52,541 nt of DNA from Candidatus Nealsonbacteria bacterium (GTDB lineage: Bacteria > Patescibacteriota > Minisyncoccia > Minisyncoccales > DAOVPY01). The position numbers were made by a program, and so were the translations under genes. How positions within the stretch are numbered: position 1 is the stretch's first letter; each line of letters starts with the position of its first letter. Positions 1-52,541 of this stretch are shown here, piece by piece. Location: positions 1 to 52,541 of the forward strand of contig DAOVPY010000005.1 in assembly GCA_030628945.1 (NCBI GenBank), written 5' to 3'. The notes beneath the pieces are model-generated. The model ran no database searches. It was not told where the DNA came from and was given only the letters and a program-made list of their open reading frames with translations.

Positions 1-37
1 ATTGGGATTTAGTTTCTAATACTCAACAAACAAAAAG

Positions 38-289
38 TTGATGGAAAAAAGAAACTCTCAAGTTTATGTAATAAAAATTTATTGCATGAAATGCAAAACT
101 TTTCTTTACAAATACAGAAAAGAGGGGCAAGGACATTTGATAAAATGTTATAAAGATGGAATTATTAAAGATAATACAAAAGGAGATTTAAGATGTCCTA
201 AATGTAAACAGTTATTTGCAAGAGAGGCTATATATCATAATCGGCAAGCCAATAAAATAATTCAAGGAAAAGTTTATGTTGGAAGATAA
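38..289 (+). CDS. Small putative zinc-ribbon protein
   Basis: Two CxxC motifs (CMKC, CPKC) in an 83-aa ORF. Confidence 0.6.
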   Translation: MMEKRNSQVYVIKIYCMKCKTFLYKYRKEGQGHLIKCYKDGIIKDNTKGDLRCPKCKQLFAREAIYHNRQANKIIQGKVYVGR

Positions 290-298
290 AATAAATCT

Positions 299-499
299 AT
301 GAAATTTAAAAAAGAAATTATTATGGGTTCTGGCAAAACAGCTTATCTAATAGCTTGTTCTAAGGAGGAAATCAAGTTGCTTTTTGGTGTTGTAAAAACT
401 GCGCGGCACCATTTTCCGGAAAATTTTGAATTAAGTCAAGAACGACATAGATTAAACAATATCTTAAAGGAATTAACGAAAATTTACGAGAAAGAATAA
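299..499 (+). CDS. Hypothetical protein
   Basis: 66-aa ORF directly after the previous gene on the same strand. Confidence 0.45.
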   Translation: MKFKKEIIMGSGKTAYLIACSKEEIKLLFGVVKTARHHFPENFELSQERHRLNNILKELTKIYEKE

Positions 500-523
500 A
501 GAGTTGAGAGGTAGGGTAAAAAT

Positions 524-552
524 TTGCCATTTTTCTTTTTAATGTGTAAAAT
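524..552 (+). promoter_or_regulatory. Sigma70-type promoter, probably leaderless
   Basis: TTGCCA-17 bp-TAAAAT, ATG 6 nt after the -10. Confidence 0.6.
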
Positions 553-558
553 AAGTTT

Positions 559-843
559 ATGACTAATGAGATAACACCATCTGCTCCCCATAAAAATTTT
601 GAGGGCATTAAAAAAATTGATGAAAACGGAATTGAGTATTGGAACGCTCGTGAATTGATGCCCCTTTTGGGTTATGAAAATTGGCAAAAAGCAGAAGAAG
701 TTATCGCAAGAGCGGCTCGCGCTTGCATCAATAGCGGCCAAGATGTGGATAACCATTTTAACCGAACGGTTAAAATGGTCAAAATTGGCTCAAATACAGT
801 TAGAGAGGTGACAAAAATAAAAAAACTTAAAAAATCAAAATAG
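559..843 (+). pseudogene. dinD: Truncated DinD-like (BRO-N related) protein
   Basis: FEGIKKIDENGIEYWNARELMPLLGY...VDNHF resembles the DinD N-terminus; ORF ends after 94 aa in a Lys-rich tail. Confidence 0.6.
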
Positions 844-854
844 TTTGATACAAC

Positions 855-890
855 AAAAAAACTCTCCCGCTTAAAGCGGGGGAGTTTTTT
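855..890. terminator. Bidirectional intrinsic terminator
   Basis: AAAAAACTCTCCCGC-TTAAA-GCGGGGGAGTTTTTT between convergent genes. Confidence 0.75.
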
Positions 891-915
891 GTTTTTAATG
901 ATCAATGATAAATAA

Positions 916-1188
916 TTATTTGACCGCGTCTTTGAGAATTTTGCCGGCTTTGAATTGCGGAACTTTTCTTGCCAAAATTGTAATTTTTTCGCCTGTTTTT
1001 GGATTTCTACCCTGCCTTTCTTTCCTAAAACTTACTTTAAATTTCCCAAAACCCGGCAAACTCACTTCTTTGTTTTGCGATAAGGCCTTGGCAATTTCGT
1101 CCAAAACCACATTCAACGCCTCTGCGGATTGTGTCTTGGATAAACCGGTTTTTTTTGATAAAGATTGAACTAAATCGTCTTTGGTCAT
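916..1188 (-). CDS. hup: HU family DNA-binding protein
   Basis: MTKDDLV...GFGKF...RQGRNPKTGEKI...PQFKAGKILKDAVK; ATG at 1188 preferred. Confidence 0.95.
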   Translation of the reverse strand: MTKDDLVQSLSKKTGLSKTQSAEALNVVLDEIAKALSQNKEVSLPGFGKFKVSFRKERQGRNPKTGEKITILARKVPQFKAGKILKDAVK

Positions 1189-1192
1189 AGAT

Positions 1193-2722
1193 TTACCTGG
1201 CGTACTCAATTACTCTATTTTCCCTGATAACATTGACTTTAATTTCGCCCGGGTATTTAAGTTCTTCCTGAATCCTGTCCGCGATTTCCCGGGCCGTTCT
1301 ATAACAACCCATATCGTCAATTTCCTTTGGGCTGACAAAGACCCTGATTTCCCTACCTGCCTGAATAGCGTACGCTTTATCCACTCCGGAAAAACGAGTC
1401 GCGATTGCTTCTAAATCCGTTAATCGCTTCAAATAATTTTCCAAAGTGTCTTTTCTCGCTCCGGGTCTGGCTCCGGAAATAGCGTCCGCGGCTTGAACCA
1501 AAACCGCTTCCAAACTTTCGCACGGATACTCTTCATGATGGGACTTCATAGCGTCAATCACCTCCTTTTCGCAGCCGAATTTCTCCAAAATTTTCATTCC
1601 AATCTCCACATGAGAACCCTGAATCTGGTGGTCAATGGCTTTTCCAATGTCATGAAGCAAGCCGGCTTTTTTAGCGAGTTGGGAATTCGCCCCGATTTCT
1701 AAAGCAAGCGCCTCGGCTAAATAAGCGACTTCCATTGAATGAAGCAGGACATTTTGGCCGTAGCTGGTCCTGAACCGCAACCTGCCCAAAAGTTGAATAA
1801 TTTTAGGGTCAAGTCCCAGCACCCCGGTTTCATAAACAACGGTTTCTCCGGCTTCCTTTATTTGAGAACCAATTTCTTCCTGCGTTTTGGCAACAATATC
1901 TTCAATCCTGCCCGGCTGAATTCTTCCGTCTTGAATTAGTTTTTCTAACGCCTTCTTGGCAATATGCCGCCTGATAGGGTCAAATCCGGAAATTGTTACC
2001 GCTTCGGGCGTATCGTCCACCACTATTTCCACCCCGGTTAATTTTTCCAAGGTCCTGATATTCCGACCCTCTTTCCCGATAATTCTTCCCTTAATTTCAT
2101 CATTGGGCAAAGAAACAGTGCTGGTGGTAAATTCCTGGGCTTGAGAAATAGCGCATTTTTGAATTGCCAGAGCAACTATTCCTTTGGCTTTTTCCTTAAA
2201 TCTTTCCATACCTTCTCTTTCCAATTTTCTGATTTTTTCCAAAATTGCCGGCTGATATTCTTTTTCCGCGGCTGATAAAAGCTCCTTTTTTGCTTCTTCT
2301 TTTGGCAAACCGCTGATTCTTTCCAGATTTTTTACGGACTCCTTCTTAAGGGTTTCTATTGATTCTTTCACTTCCCTGAGCTGTTCCACTTTTCGCCTGA
2401 ACTCTTTTTCCTTTCCTTCTAAATTATCAAATTTTTTCTCCAGAACATTTTCTTTTTTTAATAAAAATTGTTCTGTCTTGATAAGATGCCGTCTCCTTTG
2501 GTCCTCTTCGCTTTTCGCGGCCTCAATAATTTTAAACGCTTTTTCTTTGGCTTCCGCTGCAAGTTGCTCGGTTTTTTCTTTTGCTTCAAGTATTCTTTTT
2601 TGAATCTTGGCTTCTAAGGTTCCGATTTGTTTTTGAGCAATGGATTGACGGGCAAAATAGCCTAAAACCGAACCCAGGGATAAGGCGAACAAGCCCGCCA
2701 AAAGTAGGATTAATAAATTCAT
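1193..2722 (-). CDS. rny: Ribonuclease Y
   Basis: N-terminal TM, coiled coil, KH (KGRIIGKEGRNIR), HD domain (LLHDIGKA). Confidence 0.97.
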   Translation of the reverse strand: MNLLILLLAGLFALSLGSVLGYFARQSIAQKQIGTLEAKIQKRILEAKEKTEQLAAEAKEKAFKIIEAAKSEEDQRRRHLIKTEQFLLKKENVLEKKFDNLEGKEKEFRRKVEQLREVKESIETLKKESVKNLERISGLPKEEAKKELLSAAEKEYQPAILEKIRKLEREGMERFKEKAKGIVALAIQKCAISQAQEFTTSTVSLPNDEIKGRIIGKEGRNIRTLEKLTGVEIVVDDTPEAVTISGFDPIRRHIAKKALEKLIQDGRIQPGRIEDIVAKTQEEIGSQIKEAGETVVYETGVLGLDPKIIQLLGRLRFRTSYGQNVLLHSMEVAYLAEALALEIGANSQLAKKAGLLHDIGKAIDHQIQGSHVEIGMKILEKFGCEKEVIDAMKSHHEEYPCESLEAVLVQAADAISGARPGARKDTLENYLKRLTDLEAIATRFSGVDKAYAIQAGREIRVFVSPKEIDDMGCYRTAREIADRIQEELKYPGEIKVNVIRENRVIEYAR

Positions 2723-2763
2723 ATTTTTGTTCAAGAAGTTGATGATTCTCCAACATAATGTTT

Positions 2764-2822
2764 ACCCTGTTAAATGCCGCTTTGGCGGCAATTTTGGCAA
2801 AGCCAAAATTATTTAATAGGGT
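2764..2822. repeat. Family A palindromic element (two internal hairpins) in the rny 5' region
   Basis: ACCCTGTTAAA-TGCCGCTTTGGCGGCA-ATTTTGGCAAAGCCAAAATT-ATTTAATAGGGT. Confidence 0.9.
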
Positions 2823-2887
2823 GAAAATACCAAAATCTGAAATTGTTTTTACGTTTTAATTATAGCAAACTTCCTGGAAAAAGTAAA

Positions 2888-2914
2888 CCCCCGCGCCAAA
2901 ATTTGGCGCGGGGG
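2888..2914. repeat. GC-rich hairpin related to family C; possible terminator
   Basis: CCCCCGCGCCAAAATTTGGCGCGGGGG. Confidence 0.6.
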
Positions 2915-2945
2915 TAAAAAAATAAACTTAATCCATTATTGCACC

Positions 2946-3677
2946 TTAAAACTTAGCGCACACTGCTTTGTCCCAATCTGTGAGCGTGCAACTTCCGCTG
3001 ACCAGACCCCTTTGACAGGAGCCATCGGAGGGACGACATGCCCTACAGCTGCATGAGCACGATCCCTTCCAACCCAATGGTGTTATCCATCCAGTTACAG
3101 AACACGAGCATGAACATATACGTCCGTAAGAACCTGAATAATTCCACGTGCAGGAAGCATTCTCATGCAGCAGAACTGCCTCATACCCTGAAGGACAGGT
3201 AGGATTTGTCCCTCTAACTGTTATAACCTTTTCTTCTCCGCCAACATTAACAAATCTTGAATCGCAATCAGCGCAAGAACCAATTCCTGCTGAAGGCCAT
3301 GTTGTTTTTTTTACTCCGCCCAGGATAATTCCTTTGCTCACATTCAAATCGCCGGACATTGTGATATTGCCTGTGCTGCCGTCTATTTCCAAGGTAACCT
3401 TGTTGCTGCTGTTCTTTACAATCAGATTTCCGTGCGCGGAATATAAATCAGGGATGGCTCCTCCGACATTGATATCGTCTGTGTAAAAGGTTCTTAAACC
3501 TAAATCCCCGTCTTTGGCTTGATAATTTGTCCCCATATTTATTGGCGCAGATACATTACCTCCTGGCGGACCGACAGACGGCTCTGTCCAGGCAAGGACA
3601 ACGTAACCAAGTAAACAGGAAACTGCCAGAACGCCTAAACACAGAGGAATAATTTTGTATGAAATTTGCTTTGCCAT
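2946..3677 (-). CDS. Secreted/surface protein with Cys-rich C-terminus
   Basis: Hydrophobic N-terminus, AWTEPSVGPPGGNVSAPIN motif, many Cys in the C-terminal half. Confidence 0.7.
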   Translation of the reverse strand: MAKQISYKIIPLCLGVLAVSCLLGYVVLAWTEPSVGPPGGNVSAPINMGTNYQAKDGDLGLRTFYTDDINVGGAIPDLYSAHGNLIVKNSSNKVTLEIDGSTGNITMSGDLNVSKGIILGGVKKTTWPSAGIGSCADCDSRFVNVGGEEKVITVRGTNPTCPSGYEAVLLHENASCTWNYSGSYGRICSCSCSVTGWITPLGWKGSCSCSCRACRPSDGSCQRGLVSGSCTLTDWDKAVCAKF

Positions 3678-3745
3678 ATTACTTCATTATACCGCATTTC
3701 AAAATAAAAATCCCTATGGATAACCAAAAATCAAGCTGTTGCCGG

Positions 3746-4327
3746 CTATTTTGTCTTAATCACTTCGTCAATAATGCCGTATTCTTTTGCTTCCTCCGCA
3801 GACAAATAGAAATCCCGGTCCGTGTCTTTCTCCACTTTCTCAAACGCCTGTCCCGTATGTTTTGCTAAAATTCTGTTCAACTTCTCTTTTATCTTAACAA
3901 TCTGTTTCGCCGTAATCTCAATTTCCACGGCCTCGCCGGAAATTCCGCCGGCAACCTGGTGAAGCAAAACCTCGGCGTTGGGCAGGGCAAACCGCTTTTT
4001 TGGCGCGCCGGAAGCCAGTAAAGTGGCTCCCATTGAACCGGCCAAGCCGATACAAACCGTGGAAACCGGCGCTTTAATATACTGTATTGTGTCGTAAATC
4101 GCCAAACCGGCTGTTACCGAACCGCCGGGAGTATTAATATAAAGCTGAATATCTTTCTTGGGGTCAACGCTGGATAAAAACAAAAGCTGGGCAATAACAG
4201 AATTTGCCACAATATCAAGAATAGGCCCTGACAGAAAAACAATCCGCTCCTTTAAAAGCCGGGAATAAATGTCATACGCTCTTTCTCCGTATTGGGTTTT
4301 TTCTATAACTGTTGGAATTAAATTCAT
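3746..4327 (-). CDS. clpP: ATP-dependent Clp protease proteolytic subunit
   Basis: [29 protein letters not shown]. Confidence 0.97.
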
Positions 4328-4403
4328 AGTTGCTTTTTGATTAAAATTATGTTAAATATGTTTTAGACCTTTAATAAATTATAGAACAAAAAGGAGAGAA
4401 AAA

Positions 4404-4886
4404 ATGTTGCTGGAAATAATAGAAGGATTGTTGATAATGATATTTTTACACGCTTGGCCCGCGGTGATTTTTTGGGAAGAAAAAGGGGTTACTTTTGAGA
4501 TTGCTTTTTTTCTTTTAATTTCCTATTGGATTTTTTGGCTGTTTCTAATTTATTACGGACTGAACTATAGATTGATGAAAATTTCGCGAAAATGGCGGTC
4601 TCTGGAAATCTTTATCACCGCTACAAGACAAGAGGCAGATGAAATGATAAAAAATATTCCTGATTGGAGATTCCAAAAAAGATTAACCGATTGGCTGCTC
4701 TCAAAAGGGGAGACAATCACTTTGGCCCTTACTTTTATACCCTGGATTATTATCCTGCCGACTGCCACTATCATCGCGGCTCGGTTGATGAAAATTCCGC
4801 GCGCTTTTCCGGTTCTCTTTGCCGGAATTATTTTCAGGGCTTTTATTCTCTGTTTGACCGTTTATGGCTTTGGTATTTTACCATAA
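4404..4886 (+). CDS. Hypothetical membrane protein
   Basis: AGGAG RBS upstream, several hydrophobic segments. Confidence 0.65.
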   Translation: MLLEIIEGLLIMIFLHAWPAVIFWEEKGVTFEIAFFLLISYWIFWLFLIYYGLNYRLMKISRKWRSLEIFITATRQEADEMIKNIPDWRFQKRLTDWLLSKGETITLALTFIPWIIILPTATIIAARLMKIPRAFPVLFAGIIFRAFILCLTVYGFGILP

Positions 4887-4910
4887 CCTTGTTAAATTAT
4901 TTAACAGGGT
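4886..4910. repeat. Minimal family A element (arms only), supplies the nusA stop
   Basis: ACCTTGTTAAATTATTTAACAGGGT; nusA ends N-P-V-K-stop inside it. Confidence 0.8.
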
Positions 4911-6165
4911 TTTTCTTTCTTGGTTTTTTCTCTTTTTTTTCTTTTTTCTCTTTTTTCCCGGCTGTTTTCTTTTTTTCTTTTTCCTCTTCCTCTGCCTTTT
5001 CCGGACTTCTGATGTCAATCTTCCAGCCCGTGAGTTTTGCCGCTAAGCGGACATTTTGGCCTTCTTTGCCAATAGCCAAAGAAAGCTGGTCCTCGGGAAT
5101 AATAGCCATGGCTTTATTTTTGGGTTGAATTTTTACTTCTATTATCTTAGCCGGAGCCAAACTATTAGTAATATATTCCTCCGGGTTCTCGGACCATTCA
5201 ACAATGTCAATTTTTTCTCCCCCTAATTCCAGAATTACGGCCCCGACTCTGGTTCCTCTCTGTCCCACCATAGAACCAATGGGGTCCACGCCGTCAACCT
5301 CTGAACTCACTGCGATTTTAGAACGGGAACCTGCTTCTCTGGCAATGGATTTAATTTGAACCGAGCCGGCGGCAACTTCCGGGACTTCTAATTCAAAAAG
5401 TTTGGAAATTATTTTGGGATAAGCCCGGGACAAAAAAATCCTTGGGCCCTTTGGGGTTTCTTCCACTTTAATAATATAAACCTTAAGCCGCTCGCCCGGT
5501 TTATAAAACTCCCCGGGCACTTGCTCTTCTCTCGGCAAAATTCCTATGGTTCTGCCAATATCCATGAAAACCGCTCCGGATTCTATCCGCTGAACTATGC
5601 CAGAGATTATTTCCCCTTCTTTGGATTTGTACTCCTGATAAATAGTATTCCTTTCTTCTTCTCTAATCCTCTGCATTATTACTTGTTTGGCGGTCTGGGC
5701 GGCAATTCGGCCATAATCGCTTTTGGCCTCTAAAACCGTTTCCATCTCTTCTCCTGTTTTAATCTTGGGATTTATTTTTTTTGCGTCCTCAAGCATAATA
5801 TGCCTCTCAGAATTAAATCTTACCTTTGCCTCTTCTTCAACGCATGAAACCTCTTTAACAGAGGAAAACTCTTCTCGCCCGGGTCTCTTTCGCCCGGCTG
5901 TTGAAGGGACAAACTTCTCTTTCAAGGCCTCTAACTCCTCTTCGGAATAAATCATTGTTTCATCCACTACTAATTTTATCTGCCAAAATTTAATTTCGCC
6001 TGTTTTAGAATTAAATTTTGCTTTGATTTTCTGGCCTCTCAGCCCGTATTCTTTCTTGTAAGCCGCTGCAATTGCCTGCTCAATGGTTTCAATAACTTTT
6101 TCCGCGCTTATTCCTTTTTCCTCGGCAATCTGAGCGATTGCAGAAGTAAAATTCTTTAGATCCAT
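4897..6165 (-). CDS. nusA: Transcription termination/antitermination factor NusA
   Basis: GRIAAQTAKQVI, S1 and KH domains, AREAGSRSKIAV, LAIGKEGQNVRLAAKLTGWKIDI. Confidence 0.97.
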   Translation of the reverse strand: MDLKNFTSAIAQIAEEKGISAEKVIETIEQAIAAAYKKEYGLRGQKIKAKFNSKTGEIKFWQIKLVVDETMIYSEEELEALKEKFVPSTAGRKRPGREEFSSVKEVSCVEEEAKVRFNSERHIMLEDAKKINPKIKTGEEMETVLEAKSDYGRIAAQTAKQVIMQRIREEERNTIYQEYKSKEGEIISGIVQRIESGAVFMDIGRTIGILPREEQVPGEFYKPGERLKVYIIKVEETPKGPRIFLSRAYPKIISKLFELEVPEVAAGSVQIKSIAREAGSRSKIAVSSEVDGVDPIGSMVGQRGTRVGAVILELGGEKIDIVEWSENPEEYITNSLAPAKIIEVKIQPKNKAMAIIPEDQLSLAIGKEGQNVRLAAKLTGWKIDIRSPEKAEEEEKEKKKTAGKKEKKEKKEKKPRKKNPVK

Positions 6166-6177
6166 AAATGCCTTAAA

Positions 6178-6299
6178 TTTCTAATTTCTAATTTCTAATT
6201 TCTAATCAAATCCCAAATCCCAATTTCTAATGTCTAATTTTTTGGTCATTGGTTATTGGACATTGGGTATTGATTAGGTTAATTAGGTTAATTAGGTTA
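6178..6299. repeat. Compound 7-mer/9-mer tandem tract between rpsA and nusA
   Basis: (TTTCTAA)4 plus variants, TTGGTCA/TTGGTTA/TTGGACA/TTGGGTA, (ATTAGGTTA)3. Confidence 0.9.
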
Positions 6300-7550
6300 A
6301 TTAGACATTTTCATTTTGAGCGCTATTTTGTGGTTTTCCCGGTCAATCTGCAAAATTTGAAATTCATATTTTTTGCCGAGATTCAAGGCCTTTTTCATCT
6401 TTGCCTCGGTTCCAAATTCAGAAATATGAACCAAACCCTGAATTTCGGGAGTAAGCCGGACAAAAGCGCCAAAAGAATTAAATTTGGCCACTACTCCTTT
6501 TATTATATCGCCTTTTTTATATTTTTTTTCAATATGGTCCCAGGGATTCTTTTTTAACGCCCTTAAAGACAAGGAAATTCGGCTGTCGGCGATTTCAATG
6601 ATTTTCGCTTTTACTTTTTCGCCAATTTTTACAACCTTGCCCGGGTCGTCAATCATTCGCCAATCCAATTCAGAAATATGAATAAGCCCTTCCAGGATCG
6701 GAATGGTTGGCATCTCTTGGGCCCCGGCTTTTTTATCAAGCCCTGTGAGGTCTTTTGGGGGCGAAAACCTGATAAAAGCGCCGAAATCCACAATTCCGGT
6801 GATTTCTCCTTCCACTATAACGCCCGGCTTAAGGTTTTTAAATCCTTTTTTAAGCTCAAAGAGCTTCTGGGCTTTTTCTGATAAAATAAGTTTTTCTTGT
6901 TCCTGGTCAACGTCAAATATCTTAACTTCCAATTCTTTGCCAACAAGTTTTTGAAGTTCTCTGGCAATTTTAATCTTGTCTCCTTCGTCTACCCTGGGAT
7001 AATATTCAAAAGAAAGCTGAGAAACCGGCAAAAAACCGGAGATATTGGCTACTTTTGTCAAAAGCCCGCCCTTATTCGCTCCTAAAATTTTAACCGTAAT
7101 CTTCTCGTTCTTTTCTTTCTTTTTTCTCAACGTTTCCCAAGCCAGTTCTCGTTCGGCCTGCTTCACGGAAAGTTCAATATAGCCCTCTTCATTGTCCAAA
7201 TCCAAAACCTTGGCAAAAATCTCTTTCCCCAACTTTAAACTTTTGAGAAAATTTTTTGCTTCGTAAAATTCTCTGCCGTAAATAATTCCCGCGCCAATGG
7301 CTCCCAAATCAATAAAAATAGCCGACCCCTTTATTCCGATAATTCGGCCGCTCACTACATCGCCGAGCTTTGGAAAACCAAACAGATTATTTTGCTTTAC
7401 CCTGTTAAACAATTCCGCCTCTGGCGGAATTCCTTTGCTTTTAGCGGAGGGTTTAACAGGGTGAACCTTGTTAAACAATTCCGCTGCGGGCGGAATTTCT
7501 TTGCTTTTAGCGGAGGATTTAACAGGGTGAACATTTTTTTCCATAAGCAT
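6297..7550 (-). CDS. rpsA: 30S ribosomal protein S1 (four S1 domains) with a repeat-derived N-terminal extension
   Basis: Repeated FGAF...EGLIHISE motifs; two 22-aa repeats at the N-terminus. Confidence 0.9.
   Translation of the reverse strand: MLMEKNVHPVKSSAKSKEIPPAAELFNKVHPVKPSAKSKGIPPEAELFNRVKQNNLFGFPKLGDVVSGRIIGIKGSAIFIDLGAIGAGIIYGREFYEAKNFLKSLKLGKEIFAKVLDLDNEEGYIELSVKQAERELAWETLRKKKEKNEKITVKILGANKGGLLTKVANISGFLPVSQLSFEYYPRVDEGDKIKIARELQKLVGKELEVKIFDVDQEQEKLILSEKAQKLFELKKGFKNLKPGVIVEGEITGIVDFGAFIRFSPPKDLTGLDKKAGAQEMPTIPILEGLIHISELDWRMIDDPGKVVKIGEKVKAKIIEIADSRISLSLRALKKNPWDHIEKKYKKGDIIKGVVAKFNSFGAFVRLTPEIQGLVHISEFGTEAKMKKALNLGKKYEFQILQIDRENHKIALKMKMSN
7399..7528. repeat. Two tandem family A elements (64-bp cores, 66-bp period) in-frame in rpsA
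   Basis: 7399-7462 and 7465-7528; encode VHPVKSSAKSKEIPPAAELFNK and VHPVKPSAKSKGIPPEAELFNR. Confidence 0.92.
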
Positions 7551-7618
7551 AATAACTCTAACCTATCATAAATTGGAAAATTTGGCAATAGTTTTGGTTT
7601 ATGATAGAATGAGAAAAC

Positions 7619-8209
7619 ATGCGTATTACTTTGCATAACCAATCATTATTTCATATCACAACCCAGGATAAAAAAAATGGGTTAGTTAATATTATTATTG
7701 ACCCCTTTGCTCTAAAATCAAAAACCTCTAAATTAGAGGCGGATATTTTATTGCTCAGCCGGCAAAACGAAAAAGCCGTTGACATTAAATCCCTGTCCGG
7801 AAATCCATTCTTAATCAACGGGCCTGGCGAATACGAAATAAAGCAGGTCTTTATCCGGGGAATTTTTGCTAAAGACGAGGAAAACAAAGAAATCGCTATT
7901 TATACAATTGAGGCGGAAGACCTCAAATTATGCTATCTTGGCGGCTTTGACCAGAAAGAATTAATTGCTGAACAACTGGAAAAAATCGGCGATGTTGATA
8001 TTCTTATTATTCCCGTAATGGAAGCAAAAAGAATTATCAATCAGGTTGAGCCAAAAATAGTGATTCCAACACGCTGTAAATCCGCGAAAGAAATGGATAA
8101 ATTTCTAAAAACAATGGGTCTAAAATCAATTGAACCCCAGAACAAATTAGTCATTAAGAAAAAAGACCTGCCGCAAAAAATGGAAATAATTATCCTATCA
8201 GACCGATAA
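7619..8209 (+). CDS. MBL-fold (Lactamase_B_3-like) protein with degenerate metal motifs
   Basis: [33 protein letters not shown]. Confidence 0.75.
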
Positions 8210-8216
8210 GTCCTAT

Positions 8217-10709
8217 ATGCCTAAAAAATCTCAAAAAACAAACAAATCGGAAATCGGCTACATCAAGCCCAGGGAAATCACCGAGGAAATGAAAGAATCC
8301 TATATTGACTATGCTATGTCGGTGATTGTTTCCCGCGCCCTGCCCGATGTCCGCGACGGCTTGAAACCGGTCCACCGGAGAATTTTGTACACAATGCATG
8401 AAGACGGACTAATCCCGACGGCTAAATTCCGGAAATCCGCCTCGGTCACCGGAACAACACTCGCGAGGTACCATCCTCACGGCGACATCGCTGTATATGA
8501 TTCTCTGGTCCGCATGGCTCAGAATTTCTCTTTGCGATACCCTTTAATCAAGGGCCAGGGCAATTTCGGCTCAATTGACGGAGACCCGCCGGCCGCGCAA
8601 AGATACACAGAATGCAAACTCTCTAAAATCGGCGAGGAAACACTCAGAGACATCAGTAAAAATACTGTTAATTTTAAAGACAACTATGACAAAACAAGAA
8701 AAGAGCCGGTTGTCCTTCCTTCTCCCTTTCCCCAATTATTATTGAACGGAAGCTTGGGAATCGCGGTTGGTATGGCTACCAATATTCCTCCCCATAATTT
8801 GAGAGAGGTCTGCGACGCGGCTATTTATCTAATTGACAAACCCAAAGCAAATACCGAGGACCTCTTTCAGTTTATTAAAGGTCCGGACTTTCCGACAGGC
8901 GGCGAGATTTTTAACCAAAAAGAGATTATCGCTGCTTATTCGGTTGGCAAGGGACCCATAGTAACCAGAGGCAAAACCGAGGTAGTTGAAACAAAAACCG
9001 ACAAAAGACAAATCCTTATCACGGAAATTCCTTATCAAACCCAGAAGTCGGGGCTGGTAGAACAACTCGCCCGTCTGGTGCAGGAGAAAAAAATTATTGG
9101 CATTAAAGACATCAGGGACGAATCAGATAAAGACGGAATGCGAATTGCCATTGACCTCCAAAAAGACGCTTATCCTCAAAAAATCCTTAATCGCTTGTAT
9201 AAATTTACCGACCTTCAAAAAACTTTTCACCTCAATACCCTTGCTTTGGTGGACGGAATCCAGCCCCGGGTTTTATCTCTTGCCGAACTTTTGAGTTATT
9301 ATCTTTCTCACCGGCAAGAAGTTATCCGGCGGAGAACGAAATACGATTTAGAAAAAAACAAACAACGGGCGCATATTTTAAAAGGACTGCGAATATGCCT
9401 GGTAAAAATTGACGCGGTTATTAAAACCATTAAAAATTCCGCTAACAGGGAAGAAGCGCTGAAAAATTTAATCAAGCGATTCAAACTTACTCAAATCCAG
9501 GCAAACGCTATTCTGGAAACAAAACTTTCTGCCTTGGCTCAACTGGAAAGAAAAAAAATAGAGCAAGAACTCAAAGAAACTCTTGTCCGCATTAAAGAGC
9601 TCTCATTACTTTTAAAAAATCCTCAAAAAATAAAAGCGGTAATAAAAAAAGAGCTGAGCGACTTAAAACAAAAATTCGGGGATGAAAGAAAAACAAAAAT
9701 CCATATTCAAAAAATTGGAGAAATCTCCGAACAAGACCTGATTCCTCAGGAAGAAACCATTATCACCTTAACCAGGGGGGGATATATAAAACGGCTCAAT
9801 CCCGCAATCTATAAAAAACAAAAACGGGGCGGCAAGGGCCTGCTGGGTATGAAAACCATAGGCGAAGACATTGTGGAGCATTTTCTTGCCGCGCGCACTC
9901 ATGACAACTTGTTGTTTTTTACCGACTCCGGCAAGGTCTTTCAGGCGCCGGTTTATGAAATACCGGAAGCAAGCCGCGTCGCCAAGGGCAGGGGTCTTCT
10001 TAATTTCTTGGAAATTTCTTCCGAGGAAAAGGTTCTCGCGCTGATACCGTTAAGCAGGGACGACAAATCTCTGGGGAAAAACTATTTAGTAATGGCCACT
10101 AACAATGGTATAATAAAGAAAACCGTTTTGGAAGAATTTAAAAATGTGCGGCGAACAGGGCTGATTGCCATAAATCTCAAAAAACAAGATTTGCTGAAAA
10201 GCGTTAAATCCGCCAAGGAAGGCGATGAAATAATTTTAGCGACTAAAAAAGGACAGTCAATTCGGTTTGATGAAAAGGCGCTCAGGCCAATGGGAAGAAG
10301 CGCCGCCGGCAATATAGGAATACGGCTGAAAAAAGAAGACAAGGTAATCGGAATGGACATCATCTCTCTTCCTTTTCAAAAAAAGGAAGAGGGACAAAAA
10401 TTAGAAAAAAATTATTTATTGGTGGTGGCGGAAAATGGGTATGGGAAGAGAAGTGATTTGAAAGAGTATCGGGTTCAGGGCAGGGGAGGAACCGGAATTA
10501 AAACTGCCCGGATTGTTTCTAAAACCGGAAACTTGGTTGCTTCGCGGATTTTAAAAAAGGAAGAAGAAGATTTAATCGTTATTTCCCGCAAAGGCCAGGT
10601 TATCAGGCTGAAGCTCGCGTCTGTCCCGAAATTAGGAAGAGCAACCCAGGGAGTAAGAATTATGCGGCTGGACCCGGGAGACAAGGTAGCGTCTATCGCG
10701 TGCATCTAA
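8217..10709 (+). CDS. gyrA: DNA gyrase subunit A
   Basis: [29 protein letters not shown], GyrA box QKRGGKG. Confidence 0.98.
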
Positions 10710-10727
10710 CGAAATTTTATAATTTAT

Positions 10728-11252
10728 ATGGAAGGATTCTTAAATATAGAAAAAAGCTTAGACGAACTTGAACTGCGGAAAGATATGTCTGCTGTTGATT
10801 TTGGCTGCGGTTCCGGCAACTGGGTTTTGCCTTTGGCTAAAAGATTGGAACACGGCAAGGTATTTGCAATTGATATATTGGAACAGCCATTGTCAGCGTT
10901 GAAAAGCAAAGCGCAAACAGAAAATCTTTTGAATGTTGAAACAATTTGTTCTAATATAGAGAAAGAAAATGGCTCAAAATTAGAAATGGCTTCTGTAAAT
11001 TTGGTTTTAATCACAAATCTCTTGTTTGAATGCGAGGATAAAAAAATTGTTTTTGAGGAAGCAAAAAGAGTTCTGAAAGACAGAGGCAAAGTCCTGGTGG
11101 TTGACTGGCGAAAAGACGCGCTTTTCGGGCCCGAAAGCGGAAGAGTTTCTGTTGAAGAAATCAAAAAAATCGCCCGGGGCGCTGGCTTGAAAATAGACAA
11201 AGAATTTGTTGCTGGCAAATACCATTACGGTCTGGTATTTGAAAAAGAATAA
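10728..11252 (+). CDS. Class I SAM-dependent methyltransferase
   Basis: VDFGCGSG motif I. Confidence 0.85.
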   Translation: MEGFLNIEKSLDELELRKDMSAVDFGCGSGNWVLPLAKRLEHGKVFAIDILEQPLSALKSKAQTENLLNVETICSNIEKENGSKLEMASVNLVLITNLLFECEDKKIVFEEAKRVLKDRGKVLVVDWRKDALFGPESGRVSVEEIKKIARGAGLKIDKEFVAGKYHYGLVFEKE

Positions 11253-11277
11253 AAAAAGTGTTAAAATTATAAATACA

Positions 11278-11637
11278 ATGAACAAAAAATTTTTATACAT
11301 TTTTTTAATATTAATAATGGGAATAGCTGTTTTTGCTCCGGCAGATAGCAACGCTAATGGAACTTGCCCTCCGGGCGCGGTTTGTATTGAAAATCCTCTT
11401 ATAGCGGATACTTTTGAGGAATTGATTGATAATATCATTACTTTCATATTTATTTTTGCTTTGGCTTTTGCGCCGTTGATGTTCATTATCGCGGGATTTT
11501 TCTTCATCACTGCCGCGGGCGACCCCAAGAAAATCCAGACCGCTCAAACCATGATTTGGTACACCTTGGTTGGCTTAGCCATTGTGATACTGGCTAAAGG
11601 AATCATCAAAGTAATACAAGATGTGCTGGGAGGATAA
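11278..11637 (+). CDS. Pilin-like membrane protein (TrbC/VirB2-like)
   Basis: Signal-like N-terminus, ENPL, ITAAGDPKKIQTA, two TM helices. Confidence 0.75.
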   Translation: MNKKFLYIFLILIMGIAVFAPADSNANGTCPPGAVCIENPLIADTFEELIDNIITFIFIFALAFAPLMFIIAGFFFITAAGDPKKIQTAQTMIWYTLVGLAIVILAKGIIKVIQDVLGG

Positions 11638-11705
11638 AAGAAGTATAAAGTGTAAAGTGTAAAATAACAATGTAAAATTAAAAAAGGTCGAATTCTAAAA
11701 AATTC

Positions 11706-11763
11706 ACCCTGTTAAATAATTTCGTCTTTGGCGAAATTGCCGCAAAGCGGCATTTAACAGGGT
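11706..11763. repeat. Family A element, intergenic between the two pilin-like genes
   Basis: ACCCTGTTAAATAATTTCGTCTTTGGCGAAATTGCCGCAAAGCGGCATTTAACAGGGT; 56/58 identical to the tsaD copy. Confidence 0.92.
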
Positions 11764-11774
11764 AAAAATTCATT

Positions 11775-12089
11775 ATGAAAAAAATTTTAGCAGCAATGCT
11801 TTTAACCGGTTTTCTGGCAATGCCGGCAATAGGATTGGCCGTTAGCACGGCTCCCAACGTAAATATAACAACCGCGCTTAATAATGTAACGAACTGGGCA
11901 TTCGGCCTTATATTGGTGGTTGCGGCAATGTTTATGATTTTTGGCGCTTTCACTTATATCACTGCCAGCGGGGACCCGGAAAAAATCAAAACCGCGCACA
12001 ATTCTATTATGTACGCGTTGATCGGAGTGGCAGTTGCGGTTATGGCAAGAGGATTAGTAACATTGGTTCAAAAAATGTTGGGAGTATAA
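11775..12089 (+). CDS. Pilin-like membrane protein (TrbC/VirB2-like)
   Basis: YITASGDPEKIKTA...YALIGVAV; paralogous to the upstream gene. Confidence 0.78.
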   Translation: MKKILAAMLLTGFLAMPAIGLAVSTAPNVNITTALNNVTNWAFGLILVVAAMFMIFGAFTYITASGDPEKIKTAHNSIMYALIGVAVAVMARGLVTLVQKMLGV

Positions 12090-12124
12090 TTTCTGGAAAA
12101 CGAACATTAAATTAAAACTTCTGT

Positions 12125-12161
12125 AAAAAATCAATCCCGTTTTTAGCGGGATTGATTTTTT
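12125..12161 (+). terminator. Intrinsic terminator
   Basis: AAAAAATCAATCCCG...CGGGATTGATTTTTT. Confidence 0.7.
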
Positions 12162-12189
12162 ATATGAAAAAGATAAAATAGAATAAAAT

Positions 12190-12271
12190 GCCGAGGTGGC
12201 GGAATTGGCAGACGCGCATGGTTTAGGACCATGTGTCGCAAGACATGAGAGTTCAAATCTCTCCCTCGGCA
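12190..12271 (+). tRNA. tRNA-Leu(TAG)
   Basis: Cloverleaf, CATGG-TTTAGGA-CCATG anticodon arm, long variable arm, TTCAAAT T-loop. Confidence 0.95.
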
Positions 12272-12274
12272 CAT

Positions 12275-13852
12275 ATGAATAAACGAAATATCCTCGGTAT
12301 TATTTTTTTGTTTTTTATTTTAATCGGTCTCGGCTATTTTGCGAGTTCCAAAACGCTTGACCCGGATTTCGGCTGGCATTTACGGACCGGCTCTTTAATT
12401 TTAGAAAGAGGAGTTCCAAAAATAGATTGGTATTCTTATACTATGCCGAATTTCCCCTGGATTGACCATGAATGGCTCACTGATATAGTAATTTACAAAA
12501 TTCATTCTCTTTTGGGCATTCAAGCCGTTTTATTGTTCTTTTTAATTCTAACCAGTTTGGCTTTTGTTCTTCTGATAAAAACGCGGTCTCTCTGGTATTT
12601 TTTCCTGCCTGTTTTACTTGGTTATTGGGCCTGTTTGGGTTTCCTTGGTATCCGTCCTCAACTCTTAACCATCTTGTTTATCGCCATTTTGTGGAAAATT
12701 TTAAGAGAATTCTTAGATTCCGGCTCGCGATTAATTTATCTCTGCCCTGTCTTGTTTATTATCTGGGTTAACCTTCATGGCGGCTTTTTGGCCGGCCTTT
12801 TTCTTTTAGCCCTGATATTAATTTTAGAACTTTTCAAAAAATCCAATTTCTCTAAAAAAATTATCTCCTGGCATTTTTTAAAACAACAAAATTTTCAAGA
12901 ACATTCATGGAGACAAATTTCAATTTTGTTCGCCCTCTTGATTCTTTCGTTTTTGGCCACCTTCATTAATCCATATGGTTTGCGAATTTATGAGGAGGTT
13001 TTTCGAACAATTGGAGATTCATTTCTAAGATTTCATATTGCTGAATGGCTGCCCTTATTCTTAGGCGGTTCTTTGCCTGTTCTTATAATTTCATATATAA
13101 GTTTATTTTGGGGGCTCTTCCTTGTTTTTCGGAAAAAAATAGATTTTACTTATTCTATTCTCCTGCTGGTATTTTTTCTTTTTGCATTGTCTAATCAACG
13201 GCATTTTTTTATTTTTGTTATATTATCTATCCCAATCTTCGCTGAGCTGATTTTTTACTTATGGAAAGCGGCTGACCCGGCGGCTCTTAAATCCTTATTC
13301 AAAGGATTTAAAAAATGTCTTATCTTTTGTATTCTTCTTGGAATTTTAGCCGTTGTCTGGTATTCTATCCCGCAAAATGAAAACTGCTCTCTTGTCTACC
13401 CGGAAAAAGCCCTGTGTTTTTTAAAAACCCTGCCTCTTTCAGAAAATTTATTAAATGAATATGCCTGGGGCGGCTATCTAATTTGGCAATTACCGGAAAG
13501 AAAACTCTTTATTGACGGCAGGATGCCAAGTTGGCGGCAAAATACACAGTTCGTCTTCAACGACTACGTCAAAATTATGGATGCCGAAGAAAATTTTCAA
13601 GAACTTTTAGAAAAATATGAAATTCAAATAGCGCTTTTAGACAAAAATAAAAAAACAGAAGCCGAGAAAAAACGCGGATTAAAAACAAACAATAATCTCT
13701 CGCGATTCTTGACAGAACATAAATGGCTGTCTAAATTTTTCGGACTTGAACCTCCTCGTAACAATATCTATCAAGAACTAATGAATTTGGGCTGGAAAAT
13801 CATTTATGAAGATGAAACAGCTATTATTTTAAAACGACAAAATAATGATTAA
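12275..13852 (+). CDS. Polytopic membrane protein, probable GT-C glycosyltransferase
   Basis: DPDFGWHLRTG, WVNLHGGF, INPYG, FIDGR; many TM helices. Confidence 0.7.
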   Translation: MNKRNILGIIFLFFILIGLGYFASSKTLDPDFGWHLRTGSLILERGVPKIDWYSYTMPNFPWIDHEWLTDIVIYKIHSLLGIQAVLLFFLILTSLAFVLLIKTRSLWYFFLPVLLGYWACLGFLGIRPQLLTILFIAILWKILREFLDSGSRLIYLCPVLFIIWVNLHGGFLAGLFLLALILILELFKKSNFSKKIISWHFLKQQNFQEHSWRQISILFALLILSFLATFINPYGLRIYEEVFRTIGDSFLRFHIAEWLPLFLGGSLPVLIISYISLFWGLFLVFRKKIDFTYSILLLVFFLFALSNQRHFFIFVILSIPIFAELIFYLWKAADPAALKSLFKGFKKCLIFCILLGILAVVWYSIPQNENCSLVYPEKALCFLKTLPLSENLLNEYAWGGYLIWQLPERKLFIDGRMPSWRQNTQFVFNDYVKIMDAEENFQELLEKYEIQIALLDKNKKTEAEKKRGLKTNNNLSRFLTEHKWLSKFFGLEPPRNNIYQELMNLGWKIIYEDETAIILKRQNND

Positions 13853-15476
13853 AATTGCTTTTCAGGAATGGAAATTTGTTGGTTTAATGGGAGTAATCCT
13901 TATTTTACTAACTTTTCTGCCAATTATTATAGGGCAAATAGCGACCCCTTCGGACAGCGTCTTTTTAGGCAGGCAAACGCTCAACTCTCCGGACCTGTCG
14001 GTTTATTATTCTTCAATTGAGCAAGTCAAAAGCGGCCATTATCTCTTCAAAAATTTTTTTACTTCCGAGCCCCACTCTTATTTCATCTTTGACCCCTTTT
14101 GGCTAATAATCGGACTTTTCGCCAAAATTTTTTCTCTTTCCAGTTTCTTAGCTTATCAAATAAGCCGATTTTTATTAATCCCGATTCTCCTTGTTGCCGC
14201 TTATTATCTAATCGCTTTCTTTTTTCAGGAAAAAATCAAGCGGAAAATTTGTTTTATCTTTTTATTATTTTCTTCGGGCATGGGATGGCTTTATGGTTTT
14301 TCTTTAAAAAATTTCCCGGAAATACCAACGGATCTTTGGGTGCCAGAAGCCTTCTTCTTTTTAAGCTGTTATAACTCTCCCCACTTTATTGTCTCTTTGA
14401 CTTTAATTATTTTAATTTTCCTGCTCTCCCTTTTATCCTTTGAAAGATACCGCCCCGTCTACAGTTTGGCGGCGGGTTTTTGCGTTTTATTCCTTTCTTT
14501 ATTCCACCCCTACCACCTGCCAACAATCTTTGGCGTCCTCTTGGTTTTTATTATTATCTGTTTCCTCAAAGAAAAAAAGATAAATTTCAATTACTTGAAA
14601 TATTATTTTATTCTGCTGCTTTTTGCCTTGCCGGCTGTTTTTTACCATTTTTGGCTTCTTCAAAATTTCTGGGTTCGGCAGCAGCATTTCTTTCAAAACA
14701 TCTGTCTTACTCCCTCTCTTTTGATGGTTTTACTTGGCTATGGCTTCTTATCTATTTTTGCTTTAATAGGCGCCTATATCTTAATCATCAAAAAAGTAAA
14801 AAGCCAAAAAGACATTTTTTTGCTTTCCTGGCTTGGAATTCAATTCTTCTTAATTTATTTCCCTTTTGCTTTTCAGAGACGGCTTCTTGAGGGCTTACAA
14901 ATACCTTTGGTGATTTTAGCTGTTTTTGGTTTGTTTTTTTTAAAAGATTACTTAAAAGAAAAACCTATTTTCCGGAAATATTTCTTTTCCAAAGACAATC
15001 TCCTTCGCAAAATTTTCTTTCTTTGGCTTTTTCTTATCTGTTTTTTCGGTTCCAACTTAACAATTCTGCTTAATGATTTGTCTTTATATCTAAAGGACAA
15101 CTCTCGGATTTATCTTAAAAAAGAAGAGCAGAAAGCAATGTTGTGGCTCAAAAATAATACTCCCGAAGAAAGCGCAATCCTTTCTTCACTTGAAAATGGC
15201 AACTTAATAGCCGCTATTTCCCTAAGACAAGTTTATTTAGGCCACCTGCACCAAACCGCCCAATCCTCAAAAAAAAAGGAGGGGATAGAACGCTTTTTTA
15301 AAAAAAGCAATGACGCCGAAAAAATATTTTTTTTGAAAGAAAACGGAATTGATTATCTATATTTCGCAGAAGAGGAAAAAAATCAGGCCTTGTTCAGCCC
15401 AGGGGAAAAAGAATATCTAAAAAAGGTCTATGGCAATAATGAGGCAACAATTTACCAATATCGGGATAATCAGTAA
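13845..15476 (+). CDS. Polytopic membrane protein, probable GT-C-like
   Basis: Many TM helices, FHPYH, C-terminal WLKNNTPEESAILS domain; overlaps the upstream stop. Confidence 0.65.
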   Translation: MIKIAFQEWKFVGLMGVILILLTFLPIIIGQIATPSDSVFLGRQTLNSPDLSVYYSSIEQVKSGHYLFKNFFTSEPHSYFIFDPFWLIIGLFAKIFSLSSFLAYQISRFLLIPILLVAAYYLIAFFFQEKIKRKICFIFLLFSSGMGWLYGFSLKNFPEIPTDLWVPEAFFFLSCYNSPHFIVSLTLIILIFLLSLLSFERYRPVYSLAAGFCVLFLSLFHPYHLPTIFGVLLVFIIICFLKEKKINFNYLKYYFILLLFALPAVFYHFWLLQNFWVRQQHFFQNICLTPSLLMVLLGYGFLSIFALIGAYILIIKKVKSQKDIFLLSWLGIQFFLIYFPFAFQRRLLEGLQIPLVILAVFGLFFLKDYLKEKPIFRKYFFSKDNLLRKIFFLWLFLICFFGSNLTILLNDLSLYLKDNSRIYLKKEEQKAMLWLKNNTPEESAILSSLENGNLIAAISLRQVYLGHLHQTAQSSKKKEGIERFFKKSNDAEKIFFLKENGIDYLYFAEEEKNQALFSPGEKEYLKKVYGNNEATIYQYRDNQ

Positions 15477-15478
15477 TT

Positions 15479-15532
15479 CAAAATATCCATTACAAAATCT
15501 CGCGATCGCGAGATTTTGTAATGGATATTTTG
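15479..15532. repeat. 54-bp perfect palindrome between convergent genes
   Basis: CAAAATATCCATTACAAAATCTCGCGA|TCGCGAGATTTTGTAATGGATATTTTG. Confidence 0.9.
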
Positions 15533-15545
15533 TTTTTCGTCTATT

Positions 15546-16007
15546 TTATTCTTCGTCTTTTATAACGATTTTTTGATTTTTTTTCTTTTTGATTTTGGGT
15601 ATGGTCAAGGTCAAAACGCCATCTTTCACTTTTGCCTCAATTTTGGACGCGTCAACTTCTTCAGGCAAAATAAGCTGCCTGGAAAAAAGCCCCCAAAAGC
15701 ATTCCCGGTAAAAATACTTGCTCTCTTCGTTTTCAGCCGGCTTTTTTCTGCCGCCCCTTATGGTCAACACGCCATTTTCAATAGAAATATCTAAATCTTT
15801 CGCCTTAACGCCGGCAATAAAGGACTGGACCACCAAACTTTCCTCTGTTTCATAAACATCAATTGATAATTCTCCCTCGCTTGTCCCCGCGCCATAACAA
15901 GTTTCTCGTTTGGTGCTGGGGCTTGTTTGTTTCAGGGGCCGCTCTGTCTCTTGAACTTCTTTCTCTTTATTGTTTGTATTCTTTTTTAATTTATTTAAGA
16001 AAGACAT
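15546..16007 (-). CDS. Hsp20/alpha-crystallin small heat-shock protein
   Basis: IDVYET, GVLTIRG, RECFWGLFSRQLILP, DGVLTLTIPK. Confidence 0.92.
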   Translation of the reverse strand: MSFLNKLKKNTNNKEKEVQETERPLKQTSPSTKRETCYGAGTSEGELSIDVYETEESLVVQSFIAGVKAKDLDISIENGVLTIRGGRKKPAENEESKYFYRECFWGLFSRQLILPEEVDASKIEAKVKDGVLTLTIPKIKKKKNQKIVIKDEE

Positions 16008-16020
16008 AATATTGATAAAA

Positions 16021-16089
16021 TTTCTAATTTCTAATTTCTAATTTCTAATTGAAAATTAAAGAATTGAAAATTCATTGAAAATTGAAAAT
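16021..16089. repeat. 7-mer tandem tract
   Basis: (TTTCTAA)4 followed by TTGAAAA units. Confidence 0.85.
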
Positions 16090-16805
16090 TATTTAAGCTG
16101 GCAGGTACTTTTTATTGTTTTCAAATTCTTGAAACCGTAAGAGACAAAAAGAGCCAGCGAGATTAAGATGATAATCGGTATTGCGAATTTTAATCCTCCC
16201 TCTACTCTCATTATAGAAAAATCATACAATCCATGCAAGAACACGGCTATCCCCAGCCCAATCATTGTGAGCCGAATTCGCTTTTTCGTTTCAAAAAAAG
16301 AAAGAGCTAAAAAATAACCCAGCGCGCCCGAACAAAGAGCGTGCAAAAAGGTTGCTCCGATAAACCGCGAAGCGCAGAGCAAAGAGGTCTCAAGAAAGAG
16401 AAACGGAGAACTCCAAGGAAATAAAACCAAAATATTCTCCAGGGCGGCGAAACCCAAAGCTACAATAATCATATAAAGCATCACGTCTGACGGCTCATCA
16501 AACTCTGAATTCATTATTACCTTGCCTTTTATCACTAAATATTTAAAAATTTCTTCCACAAAAGCCACGCCTAAAAACCAATATAAAATTGAAACGAGTA
16601 GCGGCGAAAAATAAAGAGGCAATTTATTCAGCTCTCCTAAAATTCCTAATTCTATCAAGGCGACCGGCATAGTAATTAATATCCCCCAAAAAAAGATTTT
16701 CAAAATCATCCAGTTTGATTCTGGATGCGCGTCCTTGCGGAGATAGAATAAAAGCCAGATAGCGCTCGGGATAACCCCGGAAATAACATAAATTAAGTAG
16801 GCCAT
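16089..16805 (-). CDS. prsW: PrsW family intramembrane metalloprotease
   Basis: VEEIFK, GFAALEN, HALCSG, LHGLYD. Confidence 0.9.
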   Translation of the reverse strand: MAYLIYVISGVIPSAIWLLFYLRKDAHPESNWMILKIFFWGILITMPVALIELGILGELNKLPLYFSPLLVSILYWFLGVAFVEEIFKYLVIKGKVIMNSEFDEPSDVMLYMIIVALGFAALENILVLFPWSSPFLFLETSLLCASRFIGATFLHALCSGALGYFLALSFFETKKRIRLTMIGLGIAVFLHGLYDFSIMRVEGGLKFAIPIIILISLALFVSYGFKNLKTIKSTCQLK

Positions 16806-16812
16806 TATCTAT

Positions 16813-16854
16813 AGTTTTTAGTTTTTAGTTTTTAGTTTTTAGTTTTTAGTTTTT
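16813..16854. repeat. (AGTTTTT)6 tract supplying the valS stop codon
   Basis: Six perfect 7-mers. Confidence 0.9.
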
Positions 16855-18933
16855 CAAAACCGGCCAATCTTCAACCATTAAACATTTCTTTTTGTTTTTT
16901 ACTGGTAATTTTTGATAGATTTCTTCGGTAATAAACGGCATAAACGGGTGTAAAAGTTCCAAGGAGCTGAGAAGAACATAAAAAAGAATTTTTTGGGTTT
17001 CTTTGCTATCCTGCTTTTTCGTTTCTTCAATGTAGACATCGCAGAAATCGCGCCAAAAAAAACCATAAAGTTCTCGCGCTACTCGGCCAAATTGAAATTT
17101 TTCCAAATCCTTATCCACTGACTTGATTGTTTTGTCTAACGCCTTCAAAATTTTCTTATCAGCGTTAGTCAAGTTTTGAGTTTTAAGTTGTGGCTTTGCG
17201 CTTTGCGCTTTGCGCTTTGCGCTCTCGGTTTGTCCCAAGACAAACCGAGAGGCGTTCCACACTTTATTGCAAAACTTCTTTCCCATCTTGATATTGTCTT
17301 CCACAAACCGAATATCCTGGCTACCGGTCGCCTGCCAGATTATTCCAAATCGTGTAGCGTCTGTCCCATATTTTTCAATGAGATCTATCGGATCTATGCC
17401 CGTGCCCAATGATTTTGACATTCTTTTTCCTTCCTTATTCAATACCGTGGCGTGGATATAAACATCTTGAAACGGTTCTTTTTTCATAAATTCCGCGCCG
17501 GAAAAAATCATTCTCCCCACCCAAAGATTAATAATATCCCTGGCAGTGCTTAAAACATTAGTAGGATAAAAGGTTTTCAAATCTTTTGTTTTTTTGGGCC
17601 AGCCAAGACAGGCAAACGGCCAAAGCGCTGACGAAAACCAGGTATCCAAAACATCTATCTCGCCTTTTAAGGGAATTCTGTGCCCCCACCAGATTTGGCG
17701 AGAAATACACCAATCCCTCACATTCTTTAACCATTTAAAATAAACTTTTTCCCATTTTTTCGGATGAAATCTTACTTTATTGGTTTTTACCGCTTTAATC
17801 GCTAATTTTGCCAATTTATCCGTTTTCAAAAACCATTGCTGAGAAGGAATTAATTCCAAAGTTTTTCCGCATCTGTAGCATTTAGGAATTTGATGGATAT
17901 AATCTTCAATTTTCTCCATAAAACCGAGATTTTCCAAATCCTGGATTATTTTTTCCCGGGCGTCTGTTACTTTTAATCCCTGATATGTCCGGGGCGCTTG
18001 TTCATTTAATCTGCCTGTTTCGTCTATCACCTGAATACTTTTTAATCCTTGCCGCAAACTGATTTCATAATCAGTCAGGTCGTGGCTGGGAGTCACCTTT
18101 ACCGCGCCTGTCCCGAATTTCGGGTCTACTATCCGGTCGGCAATAATGGGAATTTCTCGGCGCGATAATGGTAAAACAACTTTCTGCCCAACTAATTTTT
18201 TATATCTTTTATCATTTGGATTTACAGCCACCGCTGTATCGCCGAGCATGGTTTCGGGCCGTGTTGTCGCCACCACAATATAGGTTTTAGTTTTCAGGTG
18301 ATAGGTTTTAGATAAAGGATAACGAATATACCACAAATGCCCTTTTTCTTCCTTATATTCTATTTCTAAATCAGACAAGCTTGTTCGGCATCTCACACAC
18401 CAGTTAACCACTCTCTTCCCTCTATAAATCCAGTGTTTTTTGTAATAATATAAAAATGCCTTTTTTACCGCTTCTGTATATTCTTTGTCTAAAGTAAATC
18501 TGGTTCTTGACCAATCACAGGAACTTCCCATTTTTTTAAGCTGGTCCAGGATAATATTTCCGTATTTTTCTTTCCATTCCCAAATTTTTTCAATAAATTT
18601 TTCCCTGCCAAGGTCAAAACGGGTCAAGCCCTGTTTTTTTAGTTCTTTTTCAACGACATATTGAGCCACGATTCCGGCGTGGTCAATACCCGGAACCAAA
18701 AGCGTTTTGTATCCCTGAAGCCGTTTCCAGCGAATTAAAATGTCCTGAATTGTGGCGTTTAAGGCGTGCCCCATATGAAGCGCGCCTGTAATATTGGGAA
18801 GGGGAATAACAATACAATAGGGTTTTTTATGCCGTTTTGGAAGTTTATCAGGATTAAAATAACCGCTTTTTTCCCAAAAGCGATAAATTCTGTTTTCAAC
18901 TTGTTTTGGATTGTAAGTTTTAGATAATTCCAT
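16846..18933 (-). CDS. valS: Valine--tRNA ligase, lacking the C-terminal coiled coil
   Basis: HMGH, ATTRPETMLGD, DWCISRQIWWGH, DTWFSSALWP, RMSKS. Confidence 0.97.
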   Translation of the reverse strand: MELSKTYNPKQVENRIYRFWEKSGYFNPDKLPKRHKKPYCIVIPLPNITGALHMGHALNATIQDILIRWKRLQGYKTLLVPGIDHAGIVAQYVVEKELKKQGLTRFDLGREKFIEKIWEWKEKYGNIILDQLKKMGSSCDWSRTRFTLDKEYTEAVKKAFLYYYKKHWIYRGKRVVNWCVRCRTSLSDLEIEYKEEKGHLWYIRYPLSKTYHLKTKTYIVVATTRPETMLGDTAVAVNPNDKRYKKLVGQKVVLPLSRREIPIIADRIVDPKFGTGAVKVTPSHDLTDYEISLRQGLKSIQVIDETGRLNEQAPRTYQGLKVTDAREKIIQDLENLGFMEKIEDYIHQIPKCYRCGKTLELIPSQQWFLKTDKLAKLAIKAVKTNKVRFHPKKWEKVYFKWLKNVRDWCISRQIWWGHRIPLKGEIDVLDTWFSSALWPFACLGWPKKTKDLKTFYPTNVLSTARDIINLWVGRMIFSGAEFMKKEPFQDVYIHATVLNKEGKRMSKSLGTGIDPIDLIEKYGTDATRFGIIWQATGSQDIRFVEDNIKMGKKFCNKVWNASRFVLGQTESAKRKAQSAKPQLKTQNLTNADKKILKALDKTIKSVDKDLEKFQFGRVARELYGFFWRDFCDVYIEETKKQDSKETQKILFYVLLSSLELLHPFMPFITEEIYQKLPVKNKKKCLMVEDWPVLKN

Positions 18934-20020
18934 CTATTCTTAGATTAGCATCAACTTCAATATCTTTCCAGTTTTTAATTTTTTTGCGATGAAAACAAGC
19001 CGTAACGCCGACCATGGCGGCGTTATCAGTGCAAAACCTGGAATAAGGAATCAAAAATAAGGAATCAGGAATTTCTTTTTTAATTCTTTGCTGAAATTGC
19101 TTTTGCAATTCCTTGTTTGCGGTAACGCCACCGCCAAGGATAATTGTCCTCGCCCCATAATCTCGGGCGGCTTTTATGGTTTTTTTAAGCAAAACATCAA
19201 TTACTGCCTGTTGGATTTCAACGCACATCTCCCGAATATATTTTATATTTTTCGCTTTTCGCTTTTCGCTTTTCACTTTATACAAGACCGCTGTTTTCAG
19301 CCCTGAAAAACTAAAATCATAGTCCTTGGAATACATCATAGGTCTGGGAAGCTTTGCCCTGTTAAATAATTTCGCCTTTGGCGAAATTGCCGCAAAGCGG
19401 CATTTAACAGGGTGAATTTGAAATTTCCATTGCCGAGCCTGCTCGGCAATGGCCGGTCCGCCGGGGTATTCTAATCCTAAAATCCGGGCCGCCTTGTCCA
19501 GACACTCGCCCGCGGCGTCATCCCGGGTTTCGCCTAAAATTTTGTATTTGCCAATCCCTCGCATTAAAATCAATTGCGTGTGCCCGCCAGAAACAACCAA
19601 ACAAACCGCTGGAAATAAATAGTTTGTAGTTTGTAGTTTGTAGTTTGTAGTTAAAAAATTAACGAGGATATGCGCCTCAATGTGATTTACTGGAATTATT
19701 GGCAAATTTCTTTGACGAGATAATTTTTTGGCGAAATTTACCCCTGTCCACAAACACGGCTCCAATCCGGGACCATTGGTTACAGCAATCGCGTCAATTT
19801 TGGGATTCCGGGCTTGTTTTAGCGCTTTCTTGAAAACAATCGGCAGATTTTTCTGATGTTCTCTTTTTGCCAAAAAAGGATAAATCCCTCCGTATTTAGC
19901 ATGAAGTTTTACCTGCGAAGAAATCACATTCGCTAAAATTCTAAAATTTAACTTCTTATCTCTCTCAACCACGGCAACGCAGGTATCATCGCATGATGTT
20001 TCAATAGCTAGAATTTTCAT
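18920..20020 (-). CDS. tsaD: tRNA N6-adenosine threonylcarbamoyltransferase TsaD
   Basis: ILAIETSCDD, NHIEAH, VSGGHT, DDAAGE, FSFSGLKT, TDNAAM. Confidence 0.97.
   Translation of the reverse strand: MKILAIETSCDDTCVAVVERDKKLNFRILANVISSQVKLHAKYGGIYPFLAKREHQKNLPIVFKKALKQARNPKIDAIAVTNGPGLEPCLWTGVNFAKKLSRQRNLPIIPVNHIEAHILVNFLTTNYKLQTTNYLFPAVCLVVSGGHTQLILMRGIGKYKILGETRDDAAGECLDKAARILGLEYPGGPAIAEQARQWKFQIHPVKCRFAAISPKAKLFNRAKLPRPMMYSKDYDFSFSGLKTAVLYKVKSEKRKAKNIKYIREMCVEIQQAVIDVLLKKTIKAARDYGARTIILGGGVTANKELQKQFQQRIKKEIPDSLFLIPYSRFCTDNAAMVGVTACFHRKKIKNWKDIEVDANLRIDGII
19356..19413. repeat. Family A element in-frame in tsaD
   Basis: Encodes (I)HPVKCRFAAISPKAKLFNR(A) just before LPRPM. Confidence 0.92.
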
Positions 20021-20115
20021 TGCTGTCATTTTACCATTTAAGTTGCTTTTCTTCAATTTTTCCTCTATAATAACAAATAATCAACGATTAGTGATTAATG
20101 ATAAATGATTATTTT

Positions 20116-20187
20116 GACCCCATCGTCTAGTGGTCAGGACATCAGGTTTTCATCCTGAAAACCGGGGTTCGACTCCCCGTGGGGTCG
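20116..20187 (+). tRNA. tRNA-Glu(TTC)
   Basis: TCAGG-TTTTCAT-CCTGA anticodon arm, GGTTCGACTCC. Confidence 0.95.
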
Positions 20188-20192
20188 CTACA

Positions 20193-21789
20193 ATGGAGAA
20201 ATACTATCTCAAAATTGGCAAGGCGTCTGATTTAAAAAACGCGAAAGACAGGGCGCTTTTTAGATTTTTGGAAATTTTTCCCGGGGCCCTCAGCTGGGGA
20301 ACCTTAATCGGACTTGTTATTCTCTCCTGGCTGAAACCGTGTTTTACCGCTGTTTTTATTATTTTTTTTTGTTCTTTACTGGCTGTTCAGGACAATTTAT
20401 TTTTCTTTTCTTCTTCGCGCCGGGTATAAAAAAATGAGGGAGCATGAAAAAACTGATTGGCTGGAGAAATTAAATCAATTATCCTCGCATACTGCGGAAC
20501 AAGCAGTAATCAGCAACCAATTAGGAATTAAAAACTGGCAAGAAATTTATCACTTAATTATTCTGCCGATGTATAAAGAACCTCTGGAAATCGTTCAAGA
20601 GACATTTCAAAACCTTGTAAAAACTGATTATCCCAAGGACAAAATGATTGTTATTCTGGCTCTTGAGGAAAAAGCCGGCAGACAAGCTCAAAAAACAGCC
20701 AGACAAATAGAGAAAAAATTTGGAAGCAAATTCTTCAAATTCTTAATTACTATTCATCCTTGTAATTTAACAGGAGAAATCATGGGCAAGGGTTCAAATG
20801 ACGCATGGGCTTCAAGAAAAGGCAAAGAAATTATTGATAAAATGTCTATTCCTTACGAACGAATTATTGTTTCTTCTTTTGATATAGACACAATTCTCTC
20901 TCCAAAATATTTTAGCTGCCTTACTTATCATTATTTAACCGCGGCAAAACCTTTGCGAAGCAGTTTTCAACCAATCCCGATTTTTTTAAACAATATCTGG
21001 GAAGCTCCTTCGGTCTCCCGGATTTTTTCTTTTTCTTCAACTTTTTGGCAAATGACATGCCAGGAAAGATTAGAAAAACTTCGTACTTTCTCTTCTCATT
21101 CCATGAGCTTCAATGCCCTTGTTGAGGTTGATTTCCGTCAGACCAATGTTGTTTCTGACGATTCAAGAATCTTCTGGCAAAGCTTTTTGAAATATGACGG
21201 GGATTATAGAACCATCCCTTTGTATTATCCTGTTTCTATGGACGCCAATGTCGCCCCAAGCCTTTGGAAAACCCTAAAAAACGTTTATAAACAGCAAAGA
21301 AGATGGGCTTACGGGGTAGAAAATGTTACTTATCTTTTATTTGGATTTTTCAAGAATAAAAAAATTTCTCTGGCTAAAAAAATTTATTTTGGAGCCGTCA
21401 CATTAGAGGGCTACTGGTCCTGGTCAACGAATTCCTTTATTATATTTTTATTGGGCTGGCTGCCTTTGATATTGGGAGGCCAGGAATTTACCCAGACACT
21501 TCTCGCTTATAATCTGCCCATCTTTGTCAGAACTGTTTTATTTATGGCAATGTTCGGTTTAATTAGTTCGGCCGGTTTAAGTATTCTTTTGCTTTCTCCT
21601 CATTCCATAAAGGTTAAACTTACGAAAAGAAAATATTTGCTCTTTGGGCTGGAATGGCTGCTTTTGCCTGTTGTTATGATAACTTTTACGGCCCTGCCGG
21701 CGTTAGAGGCTCAAACCAGATGGATGCTCGGCAAATATATGGGCTTCTGGCCCACTGAAAAAATCCGCAAAAAAAACTCGCAATTATGA
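20193..21789 (+). pseudogene. GT2-family membrane glycosyltransferase split by a frameshift at a T9 tract
   Basis: Removing one T at 20362-20370 joins MEKYY... to the 20434 ORF; FDID, SDD and QQRRW motifs. Confidence 0.75.
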
Positions 21790-21795
21790 TTTTCC

Positions 21796-22113
21796 ATGGA
21801 ATTTTCAATTGACAAATCGCAAGAAAACATTTACTCTTTAATGAGAAGAGCGGGATATGTTTCGGTTGAAAGAAAAAGCCAGTTTAGTTTTATTCGCAGA
21901 ATTGGAACAACGGATTATCCGCGATTTCATATTTATTTAACAGATGAAAAAACATCAAATAAGATAATTTTAAACTTGCATCTTGACCAGAAAAAACCGA
22001 GATACTCAGGCGTACGAGCCCACAGCGCTGAATATGATGGCAGAGTAGTGAAAAAAGAAGCAGAAAGAATTAAAACCTTGTTAAATAGTGCCAAAGGCAA
22101 TTTAACAGGGTAG
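21796..22113 (+). CDS. Hypothetical protein
   Basis: YPRFHIY, LHLDQK, HSAEYDG; C-terminus supplied by a family A element. Confidence 0.75.
   Translation: MEFSIDKSQENIYSLMRRAGYVSVERKSQFSFIRRIGTTDYPRFHIYLTDEKTSNKIILNLHLDQKKPRYSGVRAHSAEYDGRVVKKEAERIKTLLNSAKGNLTG
22075..22111. repeat. Family A element with one internal hairpin
   Basis: ACCTTGTTAAATAGTGCCAAAGGCAATTTAACAGGGT. Confidence 0.85.
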
Positions 22114-22114
22114 A

Positions 22115-22185
22115 GGGCCTATAGTATAGCGGCATTACATCGCATTCGCATTGCGGAAACGGCAGTCCGATTCTGCCTAGGTCCA
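22115..22185 (+). tRNA. tRNA-Ala(CGC)
   Basis: G3:U70 acceptor (GGGCCTA/TAGGTCC), TCGCA-TTCGCAT-TGCGG, atypical T-loop TCCGATT. Confidence 0.85.
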
Positions 22186-22232
22186 CTGGGGTAATAGTTT
22201 TTTGAAAATTTAATAAACCCGGAGATGAAAGA

Positions 22233-23111
22233 ATGAAAGCAAACCTGAAAGAAATAGATATGCATCTGCATTCTAAAGGTTCTGACGGCCAACTTTCGCC
22301 AAAAGCGCTGGTAAAAGAATGTAAAAAAAATGGATTAAAATATATTGCCTTAACTGACCATGAAACCACAGACGGAATTCCGGAAGCAATAACCGCGGCT
22401 AAAAAATTAGACGTCCGAATAATCACGGACTGCAGCGCTGAATTCGCGACGGTCGGTTATAACGGAAAAACAGAACATATTCTTGGTTATGGCATGGACC
22501 CGGAAAGTCAAAAATTAAATTCTTTTCTTATTTCCCGCGGAAAATCAAAAATAGCTTTTGCTAAAAAAGCCATTGAAAATCTAAAAACTCTCGGCTTTGA
22601 AATTTCTTTGGAAGAGGTCTTGTCTCTCAGCCATGGAACTATTGAGGATTTTCATTTGTGGACGGCAATATTCCAAAATCCTGAAAACATTGGGGTTTTA
22701 GAAAGATGGCAGATTGAAACCCCGAAGCAGTTTAATCTGAAATTCTTAAAATCCGGCTTAACCAGCGGAGCAAAAACAAAACCATCAATAAAAAAATTGA
22801 TAAAAATAATCCACAAGGCGGGCGGAGTGGCAATCTGGGCGCACCCATTTTGGAAACGGGATAAAATTCGGAAAATCCAGAAAAAAGCCGTTCTTTTTTA
22901 TAATTATGGATTAGACGGAATTGAGGTTTGTTATTCCCGCCACAGCAAGGAACAGGCGTTGGCTCTCCACCGAATCGCTGATAAATTTTCAATGTTTGAA
23001 ACCATTGGCTCGGATTTTCACGCTTTCAATAGAGAGGGTGAAAACAGAAGAATGGGCAAAGTTCAAATTTATGGAATCGCGCTGAACCTTCCGAATTTGC
23101 TATTTGATTAA
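22233..23111 (+). CDS. PHP domain phosphoesterase
   Basis: DMHLHSKGSDG, LTDHE, HILGY, AHP, GSDFH. Confidence 0.92.
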   Translation: MKANLKEIDMHLHSKGSDGQLSPKALVKECKKNGLKYIALTDHETTDGIPEAITAAKKLDVRIITDCSAEFATVGYNGKTEHILGYGMDPESQKLNSFLISRGKSKIAFAKKAIENLKTLGFEISLEEVLSLSHGTIEDFHLWTAIFQNPENIGVLERWQIETPKQFNLKFLKSGLTSGAKTKPSIKKLIKIIHKAGGVAIWAHPFWKRDKIRKIQKKAVLFYNYGLDGIEVCYSRHSKEQALALHRIADKFSMFETIGSDFHAFNREGENRRMGKVQIYGIALNLPNLLFD

Positions 23112-23120
23112 AAATACAAA

Positions 23121-23147
23121 AAAAAGCTGAGAATTTCTCGGCTTTTT
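23121..23147 (+). terminator. Intrinsic terminator
   Basis: AAAAAGCTGAG-AATTT-CTCGGCTTTTT. Confidence 0.65.
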
Positions 23148-23177
23148 ATATTTTTACAAACAAGGTATTATTAAATA

Positions 23178-23570
23178 ATGGCTGGAACGCGGAAACAATT
23201 AGGCGCGCTCGGCGAAAAAATCGCAACAGATTATCTTGAAAACAAGGGCTATAAAATTTTAGACAGAAATTTCTTTTTTAGAATGGAAAACTCGGCGCTG
23301 GCTAAGGGAGAAATTGATATTATTGCCAAAAAAGAGAATATAATCAGTTTTGTTGAGGTTAAGACCCTTAGCAGCGACAAGGGCTTTGAGCCGGAAGACG
23401 AAGTGGATTTGAAAAAGCAAAGAAAATTAATAAAACTTGCCGAAATTTGGCTTAGTAAAAATAAAATTCCTCTGGACTCAAAATGGCAGATAGACGTAAT
23501 CGCTATAAAAATAAATCTCGCGACTAAAAAAGCGCAAATCAAGCATTTTGAAAATGCTTTACCCCGTTAA
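23178..23570 (+). CDS. yraN: YraN/UPF0102 family PD-(D/E)XK nuclease-like protein
   Basis: LGEKIA, GEIDIIA, FVEVKT. Confidence 0.9.
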   Translation: MAGTRKQLGALGEKIATDYLENKGYKILDRNFFFRMENSALAKGEIDIIAKKENIISFVEVKTLSSDKGFEPEDEVDLKKQRKLIKLAEIWLSKNKIPLDSKWQIDVIAIKINLATKKAQIKHFENALPR

Positions 23571-23571
23571 A

Positions 23572-24762
23572 ATGACTAAAATTTTGGAATTTCCTAAAAA
23601 TTTTTTGTGGGGCTCGGCTACTTCGGCGCACCAGGTTGAAGGGAATAATATCCACAATGATTGGTGGGAAGCGGAACAAACCGGGAAAATAAAACACAAA
23701 TCCGACAGGGCTTGCGATCATTACAATCGTTATGAACAAGATTTTGATTTAGCGAAAAAACTTAATCAAAACGCGCACCGTTTTTCCATTGAGTGGTCTC
23801 GCATTGAACCAAAACAAGGAGAATTTGATCAAAAAGAAATTGAGCATTACAGAAATATTCTTTTAGCTCTGAAAAAACGAAACATCAAATCAGTTGTTAC
23901 TCTCTGGCACTGGACCAATCCTGTTTGGTTTGCTGAGAAAGGCGGCTGGGCAAACAAAAAATCATCTGTGTATTTTGAACGATATGTAAAAGTCATTGTC
24001 AAGGAATTGGGCGATTTAATTGATTTCTGGGTAACCTTGAATGAACCAATGGTTCATATCTGCAACGGCTATTTGCGAGGCAATTTTCCGCCTTTCCAAA
24101 AAAATATTTTCAAAGCGCGAAAAGCTTTTAATAATTTAATAAAAGCCCACCAAAAAAGCTATAGGATTATCCATACTAAATATCCTGAAGCTAAAGTAAG
24201 TATTGCTCAATTAACTAATTATTTTGAACCGGCTCGAAAATGGTGTCCCCTGGAAATTTTTCTTGCCAAACTTTTCCGTTATATTTGGAATTATTGGTTT
24301 TTAGAAAAAATAAAAAAAGAGGTTGATTATATCGGCGTTGACTACTATTTTCACCATAGAATGATTTTTTATCCATGGTTTATAAAAAATCTTAATGAAA
24401 CAACAAGCGATTTGGGCTGGGAGATTTATCCTAAAGGGATTTATTATATTCTTAAAGAACTCCATCAGAAATATCAAAAACCAATTTATATATTAGAAAA
24501 CGGGGTGGCAGACATTGAAGACAAATTAAGAAAAAATTTTATAGAAAACCATCTTTTCTGGATTCATAAAGCAATTCAAGAAGGCGCGGATGTAAGGGGT
24601 TATTTTTACTGGTCATTGATGAGTAATTTTGAATGGGGAAGAGGTTTTAAACCCAGGTTCGGCTTGATTAAAATTAATCATCAAACAATGGAACGCAAAC
24701 CCAGGCCCAGCGCCTTTTATTACGCTCAAATCTGCAAAGAAAACCGCTTATGGTTTGGATAA
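23572..24762 (+). CDS. Glycoside hydrolase family 1 (beta-glucosidase-like)
   Basis: FLWGSATSAHQVEG, RFSIEWSRI, TLNEP, ILENG. Confidence 0.93.
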   Translation: MTKILEFPKNFLWGSATSAHQVEGNNIHNDWWEAEQTGKIKHKSDRACDHYNRYEQDFDLAKKLNQNAHRFSIEWSRIEPKQGEFDQKEIEHYRNILLALKKRNIKSVVTLWHWTNPVWFAEKGGWANKKSSVYFERYVKVIVKELGDLIDFWVTLNEPMVHICNGYLRGNFPPFQKNIFKARKAFNNLIKAHQKSYRIIHTKYPEAKVSIAQLTNYFEPARKWCPLEIFLAKLFRYIWNYWFLEKIKKEVDYIGVDYYFHHRMIFYPWFIKNLNETTSDLGWEIYPKGIYYILKELHQKYQKPIYILENGVADIEDKLRKNFIENHLFWIHKAIQEGADVRGYFYWSLMSNFEWGRGFKPRFGLIKINHQTMERKPRPSAFYYAQICKENRLWFG

Positions 24763-25679
24763 TCGCGGCTATTTTTAGTTATTTTCTTTTCGCAATCACT
24801 GCCTTAGTTGACAGATATCTTGTGAGGGGACCCATTCCATGTCCCAAGATTTACGCATTTTATGTCGGAATTACCAGCGTCTTTGTTTTATTTTTAATTC
24901 CTTTTGCCGATTTTTTGATTCCTTCGGTTAAAGAAATCTGCGTAAGTTTTTTCACAGGCGCAATTTTTATTTTTGCTTTGTTCTGCGCCTTTTGGGCTTT
25001 GCGAAGATTTGAGGCCTCTCGAATAATCCCGGCTGTCGGAGGAATCTTGCCTATCTTCACATTGGGCTTAACTTACCTACTTTTTCAGCAAGAAATTTCC
25101 TGGGGTATTGGAAATTTCTTCTCTTTTGCCCTCTTAATATCAGGCAGTATTTTAATTACCTATAGACCATCCTCTCCCTATATACAAAAAGGAAAACTAA
25201 CAATCCCTAAAAGCTTTCAAATTTCTGTTGTAATAGCCCTTTTATTTGCTTTTTATTTCTTCTTGGCTAAAATGGTCTATTTATCTCAGCCGTTCTGGTC
25301 CGGATTTATCTGGATACGTTTTGGAATATTTTCAACTGCCCTGTTTTTCCTTTTTTTCAGGGAGGTAAGAGAAGAAATATTTAAAAAACGAATTAGTTTC
25401 AAAATAAAAACAGCAAAGATATTTTTTCTGAATCAATCTTTGGCAGCCGGAGGGACAATGCTCCAAAGCTGGGCAATTGCTTTAGTGCCATTTGGCTTTC
25501 TGGCTTTTATCAACGCTCTGGAAGGAACGCGGTATATTTTTCTCTTGATTTTAACAATTTTAATTTCCTTAAAGTTCCCCAGCGCATTAAAGGAAGATAT
25601 TTCTAAAAAAGCGCTCCGCCAAAAACTTGCGGCAATTTTTTTAATCAGTTTGGGATTAATAATCTTCGCCTTGGTTTGA
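24750..25679 (+). CDS. EamA/DMT-like membrane protein
   Basis: About 10 TM helices in two repeats. Confidence 0.7.
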   Translation: MVWIIAAIFSYFLFAITALVDRYLVRGPIPCPKIYAFYVGITSVFVLFLIPFADFLIPSVKEICVSFFTGAIFIFALFCAFWALRRFEASRIIPAVGGILPIFTLGLTYLLFQQEISWGIGNFFSFALLISGSILITYRPSSPYIQKGKLTIPKSFQISVVIALLFAFYFFLAKMVYLSQPFWSGFIWIRFGIFSTALFFLFFREVREEIFKKRISFKIKTAKIFFLNQSLAAGGTMLQSWAIALVPFGFLAFINALEGTRYIFLLILTILISLKFPSALKEDISKKALRQKLAAIFLISLGLIIFALV

Positions 25680-25685
25680 AATAAT

Positions 25686-25773
25686 CGCTCGGCAGATGAA
25701 AATTTTTAGTAATAGACCCACCCAGACCACCCCATACTGAAAATTTTCATCCGCCTCGCTACTCAATTGAAAA
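25686..25773. repeat. Family B stem-loop element, inverted relative to the 26789 copy
   Basis: GATGAAAATTTTTAGTA...TACTGAAAATTTTCATC flanked by TCGCTCGGC and CCTCGC..CTCAATTGAAAA. Confidence 0.6.
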
Positions 25774-25775
25774 AA

Positions 25776-26819
25776 ATGCTGACAAAATTTATTTTGGGAT
25801 TACTTGTTTTTCTTCTGCTTTTATTTGGCTTCTTTTTTGTCGGTGAGCCACAACAGGCAAAAGAAATCATTTGGGGAGTTAATTTTTCCCAAAAACATTC
25901 TGAAAATTTAGGATTAAATTGGAAAGAAAATTATTTAGCTTTATTAGAGGATTTGGGAGCAAAAAATCTGCGGCTGGCAGTTCACTGGGATTTAATTAAG
26001 CCAAAACAAGGAGAATATAATTTTGAGGATTTGGACTGGCAGATTGAACAGGCAAAAAATCACGATGCAAAAATTATCTTGATAATTGGGATGAAAACCA
26101 CGCGCTGGCCCGAATGCCATTTACCGGAATGGGCAAAAAAATTAGACAAAGTACAACAGCAGGGACAAATTTTAGGCCTGCTGCGAACAATTGTCTTAAG
26201 ATATAAAAATTCTTTGGCTATTGAATATTGGCAAATAGAAAACGAGCCGCTTTTTCCTTTTGGAGATTGCCCATGGAGAGATAAAAAATTTTTAAACGAT
26301 GAAGTGGCTATAGTTAAATATCTTGACCCTCAACAGAGACCGATTATCATAAACACCAGCGGCGAATGGTCTCTTTGGCTCAAGGAAGCAAAAATAGGGG
26401 ATATAGTCGGCACCTCTTTATATAGGAAAATCTGGTTTACCCCCACACTTATAAATAAGTTGTGGGGGGCTCAAGAAATAGGGATGTATATTGACTATCG
26501 ATTTTTCCCGCCAATTTATTTTTGGCGAAGGGCGCAAATTATAAAAAAAATCTTCAATAAAAAAGTAATTTGCGTTGAACTGCAGGCAGAGCCATGGGGA
26601 CCGCTTTTGCTTTATGACTCGCCTCTTGAAGAACAAGAAAAGACAATGAATTTAGAACAATTCCAAAAAAACATTGAATTTGCCAAAAAAACCGGACTTG
26701 ATACATTTTATCTCTGGGGGAGTGAATGGTGGTACTGGCTGAAAACCAATCACAATCAACCTGAAATTTGGAATCAGTCCAAAAAATTATTTTCAAGTGA
26801 GCGAGGGAATGAAAAATGA
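25776..26819 (+). CDS. Membrane-anchored clan GH-A glycoside hydrolase-like protein
   Basis: N-terminal TM, WQIENEP acid/base motif, ELQAEPW, LWGSEWW. Confidence 0.75.
   Translation: MLTKFILGLLVFLLLLFGFFFVGEPQQAKEIIWGVNFSQKHSENLGLNWKENYLALLEDLGAKNLRLAVHWDLIKPKQGEYNFEDLDWQIEQAKNHDAKIILIIGMKTTRWPECHLPEWAKKLDKVQQQGQILGLLRTIVLRYKNSLAIEYWQIENEPLFPFGDCPWRDKKFLNDEVAIVKYLDPQQRPIIINTSGEWSLWLKEAKIGDIVGTSLYRKIWFTPTLINKLWGAQEIGMYIDYRFFPPIYFWRRAQIIKKIFNKKVICVELQAEPWGPLLLYDSPLEEQEKTMNLEQFQKNIEFAKKTGLDTFYLWGSEWWYWLKTNHNQPEIWNQSKKLFSSERGNEK
26440..26468 (+). repeat. Family C element in-frame in the glycoside hydrolase
   Basis: CCCCCACAC-TTATAAATAA-GTTGTGGGGG, within TPTLINKLWGA. Confidence 0.8.
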
Positions 26820-26917
26820 ATTTATTCATTTTCCATTCGCGAGCGAACGCAGAAAATGTATCCTAATGGGACAATTTTCAAGTGAACGAGGGAATGAAAA
26901 ATGAATAAATTCATTTT
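26789..26917. repeat. Family B: two 44-bp direct repeats with internal hairpins
   Basis: ATTTTCAAGTGA(G/A)CGAGGGAATGAAAAATGAAT..ATTCATTTT at 26789-26832 and 26874-26917. Confidence 0.8.
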
Positions 26918-26964
26918 AACATTTTTGACAAACAAACAAAATAATTCTAAAATAAATCAAAAAT

Positions 26965-28227
26965 ATGTCTATGTATGATTTGCCAAAATTTGAAAAGCCG
27001 AATTTTCCTCTTTTGAAATCTCCATCCGGAAAATCCTGCTCCTTTTTTAAATTGGCAATTTTAACAATTTTTATATCTGTTTTTTTCGGTTTTTTAGCCG
27101 GAACTCTTTCCGGCGCTTACTTTTATTTAGAAATAAAAAATTATTTAAGCCAGCTTAACATTGAATTGCCGGAGCCGCAAACTGTTGAAAAAGAAAAAAT
27201 CGTTGAGAGAGTGGTTGAATATATCCCTCAGACATCCCAGGAAGAAGCGATTATTCAAGCGGTGGAAAAAATTTCTCACGCAGTAGTAAGCATTATTATT
27301 ACCAAAGACCTGCCCGCAATTGAAGTCGGAGGCGGAACCGGATTTATTATTTCTAAGAAAGGAATGATTTTAACCAATAAACACGTGGTTTTAGACAAAA
27401 AAGCCGATTATACGGTCTTGATGAATGACGGCAGCAAATTCCCGGCAAAAGTTTTAGCCAGAGACCCTTTCCAGGATTTAGCCATTTTGAAAATTGAAAA
27501 AGAAGAAAAAATAGACGACCAGGGCAACCTTGCTTCAAAATCATTCCCCGTGGCTCAACTTGGCGATTCAGCGAAATTACAAATGGGCCAGACAGTTATT
27601 GCCATTGGCAACGCCTTGGGCGAATTCCGGAATACGGTTTCTGTGGGAGTAATTTCCGGATTAGGCAGAACCATTACCGCGTCCGGAGGCGGATTGGTGG
27701 AAACTCTGGAAGATGTTATTCAAACAGACGCCGCCATTAATAAAGGCAATTCCGGAGGACCGCTTTTGAACTTAAAAGGAGAGGTGATAGGCATTAATAC
27801 CGCCATGGTCCAGGGCGCTCAAAGCATTGGTTTTGCCATTTCAATAAATAAAGCTAAAAAAGACATTAAACAAGTTCAAGAAACCGGCAAAATTTCCTAT
27901 GTTTTTTTAGGAATATACTATACTTTAATTACTGAAAATCTTAAAGAAAAGTATGACCTGCCGGTTGGCTATGGCGTCTGGGTAGGCCGCGATAAGTACG
28001 GCGAAAAAATTGAAGATCCGATTTTCCCGGATTCGGCCGCTGAAAAAGCTGAATTCCGGATAGACGACATTATTTTAGAAATGGATGGCGAAAAAATTAC
28101 TTTAGAAAATTCCTTAGCCAAAGTTATTTCAAGATATAATCCCGGGGATGAAGTGAAATTTAAAATTTTGAGAAACAACGAAGAAAAAATTGTTCCGGTA
28201 ATTTTAGGAGCAAAAAATGGGGGTTGA
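26965..28227 (+). CDS. HtrA/DegP serine protease with PDZ domain
   Basis: TNKHVV, DLAILK, QTDAAINKGNSGGPL. Confidence 0.93.
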   Translation: MSMYDLPKFEKPNFPLLKSPSGKSCSFFKLAILTIFISVFFGFLAGTLSGAYFYLEIKNYLSQLNIELPEPQTVEKEKIVERVVEYIPQTSQEEAIIQAVEKISHAVVSIIITKDLPAIEVGGGTGFIISKKGMILTNKHVVLDKKADYTVLMNDGSKFPAKVLARDPFQDLAILKIEKEEKIDDQGNLASKSFPVAQLGDSAKLQMGQTVIAIGNALGEFRNTVSVGVISGLGRTITASGGGLVETLEDVIQTDAAINKGNSGGPLLNLKGEVIGINTAMVQGAQSIGFAISINKAKKDIKQVQETGKISYVFLGIYYTLITENLKEKYDLPVGYGVWVGRDKYGEKIEDPIFPDSAAEKAEFRIDDIILEMDGEKITLENSLAKVISRYNPGDEVKFKILRNNEEKIVPVILGAKNGG

Positions 28228-28259
28228 CACGCCTTTGAGAAGGGGATAAGGTATTAAAA

Positions 28260-28766
28260 ATGCTTAAAATATTTGAAAAAACAATCCTGTTTGGGATAAC
28301 CTCAATTTTGATTGGAGGAACATTTTTCTTTTGTTTGGCTTACGATACGGAACAATCCGATGTTCAAATCTTTTCTCAAGAAAAGGAACGGGTCTTAAAT
28401 GAGAATTCTTTGCTGATTGCGCAAGACAACAGTGTTCTGTCCTCTTCGCCCCTGCCAGAGCTCAAAATGGTAAGGCAAATAAAAGTTATCACAACCGCCT
28501 ATTCCAGCTGTGTTTGGCAGACGGATGACACGCCTTTTATCACGGCTGCCGGAACTTCTGTAAGGGACGGGATTGTGGCAAATAATCTGCTTCCATTCGG
28601 CACAAAAGTCCGATTGCCGGAACTTTACGGAGACAAAATTTTTGTGGTTGAAGACAGAATGCACGCGCGCAAAGGTTATTATCACATAGACATCTGGTTT
28701 GCTTCTTATCACGACGCCCTGAATTTCGGAGCCAAGAGAACTTATATGGAAGTGCTGGAAAACTAA
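28260..28766 (+). CDS. 3D-domain protein
   Basis: TAYSS...TDDTPFITAAG, VVEDRM, IDIWF. Confidence 0.85.
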   Translation: MLKIFEKTILFGITSILIGGTFFFCLAYDTEQSDVQIFSQEKERVLNENSLLIAQDNSVLSSSPLPELKMVRQIKVITTAYSSCVWQTDDTPFITAAGTSVRDGIVANNLLPFGTKVRLPELYGDKIFVVEDRMHARKGYYHIDIWFASYHDALNFGAKRTYMEVLEN

Positions 28767-28832
28767 AATTTTTTAAAATTCCATTAAAAAAACGAGGATA
28801 TTTAATATGCTCGTTTTTATTTTATCTAATTT

Positions 28833-29291
28833 TTAAAGTGTCGGAGAAAGAACCGCAATTGCGACTTTAATCGCCTCATCTAAATCAGAAACAATGAAAC
28901 CGCTAACCTCGCGAATCATTGCGTGGCTGTGAATATTCTCTTTTTCCATCGCCACAACAATTGGTTTTCTTAAAATATCTGCCCAGGCAATCTCCATTAC
29001 CGAACCAACAGAGATTTTATCTGCTCCTAAAAAATTTACCAAAATCATATCACAGCGCGTAACATCCATCCTATCCCTGCAAGTGATTCCCTTTTGGGTC
29101 GCCACGGGATACTCTTTGTAAGAACCCTTGAGTTTTTGTTCCTTGCTAAGAAACTCTTTGCCGCGCATCGGGGAAACTCCTTTGATGTGTTTTGGAAGTT
29201 TTTTGGAAACATATTCACGCCAATCAATACTCTCGTTATAAGAGCAATCTAAAATCGGGCCGGCGAGATACAACAAAAATTCTTTTTCCAT
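28833..29291 (-). CDS. Nucleoside 2-deoxyribosyltransferase-like protein
   Basis: YLAGP, CDMILV, SVGSVMEIAWA. Confidence 0.8.
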   Translation of the reverse strand: MEKEFLLYLAGPILDCSYNESIDWREYVSKKLPKHIKGVSPMRGKEFLSKEQKLKGSYKEYPVATQKGITCRDRMDVTRCDMILVNFLGADKISVGSVMEIAWADILRKPIVVAMEKENIHSHAMIREVSGFIVSDLDEAIKVAIAVLSPTL

Positions 29292-29378
29292 TTTTTCTAT
29301 CTCCTTTTTTAAAGTGCGATAAAACCTTTTGTTAAAGGTCTATAATAGAAAATAGCAAAAAACAGCAAAAATTACAAG

Positions 29379-29411
29379 CCCCCACACTAATATATTAGTG
29401 GTGGGGGCAAG
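29379..29411 (+). repeat. Family C element, intergenic
   Basis: CCCCCACAC-TAATATATTA-GTGGTGGGGGCAAG. Confidence 0.8.
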
Positions 29412-29463
29412 CCCCCAAAAATACAAAATGGCAGAGACCTGTTCTCTGCCATTTTAATTATAA

Positions 29464-29709
29464 CTATTTTACGAAAATCCAATACTCCTTCTCTTCTTCA
29501 TCTTCTCCACGGGAAACAATCATACTTATAGATTTAATATTGATTATAATCCTTTCTGATTTCGAAATTGTGCCAATAAGTTCTATTGTCTTCTCTCCAA
29601 AGGGTTTAGCACAAACACTATTTAGAATATACGATGTTCTATGAGACGTAAAATTACTTTCAGATACATGTACCTCTTTACCCTTAAGTTTCTTAAGTTC
29701 TTTTATCAT
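29464..29709 (-). CDS. Hypothetical protein
   Basis: 81-aa ORF with GAGG upstream and a terminator-like hairpin at 29425-29455. Confidence 0.5.
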   Translation of the reverse strand: MIKELKKLKGKEVHVSESNFTSHRTSYILNSVCAKPFGEKTIELIGTISKSERIIINIKSISMIVSRGEDEEEKEYWIFVK

Positions 29710-29850
29710 TTTATCTTCCTCTATCTATTTTTCAAGGTTCCTACCTTCACCTTATAAAATCCCAAAAAAAAGTCAATACTTTTATACATAAATGAAATGG
29801 AAAATTTTCTTTTACAAAATGCGGTTTGAGTTGATATTTTTGGGCTTTTT

Positions 29851-30585
29851 TCAAGCGAAAACTGCTTGATTTAATTGCCAGCCGATTTTTGAGGGATAAT
29901 TTTGTTTGATATAATGTCTCCTTTCTGTTGATTTCCATTTCTCAAAAATTTGACGCTTGCGAGGAAGATATAAAGTAGGATTATTTTGATACATAAATTC
30001 GGCTAATTTCTCGCAATCGTCAATATAAAAATCAATATAATATAAAGGAATGTTTCCTTTTTTCTCTTTTACTTGATGAATTGTTTTCAATAGAATATCT
30101 AAACTTTTACTAAGATGCTGATTTAAATCAGTAATAAAGGATAAACTAGTACTTGGAAAATTTGCTTTAATTTGAAGAACTTTATTAACCTTGTAAATAT
30201 AAACTGAACCATCTCCGTCAAAAAATCCTCTTACAAAATCAGAAAAATATCTTTCTGGAACTTTTATAGGATTTAAATTATAAGTTTTTCTTGGAAATAT
30301 TCCTAAATTCATCAAATCTTCGCATATCTTTCTGTTGCAAAAATAAATTTGGTAATAAGGTATTTTCTGAGAATTATACTTAATACTCAGAGAACAATCA
30401 GGGCTTATATGCTTCCCCATTTTTAAGAGAGATTCTTTGTCTTTGGAGGTTATATTTAGAACATAACTATTTTTACGTCCTTTCCGTTTACAGATACAAC
30501 CGTCAGCAACAATATATCCTAAAATATAACTCATTTCAGAATTCCATGAATTAAAAAAATTTTTATTTAGAGACAATCTTCTCAT
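29851..30585 (-). CDS. Free-standing two-motif LAGLIDADG homing endonuclease-like protein
   Basis: YILGYIVADGC and FVRGFFDGDGS; ATG at 30585. Confidence 0.85.
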   Translation of the reverse strand: MRRLSLNKNFFNSWNSEMSYILGYIVADGCICKRKGRKNSYVLNITSKDKESLLKMGKHISPDCSLSIKYNSQKIPYYQIYFCNRKICEDLMNLGIFPRKTYNLNPIKVPERYFSDFVRGFFDGDGSVYIYKVNKVLQIKANFPSTSLSFITDLNQHLSKSLDILLKTIHQVKEKKGNIPLYYIDFYIDDCEKLAEFMYQNNPTLYLPRKRQIFEKWKSTERRHYIKQNYPSKIGWQLNQAVFA

Positions 30586-30590
30586 ATAAT

Positions 30591-30676
30591 TGGTGCCCGG
30601 GGTGGGATTTGCACCCACACGGGGATAACCCCACTGGAGTTTAAGTCCAGATCGTCTGCTGTTCCGACACCCGGGC
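30591..30676 (-). tRNA. tRNA-Leu(TAA), CCA encoded
   Basis: CTGGA-CTTAAAC-TCCAG, long variable arm, T-loop TGCAAAT. Confidence 0.9.
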
Positions 30677-30684
30677 AAAAATTG

Positions 30685-30756
30685 AGGCACGGGCGGGAGT
30701 TGCACCCGCGTATAGTAGTTTTGCAAACTACCGCCTTGCTCCTTGGCTACCGTGCC
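30685..30756 (-). tRNA. tRNA-Cys(GCA)
   Basis: GTAGT-TTGCAAA-ACTAC, U73 discriminator, T-loop TGCAACT. Confidence 0.9.
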
Positions 30757-30767
30757 ATACTATTGAT

Positions 30768-31742
30768 TTATTCTAACAATTTTATCACTTTTTTCAAGAC
30801 GCTTTCTATACTGCCTTTCTGGCGGAAACCGGCGGCGTACGCATGACCGCCTCCGCCCAGGGCCTCGGCCAAAGGAGCCACTGTCCCTCCTTTATAGGGT
30901 TCTGTTCTTAAACTTCCTTCAATCTCACCCGGCTTATGTTCTGTTAAAAACAAAGCAAATTTTGCCTCGGGAATAGTGGAAATAAAACTGGAAATTCTGG
31001 CTAAATCAGCCGGACCAGCTCCCTGTTCCTCTAAATCCTTAGTGGTGAGCCAGGAATAAACTAAACCGGTTTTCTCATGGCATTTGAGCCGAGAAAGAGC
31101 TGTTCCCCAGATTTTGGAAGCAGTTTGAGGATTATCTAACCTAAAAACCCGCTGGCTAATTTTAAATAAAGGAGCGCCCAGCAAAATAAGTTCAGAAACA
31201 ATAGCCAGGGTCTGGCTGGAACAGGAAGCATGAGAAAACCCGCCGGTATCAGAAACAATCCCGGTTAAAAGCCCTGTAGCGATTTTTTTATCAATTTTTA
31301 TTCCGGAATCCTTCAGCCATAAATAAATAATCTCCGCGGTTGAAGAAAATTTTGGTTCAATAATTTTAATTCTGCCGCGCTGGTCGCTTTTTAAGTGGTG
31401 GTCAATGGTGATAATCTTTTTCTCATCAACGCTTTTTGGAAGCCGCAATCTTTTAAAATCGCCGTAATCAAGGCAGAATAACAAATCAAAATCCTGAATA
31501 TCAATCCCGCTAACAGCTGGGTTGATTTCAGAAAAATCGGGCAGAAAATCAAGTCCCAACGGAGGCGCGGTTGGGAGATAACAAAAAACTTCTTTGTTTT
31601 GTTCTTGAAAAACCCGATAAAGAGCTAAAACCGAGCCAACGGCGTCAGGGTCGGGATTTTCATGAGCTGTAATAAAAATTTTCTTTGCTGTTTCTAACGA
31701 CTTGCTAATTCGCTGAAATTTTTCAGATAAATCAGTCATCAT
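30768..31742 (-). CDS. nrnA: DHH/DHHA1 phosphoesterase (NrnA-like)
   Basis: HENPDPDA, IDHH, SDTGGF, GGGGHAYAAG; follows rbfA. Confidence 0.88.
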   Translation of the reverse strand: MMTDLSEKFQRISKSLETAKKIFITAHENPDPDAVGSVLALYRVFQEQNKEVFCYLPTAPPLGLDFLPDFSEINPAVSGIDIQDFDLLFCLDYGDFKRLRLPKSVDEKKIITIDHHLKSDQRGRIKIIEPKFSSTAEIIYLWLKDSGIKIDKKIATGLLTGIVSDTGGFSHASCSSQTLAIVSELILLGAPLFKISQRVFRLDNPQTASKIWGTALSRLKCHEKTGLVYSWLTTKDLEEQGAGPADLARISSFISTIPEAKFALFLTEHKPGEIEGSLRTEPYKGGTVAPLAEALGGGGHAYAAGFRQKGSIESVLKKVIKLLE

Positions 31743-32074
31743 AATTTGATTTTTTCCAAAAGTTCTTCTATTCTGGCGGCTTTGCTTGTTTCTTTTTCTT
31801 CTATAAATTTAATTTTGGGCGTTAATTTCATTTTTAGCCGCTTATTTAATTTCTGTTGGAAATTATAAATCATTCGCTTCAAAATTCGGAGAACTTTTGA
31901 AATTTGACATTGGGGAATAACGCTGATATAAACCTTGGACTGATTCAGGTCAAACGAGGTTTCCACTCTGGTTATTGTAATCAAAACATCTCTTGAAAAA
32001 TCAACCTCCCTGAGGATAATTCGGGATAGCTCCCGTTTAATTAACTCATTGACTCGTTCAATACGATTGCTCAC
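31739..32074 (-). CDS. rbfA: Ribosome-binding factor A
   Basis: RIERVNELIKRELS, ITITRVETS, TPKIKF; follows infB. Confidence 0.92.
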   Translation of the reverse strand: MSNRIERVNELIKRELSRIILREVDFSRDVLITITRVETSFDLNQSKVYISVIPQCQISKVLRILKRMIYNFQQKLNKRLKMKLTPKIKFIEEKETSKAARIEELLEKIKL

Positions 32075-33576
32075 AGTTCTCCTTTTTTCCTTTCCTCGGT
32101 ATAAAACGCTAAAATATCTCCTTTCTCAATTCTGCCCGAGCCCTCATAAAGTATGCCAACCTCATTCCCTTTGCCTGCTTTTTCTATGTCTTTTTTATTC
32201 TTCTGAAGATGAACAAGTTTGCCGGTTCCGATTTTCTCTTCCTCGCGGAAAACTTCAATTTTAACTCCCTTTTTCACCTCTCCCTCAACAATCCTCCCCC
32301 CGACAATTTGACGATTCTTTTCGGTCTTGAAAACTATTAAAATTTTAAGCTTGCCTAAATCAATCCTGACCTTAGTTGGTTCAATCTTTTTTTCCATGAG
32401 CTGACGAACTGCCTGAACAATCTCATAAATGACTTCAAACGTCCTTACTCCTATATTCTCCCTTTCAATCAATCTTGAGGCGATATAATTCGTTTTTACC
32501 CGAAAACCCAAAATCCGGGCTTTTGCCGATTTTGCCAGTTTAATATCGCTCTCATTAATCTCGCCGACCTCGCTTTTCAAAATTCTTAAAACAACCCTCT
32601 CTTGAGGCAGTCCCTTAAGAACTTGTCTAATCGCCTCCAAAGAACCGGAAACATCTGCTTTCAAAATTAAATTTAGCGCTGTCTTGCCCTCCTCCACTAA
32701 TAATACGTCTCTCTTTTCCATCTTGCTTGTTTTTTTAAAAACATATCTCTCGGCTGATACAATGTCCGGCTGAATTTTAAATTCCTCGCCAACGCAAGGA
32801 GCATTTTCAAAACCAATAACAATTATCGGCTGAGAAGGCAGGGCCTGTTTTAAAGATTTCCCTTGAAAATCCTCTAAGATTTTAATCTTGCCAAAAGTAG
32901 AAACAGTGGCAATAATATCTCCCAGCCTCAATATTCCATCTCGTAAAAGCAGGGTGGCTGTTGGCCCCCGTTGACTGTCCAAATAGGCCTCAATCACCGC
33001 TCCTTCGCCCTTCTTGGTTAAATCTCCGTGAAGACCTTCAATCTCCGCCACTAACAAGATAAGTCCTAAAAGCTCTGAAATTCCTTTTTTGGTTTTGGCT
33101 GAAGTCTCTATCGCGGGAATTTTCCCTCCCATTGATTCAACAACTACATCCTGCTTGAATAATTCTCTTTTAACTTTTTCAGGGTCAGCTTCTGGTTTGT
33201 CTATTTTATTTATAGCGACAATCATGGGAATGCCGGATTTTTTGATATGAATAATGGATTCTTTGGTTTGGGGCTTTATTCCTTCTTCAGCCGCTACCAC
33301 TAAAATCGCTATATCGGCCGCTTTTGCTCCCCGGTAGCGCATTATTGAAAATGCTTCATGCCCGGGCGTGTCAATAAAAGTAATTTTCTTGCCTTCATGC
33401 TCAACTTCATAAGCTCCAATGTGCTGTGTAATGCCGCCTGATTCTTTCGCGGTAATCTTAAAATCTTTAACCGCCTCTAAAATAGAAGATTTGCCGTGGT
33501 CAACATGCCCTAAAACCACCACGACAGGGGGACGTGACTGGATATTTTTTGTTTGTTTTACGGTTTCTTGGGGCAT
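32071..33576 (-). CDS. infB: Translation initiation factor IF-2 (short form)
   Basis: RPPVVVVLGHVDHGKS, GGITQHIGAY, DTPGHEAF. Confidence 0.97.
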   Translation of the reverse strand: MPQETVKQTKNIQSRPPVVVVLGHVDHGKSSILEAVKDFKITAKESGGITQHIGAYEVEHEGKKITFIDTPGHEAFSIMRYRGAKAADIAILVVAAEEGIKPQTKESIIHIKKSGIPMIVAINKIDKPEADPEKVKRELFKQDVVVESMGGKIPAIETSAKTKKGISELLGLILLVAEIEGLHGDLTKKGEGAVIEAYLDSQRGPTATLLLRDGILRLGDIIATVSTFGKIKILEDFQGKSLKQALPSQPIIVIGFENAPCVGEEFKIQPDIVSAERYVFKKTSKMEKRDVLLVEEGKTALNLILKADVSGSLEAIRQVLKGLPQERVVLRILKSEVGEINESDIKLAKSAKARILGFRVKTNYIASRLIERENIGVRTFEVIYEIVQAVRQLMEKKIEPTKVRIDLGKLKILIVFKTEKNRQIVGGRIVEGEVKKGVKIEVFREEEKIGTGKLVHLQKNKKDIEKAGKGNEVGILYEGSGRIEKGDILAFYTEERKKGEL

Positions 33577-33637
33577 AATAAGTTTTTTATCTTACAAATT
33601 TTTAATTTTTAATTTTTAATTTTTAAAAATTTAGAAT

Positions 33638-34000
33638 TTAAGCCCGCAGGGCTTTAGATATCGCTTCTTTCTCTTCCTCTGACAGCGAATGCTGGGAAAG
33701 GCCGTTTTTTACAACTTTGGTATAGGTTCTGTTCATTTCCCTGCTGTAATAACTGGTAAGGACAAAACCATTATTGCGAGCGTCAAGCAAAGCAATGCAA
33801 AAACTCTGGTCGCCTCCAACCTCTTTAAAAGGATTAAATCTAACAATGCCTATTTTTTGCAAAAAGGACTGGCTTTCTTTCTTAAAATCCTCTAAATCCT
33901 TTTTTATCTTCTGATTGTCTTTATCCAGTCGTTCTAAAAATTCCAAAATTTCTTTTTGGTTTTTGGGCTGGTTTTTGTTTTTTTTGAAAAATTTGAACAT
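33638..34000 (-). CDS. DUF4446-like protein
   Basis: QKIGIVRFNPFKEVGGDQSF...LSEEEKEAI. Confidence 0.8.
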   Translation of the reverse strand: MFKFFKKNKNQPKNQKEILEFLERLDKDNQKIKKDLEDFKKESQSFLQKIGIVRFNPFKEVGGDQSFCIALLDARNNGFVLTSYYSREMNRTYTKVVKNGLSQHSLSEEEKEAISKALRA

Positions 34001-34002
34001 AG

Positions 34003-34089
34003 CGGCGGGAGAAGGATTCGAACCCTCGATGCCCTTTCAAGCATAGCGGTTTTCGAAACCGCCCCGTTCGTCCACTCCGGCATCCCGCC
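34003..34089 (-). tRNA. tRNA-Ser(CGA)
   Basis: GCGGT-TTCGAAA-ACCGC, long variable arm, G73. Confidence 0.95.
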
Positions 34090-34188
34090 AATTAATCTAT
34101 CATACTAATATCTTATCCTCAAAAAGTCAAAAACACAAACAAAACCATTCAAAAAATCCCCTACTTAGAGCGGAGGATTTTTAGTTTG

Positions 34189-34260
34189 TGGACCCAGCGA
34201 GACTCGAACTCGCAACCTCTTCGATGCCATCGAAGCGCGCTGCCATTGCGCCATGGGCCC
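34189..34260 (-). tRNA. tRNA-Ala(GGC)
   Basis: G3:U70, CTTCG-ATGGCAT-CGAAG. Confidence 0.95.
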
Positions 34261-35211
34261 CTAATTTTTATGGATTTTTCTAATTGCCTGAGCGAGCAAA
34301 GGGGCAACTGAGATGATTTTAATTTTCTTGCCCCCACTACCTAAATATAGGTGTGGGGGTGTACTTTTCTTTCCAAAGGAAAAAGGCAGGGTGTCGGTTA
34401 TAAATAATTTTGAAATTGAAGATTTGTTAATTTTCTCAATCGCTTTTCCAAAAAACAATGGGTGGGTGACGCAAGCGTAAATTTTCTTCGCGGCTTTTTT
34501 CTTCGCGATTTCTGCGGCAGCGATTAAAGTGTTGCCTGTATCAATAATATCGTCAACTATAATAACTGATTTATTTTTTATTTTGCCGCTGATTTTTTTA
34601 ATTTTCACTTGATTTAGCTTTTGCCGCTCTTTATCAATAACAGCAATACCACAATTTCCCAGAGACGCGGCAAAAGACCGCGCCATTTTGACGCTCCCGG
34701 CGTCCGGAGCCAGGACAACTAAATCTTTTGGCAATTTTGGCAAATGTTTCTTAATCTCTTTAATAAAAATCATATCAGCGGATAAATTTTCTGCCGGACT
34801 TTTGAAAAATTTTAAAACTCTGTCAGAATGAATATCTATTGTTAAAATTCTGTCAGCCCCTGCCGTTCTAATCAAATTCGTTATCAATTCAGCGGAAACC
34901 GGTGTCCCTGGCTGGTCTTTTTTGTCCTGTCTGGCATATCCGAAATAGGGGATAACAGCTGTAATTCTGCGAGCCGAGCTGTTCTTCGCCGCGTCAATCA
35001 TTAATAAAAGTTCCAATAAATTCTCTGCCGGAGAAGGAAAGGACTGAATGATAAAAATATCTCTGCCTTTAATATCTTCTTTATATCTGAGCCAAATTTC
35101 TCCATCGCTGAATTTCCTGAATTCTATCCTGCCTAATTTCTGCCCCAATTCTTTGGCTATTTTTTTCGCTAATCCAGCGCTGAATTGTCCGCTAAAAATC
35201 TTGAATTCCAT
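34261..35211 (-). CDS. prs: Ribose-phosphate pyrophosphokinase
   Basis: FSDGE, PYFGYARQD, APDAG, VDDIIDTGNT. Confidence 0.96.
   Translation of the reverse strand: MEFKIFSGQFSAGLAKKIAKELGQKLGRIEFRKFSDGEIWLRYKEDIKGRDIFIIQSFPSPAENLLELLLMIDAAKNSSARRITAVIPYFGYARQDKKDQPGTPVSAELITNLIRTAGADRILTIDIHSDRVLKFFKSPAENLSADMIFIKEIKKHLPKLPKDLVVLAPDAGSVKMARSFAASLGNCGIAVIDKERQKLNQVKIKKISGKIKNKSVIIVDDIIDTGNTLIAAAEIAKKKAAKKIYACVTHPLFFGKAIEKINKSSISKLFITDTLPFSFGKKSTPPHLYLGSGGKKIKIISVAPLLAQAIRKIHKN
34327..34359 (-). repeat. Family C element in-frame in prs
   Basis: Minus strand CCCCCACAC-CTATATTTAG-GTAGTGGGGGCAAG, within TPPHLYLGSGGK. Confidence 0.8.
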
Positions 35212-35217
35212 TTTCTT

Positions 35218-35472
35218 TTAATTTAAATTTTTCTTTGTGTTTTTTCCAACGGTTTTATTTAGCGCTTGCCTAATTTTTTTCTTTGAGTTCCGAATAATTT
35301 TTTCCAAATTATCCAAGACAGAAAGCGTATGATTAAAAACCGTCTCTTTATTATGCCAATCGTTGTTTTCAACAACTTTTTTCAATTCGTAAAATTCCGG
35401 TATTATATCAGCCAATTTCCCGCTTTTTATGTTATTTCTATCCAACAATAATAAAATATCTCTCTTTTTCAT
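35218..35472 (-). pseudogene. Fragment resembling the start of an HD domain
   Basis: IIPEFYELK...WHNKETVFNHTLSVL; stops before any HD dyad. Confidence 0.5.
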
Positions 35473-35570
35473 AATTCAAAAATTTTTGCTATAAAATAAA
35501 TCTTTTTTGTACTAATTGCTAAATACTAATTACTAATTACTCAAATTTTTGCTTATCGCAAAAATTTATG

Positions 35571-35642
35571 TGCCCTTGACAGGAGTCGAACCTGTATCGA
35601 GGGTTTAGGAAACCCCTATTCTATCCATTGAACTACAAGGGC
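35571..35642 (-). tRNA. tRNA-Arg(CCT)
   Basis: GGGGT-TTCCTAA-ACCCT, GGTTCGACTCC. Confidence 0.93.
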
Positions 35643-35770
35643 GTATCTCTATTACTGATTACTGATTGGGCTTGTGCTTAACTCGGTTAAGCACAAGCCC
35701 AAATGGTTGCTGATTACTGATTATCATAAAATTTGACTGAAATCAACCCATAATGTTAAAATAAAAATGT

Positions 35771-36409
35771 ATGTTTTTGCCTAAAGAGAAAAAATTTTTT
35801 GCCTTATATCAGGCGCTAAGCGATAAAATCATTGAGGCGGTTTGTCTTTTTGAAAAATTAAAAGAAAACTATAATAATCTTCCGCAAATAGCCAAAGAAA
35901 TAAAAAAGTTGGAAAACGAAGCCGATGATATTGTCCATAAAATATTTAACCAACTCCTATACGACCATACCCGAGTAACCGAAGAAAAAGGTGATATAAA
36001 GTTTTTCGCCCATAACATGGATAATATTATAGATTCTATAGAAAAAGCGGTAAATCGGCTCTGCGTTTACAAAATAGATTTCCTTCCCAAAGGCGTAATA
36101 GAATTCATTCCTGTTCTGAAAGAATCCGCCAAAGAAATTCAAAAAGGAGTAGAATGTTTAAAAAACCTGAGAAAAAACGAGGAAGAACTTACAAAATGCT
36201 GTATTAAAATAAACGAGTTAGAGAATAAAGCCGACCAAATTAATAGAAAATGGCTTGAAAAGGTTTTGGGAAATCCCGTTAAAAGCGCTAAAGATATGCG
36301 GCAGATTATTGCCCTAAAAGAAATCATTGACATCTTAGAATATGCTATGGACCAATGCGAAGACGTGGCTAATATTTTGGAAACCTTTCGGCTGAAAGGC
36401 GCTGTCTAA
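35771..36409 (+). CDS. DUF47/PhoU-like phosphate transport regulator
   Basis: LENEADDI, LENKADQ, DQCEDVANIL; upstream of a PiT gene. Confidence 0.9.
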   Translation: MFLPKEKKFFALYQALSDKIIEAVCLFEKLKENYNNLPQIAKEIKKLENEADDIVHKIFNQLLYDHTRVTEEKGDIKFFAHNMDNIIDSIEKAVNRLCVYKIDFLPKGVIEFIPVLKESAKEIQKGVECLKNLRKNEEELTKCCIKINELENKADQINRKWLEKVLGNPVKSAKDMRQIIALKEIIDILEYAMDQCEDVANILETFRLKGAV

Positions 36410-36412
36410 TTC

Positions 36413-37414
36413 ATGTTATTTTTAGTTATCGCCATTATAATCATTGCTTTGGTTTTTGATTTTTTGAACGGCGCCAACGACCGGGCTAACGCCATCGCGA
36501 CAACAACCGCGACCAAAGCAATGTCTCCAACGCAGGCGTTAATTGTAGCCAGTGTTTTTAACGGCTTAGGCGCTCTTTTTTTTACAAAAGTGGCTGAAAC
36601 AATCGGAAAGGGAATCGTCTTGCCGGAACACACAACCTTATATATTCTTTTAGCCGGTGTAGTGGGGGCGTCTATATGGACTTTTATCTGCACTAAATCC
36701 GGAGTTCCTATCAGCGTTACACATTCTTTAATAGGCGGAATAATGGGTTCTGGAATTGCGGCTGGCGGACTTAAAATAATTAACTGGGAAATTCTGACTA
36801 ATAAGATTTTTTTAGCTATTATTTTAGGTCCAACAGTAGGATTCCTTGTGGGGGCATTTTTTTTGATTTTAATCAGCTGGCTGCTTTATACTTTTTTCAA
36901 AAAAACACCCACTCAAAAAACTGAAAATTTCTTCCGGAGAGGACAACTCTTTACCACTCCTTTTATGGCTTTCACACATGGAATGAACGACACCCAAAAC
37001 GCAATGGGAATTATCACAGCCGCCCTGCTTGCCGGGGGCTGTATTGAGACCTTTGCCGTGCCCATCTGGGTAAAACTTAGTTGCGGGCTGGCAATGGGAT
37101 TAGGCACATTTTTTTTGGGCTGGCGTGTGATGAAAACCCTTGGTTGGAAACTCACCAAGGTAGAACCAAGGCATGGTTTTGCGTCTGAAATTGGCGCCGG
37201 AACAGTAATTGGAATTAAAAGTTTATTGGGAATGCCTGTCTCCACCACCCATGTGGTTTGCAGCGCGGTAATGGGAGGAGCGGTTTTGGAAAATTGGCGG
37301 AGAATTAAACAAACAGTTGCCCAAACCATGATTTTAAGCTGGATTATAACTATTCCCGGCGCCGCTTTAATAGGAATTCTAAGTTATTGGTTAATCAGCT
37401 TTATTATGTTATAA
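36413..37414 (+). CDS. pit: Inorganic phosphate transporter (PiT family)
   Basis: NGANDRANAIAT, HGMNDTQNAMG, PVSTTH. Confidence 0.93.
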   Translation: MLFLVIAIIIIALVFDFLNGANDRANAIATTTATKAMSPTQALIVASVFNGLGALFFTKVAETIGKGIVLPEHTTLYILLAGVVGASIWTFICTKSGVPISVTHSLIGGIMGSGIAAGGLKIINWEILTNKIFLAIILGPTVGFLVGAFFLILISWLLYTFFKKTPTQKTENFFRRGQLFTTPFMAFTHGMNDTQNAMGIITAALLAGGCIETFAVPIWVKLSCGLAMGLGTFFLGWRVMKTLGWKLTKVEPRHGFASEIGAGTVIGIKSLLGMPVSTTHVVCSAVMGGAVLENWRRIKQTVAQTMILSWIITIPGAALIGILSYWLISFIML

Positions 37415-37437
37415 TAAGAACAAAGAAAATAAAAACT

Positions 37438-38478
37438 ATGGAAAATCAACCTATCACTAAAATTATCAAAAAGGTTCTGCCGGCGGTGATAAGCATCACA
37501 GCGTCAAAAAATCTGGAATATGTCAGAAATCCTTTCTCGCGAGCCATGGGCCAAGAATTTTCCAATACCCTGAAAAGAAAAAAAATCTCTGTGGGAGGAG
37601 GAAGCGGATTCATTATTGACCCATCGGGAATTATTTTAACCAACCGCCATGTAGTTGCCGATCCCCATGCCGAATATACGGCAGTCCTGGACTTTGCTCA
37701 AAAACATTCTTCTGACGATGAAGGGGAAAAATATAAAATTGAGATATTGGCAAAAGACCCTATCAACGATGTTGCCGTGCTGAAAATAAATAAAAAAAAT
37801 CTCCCTGTCATTGAACTCGGCGATTCCTCTAAACTTGAACTTGGCCAGACAGTCATCGCGATTGGCAATACATTGGGCATATTCCGCAACACTGTCTCAA
37901 CCGGCGTTATCTCGGGATTAAGCCGCTATATCACTGCTTTCAACGCTCTTGACAACCGCTCCCAGCGCTTGCGCGGATTAATTCAGACAGACGCTGCAAT
38001 TAATCCTGGCAATTCTGGCGGCCCCTTAATAGACATAAAAGGCAAAGCAATAGGCATTAACGCGGCTATGATTCTCGGAGCGGAAAATATCGGGTTCACT
38101 CTGCCGATTAACACGGCTAAAAACGATCTGGAAGACATAAAAAAATACGGGAGGATAAGGCAGCCCTTTTTAGGAGTGAGATATATTTTGCTTAATAATC
38201 TCCTGCAAAAAAAATATAATTTCCCAAAAGATTGCGGCGCGTTGGTAATCTCCGAAGATGATTTTGAAGGAAAAGCGGTAATCCCCGGCAGTCCGGCGCA
38301 TAAAGCCGGCATTAAAGAAGCGGATATTATTCTGGCAATCCAGGAGGAAAAAATATCTCCTCAAAATACTCTGGAAGATATCCTGCAAAAATTTAAAATA
38401 GGCGAAATTATCAATTTAAAAATTATCAGGGATAATAAAGAAATAATTTGCGAAACAAAAATAGAAGAAAAAATTTAG
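37438..38478 (+). CDS. HtrA-like serine protease with PDZ domain, no obvious signal/TM segment
   Basis: GSGF, TNRHVV, QTDAAINPGNSGGPL. Confidence 0.9.
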   Translation: MENQPITKIIKKVLPAVISITASKNLEYVRNPFSRAMGQEFSNTLKRKKISVGGGSGFIIDPSGIILTNRHVVADPHAEYTAVLDFAQKHSSDDEGEKYKIEILAKDPINDVAVLKINKKNLPVIELGDSSKLELGQTVIAIGNTLGIFRNTVSTGVISGLSRYITAFNALDNRSQRLRGLIQTDAAINPGNSGGPLIDIKGKAIGINAAMILGAENIGFTLPINTAKNDLEDIKKYGRIRQPFLGVRYILLNNLLQKKYNFPKDCGALVISEDDFEGKAVIPGSPAHKAGIKEADIILAIQEEKISPQNTLEDILQKFKIGEIINLKIIRDNKEIICETKIEEKI

Positions 38479-38504
38479 AAATTTTAACATATTAACATTT
38501 CAAC

Positions 38505-38585
38505 ATTTCCACAGTTTATCCCCGACTTATCAACAAAGTCGGGATTTTTATTTCATTTTGTTTTTAATTTGACATGTGATACAAT
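38505..38585 (+). promoter_or_regulatory. DnaA-box-like sites and dnaA promoter
   Basis: ATTTCCACA, TTATCCCCG, TTATCAACA; extended -10 TG-A-TACAAT 6 nt before ATG. Confidence 0.6.
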
Positions 38586-38591
38586 TAAAAA

Positions 38592-39938
38592 ATGACCAAG
38601 GACGAACTATGGCAAGCCGTGCTTGCCCAAATTCAATTTAATATTTCGCCTGCTAATTTTGGAACTTGGTTTAAAAATACAGGAATTCTTTTAAAAAAAG
38701 AAAAGGGGGTGATAGTGTCCGTTCCAAATAACTTTTCCAAAGAATGGCTGGAAAATAAATATAACAAAACCATCTTAAACATCTTGCGCGGCCTTGATGG
38801 AGAAATAAAAGACATTAAATATAAAGTTGTCCATTCAGGGTTGAAAACAAAGCCGGCAGAAAATAATTTAGACGAAATCAATCAGCTTGAATTTCCAGAA
38901 TTTAAAATAAACAAAGAAACCAATTTAAATCCTCGCTATATATTTGAAAATTTCATTGTTGGTTCTTTTAACGAACTTTCGCATGCCGCCGCAACGGCTG
39001 TCTCCAAGAGCCCGGGTATTATCTATAATCCTTTATTTATTTACGGGGGAGTGGGATTGGGAAAAACCCACCTCCTCCAGGCGATTGGAAATGAAATTAT
39101 TAAAAATTCTCCGCGAAAAAAAGTAAAATATCTCTCCTCTGAAAAATTTACCTCTGAAGTGGTAACCGCAATAAAAAATCACAGTATGGAAAGCCTTAAA
39201 TCACTTTATCGGGAGATTGACGTTTTAATTATTGACGACATCCAATTCCTGGCGGGGAAAGAAAAAACACAGGAAGAATTTTTTCATACTTTTAACGCTT
39301 TATATAATAAAGACAAGCAAATCGTGCTTTCTTCGGACAGGCCTCCGGCCTCTATCCCGTCAATGGAGGAAAGATTAAGATCGCGATTTGAAGGAGGAAT
39401 GATTACCGACATCAGCCTTCCGGAGTTTGAAACTCGCCTGGCTATCTTAAAAATAAAAACCCAGGAGAAAAAAATAAAAATCTCCGAAGAAATTTTAGAA
39501 TACATCAGTTCTCATATTAAAAGAAACATAAGAGAACTTGAAGGCGCGCTTAACCGGCTTATTGTTTATCAGAAACTTAATAACCAATCTCCTGACATAG
39601 AAACCGCTAAAACCCTTTTAAAAAATATAATTCTTCATTCGGTTAAGGTAGCAAATTCTAAAAAAATAATCCAATCCGTGTCTGATTTTTACGACTTAAA
39701 AGAAAAAGAGCTCTTTTCCATTTCGCGGAGAAAAGAAATTATCAGACCCCGCCAAATAGCAATGTATCTCTTCAGGGAAGAATTGAAAAGCTCTTTCCCA
39801 TTTATAGGGAGAAAATTCAACGGCAAAGACCATACAACCGTGATTCACGCTTGTAATAAAATTTCCAAAGAAATAAAAAATGATGAAAAAGTGGAAGAAG
39901 AAATTAATTTAATTAAACAACGAATTTACAGCATATAA
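38592..39938 (+). CDS. dnaA: Chromosomal replication initiator DnaA
   Basis: YNPLFIYGGVGLGKTHLL, DDIQF, RLRSRF, DHTTVIHA. Confidence 0.98.
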   Translation: MTKDELWQAVLAQIQFNISPANFGTWFKNTGILLKKEKGVIVSVPNNFSKEWLENKYNKTILNILRGLDGEIKDIKYKVVHSGLKTKPAENNLDEINQLEFPEFKINKETNLNPRYIFENFIVGSFNELSHAAATAVSKSPGIIYNPLFIYGGVGLGKTHLLQAIGNEIIKNSPRKKVKYLSSEKFTSEVVTAIKNHSMESLKSLYREIDVLIIDDIQFLAGKEKTQEEFFHTFNALYNKDKQIVLSSDRPPASIPSMEERLRSRFEGGMITDISLPEFETRLAILKIKTQEKKIKISEEILEYISSHIKRNIRELEGALNRLIVYQKLNNQSPDIETAKTLLKNIILHSVKVANSKKIIQSVSDFYDLKEKELFSISRRKEIIRPRQIAMYLFREELKSSFPFIGRKFNGKDHTTVIHACNKISKEIKNDEKVEEEINLIKQRIYSI

Positions 39939-40181
39939 AAATTAGAAAATAAGGGGAAAAACATAGGAAAAATAAGTGGATAACCAAAGGAAAAAGAAAG
40001 AATAAAAAAATAAAAAAACATAGATTTAAAAATTGAACAAAATAATAAGGTTTTTTCAACTAATTTTTACCATAGTTTTCCCCAATACATTCACGAGAAA
40101 ATAATTTTAAAAAATGAACAACTAATAACAATAATAAATATTAATTACTTATTAATAATTATTAGTAAGTCGTCGTAAGAT
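39939..40181. other. Probable oriC (dnaA-dnaN intergenic region)
   Basis: Very AT-rich; degenerate DnaA boxes (AGTGGATAA 39975-39983, TTTTCCCCA 40076-40084); AT-rich unwinding-element-like run near dnaN. Confidence 0.65.
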
Positions 40182-41354
40182 ATGAAAATAACTATTTTAA
40201 AAGAAAATTTAAACAAAGGATTAAATATTACGGAAAAAATAAGCGGAAAAAATTTAACTCTTCCTATTTTAAATAACGTTTTAATTTCCACGGATAAAAA
40301 TTTTCTCAATCTTGCCGCAACTAATTTAGAAACTGGAATAAATTATTGGACTTTGGCAAAAATAGAAAAACAAGGGAAAATAACCATTCCGGCTAAATTT
40401 CTTTTTAATCTTATTTCTTCCCTGCCTGATAAAAAAATAAATCTGGAGGTTAAAAACAATTTACTCTTTATTGAATGTGAAAATTATAAAGCTCAAATTA
40501 AAGGATTTAACCCTGAAGAATTTCCCATTATTCCCGTTATAAAAACAGAAAATTTTATTGAAATAAATAATTCCCTTCTTTCTGAAGGGCTTTCCCAGGT
40601 GGTTGATTTTTGCGCTTCTACCCAGATTAAACCGGAACTTTCGGGAATTTATTTCCAAATTCAAAAAGACAGGATTCTTTTAACGGCAACCGACAGTTTT
40701 CGTTTGGCTGAAAAAACTTTATATTATAAAAAATCCAATGATTTTTCTTATTCCAGCGGCGAAGCAAAAGAATACTCATTTATTCTTCCGCAAAAAACCA
40801 CCCAGGAACTTCTTAATATTCTTTCCGAAAAATCTTCAGATAACGCTAAAGAAAATAAATTAAAAGTTTATTTTTCCCCCAATCAAATTTTATTTGAATT
40901 TCCAATGCTTGATTCTCCCTCTTCTTCTTTCCCTCAATTGCGGTTTATATCCCGATTAATTGAAGGCGAATTTCCCGATTATCAGGAGATTATCCCCAAG
41001 AAACACAAAACTCAGGCGGTTTTAGCTAAAGATGTTTTTTTGAATCAAATTAAAACAGCCAGTCTTTTTTCCGGCAAGATAAATGAAGTTAAAATAAAAA
41101 TTGACCCCTCAAAAAACAAAATTGAAATTTTTTCTCAAAATCCGGAACTCGGGGAAAATAAATCTTCTGTCGCGGCTCAAATAAAAGGTTCGCCTTTGGA
41201 AATTTCTTTAAATTATAAATTTCTTCTTGACGGGCTCTTAAATATTAAAACATCAGAGATTATTTTAGAATTTAACAGCGGAGACGAGCCGGTTATTCTA
41301 AAGCCGGTAGGAGATTCAAGTTATCTTTATGTGGTAATGCCTATCAAGCCGTAA
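40182..41354 (+). CDS. dnaN: DNA polymerase III beta clamp
   Basis: LPILNN, ATDSFRL, RLIEGEFPDY, YVVMP. Confidence 0.96.
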   Translation: MKITILKENLNKGLNITEKISGKNLTLPILNNVLISTDKNFLNLAATNLETGINYWTLAKIEKQGKITIPAKFLFNLISSLPDKKINLEVKNNLLFIECENYKAQIKGFNPEEFPIIPVIKTENFIEINNSLLSEGLSQVVDFCASTQIKPELSGIYFQIQKDRILLTATDSFRLAEKTLYYKKSNDFSYSSGEAKEYSFILPQKTTQELLNILSEKSSDNAKENKLKVYFSPNQILFEFPMLDSPSSSFPQLRFISRLIEGEFPDYQEIIPKKHKTQAVLAKDVFLNQIKTASLFSGKINEVKIKIDPSKNKIEIFSQNPELGENKSSVAAQIKGSPLEISLNYKFLLDGLLNIKTSEIILEFNSGDEPVILKPVGDSSYLYVVMPIKP

Positions 41355-41388
41355 ATTCTGTCTATCCTGATGCGTCTGAGCGCGCTAA

Positions 41389-43479
41389 TCAATAGAATTT
41401 AATACCTTGTTCCCAACCGTTGTATTGAGGGTCTAAACCTGGATTTTTTGGCTGTTCTCCCTGGGGATGAGCTTTGTCAAGATAATAAAGAATAGAGTGC
41501 GGCTCTTCTAAATCAACCTCTCCTTTTAGGACAGGTTTTTTAGTTTGAACCGGCTTTGGTTTAATAAAATTTTCTTTGGGAAATTTTATTAATGCTTGTT
41601 CCATAAATTGGCGCCACATAGGAGCAGACAGCATCACGCCGGATTTTCCAACGGATTTATTATCATTATTTCCTACCCAAACTCCCGCAACGATAGATCC
41701 GGTGTAGCCAATAGTCCAGGCGTCCCTATATTCCTGAGTGGTGCCTGTTTTAGCAGCCACTTGATAATTTTTAAAATATAAAGGAGACGCATAACCGAAC
41801 ATCGGCGCCCTGGCGTTATTATCCGAAAGAATATCGTTTATTAAATCGGCAACCTCGCTTTCTAACACCCTTTTCGGTTTTTTTTTGTTTTCTTTTATAA
41901 TATTTCCTTCCAAATCCTCTATTTTAAAAATGCTTACCGGCGGCACTTTTAATCCGCGGAAGGCGAAAACACTGTAAGATGATACCATATCAAGAAGTTT
42001 TACTTCCCCTCCGCCTAAGACCAAAGAAAGGCCGTAAAAACCCGGTTTTTGATTTAAGGTGGTAATTCCGAAAGTTTTAGCGAGGTTGATGGTTTCCGCG
42101 AGACCGGCTAAATAAAGAACTTTTACAGAAGCAACATTAATAGATTGAGCCAGCGCCTCGCGCATAGTAATAGGCCCCCTGAATTTTTCATCATAATTTC
42201 CGGGGATATACTCTTCGGCTCCTTGCACCCCGAAATTAGTTTTAACGTCCCAAAGAATTGTTTCAGGAGTAAAACCTTTTTTAAACGCCTGCGCGTAAGC
42301 AAAGGGCTTAAAAGCGGAACCGGGCTGGCGTTCGCCCAAAGTCGCGACATTAAATTGCGGTTCAAATAAACAATTGTTTTTTTCAGGATTGCAGGACTCG
42401 GGATAGGGTTCTCCAAAATAATCCGCGGAGCCAACCATAGTTAAAATTTCGCCGGTTTTTGGATTAAGAGATACCAACGAAGCGTTGAAAGCGTTATAAT
42501 TTTGATTTATTTTTGTTCCCTCTTCTATTATTTTTTCCGCGGATTCCTGTAATTCCCAATCCAGGGTAGTATAAATCTTTAATCCCTTTTTCCTTAAAAA
42601 TTCTTCTCCGTATTCTTGTATTAATTGTTTTCTTACATAAAGCGCAAAATGAGGCGCTTTGATAATAGTGGTTGTTTTTGGAGCAAATTCCAGAGAAGTT
42701 TTTTTCGCTGTTTCAGCTTCTTGTTTTGAAAGATATCCGCAAACAACCATCCGTTCTAAAATATAATCCTTTCTTATTAAAAGTTGGTCATAATGCTTTC
42801 CATAAGGAGAAAGATAACTCGGAGCCTGAATTAAAGAAGCCAAAACAGCGGATTCGGGAAGGGAGAGAGCCGCAGCCGTTTTTTGAAAGTATGTTTGGCT
42901 TGCCGCTTCCACCCCGTAACAATTATTTCCAAAAGGAATTTGGTTTAAGTACCATATCAAAATTTGCTCTTTAGAATACCGTCGGTCTAATTCCAGGGCT
43001 AAAATTATTTCCCTGATTTTTCTTTCCGCGGTCTTTTGATTGGAAAAAAAAGTAGAACGGATTAATTGCTGGGGGATGGTAGAACCGCCATAGAGCGGCT
43101 TTCTAATTTTTAAATTGATTAAAATCGCTCTTATTATTCCTTCAAAATCAATGCCAAAATGGGTATAGAAATTTTGGTCTTCGGCCGCGATGACCGCTTC
43201 TTTTAAGTATTTGGGAATGTTTTCCGAAGAAACCCAGGTTCGTTTTTCTTCTCCGTAGATTTCGTATAAAAAAATCTCGCCGCTGCGGTCGTAAATTTTA
43301 GTTGAATGAGCCATTTGTCTTTCACTGAATCTTTCCGGCATTGGCAGTTCCCTGCCGTAATAAATAAATAAAAACAAAAAACAAAAAACAAAAAACAAAA
43401 AACAAAAGCAGAAAAACTTCAAAATTGAACCCAATGATTTCTTTTTTTTCTTTTTTTGATAAATTTTGCGATAAGCCAT
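41389..43479 (-). CDS. Class A penicillin-binding protein (transglycosylase/transpeptidase)
   Basis: EDQNF, GGSTIPQQL, RKIRE, SAFK, SIN, KTG. Confidence 0.95.
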   Translation of the reverse strand: MAYRKIYQKKKKKKSLGSILKFFCFCFLFFVFCFLFLFIYYGRELPMPERFSERQMAHSTKIYDRSGEIFLYEIYGEEKRTWVSSENIPKYLKEAVIAAEDQNFYTHFGIDFEGIIRAILINLKIRKPLYGGSTIPQQLIRSTFFSNQKTAERKIREIILALELDRRYSKEQILIWYLNQIPFGNNCYGVEAASQTYFQKTAAALSLPESAVLASLIQAPSYLSPYGKHYDQLLIRKDYILERMVVCGYLSKQEAETAKKTSLEFAPKTTTIIKAPHFALYVRKQLIQEYGEEFLRKKGLKIYTTLDWELQESAEKIIEEGTKINQNYNAFNASLVSLNPKTGEILTMVGSADYFGEPYPESCNPEKNNCLFEPQFNVATLGERQPGSAFKPFAYAQAFKKGFTPETILWDVKTNFGVQGAEEYIPGNYDEKFRGPITMREALAQSINVASVKVLYLAGLAETINLAKTFGITTLNQKPGFYGLSLVLGGGEVKLLDMVSSYSVFAFRGLKVPPVSIFKIEDLEGNIIKENKKKPKRVLESEVADLINDILSDNNARAPMFGYASPLYFKNYQVAAKTGTTQEYRDAWTIGYTGSIVAGVWVGNNDNKSVGKSGVMLSAPMWRQFMEQALIKFPKENFIKPKPVQTKKPVLKGEVDLEEPHSILYYLDKAHPQGEQPKNPGLDPQYNGWEQGIKFY

Positions 43480-43542
43480 GCCTTTATAGTAATAAATTTA
43501 ATGCGGATTGGCAAACAGCAGTTATTTTATTATAATGAAAGT

Positions 43543-44748
43543 ATGAGAACAAAAGTTGATACTGATCCTAAAAAAATTGAAAAGCTCTTAACTGATAAAA
43601 CAGAAGAGGTTATTGACAAAAACCATCTAAAGAAAAGATTAAGGACTGGTAAGAAATTAAGGGTGAAGTTTGGCATTGATCCAACTTCATCAGATTTACA
43701 TTTAGGACATTCCATCCCTTTAAGAAAATTAAAACAATTTCAAGAATTAGGACATCAAGTCGTTTTTTTGATTGGTGATTTTACCGCTCAAATCGGCGAT
43801 CCGTCAGCTAGATTAGATAAAAGAAGGATTTTAACTGAAAAAGAAATAAAAAAGAATATGCAGGATTATGTTCAACAAGCAGCTAAAATTTTAGATATTA
43901 AAAAGGTTGAGATTAGATATAACAGCGAATGGTATAAAAAAAAGGGAGCTGCTTTTTTGATGGATTTAACGTCCCGTTTCACTTATGCTCGGCTGATAGA
44001 AAGAAATGAGTTTAAACAAAGGATAAAAAGAGATATAGATGTTAGTATGTTAGAACTTATTTATCCGTTGCTTCAGGGATATGACTCAATTGAGCTTAAG
44101 AATGATGTAGAAATAGGAGGAACTGATCAAAAATTTAATCTGGTTTTTGCCAGAAAGGTTCAAAAGAAATATAATCATCCTCAGCAAGATATTATAACTT
44201 TGCCGCTTTTGGTTGGTGTTGATGGAGTGAAGAAAATGAGCAAGTCCTATGGGAATTACATCAAACTTATTGAAGCTCCTTCAAAAATGTTCGGTAAAAT
44301 TATGTCAATTCCTGATTTGCTAATTTGGCATTATTTTAAACTTTTAACCGAGCTTTCTTCAAAAGAAATTGAAGGAATAAAACAAAATGTTTATAAGACT
44401 ATTTTGAACTTGAAAGAGGCAAAATTAAAATTAGCTAAGGAAATAGTTAAATTCTATCACAACGAAAAAATAGCCCAAAAAGCGGAAAAAGAATTTAACA
44501 GGGTTTTCAAAGAAAAAAAAATTCCTTCAGAAATACCGTCAGTCAGGATTGCGGAAAAATCCTTGAATATCCTTGATTTGTTGAAGAAAACAAAATTAGC
44601 TTCCTCTAAAGCTGAAGCTAAACGTTTAATTCTTCAAAAAGGAGTGAGGATAGATAATCAGGTTCAGGAAAATTGGCGAAAAATAATTAAAATAAAAAAA
44701 AGAGCGATAATTCAGGTCGGCAAAAGAAGATTTATCAGAATAGTATAA
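43543..44748 (+). CDS. tyrS: Tyrosine--tRNA ligase
   Basis: GIDPT, HLGH, GGTDQ, KMSKS, C-terminal S4 domain; ATG 43543 follows TTGGCA-17-TATAAT. Confidence 0.97.
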   Translation: MRTKVDTDPKKIEKLLTDKTEEVIDKNHLKKRLRTGKKLRVKFGIDPTSSDLHLGHSIPLRKLKQFQELGHQVVFLIGDFTAQIGDPSARLDKRRILTEKEIKKNMQDYVQQAAKILDIKKVEIRYNSEWYKKKGAAFLMDLTSRFTYARLIERNEFKQRIKRDIDVSMLELIYPLLQGYDSIELKNDVEIGGTDQKFNLVFARKVQKKYNHPQQDIITLPLLVGVDGVKKMSKSYGNYIKLIEAPSKMFGKIMSIPDLLIWHYFKLLTELSSKEIEGIKQNVYKTILNLKEAKLKLAKEIVKFYHNEKIAQKAEKEFNRVFKEKKIPSEIPSVRIAEKSLNILDLLKKTKLASSKAEAKRLILQKGVRIDNQVQENWRKIIKIKKRAIIQVGKRRFIRIV

Positions 44749-44749
44749 A

Positions 44750-44794
44750 AAAGAAAACTAAAATCCCGCCTAATGCGGGATTTTAGTTTTCTTT
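44750..44794. terminator. Bidirectional terminator
   Basis: AAAGAAAACTAAAATCCCGC-CTAAT-GCGGGATTTTAGTTTTCTTT. Confidence 0.8.
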
Positions 44795-44955
44795 TACAAA
44801 GCTTCATCTTCTGGCTTTTTTTCTTCCTCTGCGCCTTCTTCTTTTACTTCTGCGCCTTCAACTGCTTCGCCTTCTTCTTTTACTTCTTCTTTTACTTCTT
44901 CGCCTTCTGCTTCATCCTGGCTCTTTAAAGGACTTATAATTTCATCGTAAATCAT
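44794..44955 (-). CDS. 53-aa highly acidic microprotein (not in the ORF track)
   Basis: MIYDEIISPLKSQDEAEGEEVKEEVKEEGEAVEGAEVKEEGAEEEKKPEDEAL; own promoter and terminator. Confidence 0.7.
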   Translation of the reverse strand: MIYDEIISPLKSQDEAEGEEVKEEVKEEGEAVEGAEVKEEGAEEEKKPEDEAL

Positions 44956-45051
44956 ATTTTTAATTTTTGTTGTTAATTTTTTTGTTCTACCCTGCTTGAT
45001 TTAACAGGGCGAATCGACCTTTCCCTCCTTCCTCTGGAGGAGGGGATTGGA

Positions 45052-45570
45052 TTATACTCGCATTATAGGGTTTCCAAATGTCTTGTCAAGGGCAAAAGAG
45101 CAGCAAACAGCAGCGGCTAAGGCGTCCGCAGAATCATCGGGCGTGGGCAGTTCTTTTAATTTCAATAATATCTGGATCATTTTTTGAATCTGTTTTTTGT
45201 CTGCTTTTCCATAGCCGGTAATCGCCATTTTGATCTGCAGGGGAGTAAATTCATATGTTGGTATTTTTTTCTTTGCCGCGGTAAATAAGATTACTCCTTT
45301 TGCCTGGCTCACCGGCAGAGCGGTTTTTAAGTTTTTAAAGAAATACACATTTTCCACGGCCAAAACTTCCGGCTTATAATGGTTTATTATTTTATTTAGT
45401 CCCTGGTTTATTTTTTTTAATCGTTCAGTAGTCAACGTCCCCGGCTTGGTGATAATACAGCCGTAATTCAGGCATTTTAATTTGTTTTTTGCCCTTTGTT
45501 TTTTATCCGTTGTTCTGATGATTCCGTATCCGATTGTGGCTAAACCCGGGTCAATGCCCAATATAATCAT
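45052..45570 (-). CDS. ruvC: Holliday junction resolvase RuvC
   Basis: ILGIDPG, AVENVYF, ITGYGKADK, DDSADALA. Confidence 0.96.
   Translation of the reverse strand: MIILGIDPGLATIGYGIIRTTDKKQRAKNKLKCLNYGCIITKPGTLTTERLKKINQGLNKIINHYKPEVLAVENVYFFKNLKTALPVSQAKGVILFTAAKKKIPTYEFTPLQIKMAITGYGKADKKQIQKMIQILLKLKELPTPDDSADALAAAVCCSFALDKTFGNPIMRV
45062..45089 (-). promoter_or_regulatory. Consensus sigma70 promoter inside the ruvC 3' end
   Basis: TTGACA-16 bp-TATAAT on the minus strand. Confidence 0.7.
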
Positions 45571-45583
45571 AAAATTAAAAATT

Positions 45584-46342
45584 CTAATCTTTTAGATTAG
45601 AGTATATATTTTGAACGGTTTCGCTCTCGTCCAGGGCTTCAAAAAGTTTTTCAGCGGCTTGTTTATTTTTTTCTTCCAAATTAACCAGAGATTTGGCTAC
45701 CCAGTCCAAACTGGCTGATTCAACCTTGATTCCTTTTTCTTGTAAATTTTTTTTAACTTTTTCCAGTTCTTCGGGTTTTGTGTAAATATCTAAAATGTCG
45801 TCCTGCCAATAAATGTCCTCTGCCCCCGCCTCAATTACCTTTAACTCCAGTTCCTCTTTGCTCTCTGTTCGCTGCTTGCCCTGCGGGAGCGAAGCGACTT
45901 TGTTGGGTTCTCTGTCCGCTGTTATCACTCCTTTTCTTTCAAACATCCATTTTACCGAACCGCTGCCGGCAAGTTTCCCTTGATGCTGGCTTAAGATTTG
46001 TTTAATCTCTCCTAAAGCTCTGTTTTTATTATCTGTAATTCCTTCAATTATTATGGCTATACTATTTGGTCCGTATGCTTCATAGATCACTTCTTCCAAT
46101 TTTTCCCCTTCCAGCGCGCCGGTTCCTCGCTTTATGGCTCTTTCAATATTATCTTTGGGCATATTCATGGATTTGGCTTTTTCAATCACTAATCGCAAGG
46201 CAGAGTTTGTTTCCGGGTCTTTGCCTTTTTCTTTTACCGCAACCGAAATCTGCCGGGCCAGTTTAGAGAAAATTTTCCCCCTTTTTTGGTCAGTGATCTG
46301 TTTTTTATGCAAAATTGTTTTAGCGTGAGAATGCCCGCTCAT
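45584..46342 (-). CDS. yebC: YebC/PmpR family protein
   Basis: MSGHS, NMPKDNIERAI, YEAYGP, TDNKNR. Confidence 0.95.
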   Translation of the reverse strand: MSGHSHAKTILHKKQITDQKRGKIFSKLARQISVAVKEKGKDPETNSALRLVIEKAKSMNMPKDNIERAIKRGTGALEGEKLEEVIYEAYGPNSIAIIIEGITDNKNRALGEIKQILSQHQGKLAGSGSVKWMFERKGVITADREPNKVASLPQGKQRTESKEELELKVIEAGAEDIYWQDDILDIYTKPEELEKVKKNLQEKGIKVESASLDWVAKSLVNLEEKNKQAAEKLFEALDESETVQNIYSNLKD

Positions 46343-46376
46343 ATTATCTTAATTTTATCCTAATTTTCCCAATAAA

Positions 46377-47156
46377 TCAATTTTTGGCTCTCTTTTTCAA
46401 CAGGAAAATTGTCGCTCCAAAGAAAACAGCCAGAGCGAAAGCGATTAATAAAATTTTTAAACTCGACAGATTTTTGCTGATAGCGGCTGATTGATTTTGG
46501 TTTTGGGGCTTTGACAGCGCTTCAGAAGAGGAGATAGATGGCTCTGGTTCAGTCGGTTCAAATAAAGGAGGTCTGTCCTCCTTTATTTTTATTGATGGCT
46601 TGCTGTTCTGGGCTTTTGGCGTGCCGCCTGGTTTTGCGCTGGTTTGCCAATTTTCAGGATTATTGCCGGTTAATTGAGGATTAATTCTCTCCATTGTTTG
46701 TTTTGTTTTGTTGTCTCCGCTAAACCATTGGGCAGAGCAATTAATCTCGTCAATAATTACAGAGTTTTGGTCTAAAAGTCGCAAATGTTCTCCGGTATTT
46801 TTAAGTCCGTATCCTCCCCAGCCGCTCGGTTTCTGGCTTGCCAAAATATCGTTTATAGTGGTATCGTCTGTTCTTTCTATAAGATAATAAGATTTTGGTT
46901 CAATAATTCCTAATAACGGCTCAATCAGAGTTTTTCCTCCTGCTTCGTATAATCCCCAATTTTTAAGGGAAATCGCTTGCTCGGTGTTATTATATAATTC
47001 AATCCATTCGTCAGAGCTGTTTGTCTTTGTTCCCATCCAGGCGATTTCATTGATTACCACGGATAACGGCTGTCCGGCTGAAACAAAATCAGCTGAAATT
47101 ATTCCAGCTAATATTATAATATTTAATACCCAAAAAATTTTCATTAGATTTTTCAT
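46377..47156 (-). CDS. Lamin tail domain surface protein with C-terminal TM anchor
   Basis: VVINEIAW, DEWIELYN, GTPKAQNS. Confidence 0.85.
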   Translation of the reverse strand: MKNLMKIFWVLNIIILAGIISADFVSAGQPLSVVINEIAWMGTKTNSSDEWIELYNNTEQAISLKNWGLYEAGGKTLIEPLLGIIEPKSYYLIERTDDTTINDILASQKPSGWGGYGLKNTGEHLRLLDQNSVIIDEINCSAQWFSGDNKTKQTMERINPQLTGNNPENWQTSAKPGGTPKAQNSKPSIKIKEDRPPLFEPTEPEPSISSSEALSKPQNQNQSAAISKNLSSLKILLIAFALAVFFGATIFLLKKRAKN

Positions 47157-47157
47157 T

Positions 47158-48183
47158 TCAGATTAATCTTCCGGAACGTTTGCAAGATATTCCCAGGTGT
47201 TGATGGGCGAGGTTGGTGGCGATTCTTCCCTTGGGAGTTCTTTCAATAAAGCCGATTGAGAGCAGATAGGGCTCGTAAACGTCTAAAATTGTGTCTTTTT
47301 CCTCAGAAGTCGTTGCCGCCAGCGCCTGAAGTCCGACCGGCCCTCCTCCGAATTTTTTAATAATTGTTTCTAAAATTTTTCTATCTCCGAGTTCCAGTCC
47401 CTTTTCGTCAATTTCCAGGAAACCAAGGGCTTTTTCAGTTATGTTTTTAGTGATTATTTCTTTTTCTTCAACCTGGGCGAAATCCCTTACCCGTTTTAAA
47501 AGCCGGTTAGCGACCCGTGGAGTGAAGCGGGAGCGCGCGGCAATAGATTGTATTGCTTCTATGTCAATTTTTGTTTTTAAGATTTGGGCCGATTGCTGAA
47601 TTATTTTTTCAATGTCTTTTTGTTCATAAAAATTAAGCTGGAAGGTTGCTCCAAACCTGCTTCTAAGAGGAGAGGAGAGGAGCGCGATTCTTGTGGTTGC
47701 TCCGATTAAAGTAAATTTTGGAAGCTCAATTTCCATTGTTTGAGCCATTGGTCCTCTGCCTACCACAATATTAAGTTTGAAATCTTCCATTGCGGAATAA
47801 AGATATTCTTCAACAATTCTGTTGAGCCGGTGGCATTCGTCTATAAAAAAAACATCCCCTTCCGCGAGGTTGGTTAAAATTGAAGCCAGGTCTCCGGCTT
47901 TTTCAATTGCCGGGCCGGAAACCACCCTGATGTCAGCGCCCATTTCTCTGGCAATTAAGTGCGATATCGTTGTTTTGCCCAGTCCGGCGTTTCCGTAAAA
48001 AAGAAGATGGTCCGGCGCTTCTTTTCTTTTGCGCGCGGCTTCAATAATGATTTTTAAATTTTTCTTTATTTTTTCCTGTCCCACATAGCCATCCCAGTTT
48101 TTAGGCCGCAGGGTTGAGTCCAGGGTTTTATCTCTTTGGTTTTGCTCCCTTCCCATGGAGGGGGGGGTTGACAAATTTTTCAT
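47158..48183 (-). CDS. ruvB: Holliday junction branch migration helicase RuvB
   Basis: LRP...YVGQ, GLGKTT, FIDECHR, GATT, TPRVANRLL. Confidence 0.97.
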   Translation of the reverse strand: MKNLSTPPSMGREQNQRDKTLDSTLRPKNWDGYVGQEKIKKNLKIIIEAARKRKEAPDHLLFYGNAGLGKTTISHLIAREMGADIRVVSGPAIEKAGDLASILTNLAEGDVFFIDECHRLNRIVEEYLYSAMEDFKLNIVVGRGPMAQTMEIELPKFTLIGATTRIALLSSPLRSRFGATFQLNFYEQKDIEKIIQQSAQILKTKIDIEAIQSIAARSRFTPRVANRLLKRVRDFAQVEEKEIITKNITEKALGFLEIDEKGLELGDRKILETIIKKFGGGPVGLQALAATTSEEKDTILDVYEPYLLSIGFIERTPKGRIATNLAHQHLGISCKRSGRLI

Positions 48184-48229
48184 AATTGTTTAAAATATTA
48201 GGTTAAAATTGGCCCTGAATAACAGGGTG

Positions 48230-48364
48230 AATAATGTTCCCGGGGTTGGGGGTAGGAATTTTTCTCAGCCGGTTAGTTCGGGTGAGGCTGGACTATTCCT
48301 CGGAAAAATTCTAAGCTTTCAGTTCTAAACTCTTAGTGACACCCTCAACCCCGGGATTGTTATT
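48230..48364. ncRNA. Candidate structured RNA (long rod with an asymmetric internal loop)
   Basis: CCCGGGGTTGGGGGT/ACCCTCAACCCCGGG outer stem, GAATTTTTC/GAAAAATTC and CAGCC/GGCTG inner stems. Confidence 0.45.
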
Positions 48365-48380
48365 TATCAATTATTAATTG

Positions 48381-49700
48381 TCAATAATCGCCGGCAACTC
48401 TTTCTATTTCTTTAAGAGTAGTCGCGCCTTCCAAAACTTTTATTAAGCCGTCCTGGTACATAGTAAGCATTCCCTTTTTAACAGCCATTTTTTTTAAGTC
48501 GGCAGAGGTCGGTTTTTCAACGATAAATTTTTGCATCTCTTCATCTACGAGAAACGCTTCAAAGATGCCTATTCTTCCGCGAAAGCCCGTAAAATTACAC
48601 TCTTTACAGCCATTGATTTTCAAGACGCTTATTTTGGTGGTTTTTTCTGAAATAATAGGTTTTAGTGGTTCAGGGATTCGGCTTAATCCTTGTTTTATTT
48701 TTTTAAATTCTAATTGAGAAGGCGATTTAAGTGAAGAGCATTTTTTACATACCTTTCTTACCAATCTTTGAGCCACGGCCATATTGAGAGCGGGGCCGAT
48801 ATTTGAAGGTTTGGCTCCGAGGGAAATTAAACGGGATATGGTTCCGGCGGCATCATTGGTGTGAAGGGTGGTAAGGACCAAGTGGCCGGTTAAAGCGGCT
48901 TGAAGAGCGATTTTCGCTGTTTCCAAATCTCTTACTTCGCCCACCAAAATTACGTCAGGGTCCTGTCTCATAATTGACTTGAGCCCATTGGCAAAGTTGT
49001 ATCCTTTTTCCAAAGATGTTTGGGTTTGGGAAATGCCTTTAAGATGATATTCAATCGGGTCCTCAATAGTAATTATTTTAATTGTCGGCGAGTTGATTTT
49101 TTTTAAAAAGCCGTATAAAGTGGTGGTCTTTCCGGAACCGGTTGGTCCGGTCACAATTATCATCCCGTTAGGCCTTTGAATTTCCTTTTCAAAAATTTTC
49201 AACAGGTCTTTTCTCAAGCCCAGGGCTTCTATTTCAACCAGAGATTTAGGGTTTAAAATTCTTAAAACGATTGATTCCCCGTATTCAGTTGGCAGGGCGG
49301 AACTCCTGATTTCAATTATTTGTTTATTATTTTGGCTTGGCAGAGAATCTTCTTTAATTAAAATGGAAAACCGGCCGTCCTGGGGTTTCCCGGTGATATT
49401 TAATTTGATGCCGGAAAGGAGTTTAACGCGCGAAAGAAGATTTTTATATAAATCAGGTTTGAAATTTAATATATCCTGCAGAACGCCGTCAAGCCGGATA
49501 CGGATTTTAGCTTTTTCTTTCCCGGGTTCAATATGAATGTCAGAAACATCAAGGCAAATTGCTCCTCCTAAAATAATCTCTAAAAGTTCGGTGGTTTTTT
49601 TAGATAGAGAGGCCTCAATTTTTTCCCGGAATTCAGGGACATTTTTAATATTTTCCCGGAATTGTTTAAGTTTAGTTGAAGATATTATAACTTGAGCCAT
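48381..49700 (-). CDS. GspE/PilB family secretion/pilus ATPase
   Basis: SDIHIEP, PQDGR, GPTGSGKTTT, TIEDPIE, MRQDPD, TGHLV, two CxxC. Confidence 0.93.
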   Translation of the reverse strand: MAQVIISSTKLKQFRENIKNVPEFREKIEASLSKKTTELLEIILGGAICLDVSDIHIEPGKEKAKIRIRLDGVLQDILNFKPDLYKNLLSRVKLLSGIKLNITGKPQDGRFSILIKEDSLPSQNNKQIIEIRSSALPTEYGESIVLRILNPKSLVEIEALGLRKDLLKIFEKEIQRPNGMIIVTGPTGSGKTTTLYGFLKKINSPTIKIITIEDPIEYHLKGISQTQTSLEKGYNFANGLKSIMRQDPDVILVGEVRDLETAKIALQAALTGHLVLTTLHTNDAAGTISRLISLGAKPSNIGPALNMAVAQRLVRKVCKKCSSLKSPSQLEFKKIKQGLSRIPEPLKPIISEKTTKISVLKINGCKECNFTGFRGRIGIFEAFLVDEEMQKFIVEKPTSADLKKMAVKKGMLTMYQDGLIKVLEGATTLKEIERVAGDY

Positions 49701-49732
49701 AAATTTGATAAGTCCGGCATGGCCGACAGAGC

Positions 49733-50857
49733 CTATAGGACCGATAGAATTTTTTCGCGGGCTAAGCGCAAGTCTTTTTCTTTAATAACAAACAAAGCCC
49801 TGTTGTCCCGAGATATTCCTTCAAAATTATCCAGAATTTTTTTCAGAGAATTTGGCTGGGAACAATAAAAGATTCCCTTGACAAGATTGTTTGAGGCGTG
49901 GCTTTCCCAGAGTATTAATAAATTAGACCCGACAGAAGACGGAATCCAGAAATTGGATTTTAACTCTTCAATTACAAAACTCAGGTCTTTGGAGGTTGAA
50001 CCCGAGCTCTGAAAATCTTTTTTATCCAAAAGAATTTGATAGAGTTCTTTCTTCGGGTCAAAAACCAGTTTTTCCAGGCTCCTGCCCAGAAGTTTTATTT
50101 GAGAAATCGGTTTAGTTTTATAAAAGTACTGGATGATTTTTTGGTGATTTGCTCCTTTTTCAATAAGATAGGAAGCGGTTTCAAAAGTTTTGGGCCTGGT
50201 GTTTGGCTTTTTGAAGTTTTGAGAGGACGAAATAATCCCGCCCAGCAGCTGGGTGGCAATATCTTCATTCACCAATGTTTCGTCAATGGATTTTATTAAT
50301 TCGGTTGCTATCTCCGACAAGGAGGAAGTAAAATTTATTAAATTAATTTCGCCAAAATTTTCATTTGAGACGGAATTGTCAATATTTAAAATCGGGGTTT
50401 CTGAAAGCGATTTGATGTCCCGGCTTGCGAGACCTAATTCTTCCAAACTTTTTACTCCCAAAGTTATTAAAAGCTCGGTTTTGTTAAAGTCATTATTGGA
50501 TTCACTTTCCATTTTCAGAGAGATATCCTTTTCTTCAATTATTCCTTTTGCGCAAGTTAAATAAACTTTTAAATCCTTGTCATTTTTTTCATACCTTATT
50601 TCTTTGATTTCTTTTCCAGAGGTCTCAACGGATATGGTTAAATTTTTGGCAAGAATTGGCTGGTTGTTATTCAAAAATTGAAATTGTTCCGGGATTTTTT
50701 TCAACGCCATGGTATTCACATTTTTCCTGATTTTTCCTAAACTATAAAAAAGCGCCAGGGTCGCGCCTAAAATATCCCCCTGAATATTTGTCGCGGGCAG
50801 GAGAGAGATGTTTTGCGATTTTTCAATTAAATTTTTTGCGTCATTAAGAGAAGCCAT
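49733..50857 (-). CDS. Degenerate DHH-family protein
   Basis: DHH-like layout but NIDNS in place of IDHH. Confidence 0.65.
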   Translation of the reverse strand: MASLNDAKNLIEKSQNISLLPATNIQGDILGATLALFYSLGKIRKNVNTMALKKIPEQFQFLNNNQPILAKNLTISVETSGKEIKEIRYEKNDKDLKVYLTCAKGIIEEKDISLKMESESNNDFNKTELLITLGVKSLEELGLASRDIKSLSETPILNIDNSVSNENFGEINLINFTSSLSEIATELIKSIDETLVNEDIATQLLGGIISSSQNFKKPNTRPKTFETASYLIEKGANHQKIIQYFYKTKPISQIKLLGRSLEKLVFDPKKELYQILLDKKDFQSSGSTSKDLSFVIEELKSNFWIPSSVGSNLLILWESHASNNLVKGIFYCSQPNSLKKILDNFEGISRDNRALFVIKEKDLRLAREKILSVL

Positions 50858-50922
50858 AATTGAGATATCTAAATTATTTTAACTTATCTTATTTCCTGAA
50901 AATAGTCAACTATATATGTTAT

Positions 50923-51390
50923 ATGAAAAAAGAATTTATTACTCGGAGTTCTTCTGAAACAAAAAAAATAGGAGAAAAAATGGCAAAGGAAATTTTGAGA
51001 AAACCGCTGAAAAAAACAGCTTTTGTTATTGGCTTGCTCGGAGATTTGGGCGGCGGCAAAACGACATTTTTACAGGGGTTTGCCAAAGGATTAGGGATTC
51101 AAGAAAAGATATTGAGCCCCACTTTTGTTTTGATGAAAAGGTTTCAGGTTATAGGTTACAGGTTTCAGACATTCTATCACATTGATTGCTATCGCATTCA
51201 AAAACCAAAAGAAATTCTGGATTTGGGGTTTGAGAAAATTATTTTTGGCCCCAAAAACATTGTTGCTGTTGAATGGGCAGAGAGAATTAGAAAAATCCTG
51301 CCAAAAGACGCTTTAATAGTAAAATTTAAGTTTATTAATAAGAATAAGAGAAAAATTGAATCCTGCGGCGTGGTAGTTTATCATAAATAG
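50923..51390 (+). CDS. tsaE: tRNA threonylcarbamoyladenosine biosynthesis ATPase TsaE
   Basis: GDLGGGKTTF, SPTF, HIDCYR, VEWA. Confidence 0.95.
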   Translation: MKKEFITRSSSETKKIGEKMAKEILRKPLKKTAFVIGLLGDLGGGKTTFLQGFAKGLGIQEKILSPTFVLMKRFQVIGYRFQTFYHIDCYRIQKPKEILDLGFEKIIFGPKNIVAVEWAERIRKILPKDALIVKFKFINKNKRKIESCGVVVYHK

Positions 51391-51568
51391 TATCCTTGTA
51401 GGGATACTATTAACTTGAGCGAGGGAATTGCAGTCCGTAAGGGCTGTTTTATCGTAAAATTAGGTGTTGGGGTTTTCCACAGTCCGTGTATTGACACGGG
51501 CTTTTGATGTGCGAGAATAAGTTAATTTAAGGATATTCGCCAAAGGATATGGCGTTAGTTTGTTTATT

Positions 51569-52541
51569 ATGGAAGAGGAAAAAATCAAATATATATTTTT
51601 GAAACAAGCGGTTGAATACTGTTCTTATTCACAGGATTATTTAAAATTAAGGGCTCGCCAGGGGAAGCTGAAGGCGGTTAAAATTGGAAGAGATTGGGCG
51701 ACCACCAAAGAATGGTTAGAAGAATATTCGCATAATCATAATTCACAAAAAACCAAAAGATTTAACAATAATAATTTTAATAATACAGAGAGAACTATTT
51801 CTTTTCATCCAAAGAAAGGAGAAGATTTAGAAAACCGCATCGCAAAATTAGGGCAAGAGGTAAGAGCTTTAAAATTATCATTAGTATTCGGGCTGGTTTG
51901 TGTTCTATTGTCAGGCGCAATAGTGTTTGGCAAAGATTCTTTGCCTTATGTTGGCAGAGAAATTTTCACTAAGGCCTCTGATAATATAAGTTTAGCGAGG
52001 ATTAGCCTCGCTGATTTTGGTAGTTCTCTGAAAACAACAAAAAACAATATAAAATTTGATACCGCGGGCGCGGTTTCTGACACATTGCAAACAGCGGCTC
52101 TAAATACTTCTTTCGGGCTTGCTTCCGCAACAGATGTTTTTCAGGAATATTGTCAGTGGCTCAATGGCAGTGTAAGACATCAAATATCAAAAATATCCCG
52201 AGAAATGTTTTTTTGACATTAGAGCAAGTTCCAAAAACAGTTCTCAAAAAATTATCAGACGGTTCGTATTTTGCCTTCAAAACTCTTGACAACGTTTTTT
52301 CCACGATAGCTGAAAAAACGTTGTCAACAAAAGAAAAATTAGGAAAGCGAATTGTTCAGCCCTTTCAGCGGGGCTGGCAATTTGTCACTTCCCCCTGGAA
52401 GATTTCGCCTCCGGGAATAGTTGTTGAAGACGGGATTTCAACAGAAGAGATTGAAGAATTAAGAGCAGAAGTTGAAAAACTCAAAAAAGAACCAAAAATA
52501 ATTCAGCAAGTGGAAAAAATTACCAAGATAGAGCCGATAAA
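51569..52541 (+). CDS. N-terminal HTH plus TM protein, apparently frameshifted and running off the window
   Basis: YSQDYLKLRARQGKLKAVKIGRDW HTH-like segment, TM; stop at 52214-52216 while the -1 frame is open from 52024 to the window end. Confidence 0.6.

What the first reader, a model, noticed from the sequence alone, without database searches (positions are those of the whole stretch)
2764..22111. Family A: dispersed Y-shaped palindromic element that enters housekeeping proteins in-frame
Seen: seven copies bounded by ACC(C/T)TGTTAAA...TTTAA(C/T)AGGGT arms at 2764-2822, 4886-4910, 7399-7462, 7465-7528, 11706-11763, 19356-19413 and 22075-22111, with degenerate remnants at 23561, 44989 and 48212. 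The arms enclose 0, 1 or 2 short hairpins. The larger hairpin shows compensatory changes (AATTTCGCC-AAA-GGCGAAATT, AATTTTGGC-AAA-GCCAAAATT, AATTCCGCC-AGA-GGCGGAATT), so structure is conserved over sequence. Copies lie in a 5' UTR, between genes, at gene ends and in-frame in S1 and TsaD. Known analogues: Rickettsia palindromic elements, REP/REPIN and MITEs. Inference: a non-autonomous mobile element mobilised in trans that generates new protein loops. No transposase is in this window and I cannot confirm novelty.
Basis: partly seen in the sequence, partly recalled or inferred. Interest (0 to 1): 0.9.

Follow-up and report, generated by a model that had tools for sequence, protein, structure and literature searches.

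The report
Y-shaped mobile palindrome inside essential genes
A tiny hairpin-forming mobile DNA element has multiplied in this ultra-small bacterial genome and sits, still readable, inside housekeeping genes, where it adds short extra loops to their proteins.

Summary
All seven copies lie at the stated coordinates, and the arm motif is about five times over chance.

- **Anatomy:** an invariant 12-bp closing stem (ACCCTGTTAAAT / ATTTAACAGGGT) encloses 0, 1 or 2 hairpins. The hairpin sequences vary but stay paired: 11 of 14 hairpin pairs show double changes.
- **Copy number and placement:** the 825-kb genome holds about 30 copies. Seven are in-frame inside TsaD, MetRS, LigA, a GatA-type amidase, a GT4 glycosyltransferase, acetyl-CoA synthetase and a PMT_2 protein. 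Nine lie in N-terminal regions (S1 twice, FtsZ, RpoD, S9, L23 and others). Six supply stop codons (NusA, FtsH, PilM and others).
- **Spread:** exact-arm copies occur in 54 of 401 sampled genomes of the same order and 9 of 401 of the phylum. They also occur in Omnitrophota, WOR-3, Desulfobacterota and Bacteroidota records.
- **Mobility:** three filled-versus-empty orthologous sites show that the unit is the core plus 2 nt. It enters between TTT and A, in one polarity, with no target duplication.

This is a Rickettsia-palindromic-element-like phenomenon in CPR bacteria, but its insertion footprint looks IS200/REP-like. The mobilising enzyme is not identified. RAYT-like HUH proteins are the best candidate, and the evidence for them is circumstantial. 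I found no description in print.

The parts
2764..2822 (+). Copy 1: 59-nt core with two hairpins. It lies 30 nt upstream of the start of the RNase Y gene (1193-2734, minus strand), so in its 5' leader. Flanks are TTT...GAA on the + strand.
4886..4910 (.). Copy 2: 25-nt arms-only copy between the convergent ORF 4404-4886 (+) and NusA 4897-6165 (-). NusA reads into it and ends ...NPVK-stop inside the element. A T-run follows it on the + strand.
7399..7528 (+). Copies 3 and 4: two tandem 64-nt cores joined by the dinucleotide GA (7463-7464). On the minus strand they are read in frame as codons 8-51 of ribosomal protein S1 (6297-7550, minus): HPVK..LFNKV and HPVK..LFNRV.
   Evidence: 12 of 12 orthologues align only from query residue 46-56. 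Contigs of three runs bridge the tandem with no differences (table 8).
11706..11763 (-). Copy 5: 58-nt core, intergenic between two T4SS-pilin-family genes (11206-11637 and 11775-12089). Flanks are TTC...AAA on the + strand, so the polar form lies on the minus strand.
19356..19413 (+). Copy 6: 58-nt core inside TsaD (18920-20056, minus). With 2 further bases it makes 20 extra codons, HPVKCRFAAISPKAKLFNRA, between ..KFQI and KLPRPM.
   Evidence: In the AlphaFold2 model the only segment with pLDDT below 50 is residues 207-223, which is the insert.
22075..22111 (.). Copy 7: 37-nt core with one hairpin. ORF 21796-22113 ends in it, and it stands 4 nt before a tRNA gene (22115-22185).
44988..45010 (.). 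Probable collapsed remnant: the outer part of a left arm directly followed by a right arm with one mismatch.
48212..48232 (.). Possible remnant: a short hairpin made of the outer arm bases only, followed by GAA.
44493..44504 (.). Lone exact right arm without a left partner. It could be a half-deleted copy. Relatives of other genomes also keep right-arm-only remnants at orthologous sites.

Best explanation
This is a family of very small, non-autonomous mobile DNA elements.

**Anatomy.** A sequence-invariant 12-bp stem (ACCCTGTTAAAT paired with ATTTAACAGGGT) closes a variable interior. The interior is usually two unrelated hairpins, so a single strand folds into a three-way junction ('Y').

**Insertion.** The unit that moves is the core plus two bases at one end, usually GA. 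It is inserted in one polarity between TTT and A. It makes no target-site duplication.

**Why it survives inside genes.** In this genome most cores have a length of 1 modulo 3, so the unit is a multiple of three. One reading frame through the arms is open: [H/Y/N]PVK ... FNR[V/A]. Insertions at codon boundaries therefore survive as 13-24-residue loops or N-terminal extensions. The opposite interior orientation reads PVK-stop and survives only at gene ends.

**Decay.** Copies decay by internal deletion and leave half-arms.

**What is shown and what is inferred.**
- Shown: the anatomy, the in-frame copies, the filled/empty sites and the insertion footprint.
- Inferred: the element moves as folded single-stranded DNA, by an HUH (Y1) transposase of the IS200/RAYT kind supplied in trans. 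My odds for this enzyme step are about 0.35-0.4.
- Inferred: identical arms in several phyla reflect recognition by that enzyme plus horizontal spread.
For: **Enrichment and census**
- 19 arm hits in the window against 3.5 expected.
- 30 curated copies in the 825,478-base genome.
- The peptide pattern [HY]PVK.{5,16}[LF]FN[RK] is found 14 times in six-frame translations and 0 times in reversed ones.

**Structure**
- Counted on 25 copies of 58 nt from this and other genomes.
- The arm helix is invariant.
- All 5 pairs of hairpin 1 and 6 of 9 pairs of hairpin 2 change on both sides.
- 97.5% of cells are paired. 0 of 500 shuffles reach the covariation score, and slid registers fall to 35-46% paired.

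**In-frame copies**
- TsaD alignment.
- S1 orthologues.
- Pfam places copies between or inside the domains of MetRS, LigA, an amidase, GT4 and ACS.
- TsaD model: mean pLDDT 88.7, and the only segment below 50 is the insert.

**Mobility and footprint**
- One genome's copy at 230540-230597 is absent from a sister species with 93-95% identical flanks.
- A 61-nt copy in a pilin leader is absent from two sister species.
- A 61-nt in-frame copy is absent from three sister species.
- In all three, the filled site minus the empty site equals core + 2 nt. The left flank is TTT, the right flank starts with A, and there is no duplication.
- Flanks across 125 copies in other genomes: T at -3 in 101 and at -2 in 99; A at +2 in 98 and at +3 in 100.
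- 72 of 177 copies read exactly TTT..GAA once oriented.
- 26 of 30 cores in this genome have a length of 1 modulo 3.

**Spread**
- 54 of 401 genomes of the order and 9 of 401 of the phylum hold exact-arm copies. The reversed-pattern control gave 0 in every genome.
- At least 118 stretches were found in named records of several phyla, some on contigs of 4-5 Mb.

**Enzyme**
- Y1_Tnp: 5 of 5 element-rich genomes, several copies each, and 5 of 5 carriers from other phyla against 6 of 14 control genomes.
- Other families in the five rich genomes: TnpB 0 of 5, DDE_Tnp_1 0 of 5, rve 1 of 5.
- Homologues of the resident RAYT-like protein P0003 occur in 40 of 54 element-positive and 176 of 347 element-negative genomes (odds ratio 2.8, p 0.002).
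Against: **The enzyme link is weak.**
- 14 of 54 element-positive genomes have no P0003-like hit, among them three with 4 or more copies (G043, G286, G364). Half of the negative genomes have one.
- Related genomes are not independent, so the p-value overstates the case.
- 3 of 5 element-negative genomes also carry Y1_Tnp.
- None of 18 RAYT-like loci holds a copy within 1.5 kb.
- P0003-like genes are flanked by a different hairpin, with variable stems and a loop close to ACCCGAC.
- The second RAYT-like clade (P0004) shows no association: 5 of its 29 carriers are element-positive.
- P0003 scores 42 bits against the NCBIfam REP-transposase model, whose cut-off is 80.

**The anatomy is not typical of IS200/IS605 ends.** Perfect terminal inverted arms are unusual there.

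**Not every comparison was clean.**
- Two of the five further filled/empty comparisons showed 67 nt against 12 nt, and a 103-nt larger insert.
- In two others the relatives keep a right-arm remnant. Some 'empty' sites may therefore be deletions. The clean 60-nt case has a 3-nt microhomology that would also fit slippage deletion.

**Other caveats.**
- No RNA or protein data show that the in-frame copies are translated.
- The compensatory changes could arise without selection, by hairpin-templated correction in palindromes.
Confidence: 0.75

Rival explanations
1. It is a classical MITE: a deletion derivative of a DDE-type insertion sequence. The 12-bp arms would be terminal inverted repeats bound by that transposase, and the element would move by cut-and-paste.
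For: The terminal inverted repeats are perfect and invariant. The element is small, has many copies and carries no coding capacity.
Against: None of the three clean filled/empty pairs has a target-site duplication, and the inserted unit is asymmetric, core + 2 nt on one side. In the five richest genomes DDE_Tnp_1 was found in 0 of 5 and rve in 1 of 5. No long element bounded by the same arms was seen in this genome. Only two DDE Pfam families were searched, so other DDE families are not excluded.
Confidence: 0.07
2. It is a recombination site module used by a tyrosine recombinase (Xer-like or integron-like). The folded stem would present a core-type site, as in integron attC sites or the folded attP of filamentous phages.
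For: The arms contain GTTAAAT and ATTTAAC, which fit the attC core words GTTRRRY and RYYYAAC. The inner 8 bases resemble the outer part of the XerD arm of dif. Both the words and the dif sequence are recalled, not from a call. Attachment sites with variable sequence and conserved structure are the attC hallmark. All 5 rich genomes carry 1-3 Phage_integrase genes.
Against: The two words stand in the opposite order to attC: GTT... comes first and ...AAC last on both strands, as the sequence shows directly. Copies are dispersed singly at many sites that share only TTT^A. They are not in cassette arrays next to an integrase. One to three tyrosine recombinases per genome is what any bacterium has for chromosome resolution.
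Confidence: 0.07
3. It is mainly a functional structured motif (RNA or DNA) kept by selection, such as a terminator, an mRNA-stability or leader element, or a protein-binding site. It would then be more than selfish DNA.
For: The arms are invariant across phyla and the hairpins covary. About 12 copies in other CPR records sit inside a larger conserved leader 20-180 nt (most 41-67 nt) upstream of diverse start codons. Copy 1 lies in the RNase Y leader. The 25-nt copy is followed by a T-run between convergent genes.
Against: Copies lie in frame inside essential enzymes, where such a function makes little sense. Presence and absence differ between sister species at orthologous sites. Distribution is patchy, 13% of the order. 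No Rfam family matches, even below threshold. The typical flanks TTT..GAA do not give a terminator T-run. A secondary, co-opted role for some copies is not excluded.
Confidence: 0.08
4. It is a chance pattern or an assembly artefact.
For: Short-read contigs of three runs break at several copies.
Against: 0 of 100 shuffles reach the observed count. The reversed-pattern control gave 0 in 401 + 401 genomes. The same element occurs in many independent assemblies, including complete chromosomes. Contigs of three runs bridge the tandem S1 copies without differences.
Confidence: 0.01

Closest known systems
Rickettsia palindromic elements (RPE)
   Same: Both are short palindromic repeats with no coding capacity of their own. 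Both are found many times in frame inside unrelated housekeeping genes of a reduced genome, where they add tolerated peptide segments. No transposase is identified for either. I read passages of the review PMC10969869: about 150 bp, ten families, 44 insertions in R. conorii genes.
   Different: These cores are 25-70 nt and fold as a three-way junction with an invariant closing stem and free interior. They occur in CPR bacteria and several other phyla, not in one genus. Here the insertion footprint could be read: TTT^A, core + 2 nt, no duplication. Sequence likeness to RPE consensus sequences could not be tested, because none was at hand.
REP / REPIN elements with RAYT transposases
   Same: Both are hairpin-forming repeats in high copy number. 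RAYT-like HUH proteins are present in the genome. There is no target duplication. The abstracts seen in the search listing (PMC3337134, PMC3116915, bioRxiv 2022.05.22.493013) define REPINs as two inverted REPs replicated by a single-copy RAYT and mostly vertically inherited.
   Different: This element is not extragenic. Its two hairpins are unrelated sequences, not two inverted copies of one REP. It does not flank the RAYT-like genes (0 of 18 loci). The RAYT-like genes are multi-copy. The distribution is patchy and crosses phyla, which points to horizontal spread.
IS200/IS605-family insertion sequences and their miniature derivatives (PATEs)
   Same: Both insert in one polarity next to a short fixed target word, without duplication, and both depend on hairpins. 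The Y1 HUH transposase family is the only transposase family found in all five rich genomes. The IS608 target TTAC and the single-strand 'peel and paste' mechanism are recalled, not from a call.
   Different: IS200/IS605 ends are asymmetric subterminal hairpins without terminal inverted repeats. Here a perfect 12-bp inverted stem is the conserved part and the hairpins are free to vary. No full-length parent with these ends was found, and TnpB was found in 0 of 5 genomes.
Integron attC sites
   Same: Both are single-strand-folding sites in which structure is conserved and sequence varies, with short core words of the GTTRRRY/RYYYAAC type (recalled).
   Different: The core words stand in the opposite order. 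There are no cassette arrays and no neighbouring integron integrase. Copies lie inside genes.

Membership tests
Rickettsia palindromic elements | Sequence belongs to one of the described RPE consensus families | not testable with these tools
   No RPE sequences or models were available. Rfam has no match for the element.
Rickettsia palindromic elements | In-frame insertion into unrelated housekeeping genes with an open frame through the element | tested here: met
   Seven internal in-frame copies and nine in N-terminal regions in this genome.
REP/REPIN-RAYT | The unit is two inverted copies of one REP sequence | tested here: not met
   The two hairpins differ in sequence and length (5-bp and 8-9-bp stems). 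Only the outer arms are inverted copies.
REP/REPIN-RAYT | Copies flank the cognate RAYT gene | tested here: not met
   0 of 18 RAYT-like loci hold a copy within about 1.5 kb. Other hairpins flank these genes.
REP/REPIN-RAYT | A RAYT (REP-associated Y1 transposase) is encoded in the genome | tested here: inconclusive
   Pfam Y1_Tnp scores over its cut-off at three places in this genome. The NCBIfam REP_Tyr_transpos model gives 42 and 20 bits against a cut-off of 80.
REP/REPIN-RAYT | Extragenic location | tested here: not met
   22 of 30 copies overlap open frames of recognisable genes or end them.
IS200/IS605-derived miniature elements | No target-site duplication; polar insertion next to a fixed short word | tested here: met
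   Three filled/empty pairs show TTT^A, core + 2 nt on one side, and no duplication.
IS200/IS605-derived miniature elements | Ends match those of a full-length family member with tnpA (and tnpB) in the same genome | tested here: not met
   No long element with these arms. TnpB in 0 of 5 genomes. The flanks of RAYT-like genes differ.
IS200/IS605-derived miniature elements | No terminal inverted repeats | tested here: not met
   The arms are perfect 12-bp inverted repeats.
DDE-type MITE | Terminal inverted repeats plus a direct target-site duplication | tested here: not met
   Inverted repeats are present, but none of the three clean pairs has a duplication.
Integron attC | RYYYAAC at the 5' end and GTTRRRY at the 3' end; arrays beside intI | tested here: not met
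   The sequence reads GTTAAAT ... ATTTAAC on both strands. Copies are dispersed singly.

The most novel reading that the evidence does not exclude
This would be a previously undescribed, cross-phylum class of single-strand-mobilised three-way-junction element. Only the 12-bp closing stem and a 2-nt tail are fixed, and the interior is free. In ultra-small CPR genomes it would act as a routine source of new loops, N-terminal extensions and stop codons in essential proteins, including ribosomal proteins, tRNA-modification and aminoacylation enzymes, DNA ligase and pilin leaders. Its insertion footprint is readable (TTT^A, no duplication). That would make the long-open question of how RPE-like in-frame elements move directly testable with a defined substrate and a short list of candidate HUH enzymes.
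Probability: 0.35. Interest if true: 0.85.

Novelty: new variant of a known kind. Interest (0 to 1): 0.72.

Why it matters
In-frame 'selfish DNA inside proteins' has been known mainly from Rickettsia, and its mechanism is still unknown. Four points make this case worth attention.
- The same phenomenon appears in an unrelated, very large and poorly understood radiation of bacteria. About half of the copies in one 825-kb genome touch coding sequence.
- The insertion site and the exact inserted unit can be read from natural filled and empty sites.
- The element explains part of the odd extra segments seen in CPR housekeeping proteins.
- It breaks short-read contigs, and the extra in-frame segments may mislead gene callers and alignments.

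The pilin case suggests how such insertions can be harmless. There the insert re-creates the G|FTLL leader-cleavage motif, so it could be removed with the leader.

Tried and rejected
**Searches and checks that led nowhere**
- **Rfam.** Gathering threshold on the window. E-value threshold on four loci. Gathering threshold on 15 loci. No family fits; only far sub-threshold microRNA models touch the palindrome.
- **Short-peptide search.** The 44-residue S1 tandem peptide was searched against the 5.8-billion-protein set with lengths 'longer'. Only two proteins of this same genome came back. The word index is unsuited to such a short query.
- **Sequencing runs.** Three DNA holders, all from one study. 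No RNA holder was listed.
- **Laying contigs.** Contigs break at copies. One variant contig skips 19327-19437 around the TsaD copy with 'between: not known', so it shows neither an empty nor a filled site.
- **Phage, plasmid and viral collections.** No match in phages or plasmids. Three stretches in 2.9 million viral contigs.

**Ideas rejected or left open**
- **Integron attC and Xer/dif idea.** Rejected on the order of the core words and on the dispersed, non-arrayed placement.
- **P0004 clade as mobiliser.** No association: 5 of its 29 carriers are element-positive.
- **RAYT genes flanked by the element.** None in 18 loci.
- **Co-transfer of RAYT with the element into Omnitrophota.** The proteins there are only 30-35% identical to P0003.
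- **Composite context as rRNA spacers.** Not so.
- **Length-modulo-3 rule as a general property.** It holds in this genome (26 of 30) but not in other genomes.
- **Fixed hairpin order relative to the polar ends.** Not constant: 11 of 14 in this genome, and mixed elsewhere.

**Rows dropped**
- From the 37 raw regex matches I kept 30. I dropped seven rows with 2+2 arm mismatches and no hairpins (C3 37684, C3 171976, C6 4586, C12 23911, C13 26879, C13 38042, C17 159124). I also trimmed rows that ran into a neighbouring copy.
- For the covariation count I used 25 of the 67 oriented copies. These were the copies of exactly 58 nt with the common two-hairpin register.
- The threshold for 'strong' P0003 hits was chosen after seeing the data.

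**Limit on the literature claim**
- Supplementary files of papers were not consulted. They might list repeat families of CPR genomes.

Full report

Yes. The arm motif ACCYTGTTAAA, with up to one mismatch, occurs 19 times in the 52.5-kb window. The mean over 100 dinucleotide-preserving shuffles is 3.5, the largest is 8, and none reaches 19.

The window is contig C9 of a 17-contig, 825,478-base genome. That genome is scored 100% complete with 0.5% contamination. Three things point to a CPR/Patescibacteria bacterium, and this is my inference:
- the small genome;
- pilins of Pfam family PF18895;
- most named public records that hold the same element are labelled Patescibacteria or Parcubacteria.

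**2. Anatomy**

Every copy is closed by the same stem, ACCCTGTTAAAT at the left and ATTTAACAGGGT at the right. Between the arms lies a variable interior (folds):
- almost nothing in the 25-nt copy at 4886;
- one small hairpin in the 37-nt copies;
- two different hairpins in the 46-70-nt copies, of which 58 nt is the commonest.

I aligned 25 distinct 58-nt copies from this genome and from other genomes without gaps and counted pairs for the three-helix structure.
- The 12-pair arm helix is essentially invariant: 9 pairs never vary.
- All 5 pairs of the small hairpin change on both sides.
- 6 of 9 pairs of the large hairpin change on both sides.
- 97.5% of cells are standard pairs.
- 0 of 500 column shuffles reach the observed covariation score. 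Sliding the partner by 1-3 columns drops pairing to 35-46%.

One caveat applies. In DNA palindromes a mutation on one side can be copied to the other by hairpin-templated repair, so double changes need not mean selection.

**3. Census and coding context in this genome**

A fuzzy arm search gave 37 raw matches, of which I kept 30 as true copies. The dropped rows are listed under Tried and rejected. One more overlapping tandem copy and one partial copy were seen.

Core lengths are 25 (1 copy), 37 (5), 46 (1), 54 (1), 58 (13), 59 (1), 63 (1), 64 (4), 68 (1) and 70 (2). Twenty-six of the 30 have a length of 1 modulo 3.

Reading all six frames and scanning hosts against Pfam sorts the 30 copies into four groups.
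- **Seven lie in frame with recognisable protein on both sides:**
  - TsaD;
  - methionyl-tRNA synthetase, between the catalytic and anticodon domains;
  - NAD-dependent DNA ligase, between the HhH and BRCT domains;
  - a GatA-type amidase, inside the domain;
  - a GT4 glycosyltransferase, inside the domain;
  - acetyl-CoA synthetase, a 37-nt copy inside the N-terminal domain;
  - a PMT_2-family membrane protein.
- **Nine lie in frame in N-terminal regions, where the true start codon is uncertain:**
  - S1 (two copies), FtsZ, RpoD, ribosomal proteins S9 and L23, an M24 peptidase, a 1508-residue ORF and a 207-residue pilin-like ORF.
- **Six end an open frame:** NusA, FtsH and PilM all end ...PVK-stop.
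- **Eight are intergenic or unclear.**

The frame logic follows directly from the sequence. One frame through the arms reads [H/Y/N]PVK ... FNR[V/A]. With the small hairpin first, this frame stays open through the interior. With the large hairpin first, it reads PVK and then TAA.

**4. Are the in-frame copies true insertions?**

- **TsaD.** The 20 residues HPVKCRFAAISPKAKLFNRA sit between ..KFQI and KLPRPM. In all 19 orthologue rows from relatives of the same order this place is a short variable loop, often ending ..KFEI just before KLPRPM, and none has the insert.
- **TsaD structure.** An AlphaFold2 model built from 17 aligned sequences has mean pLDDT 88.7. Its only segment below 50 is residues 207-223, which is the insert. 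This fits a tolerated, disordered surface loop. It is a prediction, not a measurement.
- **S1.** All 12 orthologues searched align only from query residues 46-56 onward, just after the two tandem copies at codons 8-51. No alternative start codon lies between the copies and the first S1 domain. The copies are therefore most likely translated as an N-terminal extension.
- **Assembly support.** Contigs from three public runs of one study bridge the S1 tandem without differences (table 8).

**5. Distribution**

- **Same order.** Exact-arm copies were found in 54 of 401 sampled genomes (G000 included), scattered over many families. The one same-family relative has none. A reversed-pattern control gave 0 in every genome. 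This genome has the most copies of the 401.
- **Same phylum.** In an even sample, 9 of 401 genomes have a match.
- **All species genomes.**
  - Most records are Patescibacteria groups.
  - Others are labelled Omnitrophota, WOR-3, Cloacimonadota, Desulfobacterota, Bacteroidota, Gammaproteobacteria and Stahlbacteria.
  - Some hits are on contigs of 4-5 Mb, so they are not mis-binned CPR fragments.
- **Coding context elsewhere.** In those loci 95 of 127 copies are intergenic, 11 are internal in frame, 17 lie at gene ends and 4 lie at N-termini. The heavy coding load is a feature of this genome. In-frame copies do occur elsewhere, however.
- **Identical copies across groups.** Identical or one-base-different 58-nt copies, hairpins included, occur in different families. 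I read this as horizontal spread (inference).
- **WOR-3 and Stahlbacteria records.** There the same arms enclose a roughly 40-nt interior that does not read as a hairpin (not folded).

**6. Mobility and insertion footprint**

Species of the same genus gave orthologous filled and empty sites. Three comparisons were clean.
- **(i)** A 58-nt copy is absent from a sister species whose flanks are 93-95% identical, and is present with arm mismatches in another.
- **(ii)** A 61-nt copy inside a pilin leader is absent from two sister species.
- **(iii)** A 61-nt in-frame copy is absent from three sister species.

In all three the filled site equals the empty site plus the core plus two bases on one side (GA, TC, GA). 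The left flank is TTT, the native right flank begins with A, and nothing is duplicated. A model with one extra base on each side mispredicts the empty site by one base in the first two cases.

Other evidence agrees with this footprint.
- The TsaD insert is 60 nt, which is 58 + 2.
- The S1 tandem has GA between its two cores.
- Across 125 copies from other genomes, T stands at -3 in 101 and at -2 in 99, and A stands at +2 in 98 and at +3 in 100.
- 72 of 177 copies read exactly TTT..GAA once oriented. The orientation rule uses these same bases, so that figure is partly circular.

In case (ii) the insert lands in GGA TTT^ACT, the codons of the G-F-T of a prepilin cleavage motif. It re-creates GFTLL at its far end. 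A 37-nt copy in this genome sits in the same kind of site.

Not all comparisons were clean.
- One site showed 67 nt against an unrelated 12 nt.
- One copy lies inside a larger 103-nt insert.
- At two sites the relatives keep only a right-arm remnant, which shows decay by internal deletion.
- Case (i) has a 3-nt microhomology that would also allow a slippage deletion, so the direction of change is not proven for every pair.

**7. What moves it?**

A polar insertion next to a short fixed word without duplication is the footprint of single-strand HUH (Y1) transposition in the IS200/IS605 and REP/RAYT world. That background is recalled, not from a call.

Transposase families in the five richest genomes:

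| Family | Genomes with a match |
|---|---|
| Y1_Tnp | 5 of 5, 1-4 matches each (three or more in four genomes) |
| TnpB | 0 of 5 |
| DDE_Tnp_1 | 0 of 5 |
| rve | 1 of 5 |
| Large serine recombinases | 3 of 5 |
| Tyrosine recombinases | 5 of 5, 1-3 each |

- Five carriers from other phyla all have Y1_Tnp, against 6 of 14 control genomes.
- This genome has three Y1_Tnp places. They include an intact 245-residue protein (P0003) with an HUH-like H-L-H and a YIHTNP motif.
- P0003-like genes occur in 40 of 54 element-positive and 176 of 347 element-negative genomes of the order (odds ratio 2.8, Fisher p 0.002). Of the 16 genomes with the strongest hits, 8 are positive. That threshold was chosen after seeing the data, and related genomes are not independent.

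Against the link:
- 14 positive genomes lack such a gene.
- 3 of 5 negative genomes have Y1_Tnp.
- None of 18 RAYT-like loci holds a copy nearby.
- P0003-type genes are flanked by a different hairpin, with variable stems and a loop close to ACCCGAC.
- The P0004 clade shows no association.

One suggestive detail remains. P0004 and its 70%-identical orthologue in another family are each bracketed by the hairpin GTTTAAGGT-nnn-ACCTTAAAC. That hairpin closely resembles the arm-GA-arm junction that a circularised or tandem Y unit would form.

I therefore hold the enzyme step at about 0.35-0.4. The general statement that this is a mobile, non-autonomous palindromic element I hold at about 0.85-0.9.

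**8. Comparison with what is known, and novelty**

- **RPE.** In effect this is the CPR counterpart of Rickettsia palindromic elements. The 2024 MITE review, of which I read passages, describes RPEs of about 150 bp in ten families with 44 in-frame insertions in R. conorii. It contains no mention of Patescibacteria or candidate phyla.
- **IS200/REP-type elements.** In footprint this element resembles them, but it fails several defining features of REPINs and of IS200/IS605 derivatives (see the membership test).
- **DDE MITEs.** It fails the duplication test.
- **Searches for a prior description.**
  - 'Palindromic element' with Patescibacteria gave 0 papers.
  - Candidate phyla radiation with palindromic, in-frame and insertion gave 3 papers holding all four terms; the 2 listed are unrelated.
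  - The arm words themselves gave only unrelated primers.
  - RAYT or REPIN with CPR terms: none of the listed papers holds either word.
  - MITE with Patescibacteria gave 2 unrelated papers.
  - 'Extragenic palindromic' with candidate phyla radiation gave 1 paper, with one passing mention of each (seen as a listing only).
  - Subscription journals and supplementary files were not covered.
- **Rating.** A new variant of a known kind.

**9. Main uncertainties**

- Translation of the in-frame copies is inferred from open frames and gene integrity, not observed.
- The mobilising enzyme is unknown.
- Exact-arm searches undercount diverged copies. One sister species had a filled site that the pattern missed.
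- The direction of change, insertion or deletion, is not established for every filled/empty pair.

Noticed in passing
G000 contig C12 33104-34021 (locus L152/L226); also L227: A second small hairpin family, GTTTAAGGT-nnn-ACCTTAAAC, has 6 copies genome-wide. It brackets a RAYT-like gene (P0004) on both sides. The 70%-identical orthologue in a genome of another family is bracketed in the same way. The unit looks like an IS200-like or REP-RAYT unit, and its stem resembles the arm-GA-arm junction of tandem Y copies.
   Followed up: partly
G000 contig C5 about 29212 and 29520-29547 (locus L153/L168); loci L170-L179: P0003-type RAYT-like genes in several genomes are flanked by hairpins with variable stems and a conserved loop close to ACCCGAC. 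In this genome there are only two such hairpins, and one of them lies in frame inside the RAYT-like gene itself, read as HRGRVSVL.
   Followed up: partly
Loci L029, L051, L066, L085, L093, L105, L112, L113, L116, L124, L142, L143: In about a dozen CPR records the Y element is nested in a larger conserved, partly self-complementary leader. The leader lies 20-180 nt (most 41-67 nt) upstream of the start codons of unrelated genes (SerRS-like, QueA-like, S15 and others). Some carry a TATAGT/TATAAT-like box. It may be a composite mobile promoter or leader. A second recurrent context occurs in L072, L084, L088 and L091.
   Followed up: partly
Alignment A2 columns 101-160 and 215-235; window 4897-6165: TsaD orthologues of this order carry other large variable inserts, 40-60 residues after the first subdomain and others in single genomes. 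NusA here has about 50 extra residues inside the NusA_N domain (residues 6-173 for a 119-position model). Other insert families may exist.
   Followed up: no
L188 3456-3516 (G144) and G000 contig C15 7502-7538: Copies are inserted exactly at the G|FTLL(E) prepilin cleavage motif of pilin genes. The insert re-creates GFTLL at its far end, so it could be removed with the leader peptide.
   Followed up: partly
Loci L046, L059, L073, L090, L098, L104, L107: In WOR-3 and Stahlbacteria records the same 12-bp arms enclose a roughly 40-nt AT-rich interior with no evident hairpins (read by eye, not folded). The flanks are recurrent (ctgcg..., ...atctgc), and one contig has three copies within 1.7 kb.
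   Followed up: no
window 4886-4922: The 25-nt arms-only copy is a perfect hairpin followed by a T-run on the + strand, between convergent genes. It could double as an intrinsic terminator for ORF 4404-4886.
   Followed up: no
G000 contig C5 about 31255-31313 (L168 3435-3493): Another palindromic repeat is built on CAGGGGTC(A/T)GACCCCTG, with an arm-like ...ACCCCTGTTA end, 1.2 kb downstream of the P0003 gene.
   Followed up: no
window 2500-22400: Short-read contigs of three public runs end or branch at several copies, for example at 11755, 22109 and 19416. The element fragments assemblies of this organism.
   Followed up: no

Follow-up and report, generated by a model that had tools for sequence, protein, structure and literature searches.

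The closest known counterpart of the elements described here is the family of Rickettsia palindromic elements (RPEs), repeats of ~150 bp reported from Rickettsia and characterized as dispersed palindromes that lie in frame in unrelated coding genes, where they add a conserved peptide and the host protein survives (PMC10969869). With RPEs, as that account describes them, the present family has in common the dispersed palindromic repeat, the in-frame insertion and a shared peptide (here PVK...FNR, in 11 of 23 copies). It is set apart from them, by the same description, in size and fold, with cores of 44-68 nt built around a three-way (Y) junction; in its host, a member of the Patescibacteria; and in its invariant CCCTGTTAAA ends, which also occur in many phyla.

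Two other classes of short repeat invite comparison. Like the REP/REPIN sequences that accompany RAYT proteins (Y1, IS200-like), the elements are short hairpin-forming repeats without target-site duplication, and Y1 genes are present; however, REPs are extragenic, whereas 11 of the 23 copies here lie in ORFs of at least 100 aa, and a RAYT gene is flanked by its own repeats, whereas a full family copy was found at none of 24 Y1_Tnp loci (flanks of up to ~1.5 kb, less at contig ends). Similarly, the elements resemble MITEs in being small, non-coding, bounded by terminal inverted repeats and present in many copies, and they differ from MITEs in that direct repeats at the flanks are near chance and the interior arms vary by compensatory changes. 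Integron attC sites carry their two core motifs in the reverse order to the element, and we dropped this identity. Literature on palindromic elements in the CPR, on RAYT/REPIN in Patescibacteria and on miniature inverted repeats in Parcubacteria held no description of the family among the matches listed, and neither did the matches listed when the two 10-mer ends were used as text, two of which proved to be primers or a plasmid sequence table. The family thus seems to be undescribed in print.

Two tandem units near the start of rpsA

The window, by which we mean the whole 52,541-nt stretch of DNA that was analysed, contains the gene for ribosomal protein bS1 with two copies of the element close to its start. 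The features of the locus are as follows.

6297..7550, minus strand: rpsA (ribosomal protein bS1), an ORF of 417 aa with four S1 domains, assigned by Pfam and orthology
7565..7570, minus strand: TATGAT, a -10-like hexamer inside the motif TTTATGATAG, which is common to the upstream region of a relative's rpsA
7542..7550, minus strand: ATG CTT ATG, two candidate start codons, the second at 7542-7544 and followed by GAA AAA
7401..7532, minus strand: codons 7-50, 44 element-encoded residues (pI 9.9, 7 Pro, 8 Lys/Arg)
7465..7530, minus strand: start-proximal 66-nt unit, core 7466-7527, encoding VHPVKSSAKSKEIPPAAELFNK, from repeat searches and folding
7476-7478, minus strand: TTG, codon 25, inside the start-proximal unit and twin of the TTG at codon 47
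7399..7464, minus strand: second 66-nt unit, core 7400-7461, encoding VHPVKPSAKSKGIPPEAELFNR, from repeat searches and folding
7410..7412, minus strand: TTG at codon 47, a rival start site within the hairpin (3' arm) of the second unit
7371..7400, minus strand: codons 51-60, VKQNNLFGFP, the rest of the ancestral N-terminal segment, conserved in orthologues

The identity of the gene is clear. Its product contains four S1 stretches (PF00575, E 1e-43), finds a match in 41 of 41 genomes with a best non-self E of 3.5e-149, and is matched by E. coli S1 at 1e-56. Its N-terminus reads MLMEKN, then VHPVKSSAKSKEIPPAAELFNK + VHPVKPSAKSKGIPPEAELFNR, then VKQNNLFGFPKLGDVVSG. A sequence-only reading of this DNA had proposed that the S1 N-terminus is built from two tandem members of a repeat family, with a period of 66 bp (22 codons), and on each of these points it was borne out. 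Tandem Repeats Finder reports window positions 7399-7532 as 2.0 copies of period 66 (91% matches, no indels, score 226), a separate repeat search delimits two 66-nt copies (7399-7464 and 7465-7530, 91% identical), the translated ORF reads exactly as described, and the family has 23 copies in the genome. Within the window, a 20-nt piece of the unit has four matches at no more than 3 mismatches versus 0.00 expected from 100 shuffles.

Each unit consists of a 62-nt core between CCCTGTTAAA and TTTAACAGGG, plus 4 nt, and has the architecture of a Y-shaped palindrome: CCCTGTTAAA, two GC hairpins, TTTAACAGGG. The two units differ at 6 of 66 positions, which changes four amino acids; the differences are scattered and no identical run exceeds ~20 nt. 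The strong mRNA structure that had been expected just after the start is also found, with a 171-nt stretch folding at -58.5 kcal/mol (z -5.96, matched by 0 of 200 shuffles) and the single units, folded alone, reaching -18.8 (z -4.1) and -33.0 kcal/mol (z -6.7). The start-proximal unit is the least stable and most decayed of the 23 genomic copies. So strong a structure (-58.5 kcal/mol) is costly this near the start when high expression of the gene is expected, and this counts against the explanation that we favor below. Among Rfam 15 covariance models only tRNAs reach the gathering score across the whole window; at 7300-7650 the best match has an E of 0.18, far below its gathering score, and no family corresponds to the element. 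Two terminator-like matches on the plus strand arise from the hairpin of the element itself together with the T-rich sequence after it, and were given no weight. Other ORFs are also open across the units (7397..7642 minus, 7392..7571 plus); since at least one further frame on each strand is stop-free, an open frame alone is weak evidence of coding.

What did the S1 N-terminus look like without the units? The S1 of a same-family relative starts MIVMEK-IIT-KQNN, where the gene here reads MLMEKN-[44 aa]-VKQNN, and the second ATG with its GAA AAA is conserved at the DNA level between the two, which sustains the earlier placement of the units between the start codon and the first S1 domain. In this same relative (G001), S1 begins MIVMEKIITKQNNILVLPKIGEVV, and its DNA has in common with the window TTATGGAAAAAA as well as the upstream TTTATGATAG; these motifs were read by eye, the automatic DNA alignment of the rpsA 5' region having been poor on the upstream side of the insert. 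MEILKQNNL is the N-terminus of the closest protein, P0002. None of the 40 relatives has an S1 match that begins before query residue 40, and the distance from the N-terminus to GTGIIYG is 85 residues here versus a median of 39 in the 109 sequences with that motif. The motif PVK...FN[RK] occurs in 1 of 120 listed S1 homologues, namely the window's own protein, and the insert is absent from all 119 others. Aligning S1 with relatives, a check suggested earlier, therefore confines the 44-aa insert to the window's own protein among the homologues listed. Likewise, a search with residues 1-56 against 5.8 billion clustered proteins returned, from 2 candidates, only the window's own protein, and tblastn of S1 against 125 cross-phylum element loci returned nothing at 1e-3. 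A single match to the first 54 residues among 1.84 billion representatives (E 7e-6) is an ORF of a different repeat, which we read as unrelated. These comparisons show that the insert lies within the ancestral coding sequence, between codon 6 and the KQNN segment.

The position of the insert is of interest with respect to the ribosome. The N-terminal segment of E. coli S1 is described as binding S2, with stacking of Phe5 and Phe9 (PMC4288201). Because query residue 61 is aligned with E. coli residue 19, the insert falls in the counterpart of this segment: by alignment, the stretch that anchors E. coli S1 to S2 is the one that holds the insert in this lineage, and VKQNNLFGFP (codons 51-60) is located where E. 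coli S1 has its S2-anchoring segment. The E. coli anchor has two phenylalanines, whereas the orthologue consensus here, MKxLLEKNNLLKPPK, has leucines. Splitting the counterpart of an S2-anchoring segment would be expected to be harmful, a second consideration that counts against the favored explanation. In the AlphaFold2 model, residues 1-55 have a pLDDT below 50 and the value is ~90 from residue 61 on, over the S1 beta-barrel domains; the 44-residue peptide is thus predicted to be disordered.

Where translation starts

Are the 44 residues part of the protein? The sequence-only reading had argued that they probably are, there being no in-frame ATG between the repeats and the first S1 domain. 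None is present between codon 3 and at least codon 100, and translation of the 44 residues from the upstream ATG is the best-supported reading and the most likely one. We infer it from the retained ATG, the lack of Shine-Dalgarno use, the buried TTG codons, and in-frame copies elsewhere whose hosts align on both sides. The motifs GGAG, GAGG or AGGA precede 11% of 488 long ORFs versus 9% at control positions, and the presumed 16S 3' end is without CCTCC; this genome appears not to use Shine-Dalgarno sites. Its start codons follow A/T-rich sequence or a -10 box that ends at -7, and TATGAT at 7565..7570 is a candidate promoter that would leave a leader of ~8 nt. Folding leaves the 43 nt that surround the ATGs unstructured (-2.7 kcal/mol, z -0.07), and the unpaired probability of the start region is alike with the insert (0.37/0.58) and without it (0.36/0.52). 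Because the elements fold on themselves, the AU-rich start region would be left free.

A non-ATG start had been named as a finding that would overturn this reading. No near-start codon lies between the repeats and KQNN, but an in-frame TTG lies inside each unit, and CTG at codon 56 and GTG at codon 66 follow. Unlikely is the proposal that the units belong to a 5' leader and that S1 starts at TTG 47 (7410-7412), at codon 25, at CTG 56 or at GTG 66; the frame running from the upstream ATG into the element would in that case be a remnant still to decay. Starting at TTG 47 would yield M-FNRVKQNNLF..., which is about orthologue length. The frame is intrinsically stop-free, so its openness needs no selection, and the differences between the copies are mostly non-synonymous (4 amino-acid changes from 6 nt) and give no sign of selection on the peptide. 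However, TTG 47 and the GAGG-like motif upstream of it are locked in a 9-bp GC hairpin stem, as the in-frame TTG codons of both units are; there is no Shine-Dalgarno signal in this genome, and CCTCC is missing from its presumed 16S 3' end; and TTG 47 is preceded neither by A/T-rich sequence nor by a -10 box ending at -7. Starts at CTG 56 or GTG 66 would remove part of the conserved segment or part of domain 1's first strand. Finally, the ATG GAA AAA start is conserved with the relative. We note that peptides differing as these two do fit an untranslated leader equally well.

A family of in-frame elements in an 825-kb genome

The 23 copies are spread through an 825-kb CPR/Patescibacteria genome. 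Besides the rpsA units, the window contains three.

19357..19412, minus strand: family copy with a 56-nt core, in frame within the tsaD ORF (18920-20056)
11707..11762, strand not assigned: same family, intergenic copy
2765..2821, strand not assigned: family copy with a 57-nt core, its core+4 not divisible by three, outside ORFs of at least 100 aa

All 11 copies in ORFs of at least 100 aa are in the PVK...FNR frame, and in all 11 the core+4 is divisible by three and stop-free in the host frame. The hosts besides rpsA, about ten genes that we call essential and each of which holds the repeat in frame, include metG, a GT1 glycosyltransferase, tsaD, ligA, a membrane glycosyltransferase, ftsZ, gatA, rplW and rpoD. 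Four hosts were tested (TsaD, GatA, LigA, MetRS), and each aligns to solved structures both before and after the element without a change of frame. The relatives have 13 copies, of which 5 lie in frame in pgk, rpoC, a PEP-utilising enzyme, argS and a glycosyltransferase. ORFs hold 11 of the 23 copies versus 89% of the bases (binomial p 9e-7), a deficit that shows signs of purifying selection, and the seven in-ORF copies of the type with a stop in reverse orientation all sit in the open orientation (p 0.008). The fold is an outer stem with two hairpins in 30 of 36 copies, and the interior arms vary without conservation of sequence.

We propose that the rpsA units are probably a miniature palindromic element, in tandem 66-nt copies, that is read through from the ancestral ATG and tolerated as selfish DNA. 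A non-coding Y-shaped palindrome would have landed between codon 6 and KQNN, ahead of S1 domain 1, and would now be present as two adjacent 66-nt units whose length is a multiple of three and whose xHPVK...LFNR frame is free of stops; for these two reasons, the ancestral ATG would keep its register with the S1 domains. Translation would give an S1 in which a basic, proline-rich and probably disordered extension of 44 residues precedes the conserved segment, and the ribosome would have to melt the element hairpins during early elongation. By analogy with RPEs, the insert would be tolerated selfish DNA and not a device of the S1 gene.

S1 recruits mRNA to the ribosome, and the insert could instead be adaptive, its mRNA structure tuning or autoregulating S1, or its peptide tail altering S2 docking or the recruitment of mRNA in the absence of Shine-Dalgarno pairing. 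The position is special, following directly on the start codon and falling in the stretch that corresponds to the S2 anchor, both copies are kept in three samples, and residues 44-53 (the C-terminal part of the element with host residues) are predicted by AlphaFold2 to be helical, at low confidence. We consider an adaptive role improbable, as the same element also sits in unrelated genes and intergenic DNA, is absent from the 119 S1 orthologues listed and from S1 in 40 relatives, and is, in its start-proximal copy, the most decayed of the 23; the two peptides are alike only by common descent. Still more improbable is that RNA excision or ribosomal bypassing keeps the units out of the finished S1 protein. 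Bypassed inserts are present in the coding genes of phage T4 (gene 60) and of yeast mitochondria ('byps'), and the structure here is compact and stable with invariant ends; however, neither length nor stops would then matter, yet the in-ORF copies are without exception whole-codon and stop-free and, where reverse orientation has a stop, openly oriented, and no Rfam family matches. That an assembler duplicated one unit, as tandem repeats are prone to be mis-assembled, is scarcely credible: the copies have six spread differences and no identical run above ~20 nt, so 31-mers resolve them, contigs from three sequencing runs (one study, two of them perhaps the source of the window) span both copies with 0 differences and no joints, and an identical 417-aa S1 protein is recorded from two contigs, all of which excludes the duplication artefact raised earlier as far as contigs can tell, contigs having no bearing on expression or on rare one-copy variants.

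Element ends, distribution and mobility

What moves the element? Its ends are invariant over 10 nt and extended by TTYA on both sides, and the terminal inverted repeats reach 14 nt as TTYACCCTGTTAAA. We considered a recent shared subfamily with the 62-nt copies in WOR-3 and Omnitrophota genomes and rejected it, since these are identical to the S1 units at no more than 37 of 62 positions and match them at the ends only. Target-site duplication was not detected among 127 copies, of which 10 have 2-nt direct repeats versus ~11 expected and few have repeats of 3-4 nt; in the genome itself, flanking direct repeats occur at 4 of 17 copies. Every element-bearing genome of the order (6 of 6) has Pfam Y1_Tnp genes, as do 5 of 5 genomes tested from other groups; 15 of 35 element-free relatives have them as well (6 of 6 versus 15 of 35, Fisher p 0.02, kin not being independent). 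The genome itself encodes three Y1 proteins, at C12 13887-14465, C5 29246-30058 and C12 33252-33995. A TnpB-type nuclease (PF07282) occurs in 0 of 3 element-bearing genomes, and no parent insertion sequence with the same ends was found among the Y1_Tnp and TnpB-type families. A link between element movement and Y1 (RAYT-like) transposases is only a lead.

Taken jointly, these observations may be accommodated by a broader reading, which we offer tentatively and think rather doubtful as a whole. The units would belong to a superfamily of Y-shaped elements, 50-70 nt long and with invariant CCCTGTTAAA ends, that spans several phyla. Its members would have evolved coding neutrality (whole codons, a stop-free frame, a soft basic peptide) and so be able to colonise even essential genes where genomes are tiny and gene-dense. 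RAYT-like Y1 transposases would move them in single-stranded form and insert them beside a TTCA-type tetranucleotide, with no duplication. In rpsA, such an element would have rebuilt the N-terminus that anchors S1 to the ribosome, in an organism whose translation initiation does without Shine-Dalgarno pairing.

Should the 44 residues be translated, the extreme N-terminus of S1 has been reshaped by selfish DNA, in a host that apparently lacks Shine-Dalgarno pairing and whose dependence on S1 may be the greater for it. The family is further evidence that mobile palindromes are tolerated within the essential genes of ultra-small, gene-dense genomes, to our knowledge a curiosity of Rickettsia until now. 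For gene annotation, odd extensions or insertions in CPR proteins may be element-derived; for protein evolution, such elements would be a ready source of linkers and tails; and for the study of mobile DNA, they are a seemingly undescribed family whose ends are identical across phyla. Finally, we note that one of the genome's own Y1 genes (C12 33252-33995) has another family of palindromes on its flanks, the arrangement typical of RAYT genes.

The tandem insert in the S1 gene

What occupies the N-terminus of ribosomal protein S1 in this organism? A two-copy tandem repeat with a period of exactly 66 nt, 91% matches and no indels lies at 7399-7532. The sequence-only reading had claimed such a pair directly after the S1 start, and repeat detection and ORF translation confirm the observation. 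The features are as follows.

6297..7550, minus strand: rpsA (S1) ORF, 417 aa, with the repeat on its coding strand
7465-7530, minus strand: start-proximal unit
7399-7464, minus strand: second unit
2765, 11707 and 19357: further copies of the element in the window
19357-19412, minus strand: the tsaD copy, 56 nt, in frame within ORF 18920-20056

The rpsA ORF encodes four S1 domains (PF00575, E 1e-43), and its product has an S1 match in 41 of 41 related genomes. The N-terminus reads MLMEKN, the 22-residue units VHPVKSSAKSKEIPPAAELFNK and VHPVKPSAKSKGIPPEAELFNR, then VKQNNLFGFPKLGDVVSG. The proposed membership of the units in a dispersed family also held: beyond the three further copies in the window, the whole genome (825 kb, 17 contigs) contains 23 copies when one mismatch per end is permitted.

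We conclude that the element entered rpsA downstream of the ancestral start codon, because the start is shared with a close relative, orthologue N-termini match the flanking residues, and the insert is absent elsewhere. In G001, the sole genome from the same family, S1 begins MIVMEKIITKQNNILVLPKIGEVV, and its rpsA DNA has the start TTATGGAAAAAA and the upstream motif TTTATGATAG in common with the window. The closest protein in a large database begins MEILKQNNL, and the consensus over 40 S1 sequences is MKxLLEKNNLLKPPK; without its 44 extra residues the window S1 would start MEKN-VKQNNLF and equal its orthologues in length. In 40 of 40 relatives the insert is absent, the S1 alignment beginning no earlier than query residue 40. 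Among the 120 homologues listed, the PVK...FN[RK] signature occurs in the window's own protein only, and in the window S1 the conserved GTGIIYG motif lies 85 residues from the N-terminus, versus a median of 39. Alignment with orthologues thus places an insert peculiar to this protein after the ancestral start and, since 132 nt is 2 x 66, the reading frame is kept.

Could assembly have duplicated the unit? The two units differ at six spread positions, and therefore short words can tell the copies apart. Three runs of one cold-seep study yielded contigs that span 7000-7900, 7005-7900 and 7010-7726, hold both copies and show no differences and no joints, although two of these runs may themselves be the source of the window's genome and a contig-level comparison is blind to rare one-copy variants. 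Two contigs, one of them 316 kb long, have the identical 417-aa protein on record.

Other features border the gene. Four abutting perfect short tandem arrays (6176-6304; units AATTTCT, CAAATCC, TTGGTCA-like and ATTAGGTTA) extend as far as the rpsA stop codon and across it, and the window contains numerous other 7-nt arrays at scattered positions. A promoter-like site at 7582-7610 on the plus strand (TTGGCA, 17 nt, TAGAAT, with TG in front) lies upstream of a divergent MBL-fold hydrolase gene (7619-8209).

Probable translation of the insert

Since more than one frame of the element lacks stops, and its PVK...FNR frame is open even in intergenic copies, an open frame alone is little evidence of translation. 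We nevertheless consider it fairly likely that the 44 residues are translated, because the ATG is in frame, Shine-Dalgarno sites seem not to be used, the element is read through elsewhere, and its placement is under selection. The interpretation offered in the sequence-only reading is thereby supported.

With regard to initiation, the ancestral conserved ATG remains in frame with the S1 domains. Of 488 long ORFs, 11% have a Shine-Dalgarno tetramer in front, versus 9% at control positions, and the presumed 16S rRNA 3' end (contig C4 of this genome, about 311-350), ...GGATCATATAATTT, lacks the CCTCC anti-Shine-Dalgarno core; Shine-Dalgarno sites thus appear not to be used in this genome. Its start codons have A/T-rich sequence in front. 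Hexamers resembling a -10 box, matching TATAAT in at least 5 of 6 positions, were mapped in front of 485 ORFs of at least 200 aa: in 46 ORFs the hexamer ends precisely at -7 and in 26 it ends 9 nt ahead of the ATG, the background being about 5; this pile-up just ahead of the ATG suggests that many mRNAs may be leaderless. Around the rpsA ATGs at 7550 and 7544 the RNA is A/U-rich and unstructured (z -0.07), and accessibility of the start region is equal with and without the insert. The only alternative start yielding a normal-length S1, an in-frame TTG at codon 47, lies within a 9-bp GC hairpin, in its 3' arm.

The family is evidently read through in other genes. Eleven of the 23 copies lie inside long ORFs, all in the same frame and all with core+4 divisible by three; besides rpsA the hosts are metG, a GT1 glycosyltransferase gene, tsaD, ligA, a membrane glycosyltransferase gene, ftsZ, gatA, rplW and rpoD, and rpsI holds a decayed copy. 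Four products were tested (TsaD, GatA, LigA and MetRS), and in each the regions before and after the element align in a single frame with solved structures. The TsaD copy stands out as a clean additional segment at query 209-234, where the alignment to PDB 6n9a_D breaks; the GatA, LigA and MetRS copies occupy variable linkers, which they lengthen by a net 4-8 residues only. Of the 13 copies in relatives, 5 lie in pgk, rpoC, argS, PEP-utilising enzyme and glycosyltransferase genes. The arginyl-tRNA synthetase gene at locus L053 (contig C22 of relative G003) has one full in-frame element and, about 60 codons downstream, a segment resembling an element remnant (peptide ending ...AAFNKVN).

Selection on placement is visible: 48% of copies lie in ORFs versus 89% of bases (p 9e-7), and for the element type that carries a stop when reversed, all 7 copies within ORFs have the open orientation. 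Elements that were skipped or excised would show neither.

The 44 residues are basic (pI 9.9) and include 7 prolines. An AlphaFold2 model built from a 40-sequence alignment has pLDDT below 50 over residues 1-55, rising to about 90 in the S1 domains from residue 61 onward, with a low-confidence helix at 44-53 across the element end and the first host residues. According to PMC4288201, the N-terminal segment of E. coli S1 anchors the protein to S2 via Phe5 and Phe9. Since query residue 61 aligns to E. coli residue 19, which this segment precedes, the insert would split the counterpart of this segment, leaving VKQNNLFGFP beside domain 1 and displacing MLMEKN by 44 residues. Separately, S1 domain 3 (6690-6770, residues about 262-285) contains about 24 extra residues, FSPPKDLTGLDKKAGAQEMPTIPI, relative to E. 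coli S1; this segment has a pLDDT dip at 278-280 and lies outside the palindrome family.

Element structure and the origin of the tandem

Each rpsA unit comprises a 62-nt core, laid out as CCCTGTTAAA, hairpin, hairpin, TTTAACAGGG, plus 4 nt. Single-strand folding of 36 copies, drawn from this genome and its relatives, gives an outer stem with exactly two hairpins in 30, and the hairpin arms vary in sequence between copies while retaining complementarity. The ends reach 14 nt, TTYA lying outside the 10-mer. No Rfam family matched the element.

The rpsA units fold independently (-18.8 and -33.0 kcal/mol), and the start-proximal unit has the lowest stability per nucleotide among all 23 copies. 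Relative to a third 62-nt copy, in a glycosyltransferase gene, both units have two G-to-A changes, which disrupt one of the hairpins as read in the mRNA. Relaxed decay would account for this pattern, and so would selection against structure close to the start. Because the G-to-A changes are shared, comparison of the copies favours local duplication of one inserted unit. The pair may also have arisen by adjacent insertion, because tandems of two different elements exist elsewhere, at 158685 and 158742 on contig C17 of this genome and in one Doudnabacteria genome.

The wider family and its mobility

How does the family relate to known repeats? The review PMC10969869 describes Rickettsia palindromic elements (RPEs) of about 150 bp, often in frame within unrelated genes. 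The elements studied here behave alike; in comparison with that description, they are 2-3 times shorter and Y-shaped, with ends invariant across phyla. REPs are defined by being extragenic and RAYT-flanking, features that this family does not share; classic MITEs have a target duplication, which these elements lack. The rpsA insert is a new instance of an RPE-like family that is apparently undescribed, no description having been found in the literature searched.

Within the order, 6 of 41 genomes carry the exact ends, and a species-level genome collection holds at least 125 stretches with the element, those among the matches listed coming from many Patescibacteria classes, WOR-3, Omnitrophota, Desulfobacterales, Bacteroidales and others. 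Among these listed matches, frames are open for at least 40 codons on both sides of 13 of 128 copies, and core+4 is divisible by three in 76 of 128. Between lineages the interiors differ, and the ends alone are in common.

No target-site duplication was found at the element flanks, where the commonest pair combines TTCA with TAAA, one at each end. IS200/IS605-type single-strand HUH transposition makes no target duplication and involves a conserved flanking tetranucleotide; by analogy, these two features would fit such a mechanism. Genes of Pfam Y1_Tnp (IS200/RAYT type) are present in all 6 genomes of the order that bear the element versus 15 of 35 others (Fisher p 0.02, with kin not independent), and in 5 of 5 tested genomes from other groups. 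A Y1 transposase as the mover is a lead only, weakened because the element is near none of 24 Y1 loci and one Y1 gene of this genome has another palindrome at its flanks. This RAYT-like gene (33252-33995 within C12 33100-34030) lies directly downstream of ligA, and three copies of GTTTAAGGT, AGA or TCT, ACCTTAAAC flank it.

One 6.9-kb Patescibacteria contig has two copies (L060 and L061) about 5.5 kb apart, with identical peptide and opposite orientation, each within a frame that stays open for over 130 codons to either side. The same genome has a Y1_Tnp fragment at 6559-6675 of the contig numbered 63, probably the same contig.

Follow-up and report, generated by a model that had tools for sequence, protein, structure and literature searches.

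The question raised by this locus is why short, GC-capped hairpins of a single geometry stand both inside unrelated genes and in the spaces between them. The window, that is, the whole stretch of 52,541 nt that was analysed, holds three matches to CCCCCAC-N8-18-GTGGGGG, while none of 100 dinucleotide-preserving shuffles contained any. Reading of the sequences and this control bore out the preliminary description of three hairpins with a common geometry, including the self-pairing of the inner AT-rich stem (seen in all three) and the lone bulged base, T, G or A, in one arm. The peptides that it read from the two coding copies, TPTLINKLWGA in the hydrolase and TPPHLYLGSGG(K) in prs, match ours, and the related hairpins that it placed near the left end and in hsp20 are both real, each with direct repeats on its flanks. 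The 33-bp spans that it gave were right as sites, but each is made up of a 29-bp hairpin and 4 flanking bases (Table 1). We consider it probable (about 0.7) that these hairpins are non-autonomous, MITE-like miniatures of a very small Patescibacteria-type mobile element with a UPF0213/Slx1-like GIY-YIG nuclease.

Table 1. Hairpin copies in the window
Feature	Positions	Strand	Context
Hairpin copy, 29-bp	26440-26468	+	in frame within glycoside-hydrolase-like ORF 25767-26819(+)
Hairpin copy, 29-bp	29379-29407	.	intergenic; CAAG direct repeats at 29375-29378 and 29408-29411
Hairpin copy, 29-bp	34331-34359	-	in frame within prs ORF 34261-35211(-)
Variant copy, 27-bp	2888-2914	.	intergenic; CCCCCGCGCC..GGCGCGGGGG, TAAA direct repeats on both sides
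Variant copy, 37-bp	15885-15921	-	in frame, N-terminal region of Hsp20 ORF 15546-16007(-)

Judged from alignments, the copies are insertions relative to homologous genes. The 11 residues TPPHLYLGSGG of Prs, whose ORF has Pfam Pribosyltran_N/Pribosyl_synth matches, are absent from 9 of the 9 closest homologues (52-74% identity), and none of the 10 closest homologues (63-79% identity) of the hydrolase (Pfam Glyco_hydro_42/10 matches) has the 11-residue TPTLINKLWGA, most of which the hairpin copy encodes. An insertion of about 11 aa had been expected in both proteins, and the alignments gave exactly 11 in each. In one 67% identical Prs (P0004), an independent insert, LPPHQNF..GGGG, occupies a different site. 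The inserts in Prs and the hydrolase would seem to be tolerated passengers rather than adaptations. The Hsp20 copy (Pfam HSP20, E 8.6e-22) is flanked by a 5-bp direct repeat, CTTGT, so that 37 + 5 = 42 bp amount to 14 codons, and its arms resemble a ATAACGAG sub-family that is nuclease-bearing in other genomes. Three of six Hsp20 homologues have an 8-column gap at the copy site, but this region is length-variable and the alignment alone is therefore no proof of insertion. The RNase P RNA gene of this genome is interrupted by a copy of 49 bp that has TTAA duplicated and forms an unaligned insert in a match of 108.9 bits (gathering score 100).

A genome-wide pattern search, proposed in the preliminary description, brought up many further copies. 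The exact pattern occurs 17 times in the window's assembly versus 0 for a reversed control pattern, and a looser census, in which loose search matches were curated by eye, gave about 34 copies, the shortest being no more than two 13-nt termini. Direct repeats of 4 bp, mostly of TTNA type, flank the copies: exact repeats border 15 of the 34 copies, against 1/34 and 0/34 in offset controls, 1/34 in an inverted comparison and a random rate of 0.8%, and they border 45 of 118 loci in genomes of other species. These 45 duplications are TTTA (13), TAAA (8), CAAG (3), TTGA (2) and six other tetranucleotides found once each, with the remaining 13, from high-GC loci, pooled rather than split by tetranucleotide. 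Fixed-length target-site duplication is a hallmark of MITEs, as are terminal inverted repeats, here represented by arms of 10-26 bp with near-perfect complementarity. Within the window, the flanks of the 29379 copy match at 4 of 4 positions, while those of the hydrolase copy (TTTA/GCTC) and of the prs copy match at 1 of 4, with no duplication visible. The 33-bp element proposed earlier is read here as a 29-bp element with a target duplication of about 4 bp that is now invisible at these two ORF copies. Flank duplications are mostly missing from ORF copies in general.

The hairpin termini are those of nuclease-bearing elements. Among the 30 best nuclease loci in other genomes of the order, a GIY-YIG ORF is bracketed by hairpin arms in 23; the seven left out comprise six in which a script found no bracketing arms and one that was too nested. 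Of the bracketed ORFs, 21 are intact (84-92 aa). At full length the element measures about 290-330 bp and has one gene, for a GIY-YIG nuclease of about 85 residues, placed between mutually complementary arms that start with CCCC(C)NCNC and finish with GNGN(G)GGGG. In one genome, two full-length copies show 100% identity across 303 bp and lie in different flanks. In a set of 11 closely related full-length elements, three have flanks that do not match (TTTA...TGAA). Forms without the gene consist of the arms alone (26-29 bp) or of the arms and short inner hairpins (49-166 bp), and the terminal 14+14 bases of one full-length element cover a 26-bp form from end to end. In its outermost 13 bases on the left and 7 on the right, the window's 29379 copy is identical to a nuclease-bearing element in another genome (L161); the copy is followed by a CCCCCA stub, perhaps the beginning of a truncated tandem copy. 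The arms vary among lineages yet remain complementary, with at least nine sequence types, each self-complementary over 11-26 bp. The covariation claimed in the preliminary description is real, but it does not argue for a selected RNA: the differing inner stems match the termini of separate sub-families of a hairpin-bounded mobile element, and the two arms are complementary within each. Copy 2888-2914 has 14-nt arms that are 100% complementary, with compensatory A>G / T>C changes.

That a GIY-YIG nuclease would be involved had not been foreseen. The element nuclease matches Pfam GIY-YIG (E 4.5e-15) and no NCBIfam model above its cut-off, and Y5, Y16, R26, H30, R61 and E62 are invariant. Its predicted model (pLDDT 96.7) has as nearest solved folds in Foldseek UPF0213 1ZG2 (E 5e-4), then Slx1 (TM 0.62-0.66 and rmsd 2.2 A, with an E of only 4e-3 to 2e-2) and the junction resolvase HIGLE, with I-TevI and UvrC more distant; the nearest PDB entries by sequence are UPF0213 proteins. 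Slx1 and UPF0213 (YhbQ-type) proteins (PDB 6SEI/6SEH, 4XLG, 1ZG2, 1YWL) are its best matches in both fold and sequence, and the titles of the Slx1 entries refer to recognition and processing of branched DNA, a substrate that the element arms would form. However, Slx1 has an added zinc-finger domain, a partner, Slx4, and a role in repair, and neither it nor UPF0213 is known to be tied to any mobile element.

The window's genome has a single GIY-YIG gene, 35% identical to the element-borne kind, which is not bracketed by hairpin arms. Since no nuclease gene lies between such arms in this genome, its hairpin copies are orphans, which could be fossils or could have been moved by a nuclease from elsewhere. 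Across the order, 70 of 401 genomes contain the hairpin and 7 of the 401 the reversed control pattern, and the only same-family relative searched had none. A GIY-YIG homologue is present in 51 of the 70 hairpin-bearing genomes versus 158 of the 331 others (odds ratio 2.9, p 1.2e-4, kinship ignored). The other 19 lack a homologue at E<=1e-5, and one of them, 96% complete, has 8 copies.

Surviving copies sit where harm is small, namely at -35 boxes, at start codons and within ORFs. At -35 boxes TTGA is duplicated and the box is rebuilt: 12 of 19 intergenic copies adjoin TTGAC (a raw count, without shuffle control), 10 of them with a -10-like hexamer 16-17 bp further on. At start codons, where the longer forms are located, the last G of the element and the duplicated TGA give a new GTG, and 9 of the 23 full-length elements stop exactly where a host ORF begins, seven of them at an ORF of 100 aa or more (arginase, RNase H, SHMT, radical SAM, DUF763, L24 and one unnamed). 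Within ORFs, which hold 11 of the 34 copies in the window's genome, the copies are stop-free and of 29 bp, or 33 bp with the duplication. This length was found in 9 of 11 short ORF copies versus 1 of 16 intergenic ones, and open frames average 4.5/6 in ORF copies versus 3.0/6 in intergenic copies. Because ORF copies are almost all of 29 bp, 29 + 4 = 33 bp, or 11 codons, are added.

As to mechanism, the nuclease may recognise the arm stem or a four-way junction, in a single-strand hairpin or a cruciform, and a cut at the base of the stem would give the exact element boundary. Insertion would then follow a 4-nt staggered break of the target, and copies without the gene, which would retain the arms or the arms with short inner hairpins, could be mobilised in trans. 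Complementary ends are equally expected of double-stranded terminal inverted repeats, so a hairpin or cruciform intermediate is only one way in which the arms could act. We know of no GIY-YIG enzyme that joins DNA ends, and integration would therefore need host repair or some other activity. We offer as a tentative proposal, somewhat short of even odds, that a new class of DNA transposon, of about 300 bp, has the 85-residue Slx1-like nuclease as its sole protein. Such a transposon would be cut as a hairpin or cruciform at the stem base, inserted at TTNA with a 4-bp duplication and able to rebuild -35 boxes and start codons, and its 29-bp lineage, with a 33-bp footprint, would be tuned to insert in frame into essential genes and into structured RNAs of CPR bacteria. 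If true, this would be the smallest autonomous DNA transposon known; an autonomous unit of this size is, to our knowledge, far below that of any insertion sequence. No published description of the element was found in the literature searched.

It is also conceivable, though unlikely, that the hairpins are an independent repeat, either mobile or structural, and that the GIY-YIG gene came in secondarily as a free-standing homing endonuclease gene, whose product would cut the palindrome and so let the gene be copied into the loop; the hairpins would then be targets of the nuclease-bearing form and not its derivatives. A dimeric nuclease would suit palindromic sites, the loops hold unrelated cargoes (small hairpins, 112-166-bp inserts, the nuclease gene), and both the genomes with hairpins and no homologue and the window's genome, with its 34 hairpins and no arm-bracketed nuclease, fit such a model. 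However, the entire 303-bp unit, arms included, is identical at two different sites, and the full-length unit adjoins start codons of at least six host gene families, which argues that arms and gene move together. The flank duplications of the short hairpins would moreover need a separate mobility mechanism, and the long termini, up to 26 bp, that arm types and nuclease-bearing elements have in common would be left unexplained.

Less probable than homing is spread of REP-like repeats by a Y1 (IS200/IS605-type, RAYT-like) transposase of the genome. Three Y1 (IS200/RAYT-like) transposases in the window's genome match Y1_Tnp above Pfam's cut-off, and RAYT systems are the usual source of REPs, which are 20-40-bp imperfect palindromes and, like REP/BIME-RAYT (TnpA-REP) repeats in general, are GC-rich, multi-copy and found beside a small nuclease-type gene. 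Here, however, the hairpins on either side of each Y1 gene belong to a different family, GGCAGAGA-N5-TCTCTGCC or GTTTAAGGTAGAACCTTAAAC, and no paired CCCCCACACC-type hairpin was seen in the 2 kb around each gene. REP/IS200 transposition proceeds without the target duplication seen in 15 of 34 copies, a GTAG or CGTC head occurs in 0 of 34, and REPs are extragenic, unlike the intra-ORF copies of this genome. The repeats accordingly fall outside the REP/RAYT (REPtron) class. When up to 2 mismatches were allowed, one isolated arm-like 10-mer turned up near each Y1 gene. We give equally little credence to selected cis elements of the host (terminators, mRNA stabilisers, protein-binding sites, promoter-upstream elements), useful rather than mobile. 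Different families of the order do share identical hairpin sequences, and many intergenic copies lie directly 5' of the -35-like TTGAC. Copy 2888-2914, just 3' of a stop codon and before a promoter-like site, has a terminator-like score on the minus strand and adjoins TTTACT-17-TATAAT (10/12 matches). But copies also lie within conserved enzymes and the RNase P RNA, at places that are empty in the homologues, the spread over the order is patchy, and flank duplications and nuclease-bearing forms are unexpected for a host signal; an Rfam search gave no family match. Of the two intergenic window copies scanned for intrinsic terminators, 2888-2914 fits and 29379 does not, and with the other three inside ORFs that class does not describe the window hairpins.

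For the preferred reading, miniatures of a nuclease-bearing element, the closest published system is that of the Ssn enzymes, single-strand-specific GIY-YIG nucleases with NTS/SRM hairpin repeats (Chenal et al., Nat Commun 2025, PMC11893778). They are defined there as CDD family cd10448, and their authors remark that the repeat-gene-repeat layout resembles an insertion sequence; the main text makes no mention of Patescibacteria (PMC11893778). Both systems, as far as the Ssn account goes, have a small, single-domain GIY-YIG gene with a GC-capped, multi-copy hairpin repeat on both sides. However, Ssn genes are described as lying between two separate hairpins, whereas here the gene lies in the loop between the arms of one hairpin, the repeats have 4-bp flank duplications and stand in frame within genes, and the nearest solved relatives, by sequence and fold, are UPF0213 and Slx1. 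The dRS3 core ATTCCC-N8-GGGAAT has 0 occurrences in the window's genome, and flanking repeats of NTS/SRM type do not describe this element.

Bacterial MITEs such as Correia/NEMIS, ERIC and RUP are, in the part of the source that treats them, likewise small, multi-copy and non-coding, with terminal inverted repeats, target duplications, termini that match a longer gene-bearing element and a habit of landing near promoters and gene ends (PMC10969869). The presumed parent here differs in having no DDE, serine, tyrosine or HUH enzyme: the longer element with the same termini, present in 23 other genomes, encodes only the GIY-YIG nuclease, not an established transposase. Rickettsia palindromic elements (RPEs) are, as described in that source, also palindromic selfish DNA found in frame in unrelated housekeeping genes of a reduced genome, where they add a conserved peptide and keep the protein intact (PMC10969869). 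They measure about 150 bp (about 100-150 bp) and are confined to Rickettsia, and the sections that deal with them name no associated enzyme (PMC10969869). Our copies differ in size (26-39 bp, or 33-42 bp including the duplication), in sequence, in their flank duplications, in host lineage and in having termini common to a nuclease-bearing element, so that, although in-frame insertion is common to both, they work in an RPE-like manner and are not members of that family.

The hairpins in this window are, with a probability of about 0.7, miniature copies of a hairpin-bounded element that carries a GIY-YIG nuclease gene. In one relative (G015), two 303-bp elements with termini of the hairpin family are 100% identical to each other, lie between different flanks and enclose an 85-residue ORF with a Pfam GIY-YIG match (E 4.5e-15). 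Homologues of this nuclease occur in 209 of the 401 genomes searched from the taxonomic order of the window's genome. The 30 best nuclease loci all belong to other genomes, and in 23 of them arms of the type CCCCCACACC...GGTGTGGGGG or a covarying version enclose the ORF in a unit of about 290-330 bp; the other seven comprise one nested or complex locus, two with one-sided or degenerate arms and four with no arms. The bracketed ORF is intact in 21/23 (84-92 aa), the catalytic-type residues Y5, Y16, R26, H30, R61 and E62 are invariant, and script comparison distinguished at least nine arm sequences (e.g. CCCCGCACACAATTTGCTCTG.. and CCCCCTCACTCGAAAATTA), each self-complementary over 11-26 bp. The terminal 14+14 bases of one full-length element account for the whole 26-bp form, 17+16 terminal bases of that element recur in the 142-bp form, and the copy at 29379 shares 13+7 terminal bases with another. 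The short forms are juxtaposed termini of full-length elements and, because those elements differ, this also explains what had appeared as covariation in the preliminary description. Several other genomes contain the 29-bp bulged version (..GGTAGTGGGGG) without a single changed base, and it is therefore considered a lineage of its own, not just a product of decay. The only GIY-YIG gene in the window's genome is 35% identical to those carried by elements, and no convincing bracketing arms were found around it; the 34 hairpin copies of this genome are therefore regarded as orphans.

The preliminary description reported the sequences of three hairpins, the peptides encoded by two of them and two related hairpins, and all of these are present; the span of 33 bp that it gave to the three elements belongs to real hairpins but counts in four flanking bases. 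In each of the three, an outer GC stem surrounds an AT-rich inner stem that varies among the copies yet self-pairs, and one base is bulged. Chance origin was rejected, since the pattern CCCCCAC-N8-18-GTGGGGG has three matches in the window, against none in 100 dinucleotide-preserving shuffles. The assembly that contains the window as contig 9 (825 kb, 17 contigs, 38% G+C, rated 100% complete; G000) is of a size usual in CPR/Patescibacteria, the group to which the named relatives belong. The proposed genome-wide search did reveal more copies, with 17 exact-pattern matches vs 0 for the reversed pattern. A looser census, allowing up to 3 mismatches over both terminal 10-mers, was curated by eye from the 42 loose-scan matches listed and from further scans, with nested, composite and long low-quality pairings dropped, and gave 34 elements. 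Short forms measure 26-29 bp, with loops of mainly two types, CCTAATTAGG and CCAAAAATTTGG; the long forms measure 49, 71 (three copies), 98, 104, 142 and 166 bp and have the termini of the short forms, longer arms and small hairpins inside. Tandem copies are spaced by exactly four bases.

Location of the hairpin copies and neighboring features (C, contigs of the window's genome assembly G000; L, extracted loci)
Feature	Location	Host or composition	Flanks or remarks
Hairpin copy, first	window 26440-26468(+)	ORF 25767-26819(+), weak Glyco_hydro_42/10 matches (Pfam)	no flank duplication
Hairpin copy, second	window 29379-29407(+)	intergenic	CAAG at both sides
Hairpin copy, third	window 34331-34359(+)	ORF 34261-35211(-), ribose-phosphate pyrophosphokinase (Prs)	no flank duplication
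Variant hairpin	window 2888-2914	CCCCCGCGCC...GGCGCGGGGG type	TAAA at both sides
Variant hairpin	window 15885-15921	Hsp20 ORF 15546-16007(-)	CTTGT at both sides
Tandem 29-bp copies	C13:52631-52692	FtsQ-type POTRA protein	two in-frame copies, 4 bp apart; doubled peptide DPHYLNIGVGASPHYPNIGVGA
49-bp copy	C7:33462-33510	near 3' end of RNase P RNA gene	TTAA duplication
RNase P RNA gene (RF00010)	L193 528-941(-)
Long forms at ORF starts	C15:31905, C3:100748, C3:147455		same GTG rule as full-length elements
Forms exactly on host start codons	L147, L148, L150, L151, L153, L155, L156		other genomes
Second-family hairpins	window 29424-29456; C12:13950, 14480, 14725; 5 other sites	GGCAGAGA-N5-TCTCTGCC	window copy with terminator-like score on minus strand
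Y1_Tnp gene	C12:13980-14465		second-family hairpin on both sides
Third Y1 gene	C12:33255-33995		GTTTAAGGTAGAACCTTAAAC hairpins as flanks
Perfect 54-bp palindrome	window 15479-15532	CAAAATATCCATTACAAAATCTCGCGAT..., 28-nt overlapping arms, 100% complementary	immediately 3' of Hsp20 stop
Perfect hairpin	window 35666-35702	17-nt arms TTGGGCTTGTGCTTAAC / GTTAAGCACAAGCCCAA, 3-nt loop	different sequence type
291-aa ORF	window 29851-30726(-)	LAGLIDADG_3/LAGLIDADG_1 matches (Pfam)	distance to the intergenic hairpin copy ~440 bp

Duplications at the flanks are signs of transposition. An identical tetranucleotide stands on both flanks of 15 of the 34 copies in the window's genome (TTGA 5, TCAA 3, CAAG 2, and TGAG, CTTG, TTTA, TTAA and TGAA 1 each), compared with 1/34 and 0/34 at two control offsets, 0.8% at random positions with the same spacing and 1/34 in an inverted comparison, the control for a palindrome that simply extends outward; several further copies match on their flanks once the element end is moved by a single base. 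Among the matches listed from a GTDB scan, 118 loci of other species include 45 where an exact 4-bp repeat is seen, with TTTA (13) and TAAA (8) the main ones, and TTNA or its complement describes most of these 45. An assembly artefact was rejected, as the hairpins recur across many independent assemblies and also, within the window's own study, in contigs from three samples. In contigs from three runs of one cold-seep study, the copies at 26440 and 34331 are present with no differences, and an element is skipped in none of the 15 joints listed out of 38, which is no evidence either way on polymorphism. A structured RNA gene was likewise rejected, since copies lie in both orientations, within ORFs and with flank duplications; Rfam searches of 19 long-form loci gave only sub-threshold matches of miRNA-like hairpin type, besides a tRNA and RNase P RNA nearby.

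These duplications bear directly on the possibility that the nuclease gene invades hairpins that were already there, as at a homing site. The varied cargo of the loops would fit such an invasion, but it leaves unexplained both the flank duplications and the joint movement of arms and gene seen in the identical G015 elements, and we consider it unlikely. Spread of the hairpins by a Y1 (IS200/RAYT-like) transposase, in the manner of REP/RAYT systems, is more improbable still: the window's genome does contain three Y1 genes, but each is flanked by a different hairpin family of its own, and the hairpins described here do not have REP hallmarks. One of the Y1 genes has a REPtron-like layout with a second hairpin family that numbers 9 copies genome-wide. 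No match to the DDE_Tnp_1 profile was found in the window's genome.

The reading as miniature copies of the GIY-YIG element leaves a substantial chance that the element represents a new transposition system. No NCBIfam model scored above cut-off for its nuclease; among solved proteins, 1ZG2 (E 7.7e-7) and 1YWL, both UPF0213, come nearest by sequence. An AlphaFold model built from 21 sequences (mean pLDDT 96.7) had 1ZG2 as its top Foldseek match (E 5e-4). Next came Slx1, from the branched-DNA nuclease Slx1-Slx4 (TM 0.62-0.66, rmsd 2.2-2.3 A, 25-31% identity, E 4e-3 to 2e-2), and HIGLE, a junction resolvase of plants; I-TevI and UvrC ranked far lower. Therefore, the predicted fold is closer to structure-specific nucleases than to classical homing endonucleases, with modest E-values past the first match. 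Element anatomy and this fold together would be in keeping with a hairpin or cruciform intermediate and a staggered cut at the target.

Copies inside genes are seen as insertions at the protein level. The preliminary description had anticipated inserts of about 11 residues in Prs and in the hydrolase, and the alignments agree with it: TPPHLYLGSGG in Prs is absent from all nine closest homologues (52-74% identity) and TPTLINKLWGA in the hydrolase from 10/10. A Prs homologue from another assembly (P0004, 67% identity by BLASTP) has a 13-residue LPPHQNF..GGGG insert, LPPHQNFVCGGGG, at another position than in the window's Prs, apparently a separate in-frame insertion of an element of this family. 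A search of metagenome contigs for close Prs relatives with an empty site at the DNA level returned 589 pattern matches and 0 confirmed cases. The prs gene itself is patchy, found in 4 of 30 related genomes (E<=1e-20, 33-36% identity), and after a few metagenome proteins the closest homologues bear the label Ignavibacteria, a hint of horizontal acquisition. In Hsp20, the region of the copy at 15885 is variable in length, with an 8-column gap in 3/6 homologues; the alignment is consistent with insertion and falls short of proof. P0242 was rejected as an insert-free Hsp20 allele (139 vs 153 aa), since it is the same gene with a later start called.

Genome-wide, 11/34 copies are located well within ORFs of 90 aa or more. 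A Pfam scan of 11 host ORFs, namely 8 that hold 9 interior copies outside the window and 3 with a long form at the start region, named 10: a DegT-type aminotransferase, phosphoglucose isomerase, enolase, alanyl-tRNA synthetase, a cation-efflux protein, the FtsQ-type POTRA protein, protein-isoaspartate methyltransferase, two glycosyltransferases and a radical-SAM protein. In the RNase P RNA gene (108.9 bits vs a gathering score of 100), the 49-bp copy is an unaligned insert; an essential ribozyme therefore tolerates the element as an additional helix.

Copies survive where the insertion costs the host little. A length sieve is evident within ORFs, where 9/11 short copies are 29 bp long vs 1/16 intergenic copies, and ORF copies have 4.5 stop-free frames out of 6 vs 3.0 for intergenic ones. 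TTGAC, built by the duplicated TTGA, adjoins one side of 12 of the 19 intergenic copies examined, and in 10 of the 12 a hexamer resembling a -10 box follows 16-17 bp beyond it, by a loose criterion of our own with no shuffle control; insertion at TTGAC rebuilds a -35 box. For the copy at 29379 no promoter is claimed, because a promoter scan found no promoter-like site there by the tool's criteria. Host starts are another such site. In 9/23 full-length elements the exact element end is the first base of the host ORF, where the last G of the element and a duplicated TGA read GTG; seven of these nine ORFs have at least 100 aa, and 6/7 have Pfam matches that begin at or close to residues 1-5 (arginase, RNase H, SHMT, radical SAM, DUF763 and ribosomal protein L24). 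Forms on start codons are full-length or 71-104 bp long, the new GTG arising from the last G and a duplicated TGAA or TGAG, and the old ATG now begins a short frame that runs into the element, which suggests translational coupling of nuclease gene and host gene. The same radical-SAM gene start was hit twice, by a long form in the window's genome and by a full-length element in opposite orientation in another.

Within the order, the hairpin pattern occurs in 70/401 genomes vs 7/401 for the reversed control; its distribution is patchy across families, the window's genome has the most copies, and the hairpin was not found in the single same-family relative searched. A GIY-YIG homologue is present in 51/70 hairpin-bearing genomes vs 158/331 others (odds ratio 2.9, p 1.2e-4, relatedness uncontrolled) and lacking in the other 19. 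Of 80 titled matches among those listed from the GTDB scan, 48 are labelled as Patescibacteria lineages; among the remainder are MAGs of other phyla from groundwater as well as high-G+C actinobacteria, and some matches outside Patescibacteria may be due to chance.

No description of a hairpin-bounded GIY-YIG element was found in the literature on GIY-YIG mobile elements or on Patescibacteria palindromic repeats. From the available text, the closest published system is Ssn, GIY-YIG nucleases with NTS/SRM hairpin repeats, whose authors remark on an IS-like repeat-gene-repeat layout, with Patescibacteria unmentioned in the main text as available (PMC11893778). The accessible part of a survey of CPR rRNA genes describes GIY-YIG proteins in non-intron insertions unlike homing, as well as short uncharacterised insertions (PMC11270868), and these may be the same elements. 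Copies in ORFs behave like Rickettsia palindromic elements (RPE), as far as the available text of a review describes them (PMC10969869). The family can be viewed as MITE-like or RPE-like repeats associated with a nuclease in the manner of Ssn. If the nuclease mobilises the hairpins, this would be transposition chemistry beyond the DDE, HUH, serine and tyrosine classes in a unit of ~300 bp, and also a compact, structure-guided DNA cutter. For CPR/Patescibacteria, the element would account for odd short GC-rich inserts in many conserved proteins and even in RNase P RNA, for frequently extended annotated N-termini and for the commonness of GIY-YIG minigenes (209/401 genomes of the order), and in annotation such inserts should be treated as selfish DNA, not as lineage-specific protein features.

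Other repeats and a LAGLIDADG ORF were observed in the window. The perfect 54-bp palindrome next to Hsp20 is unrelated in sequence to the hairpin family, another perfect hairpin lies at 35666, and the 291-aa LAGLIDADG ORF is possibly a homing endonuclease gene.
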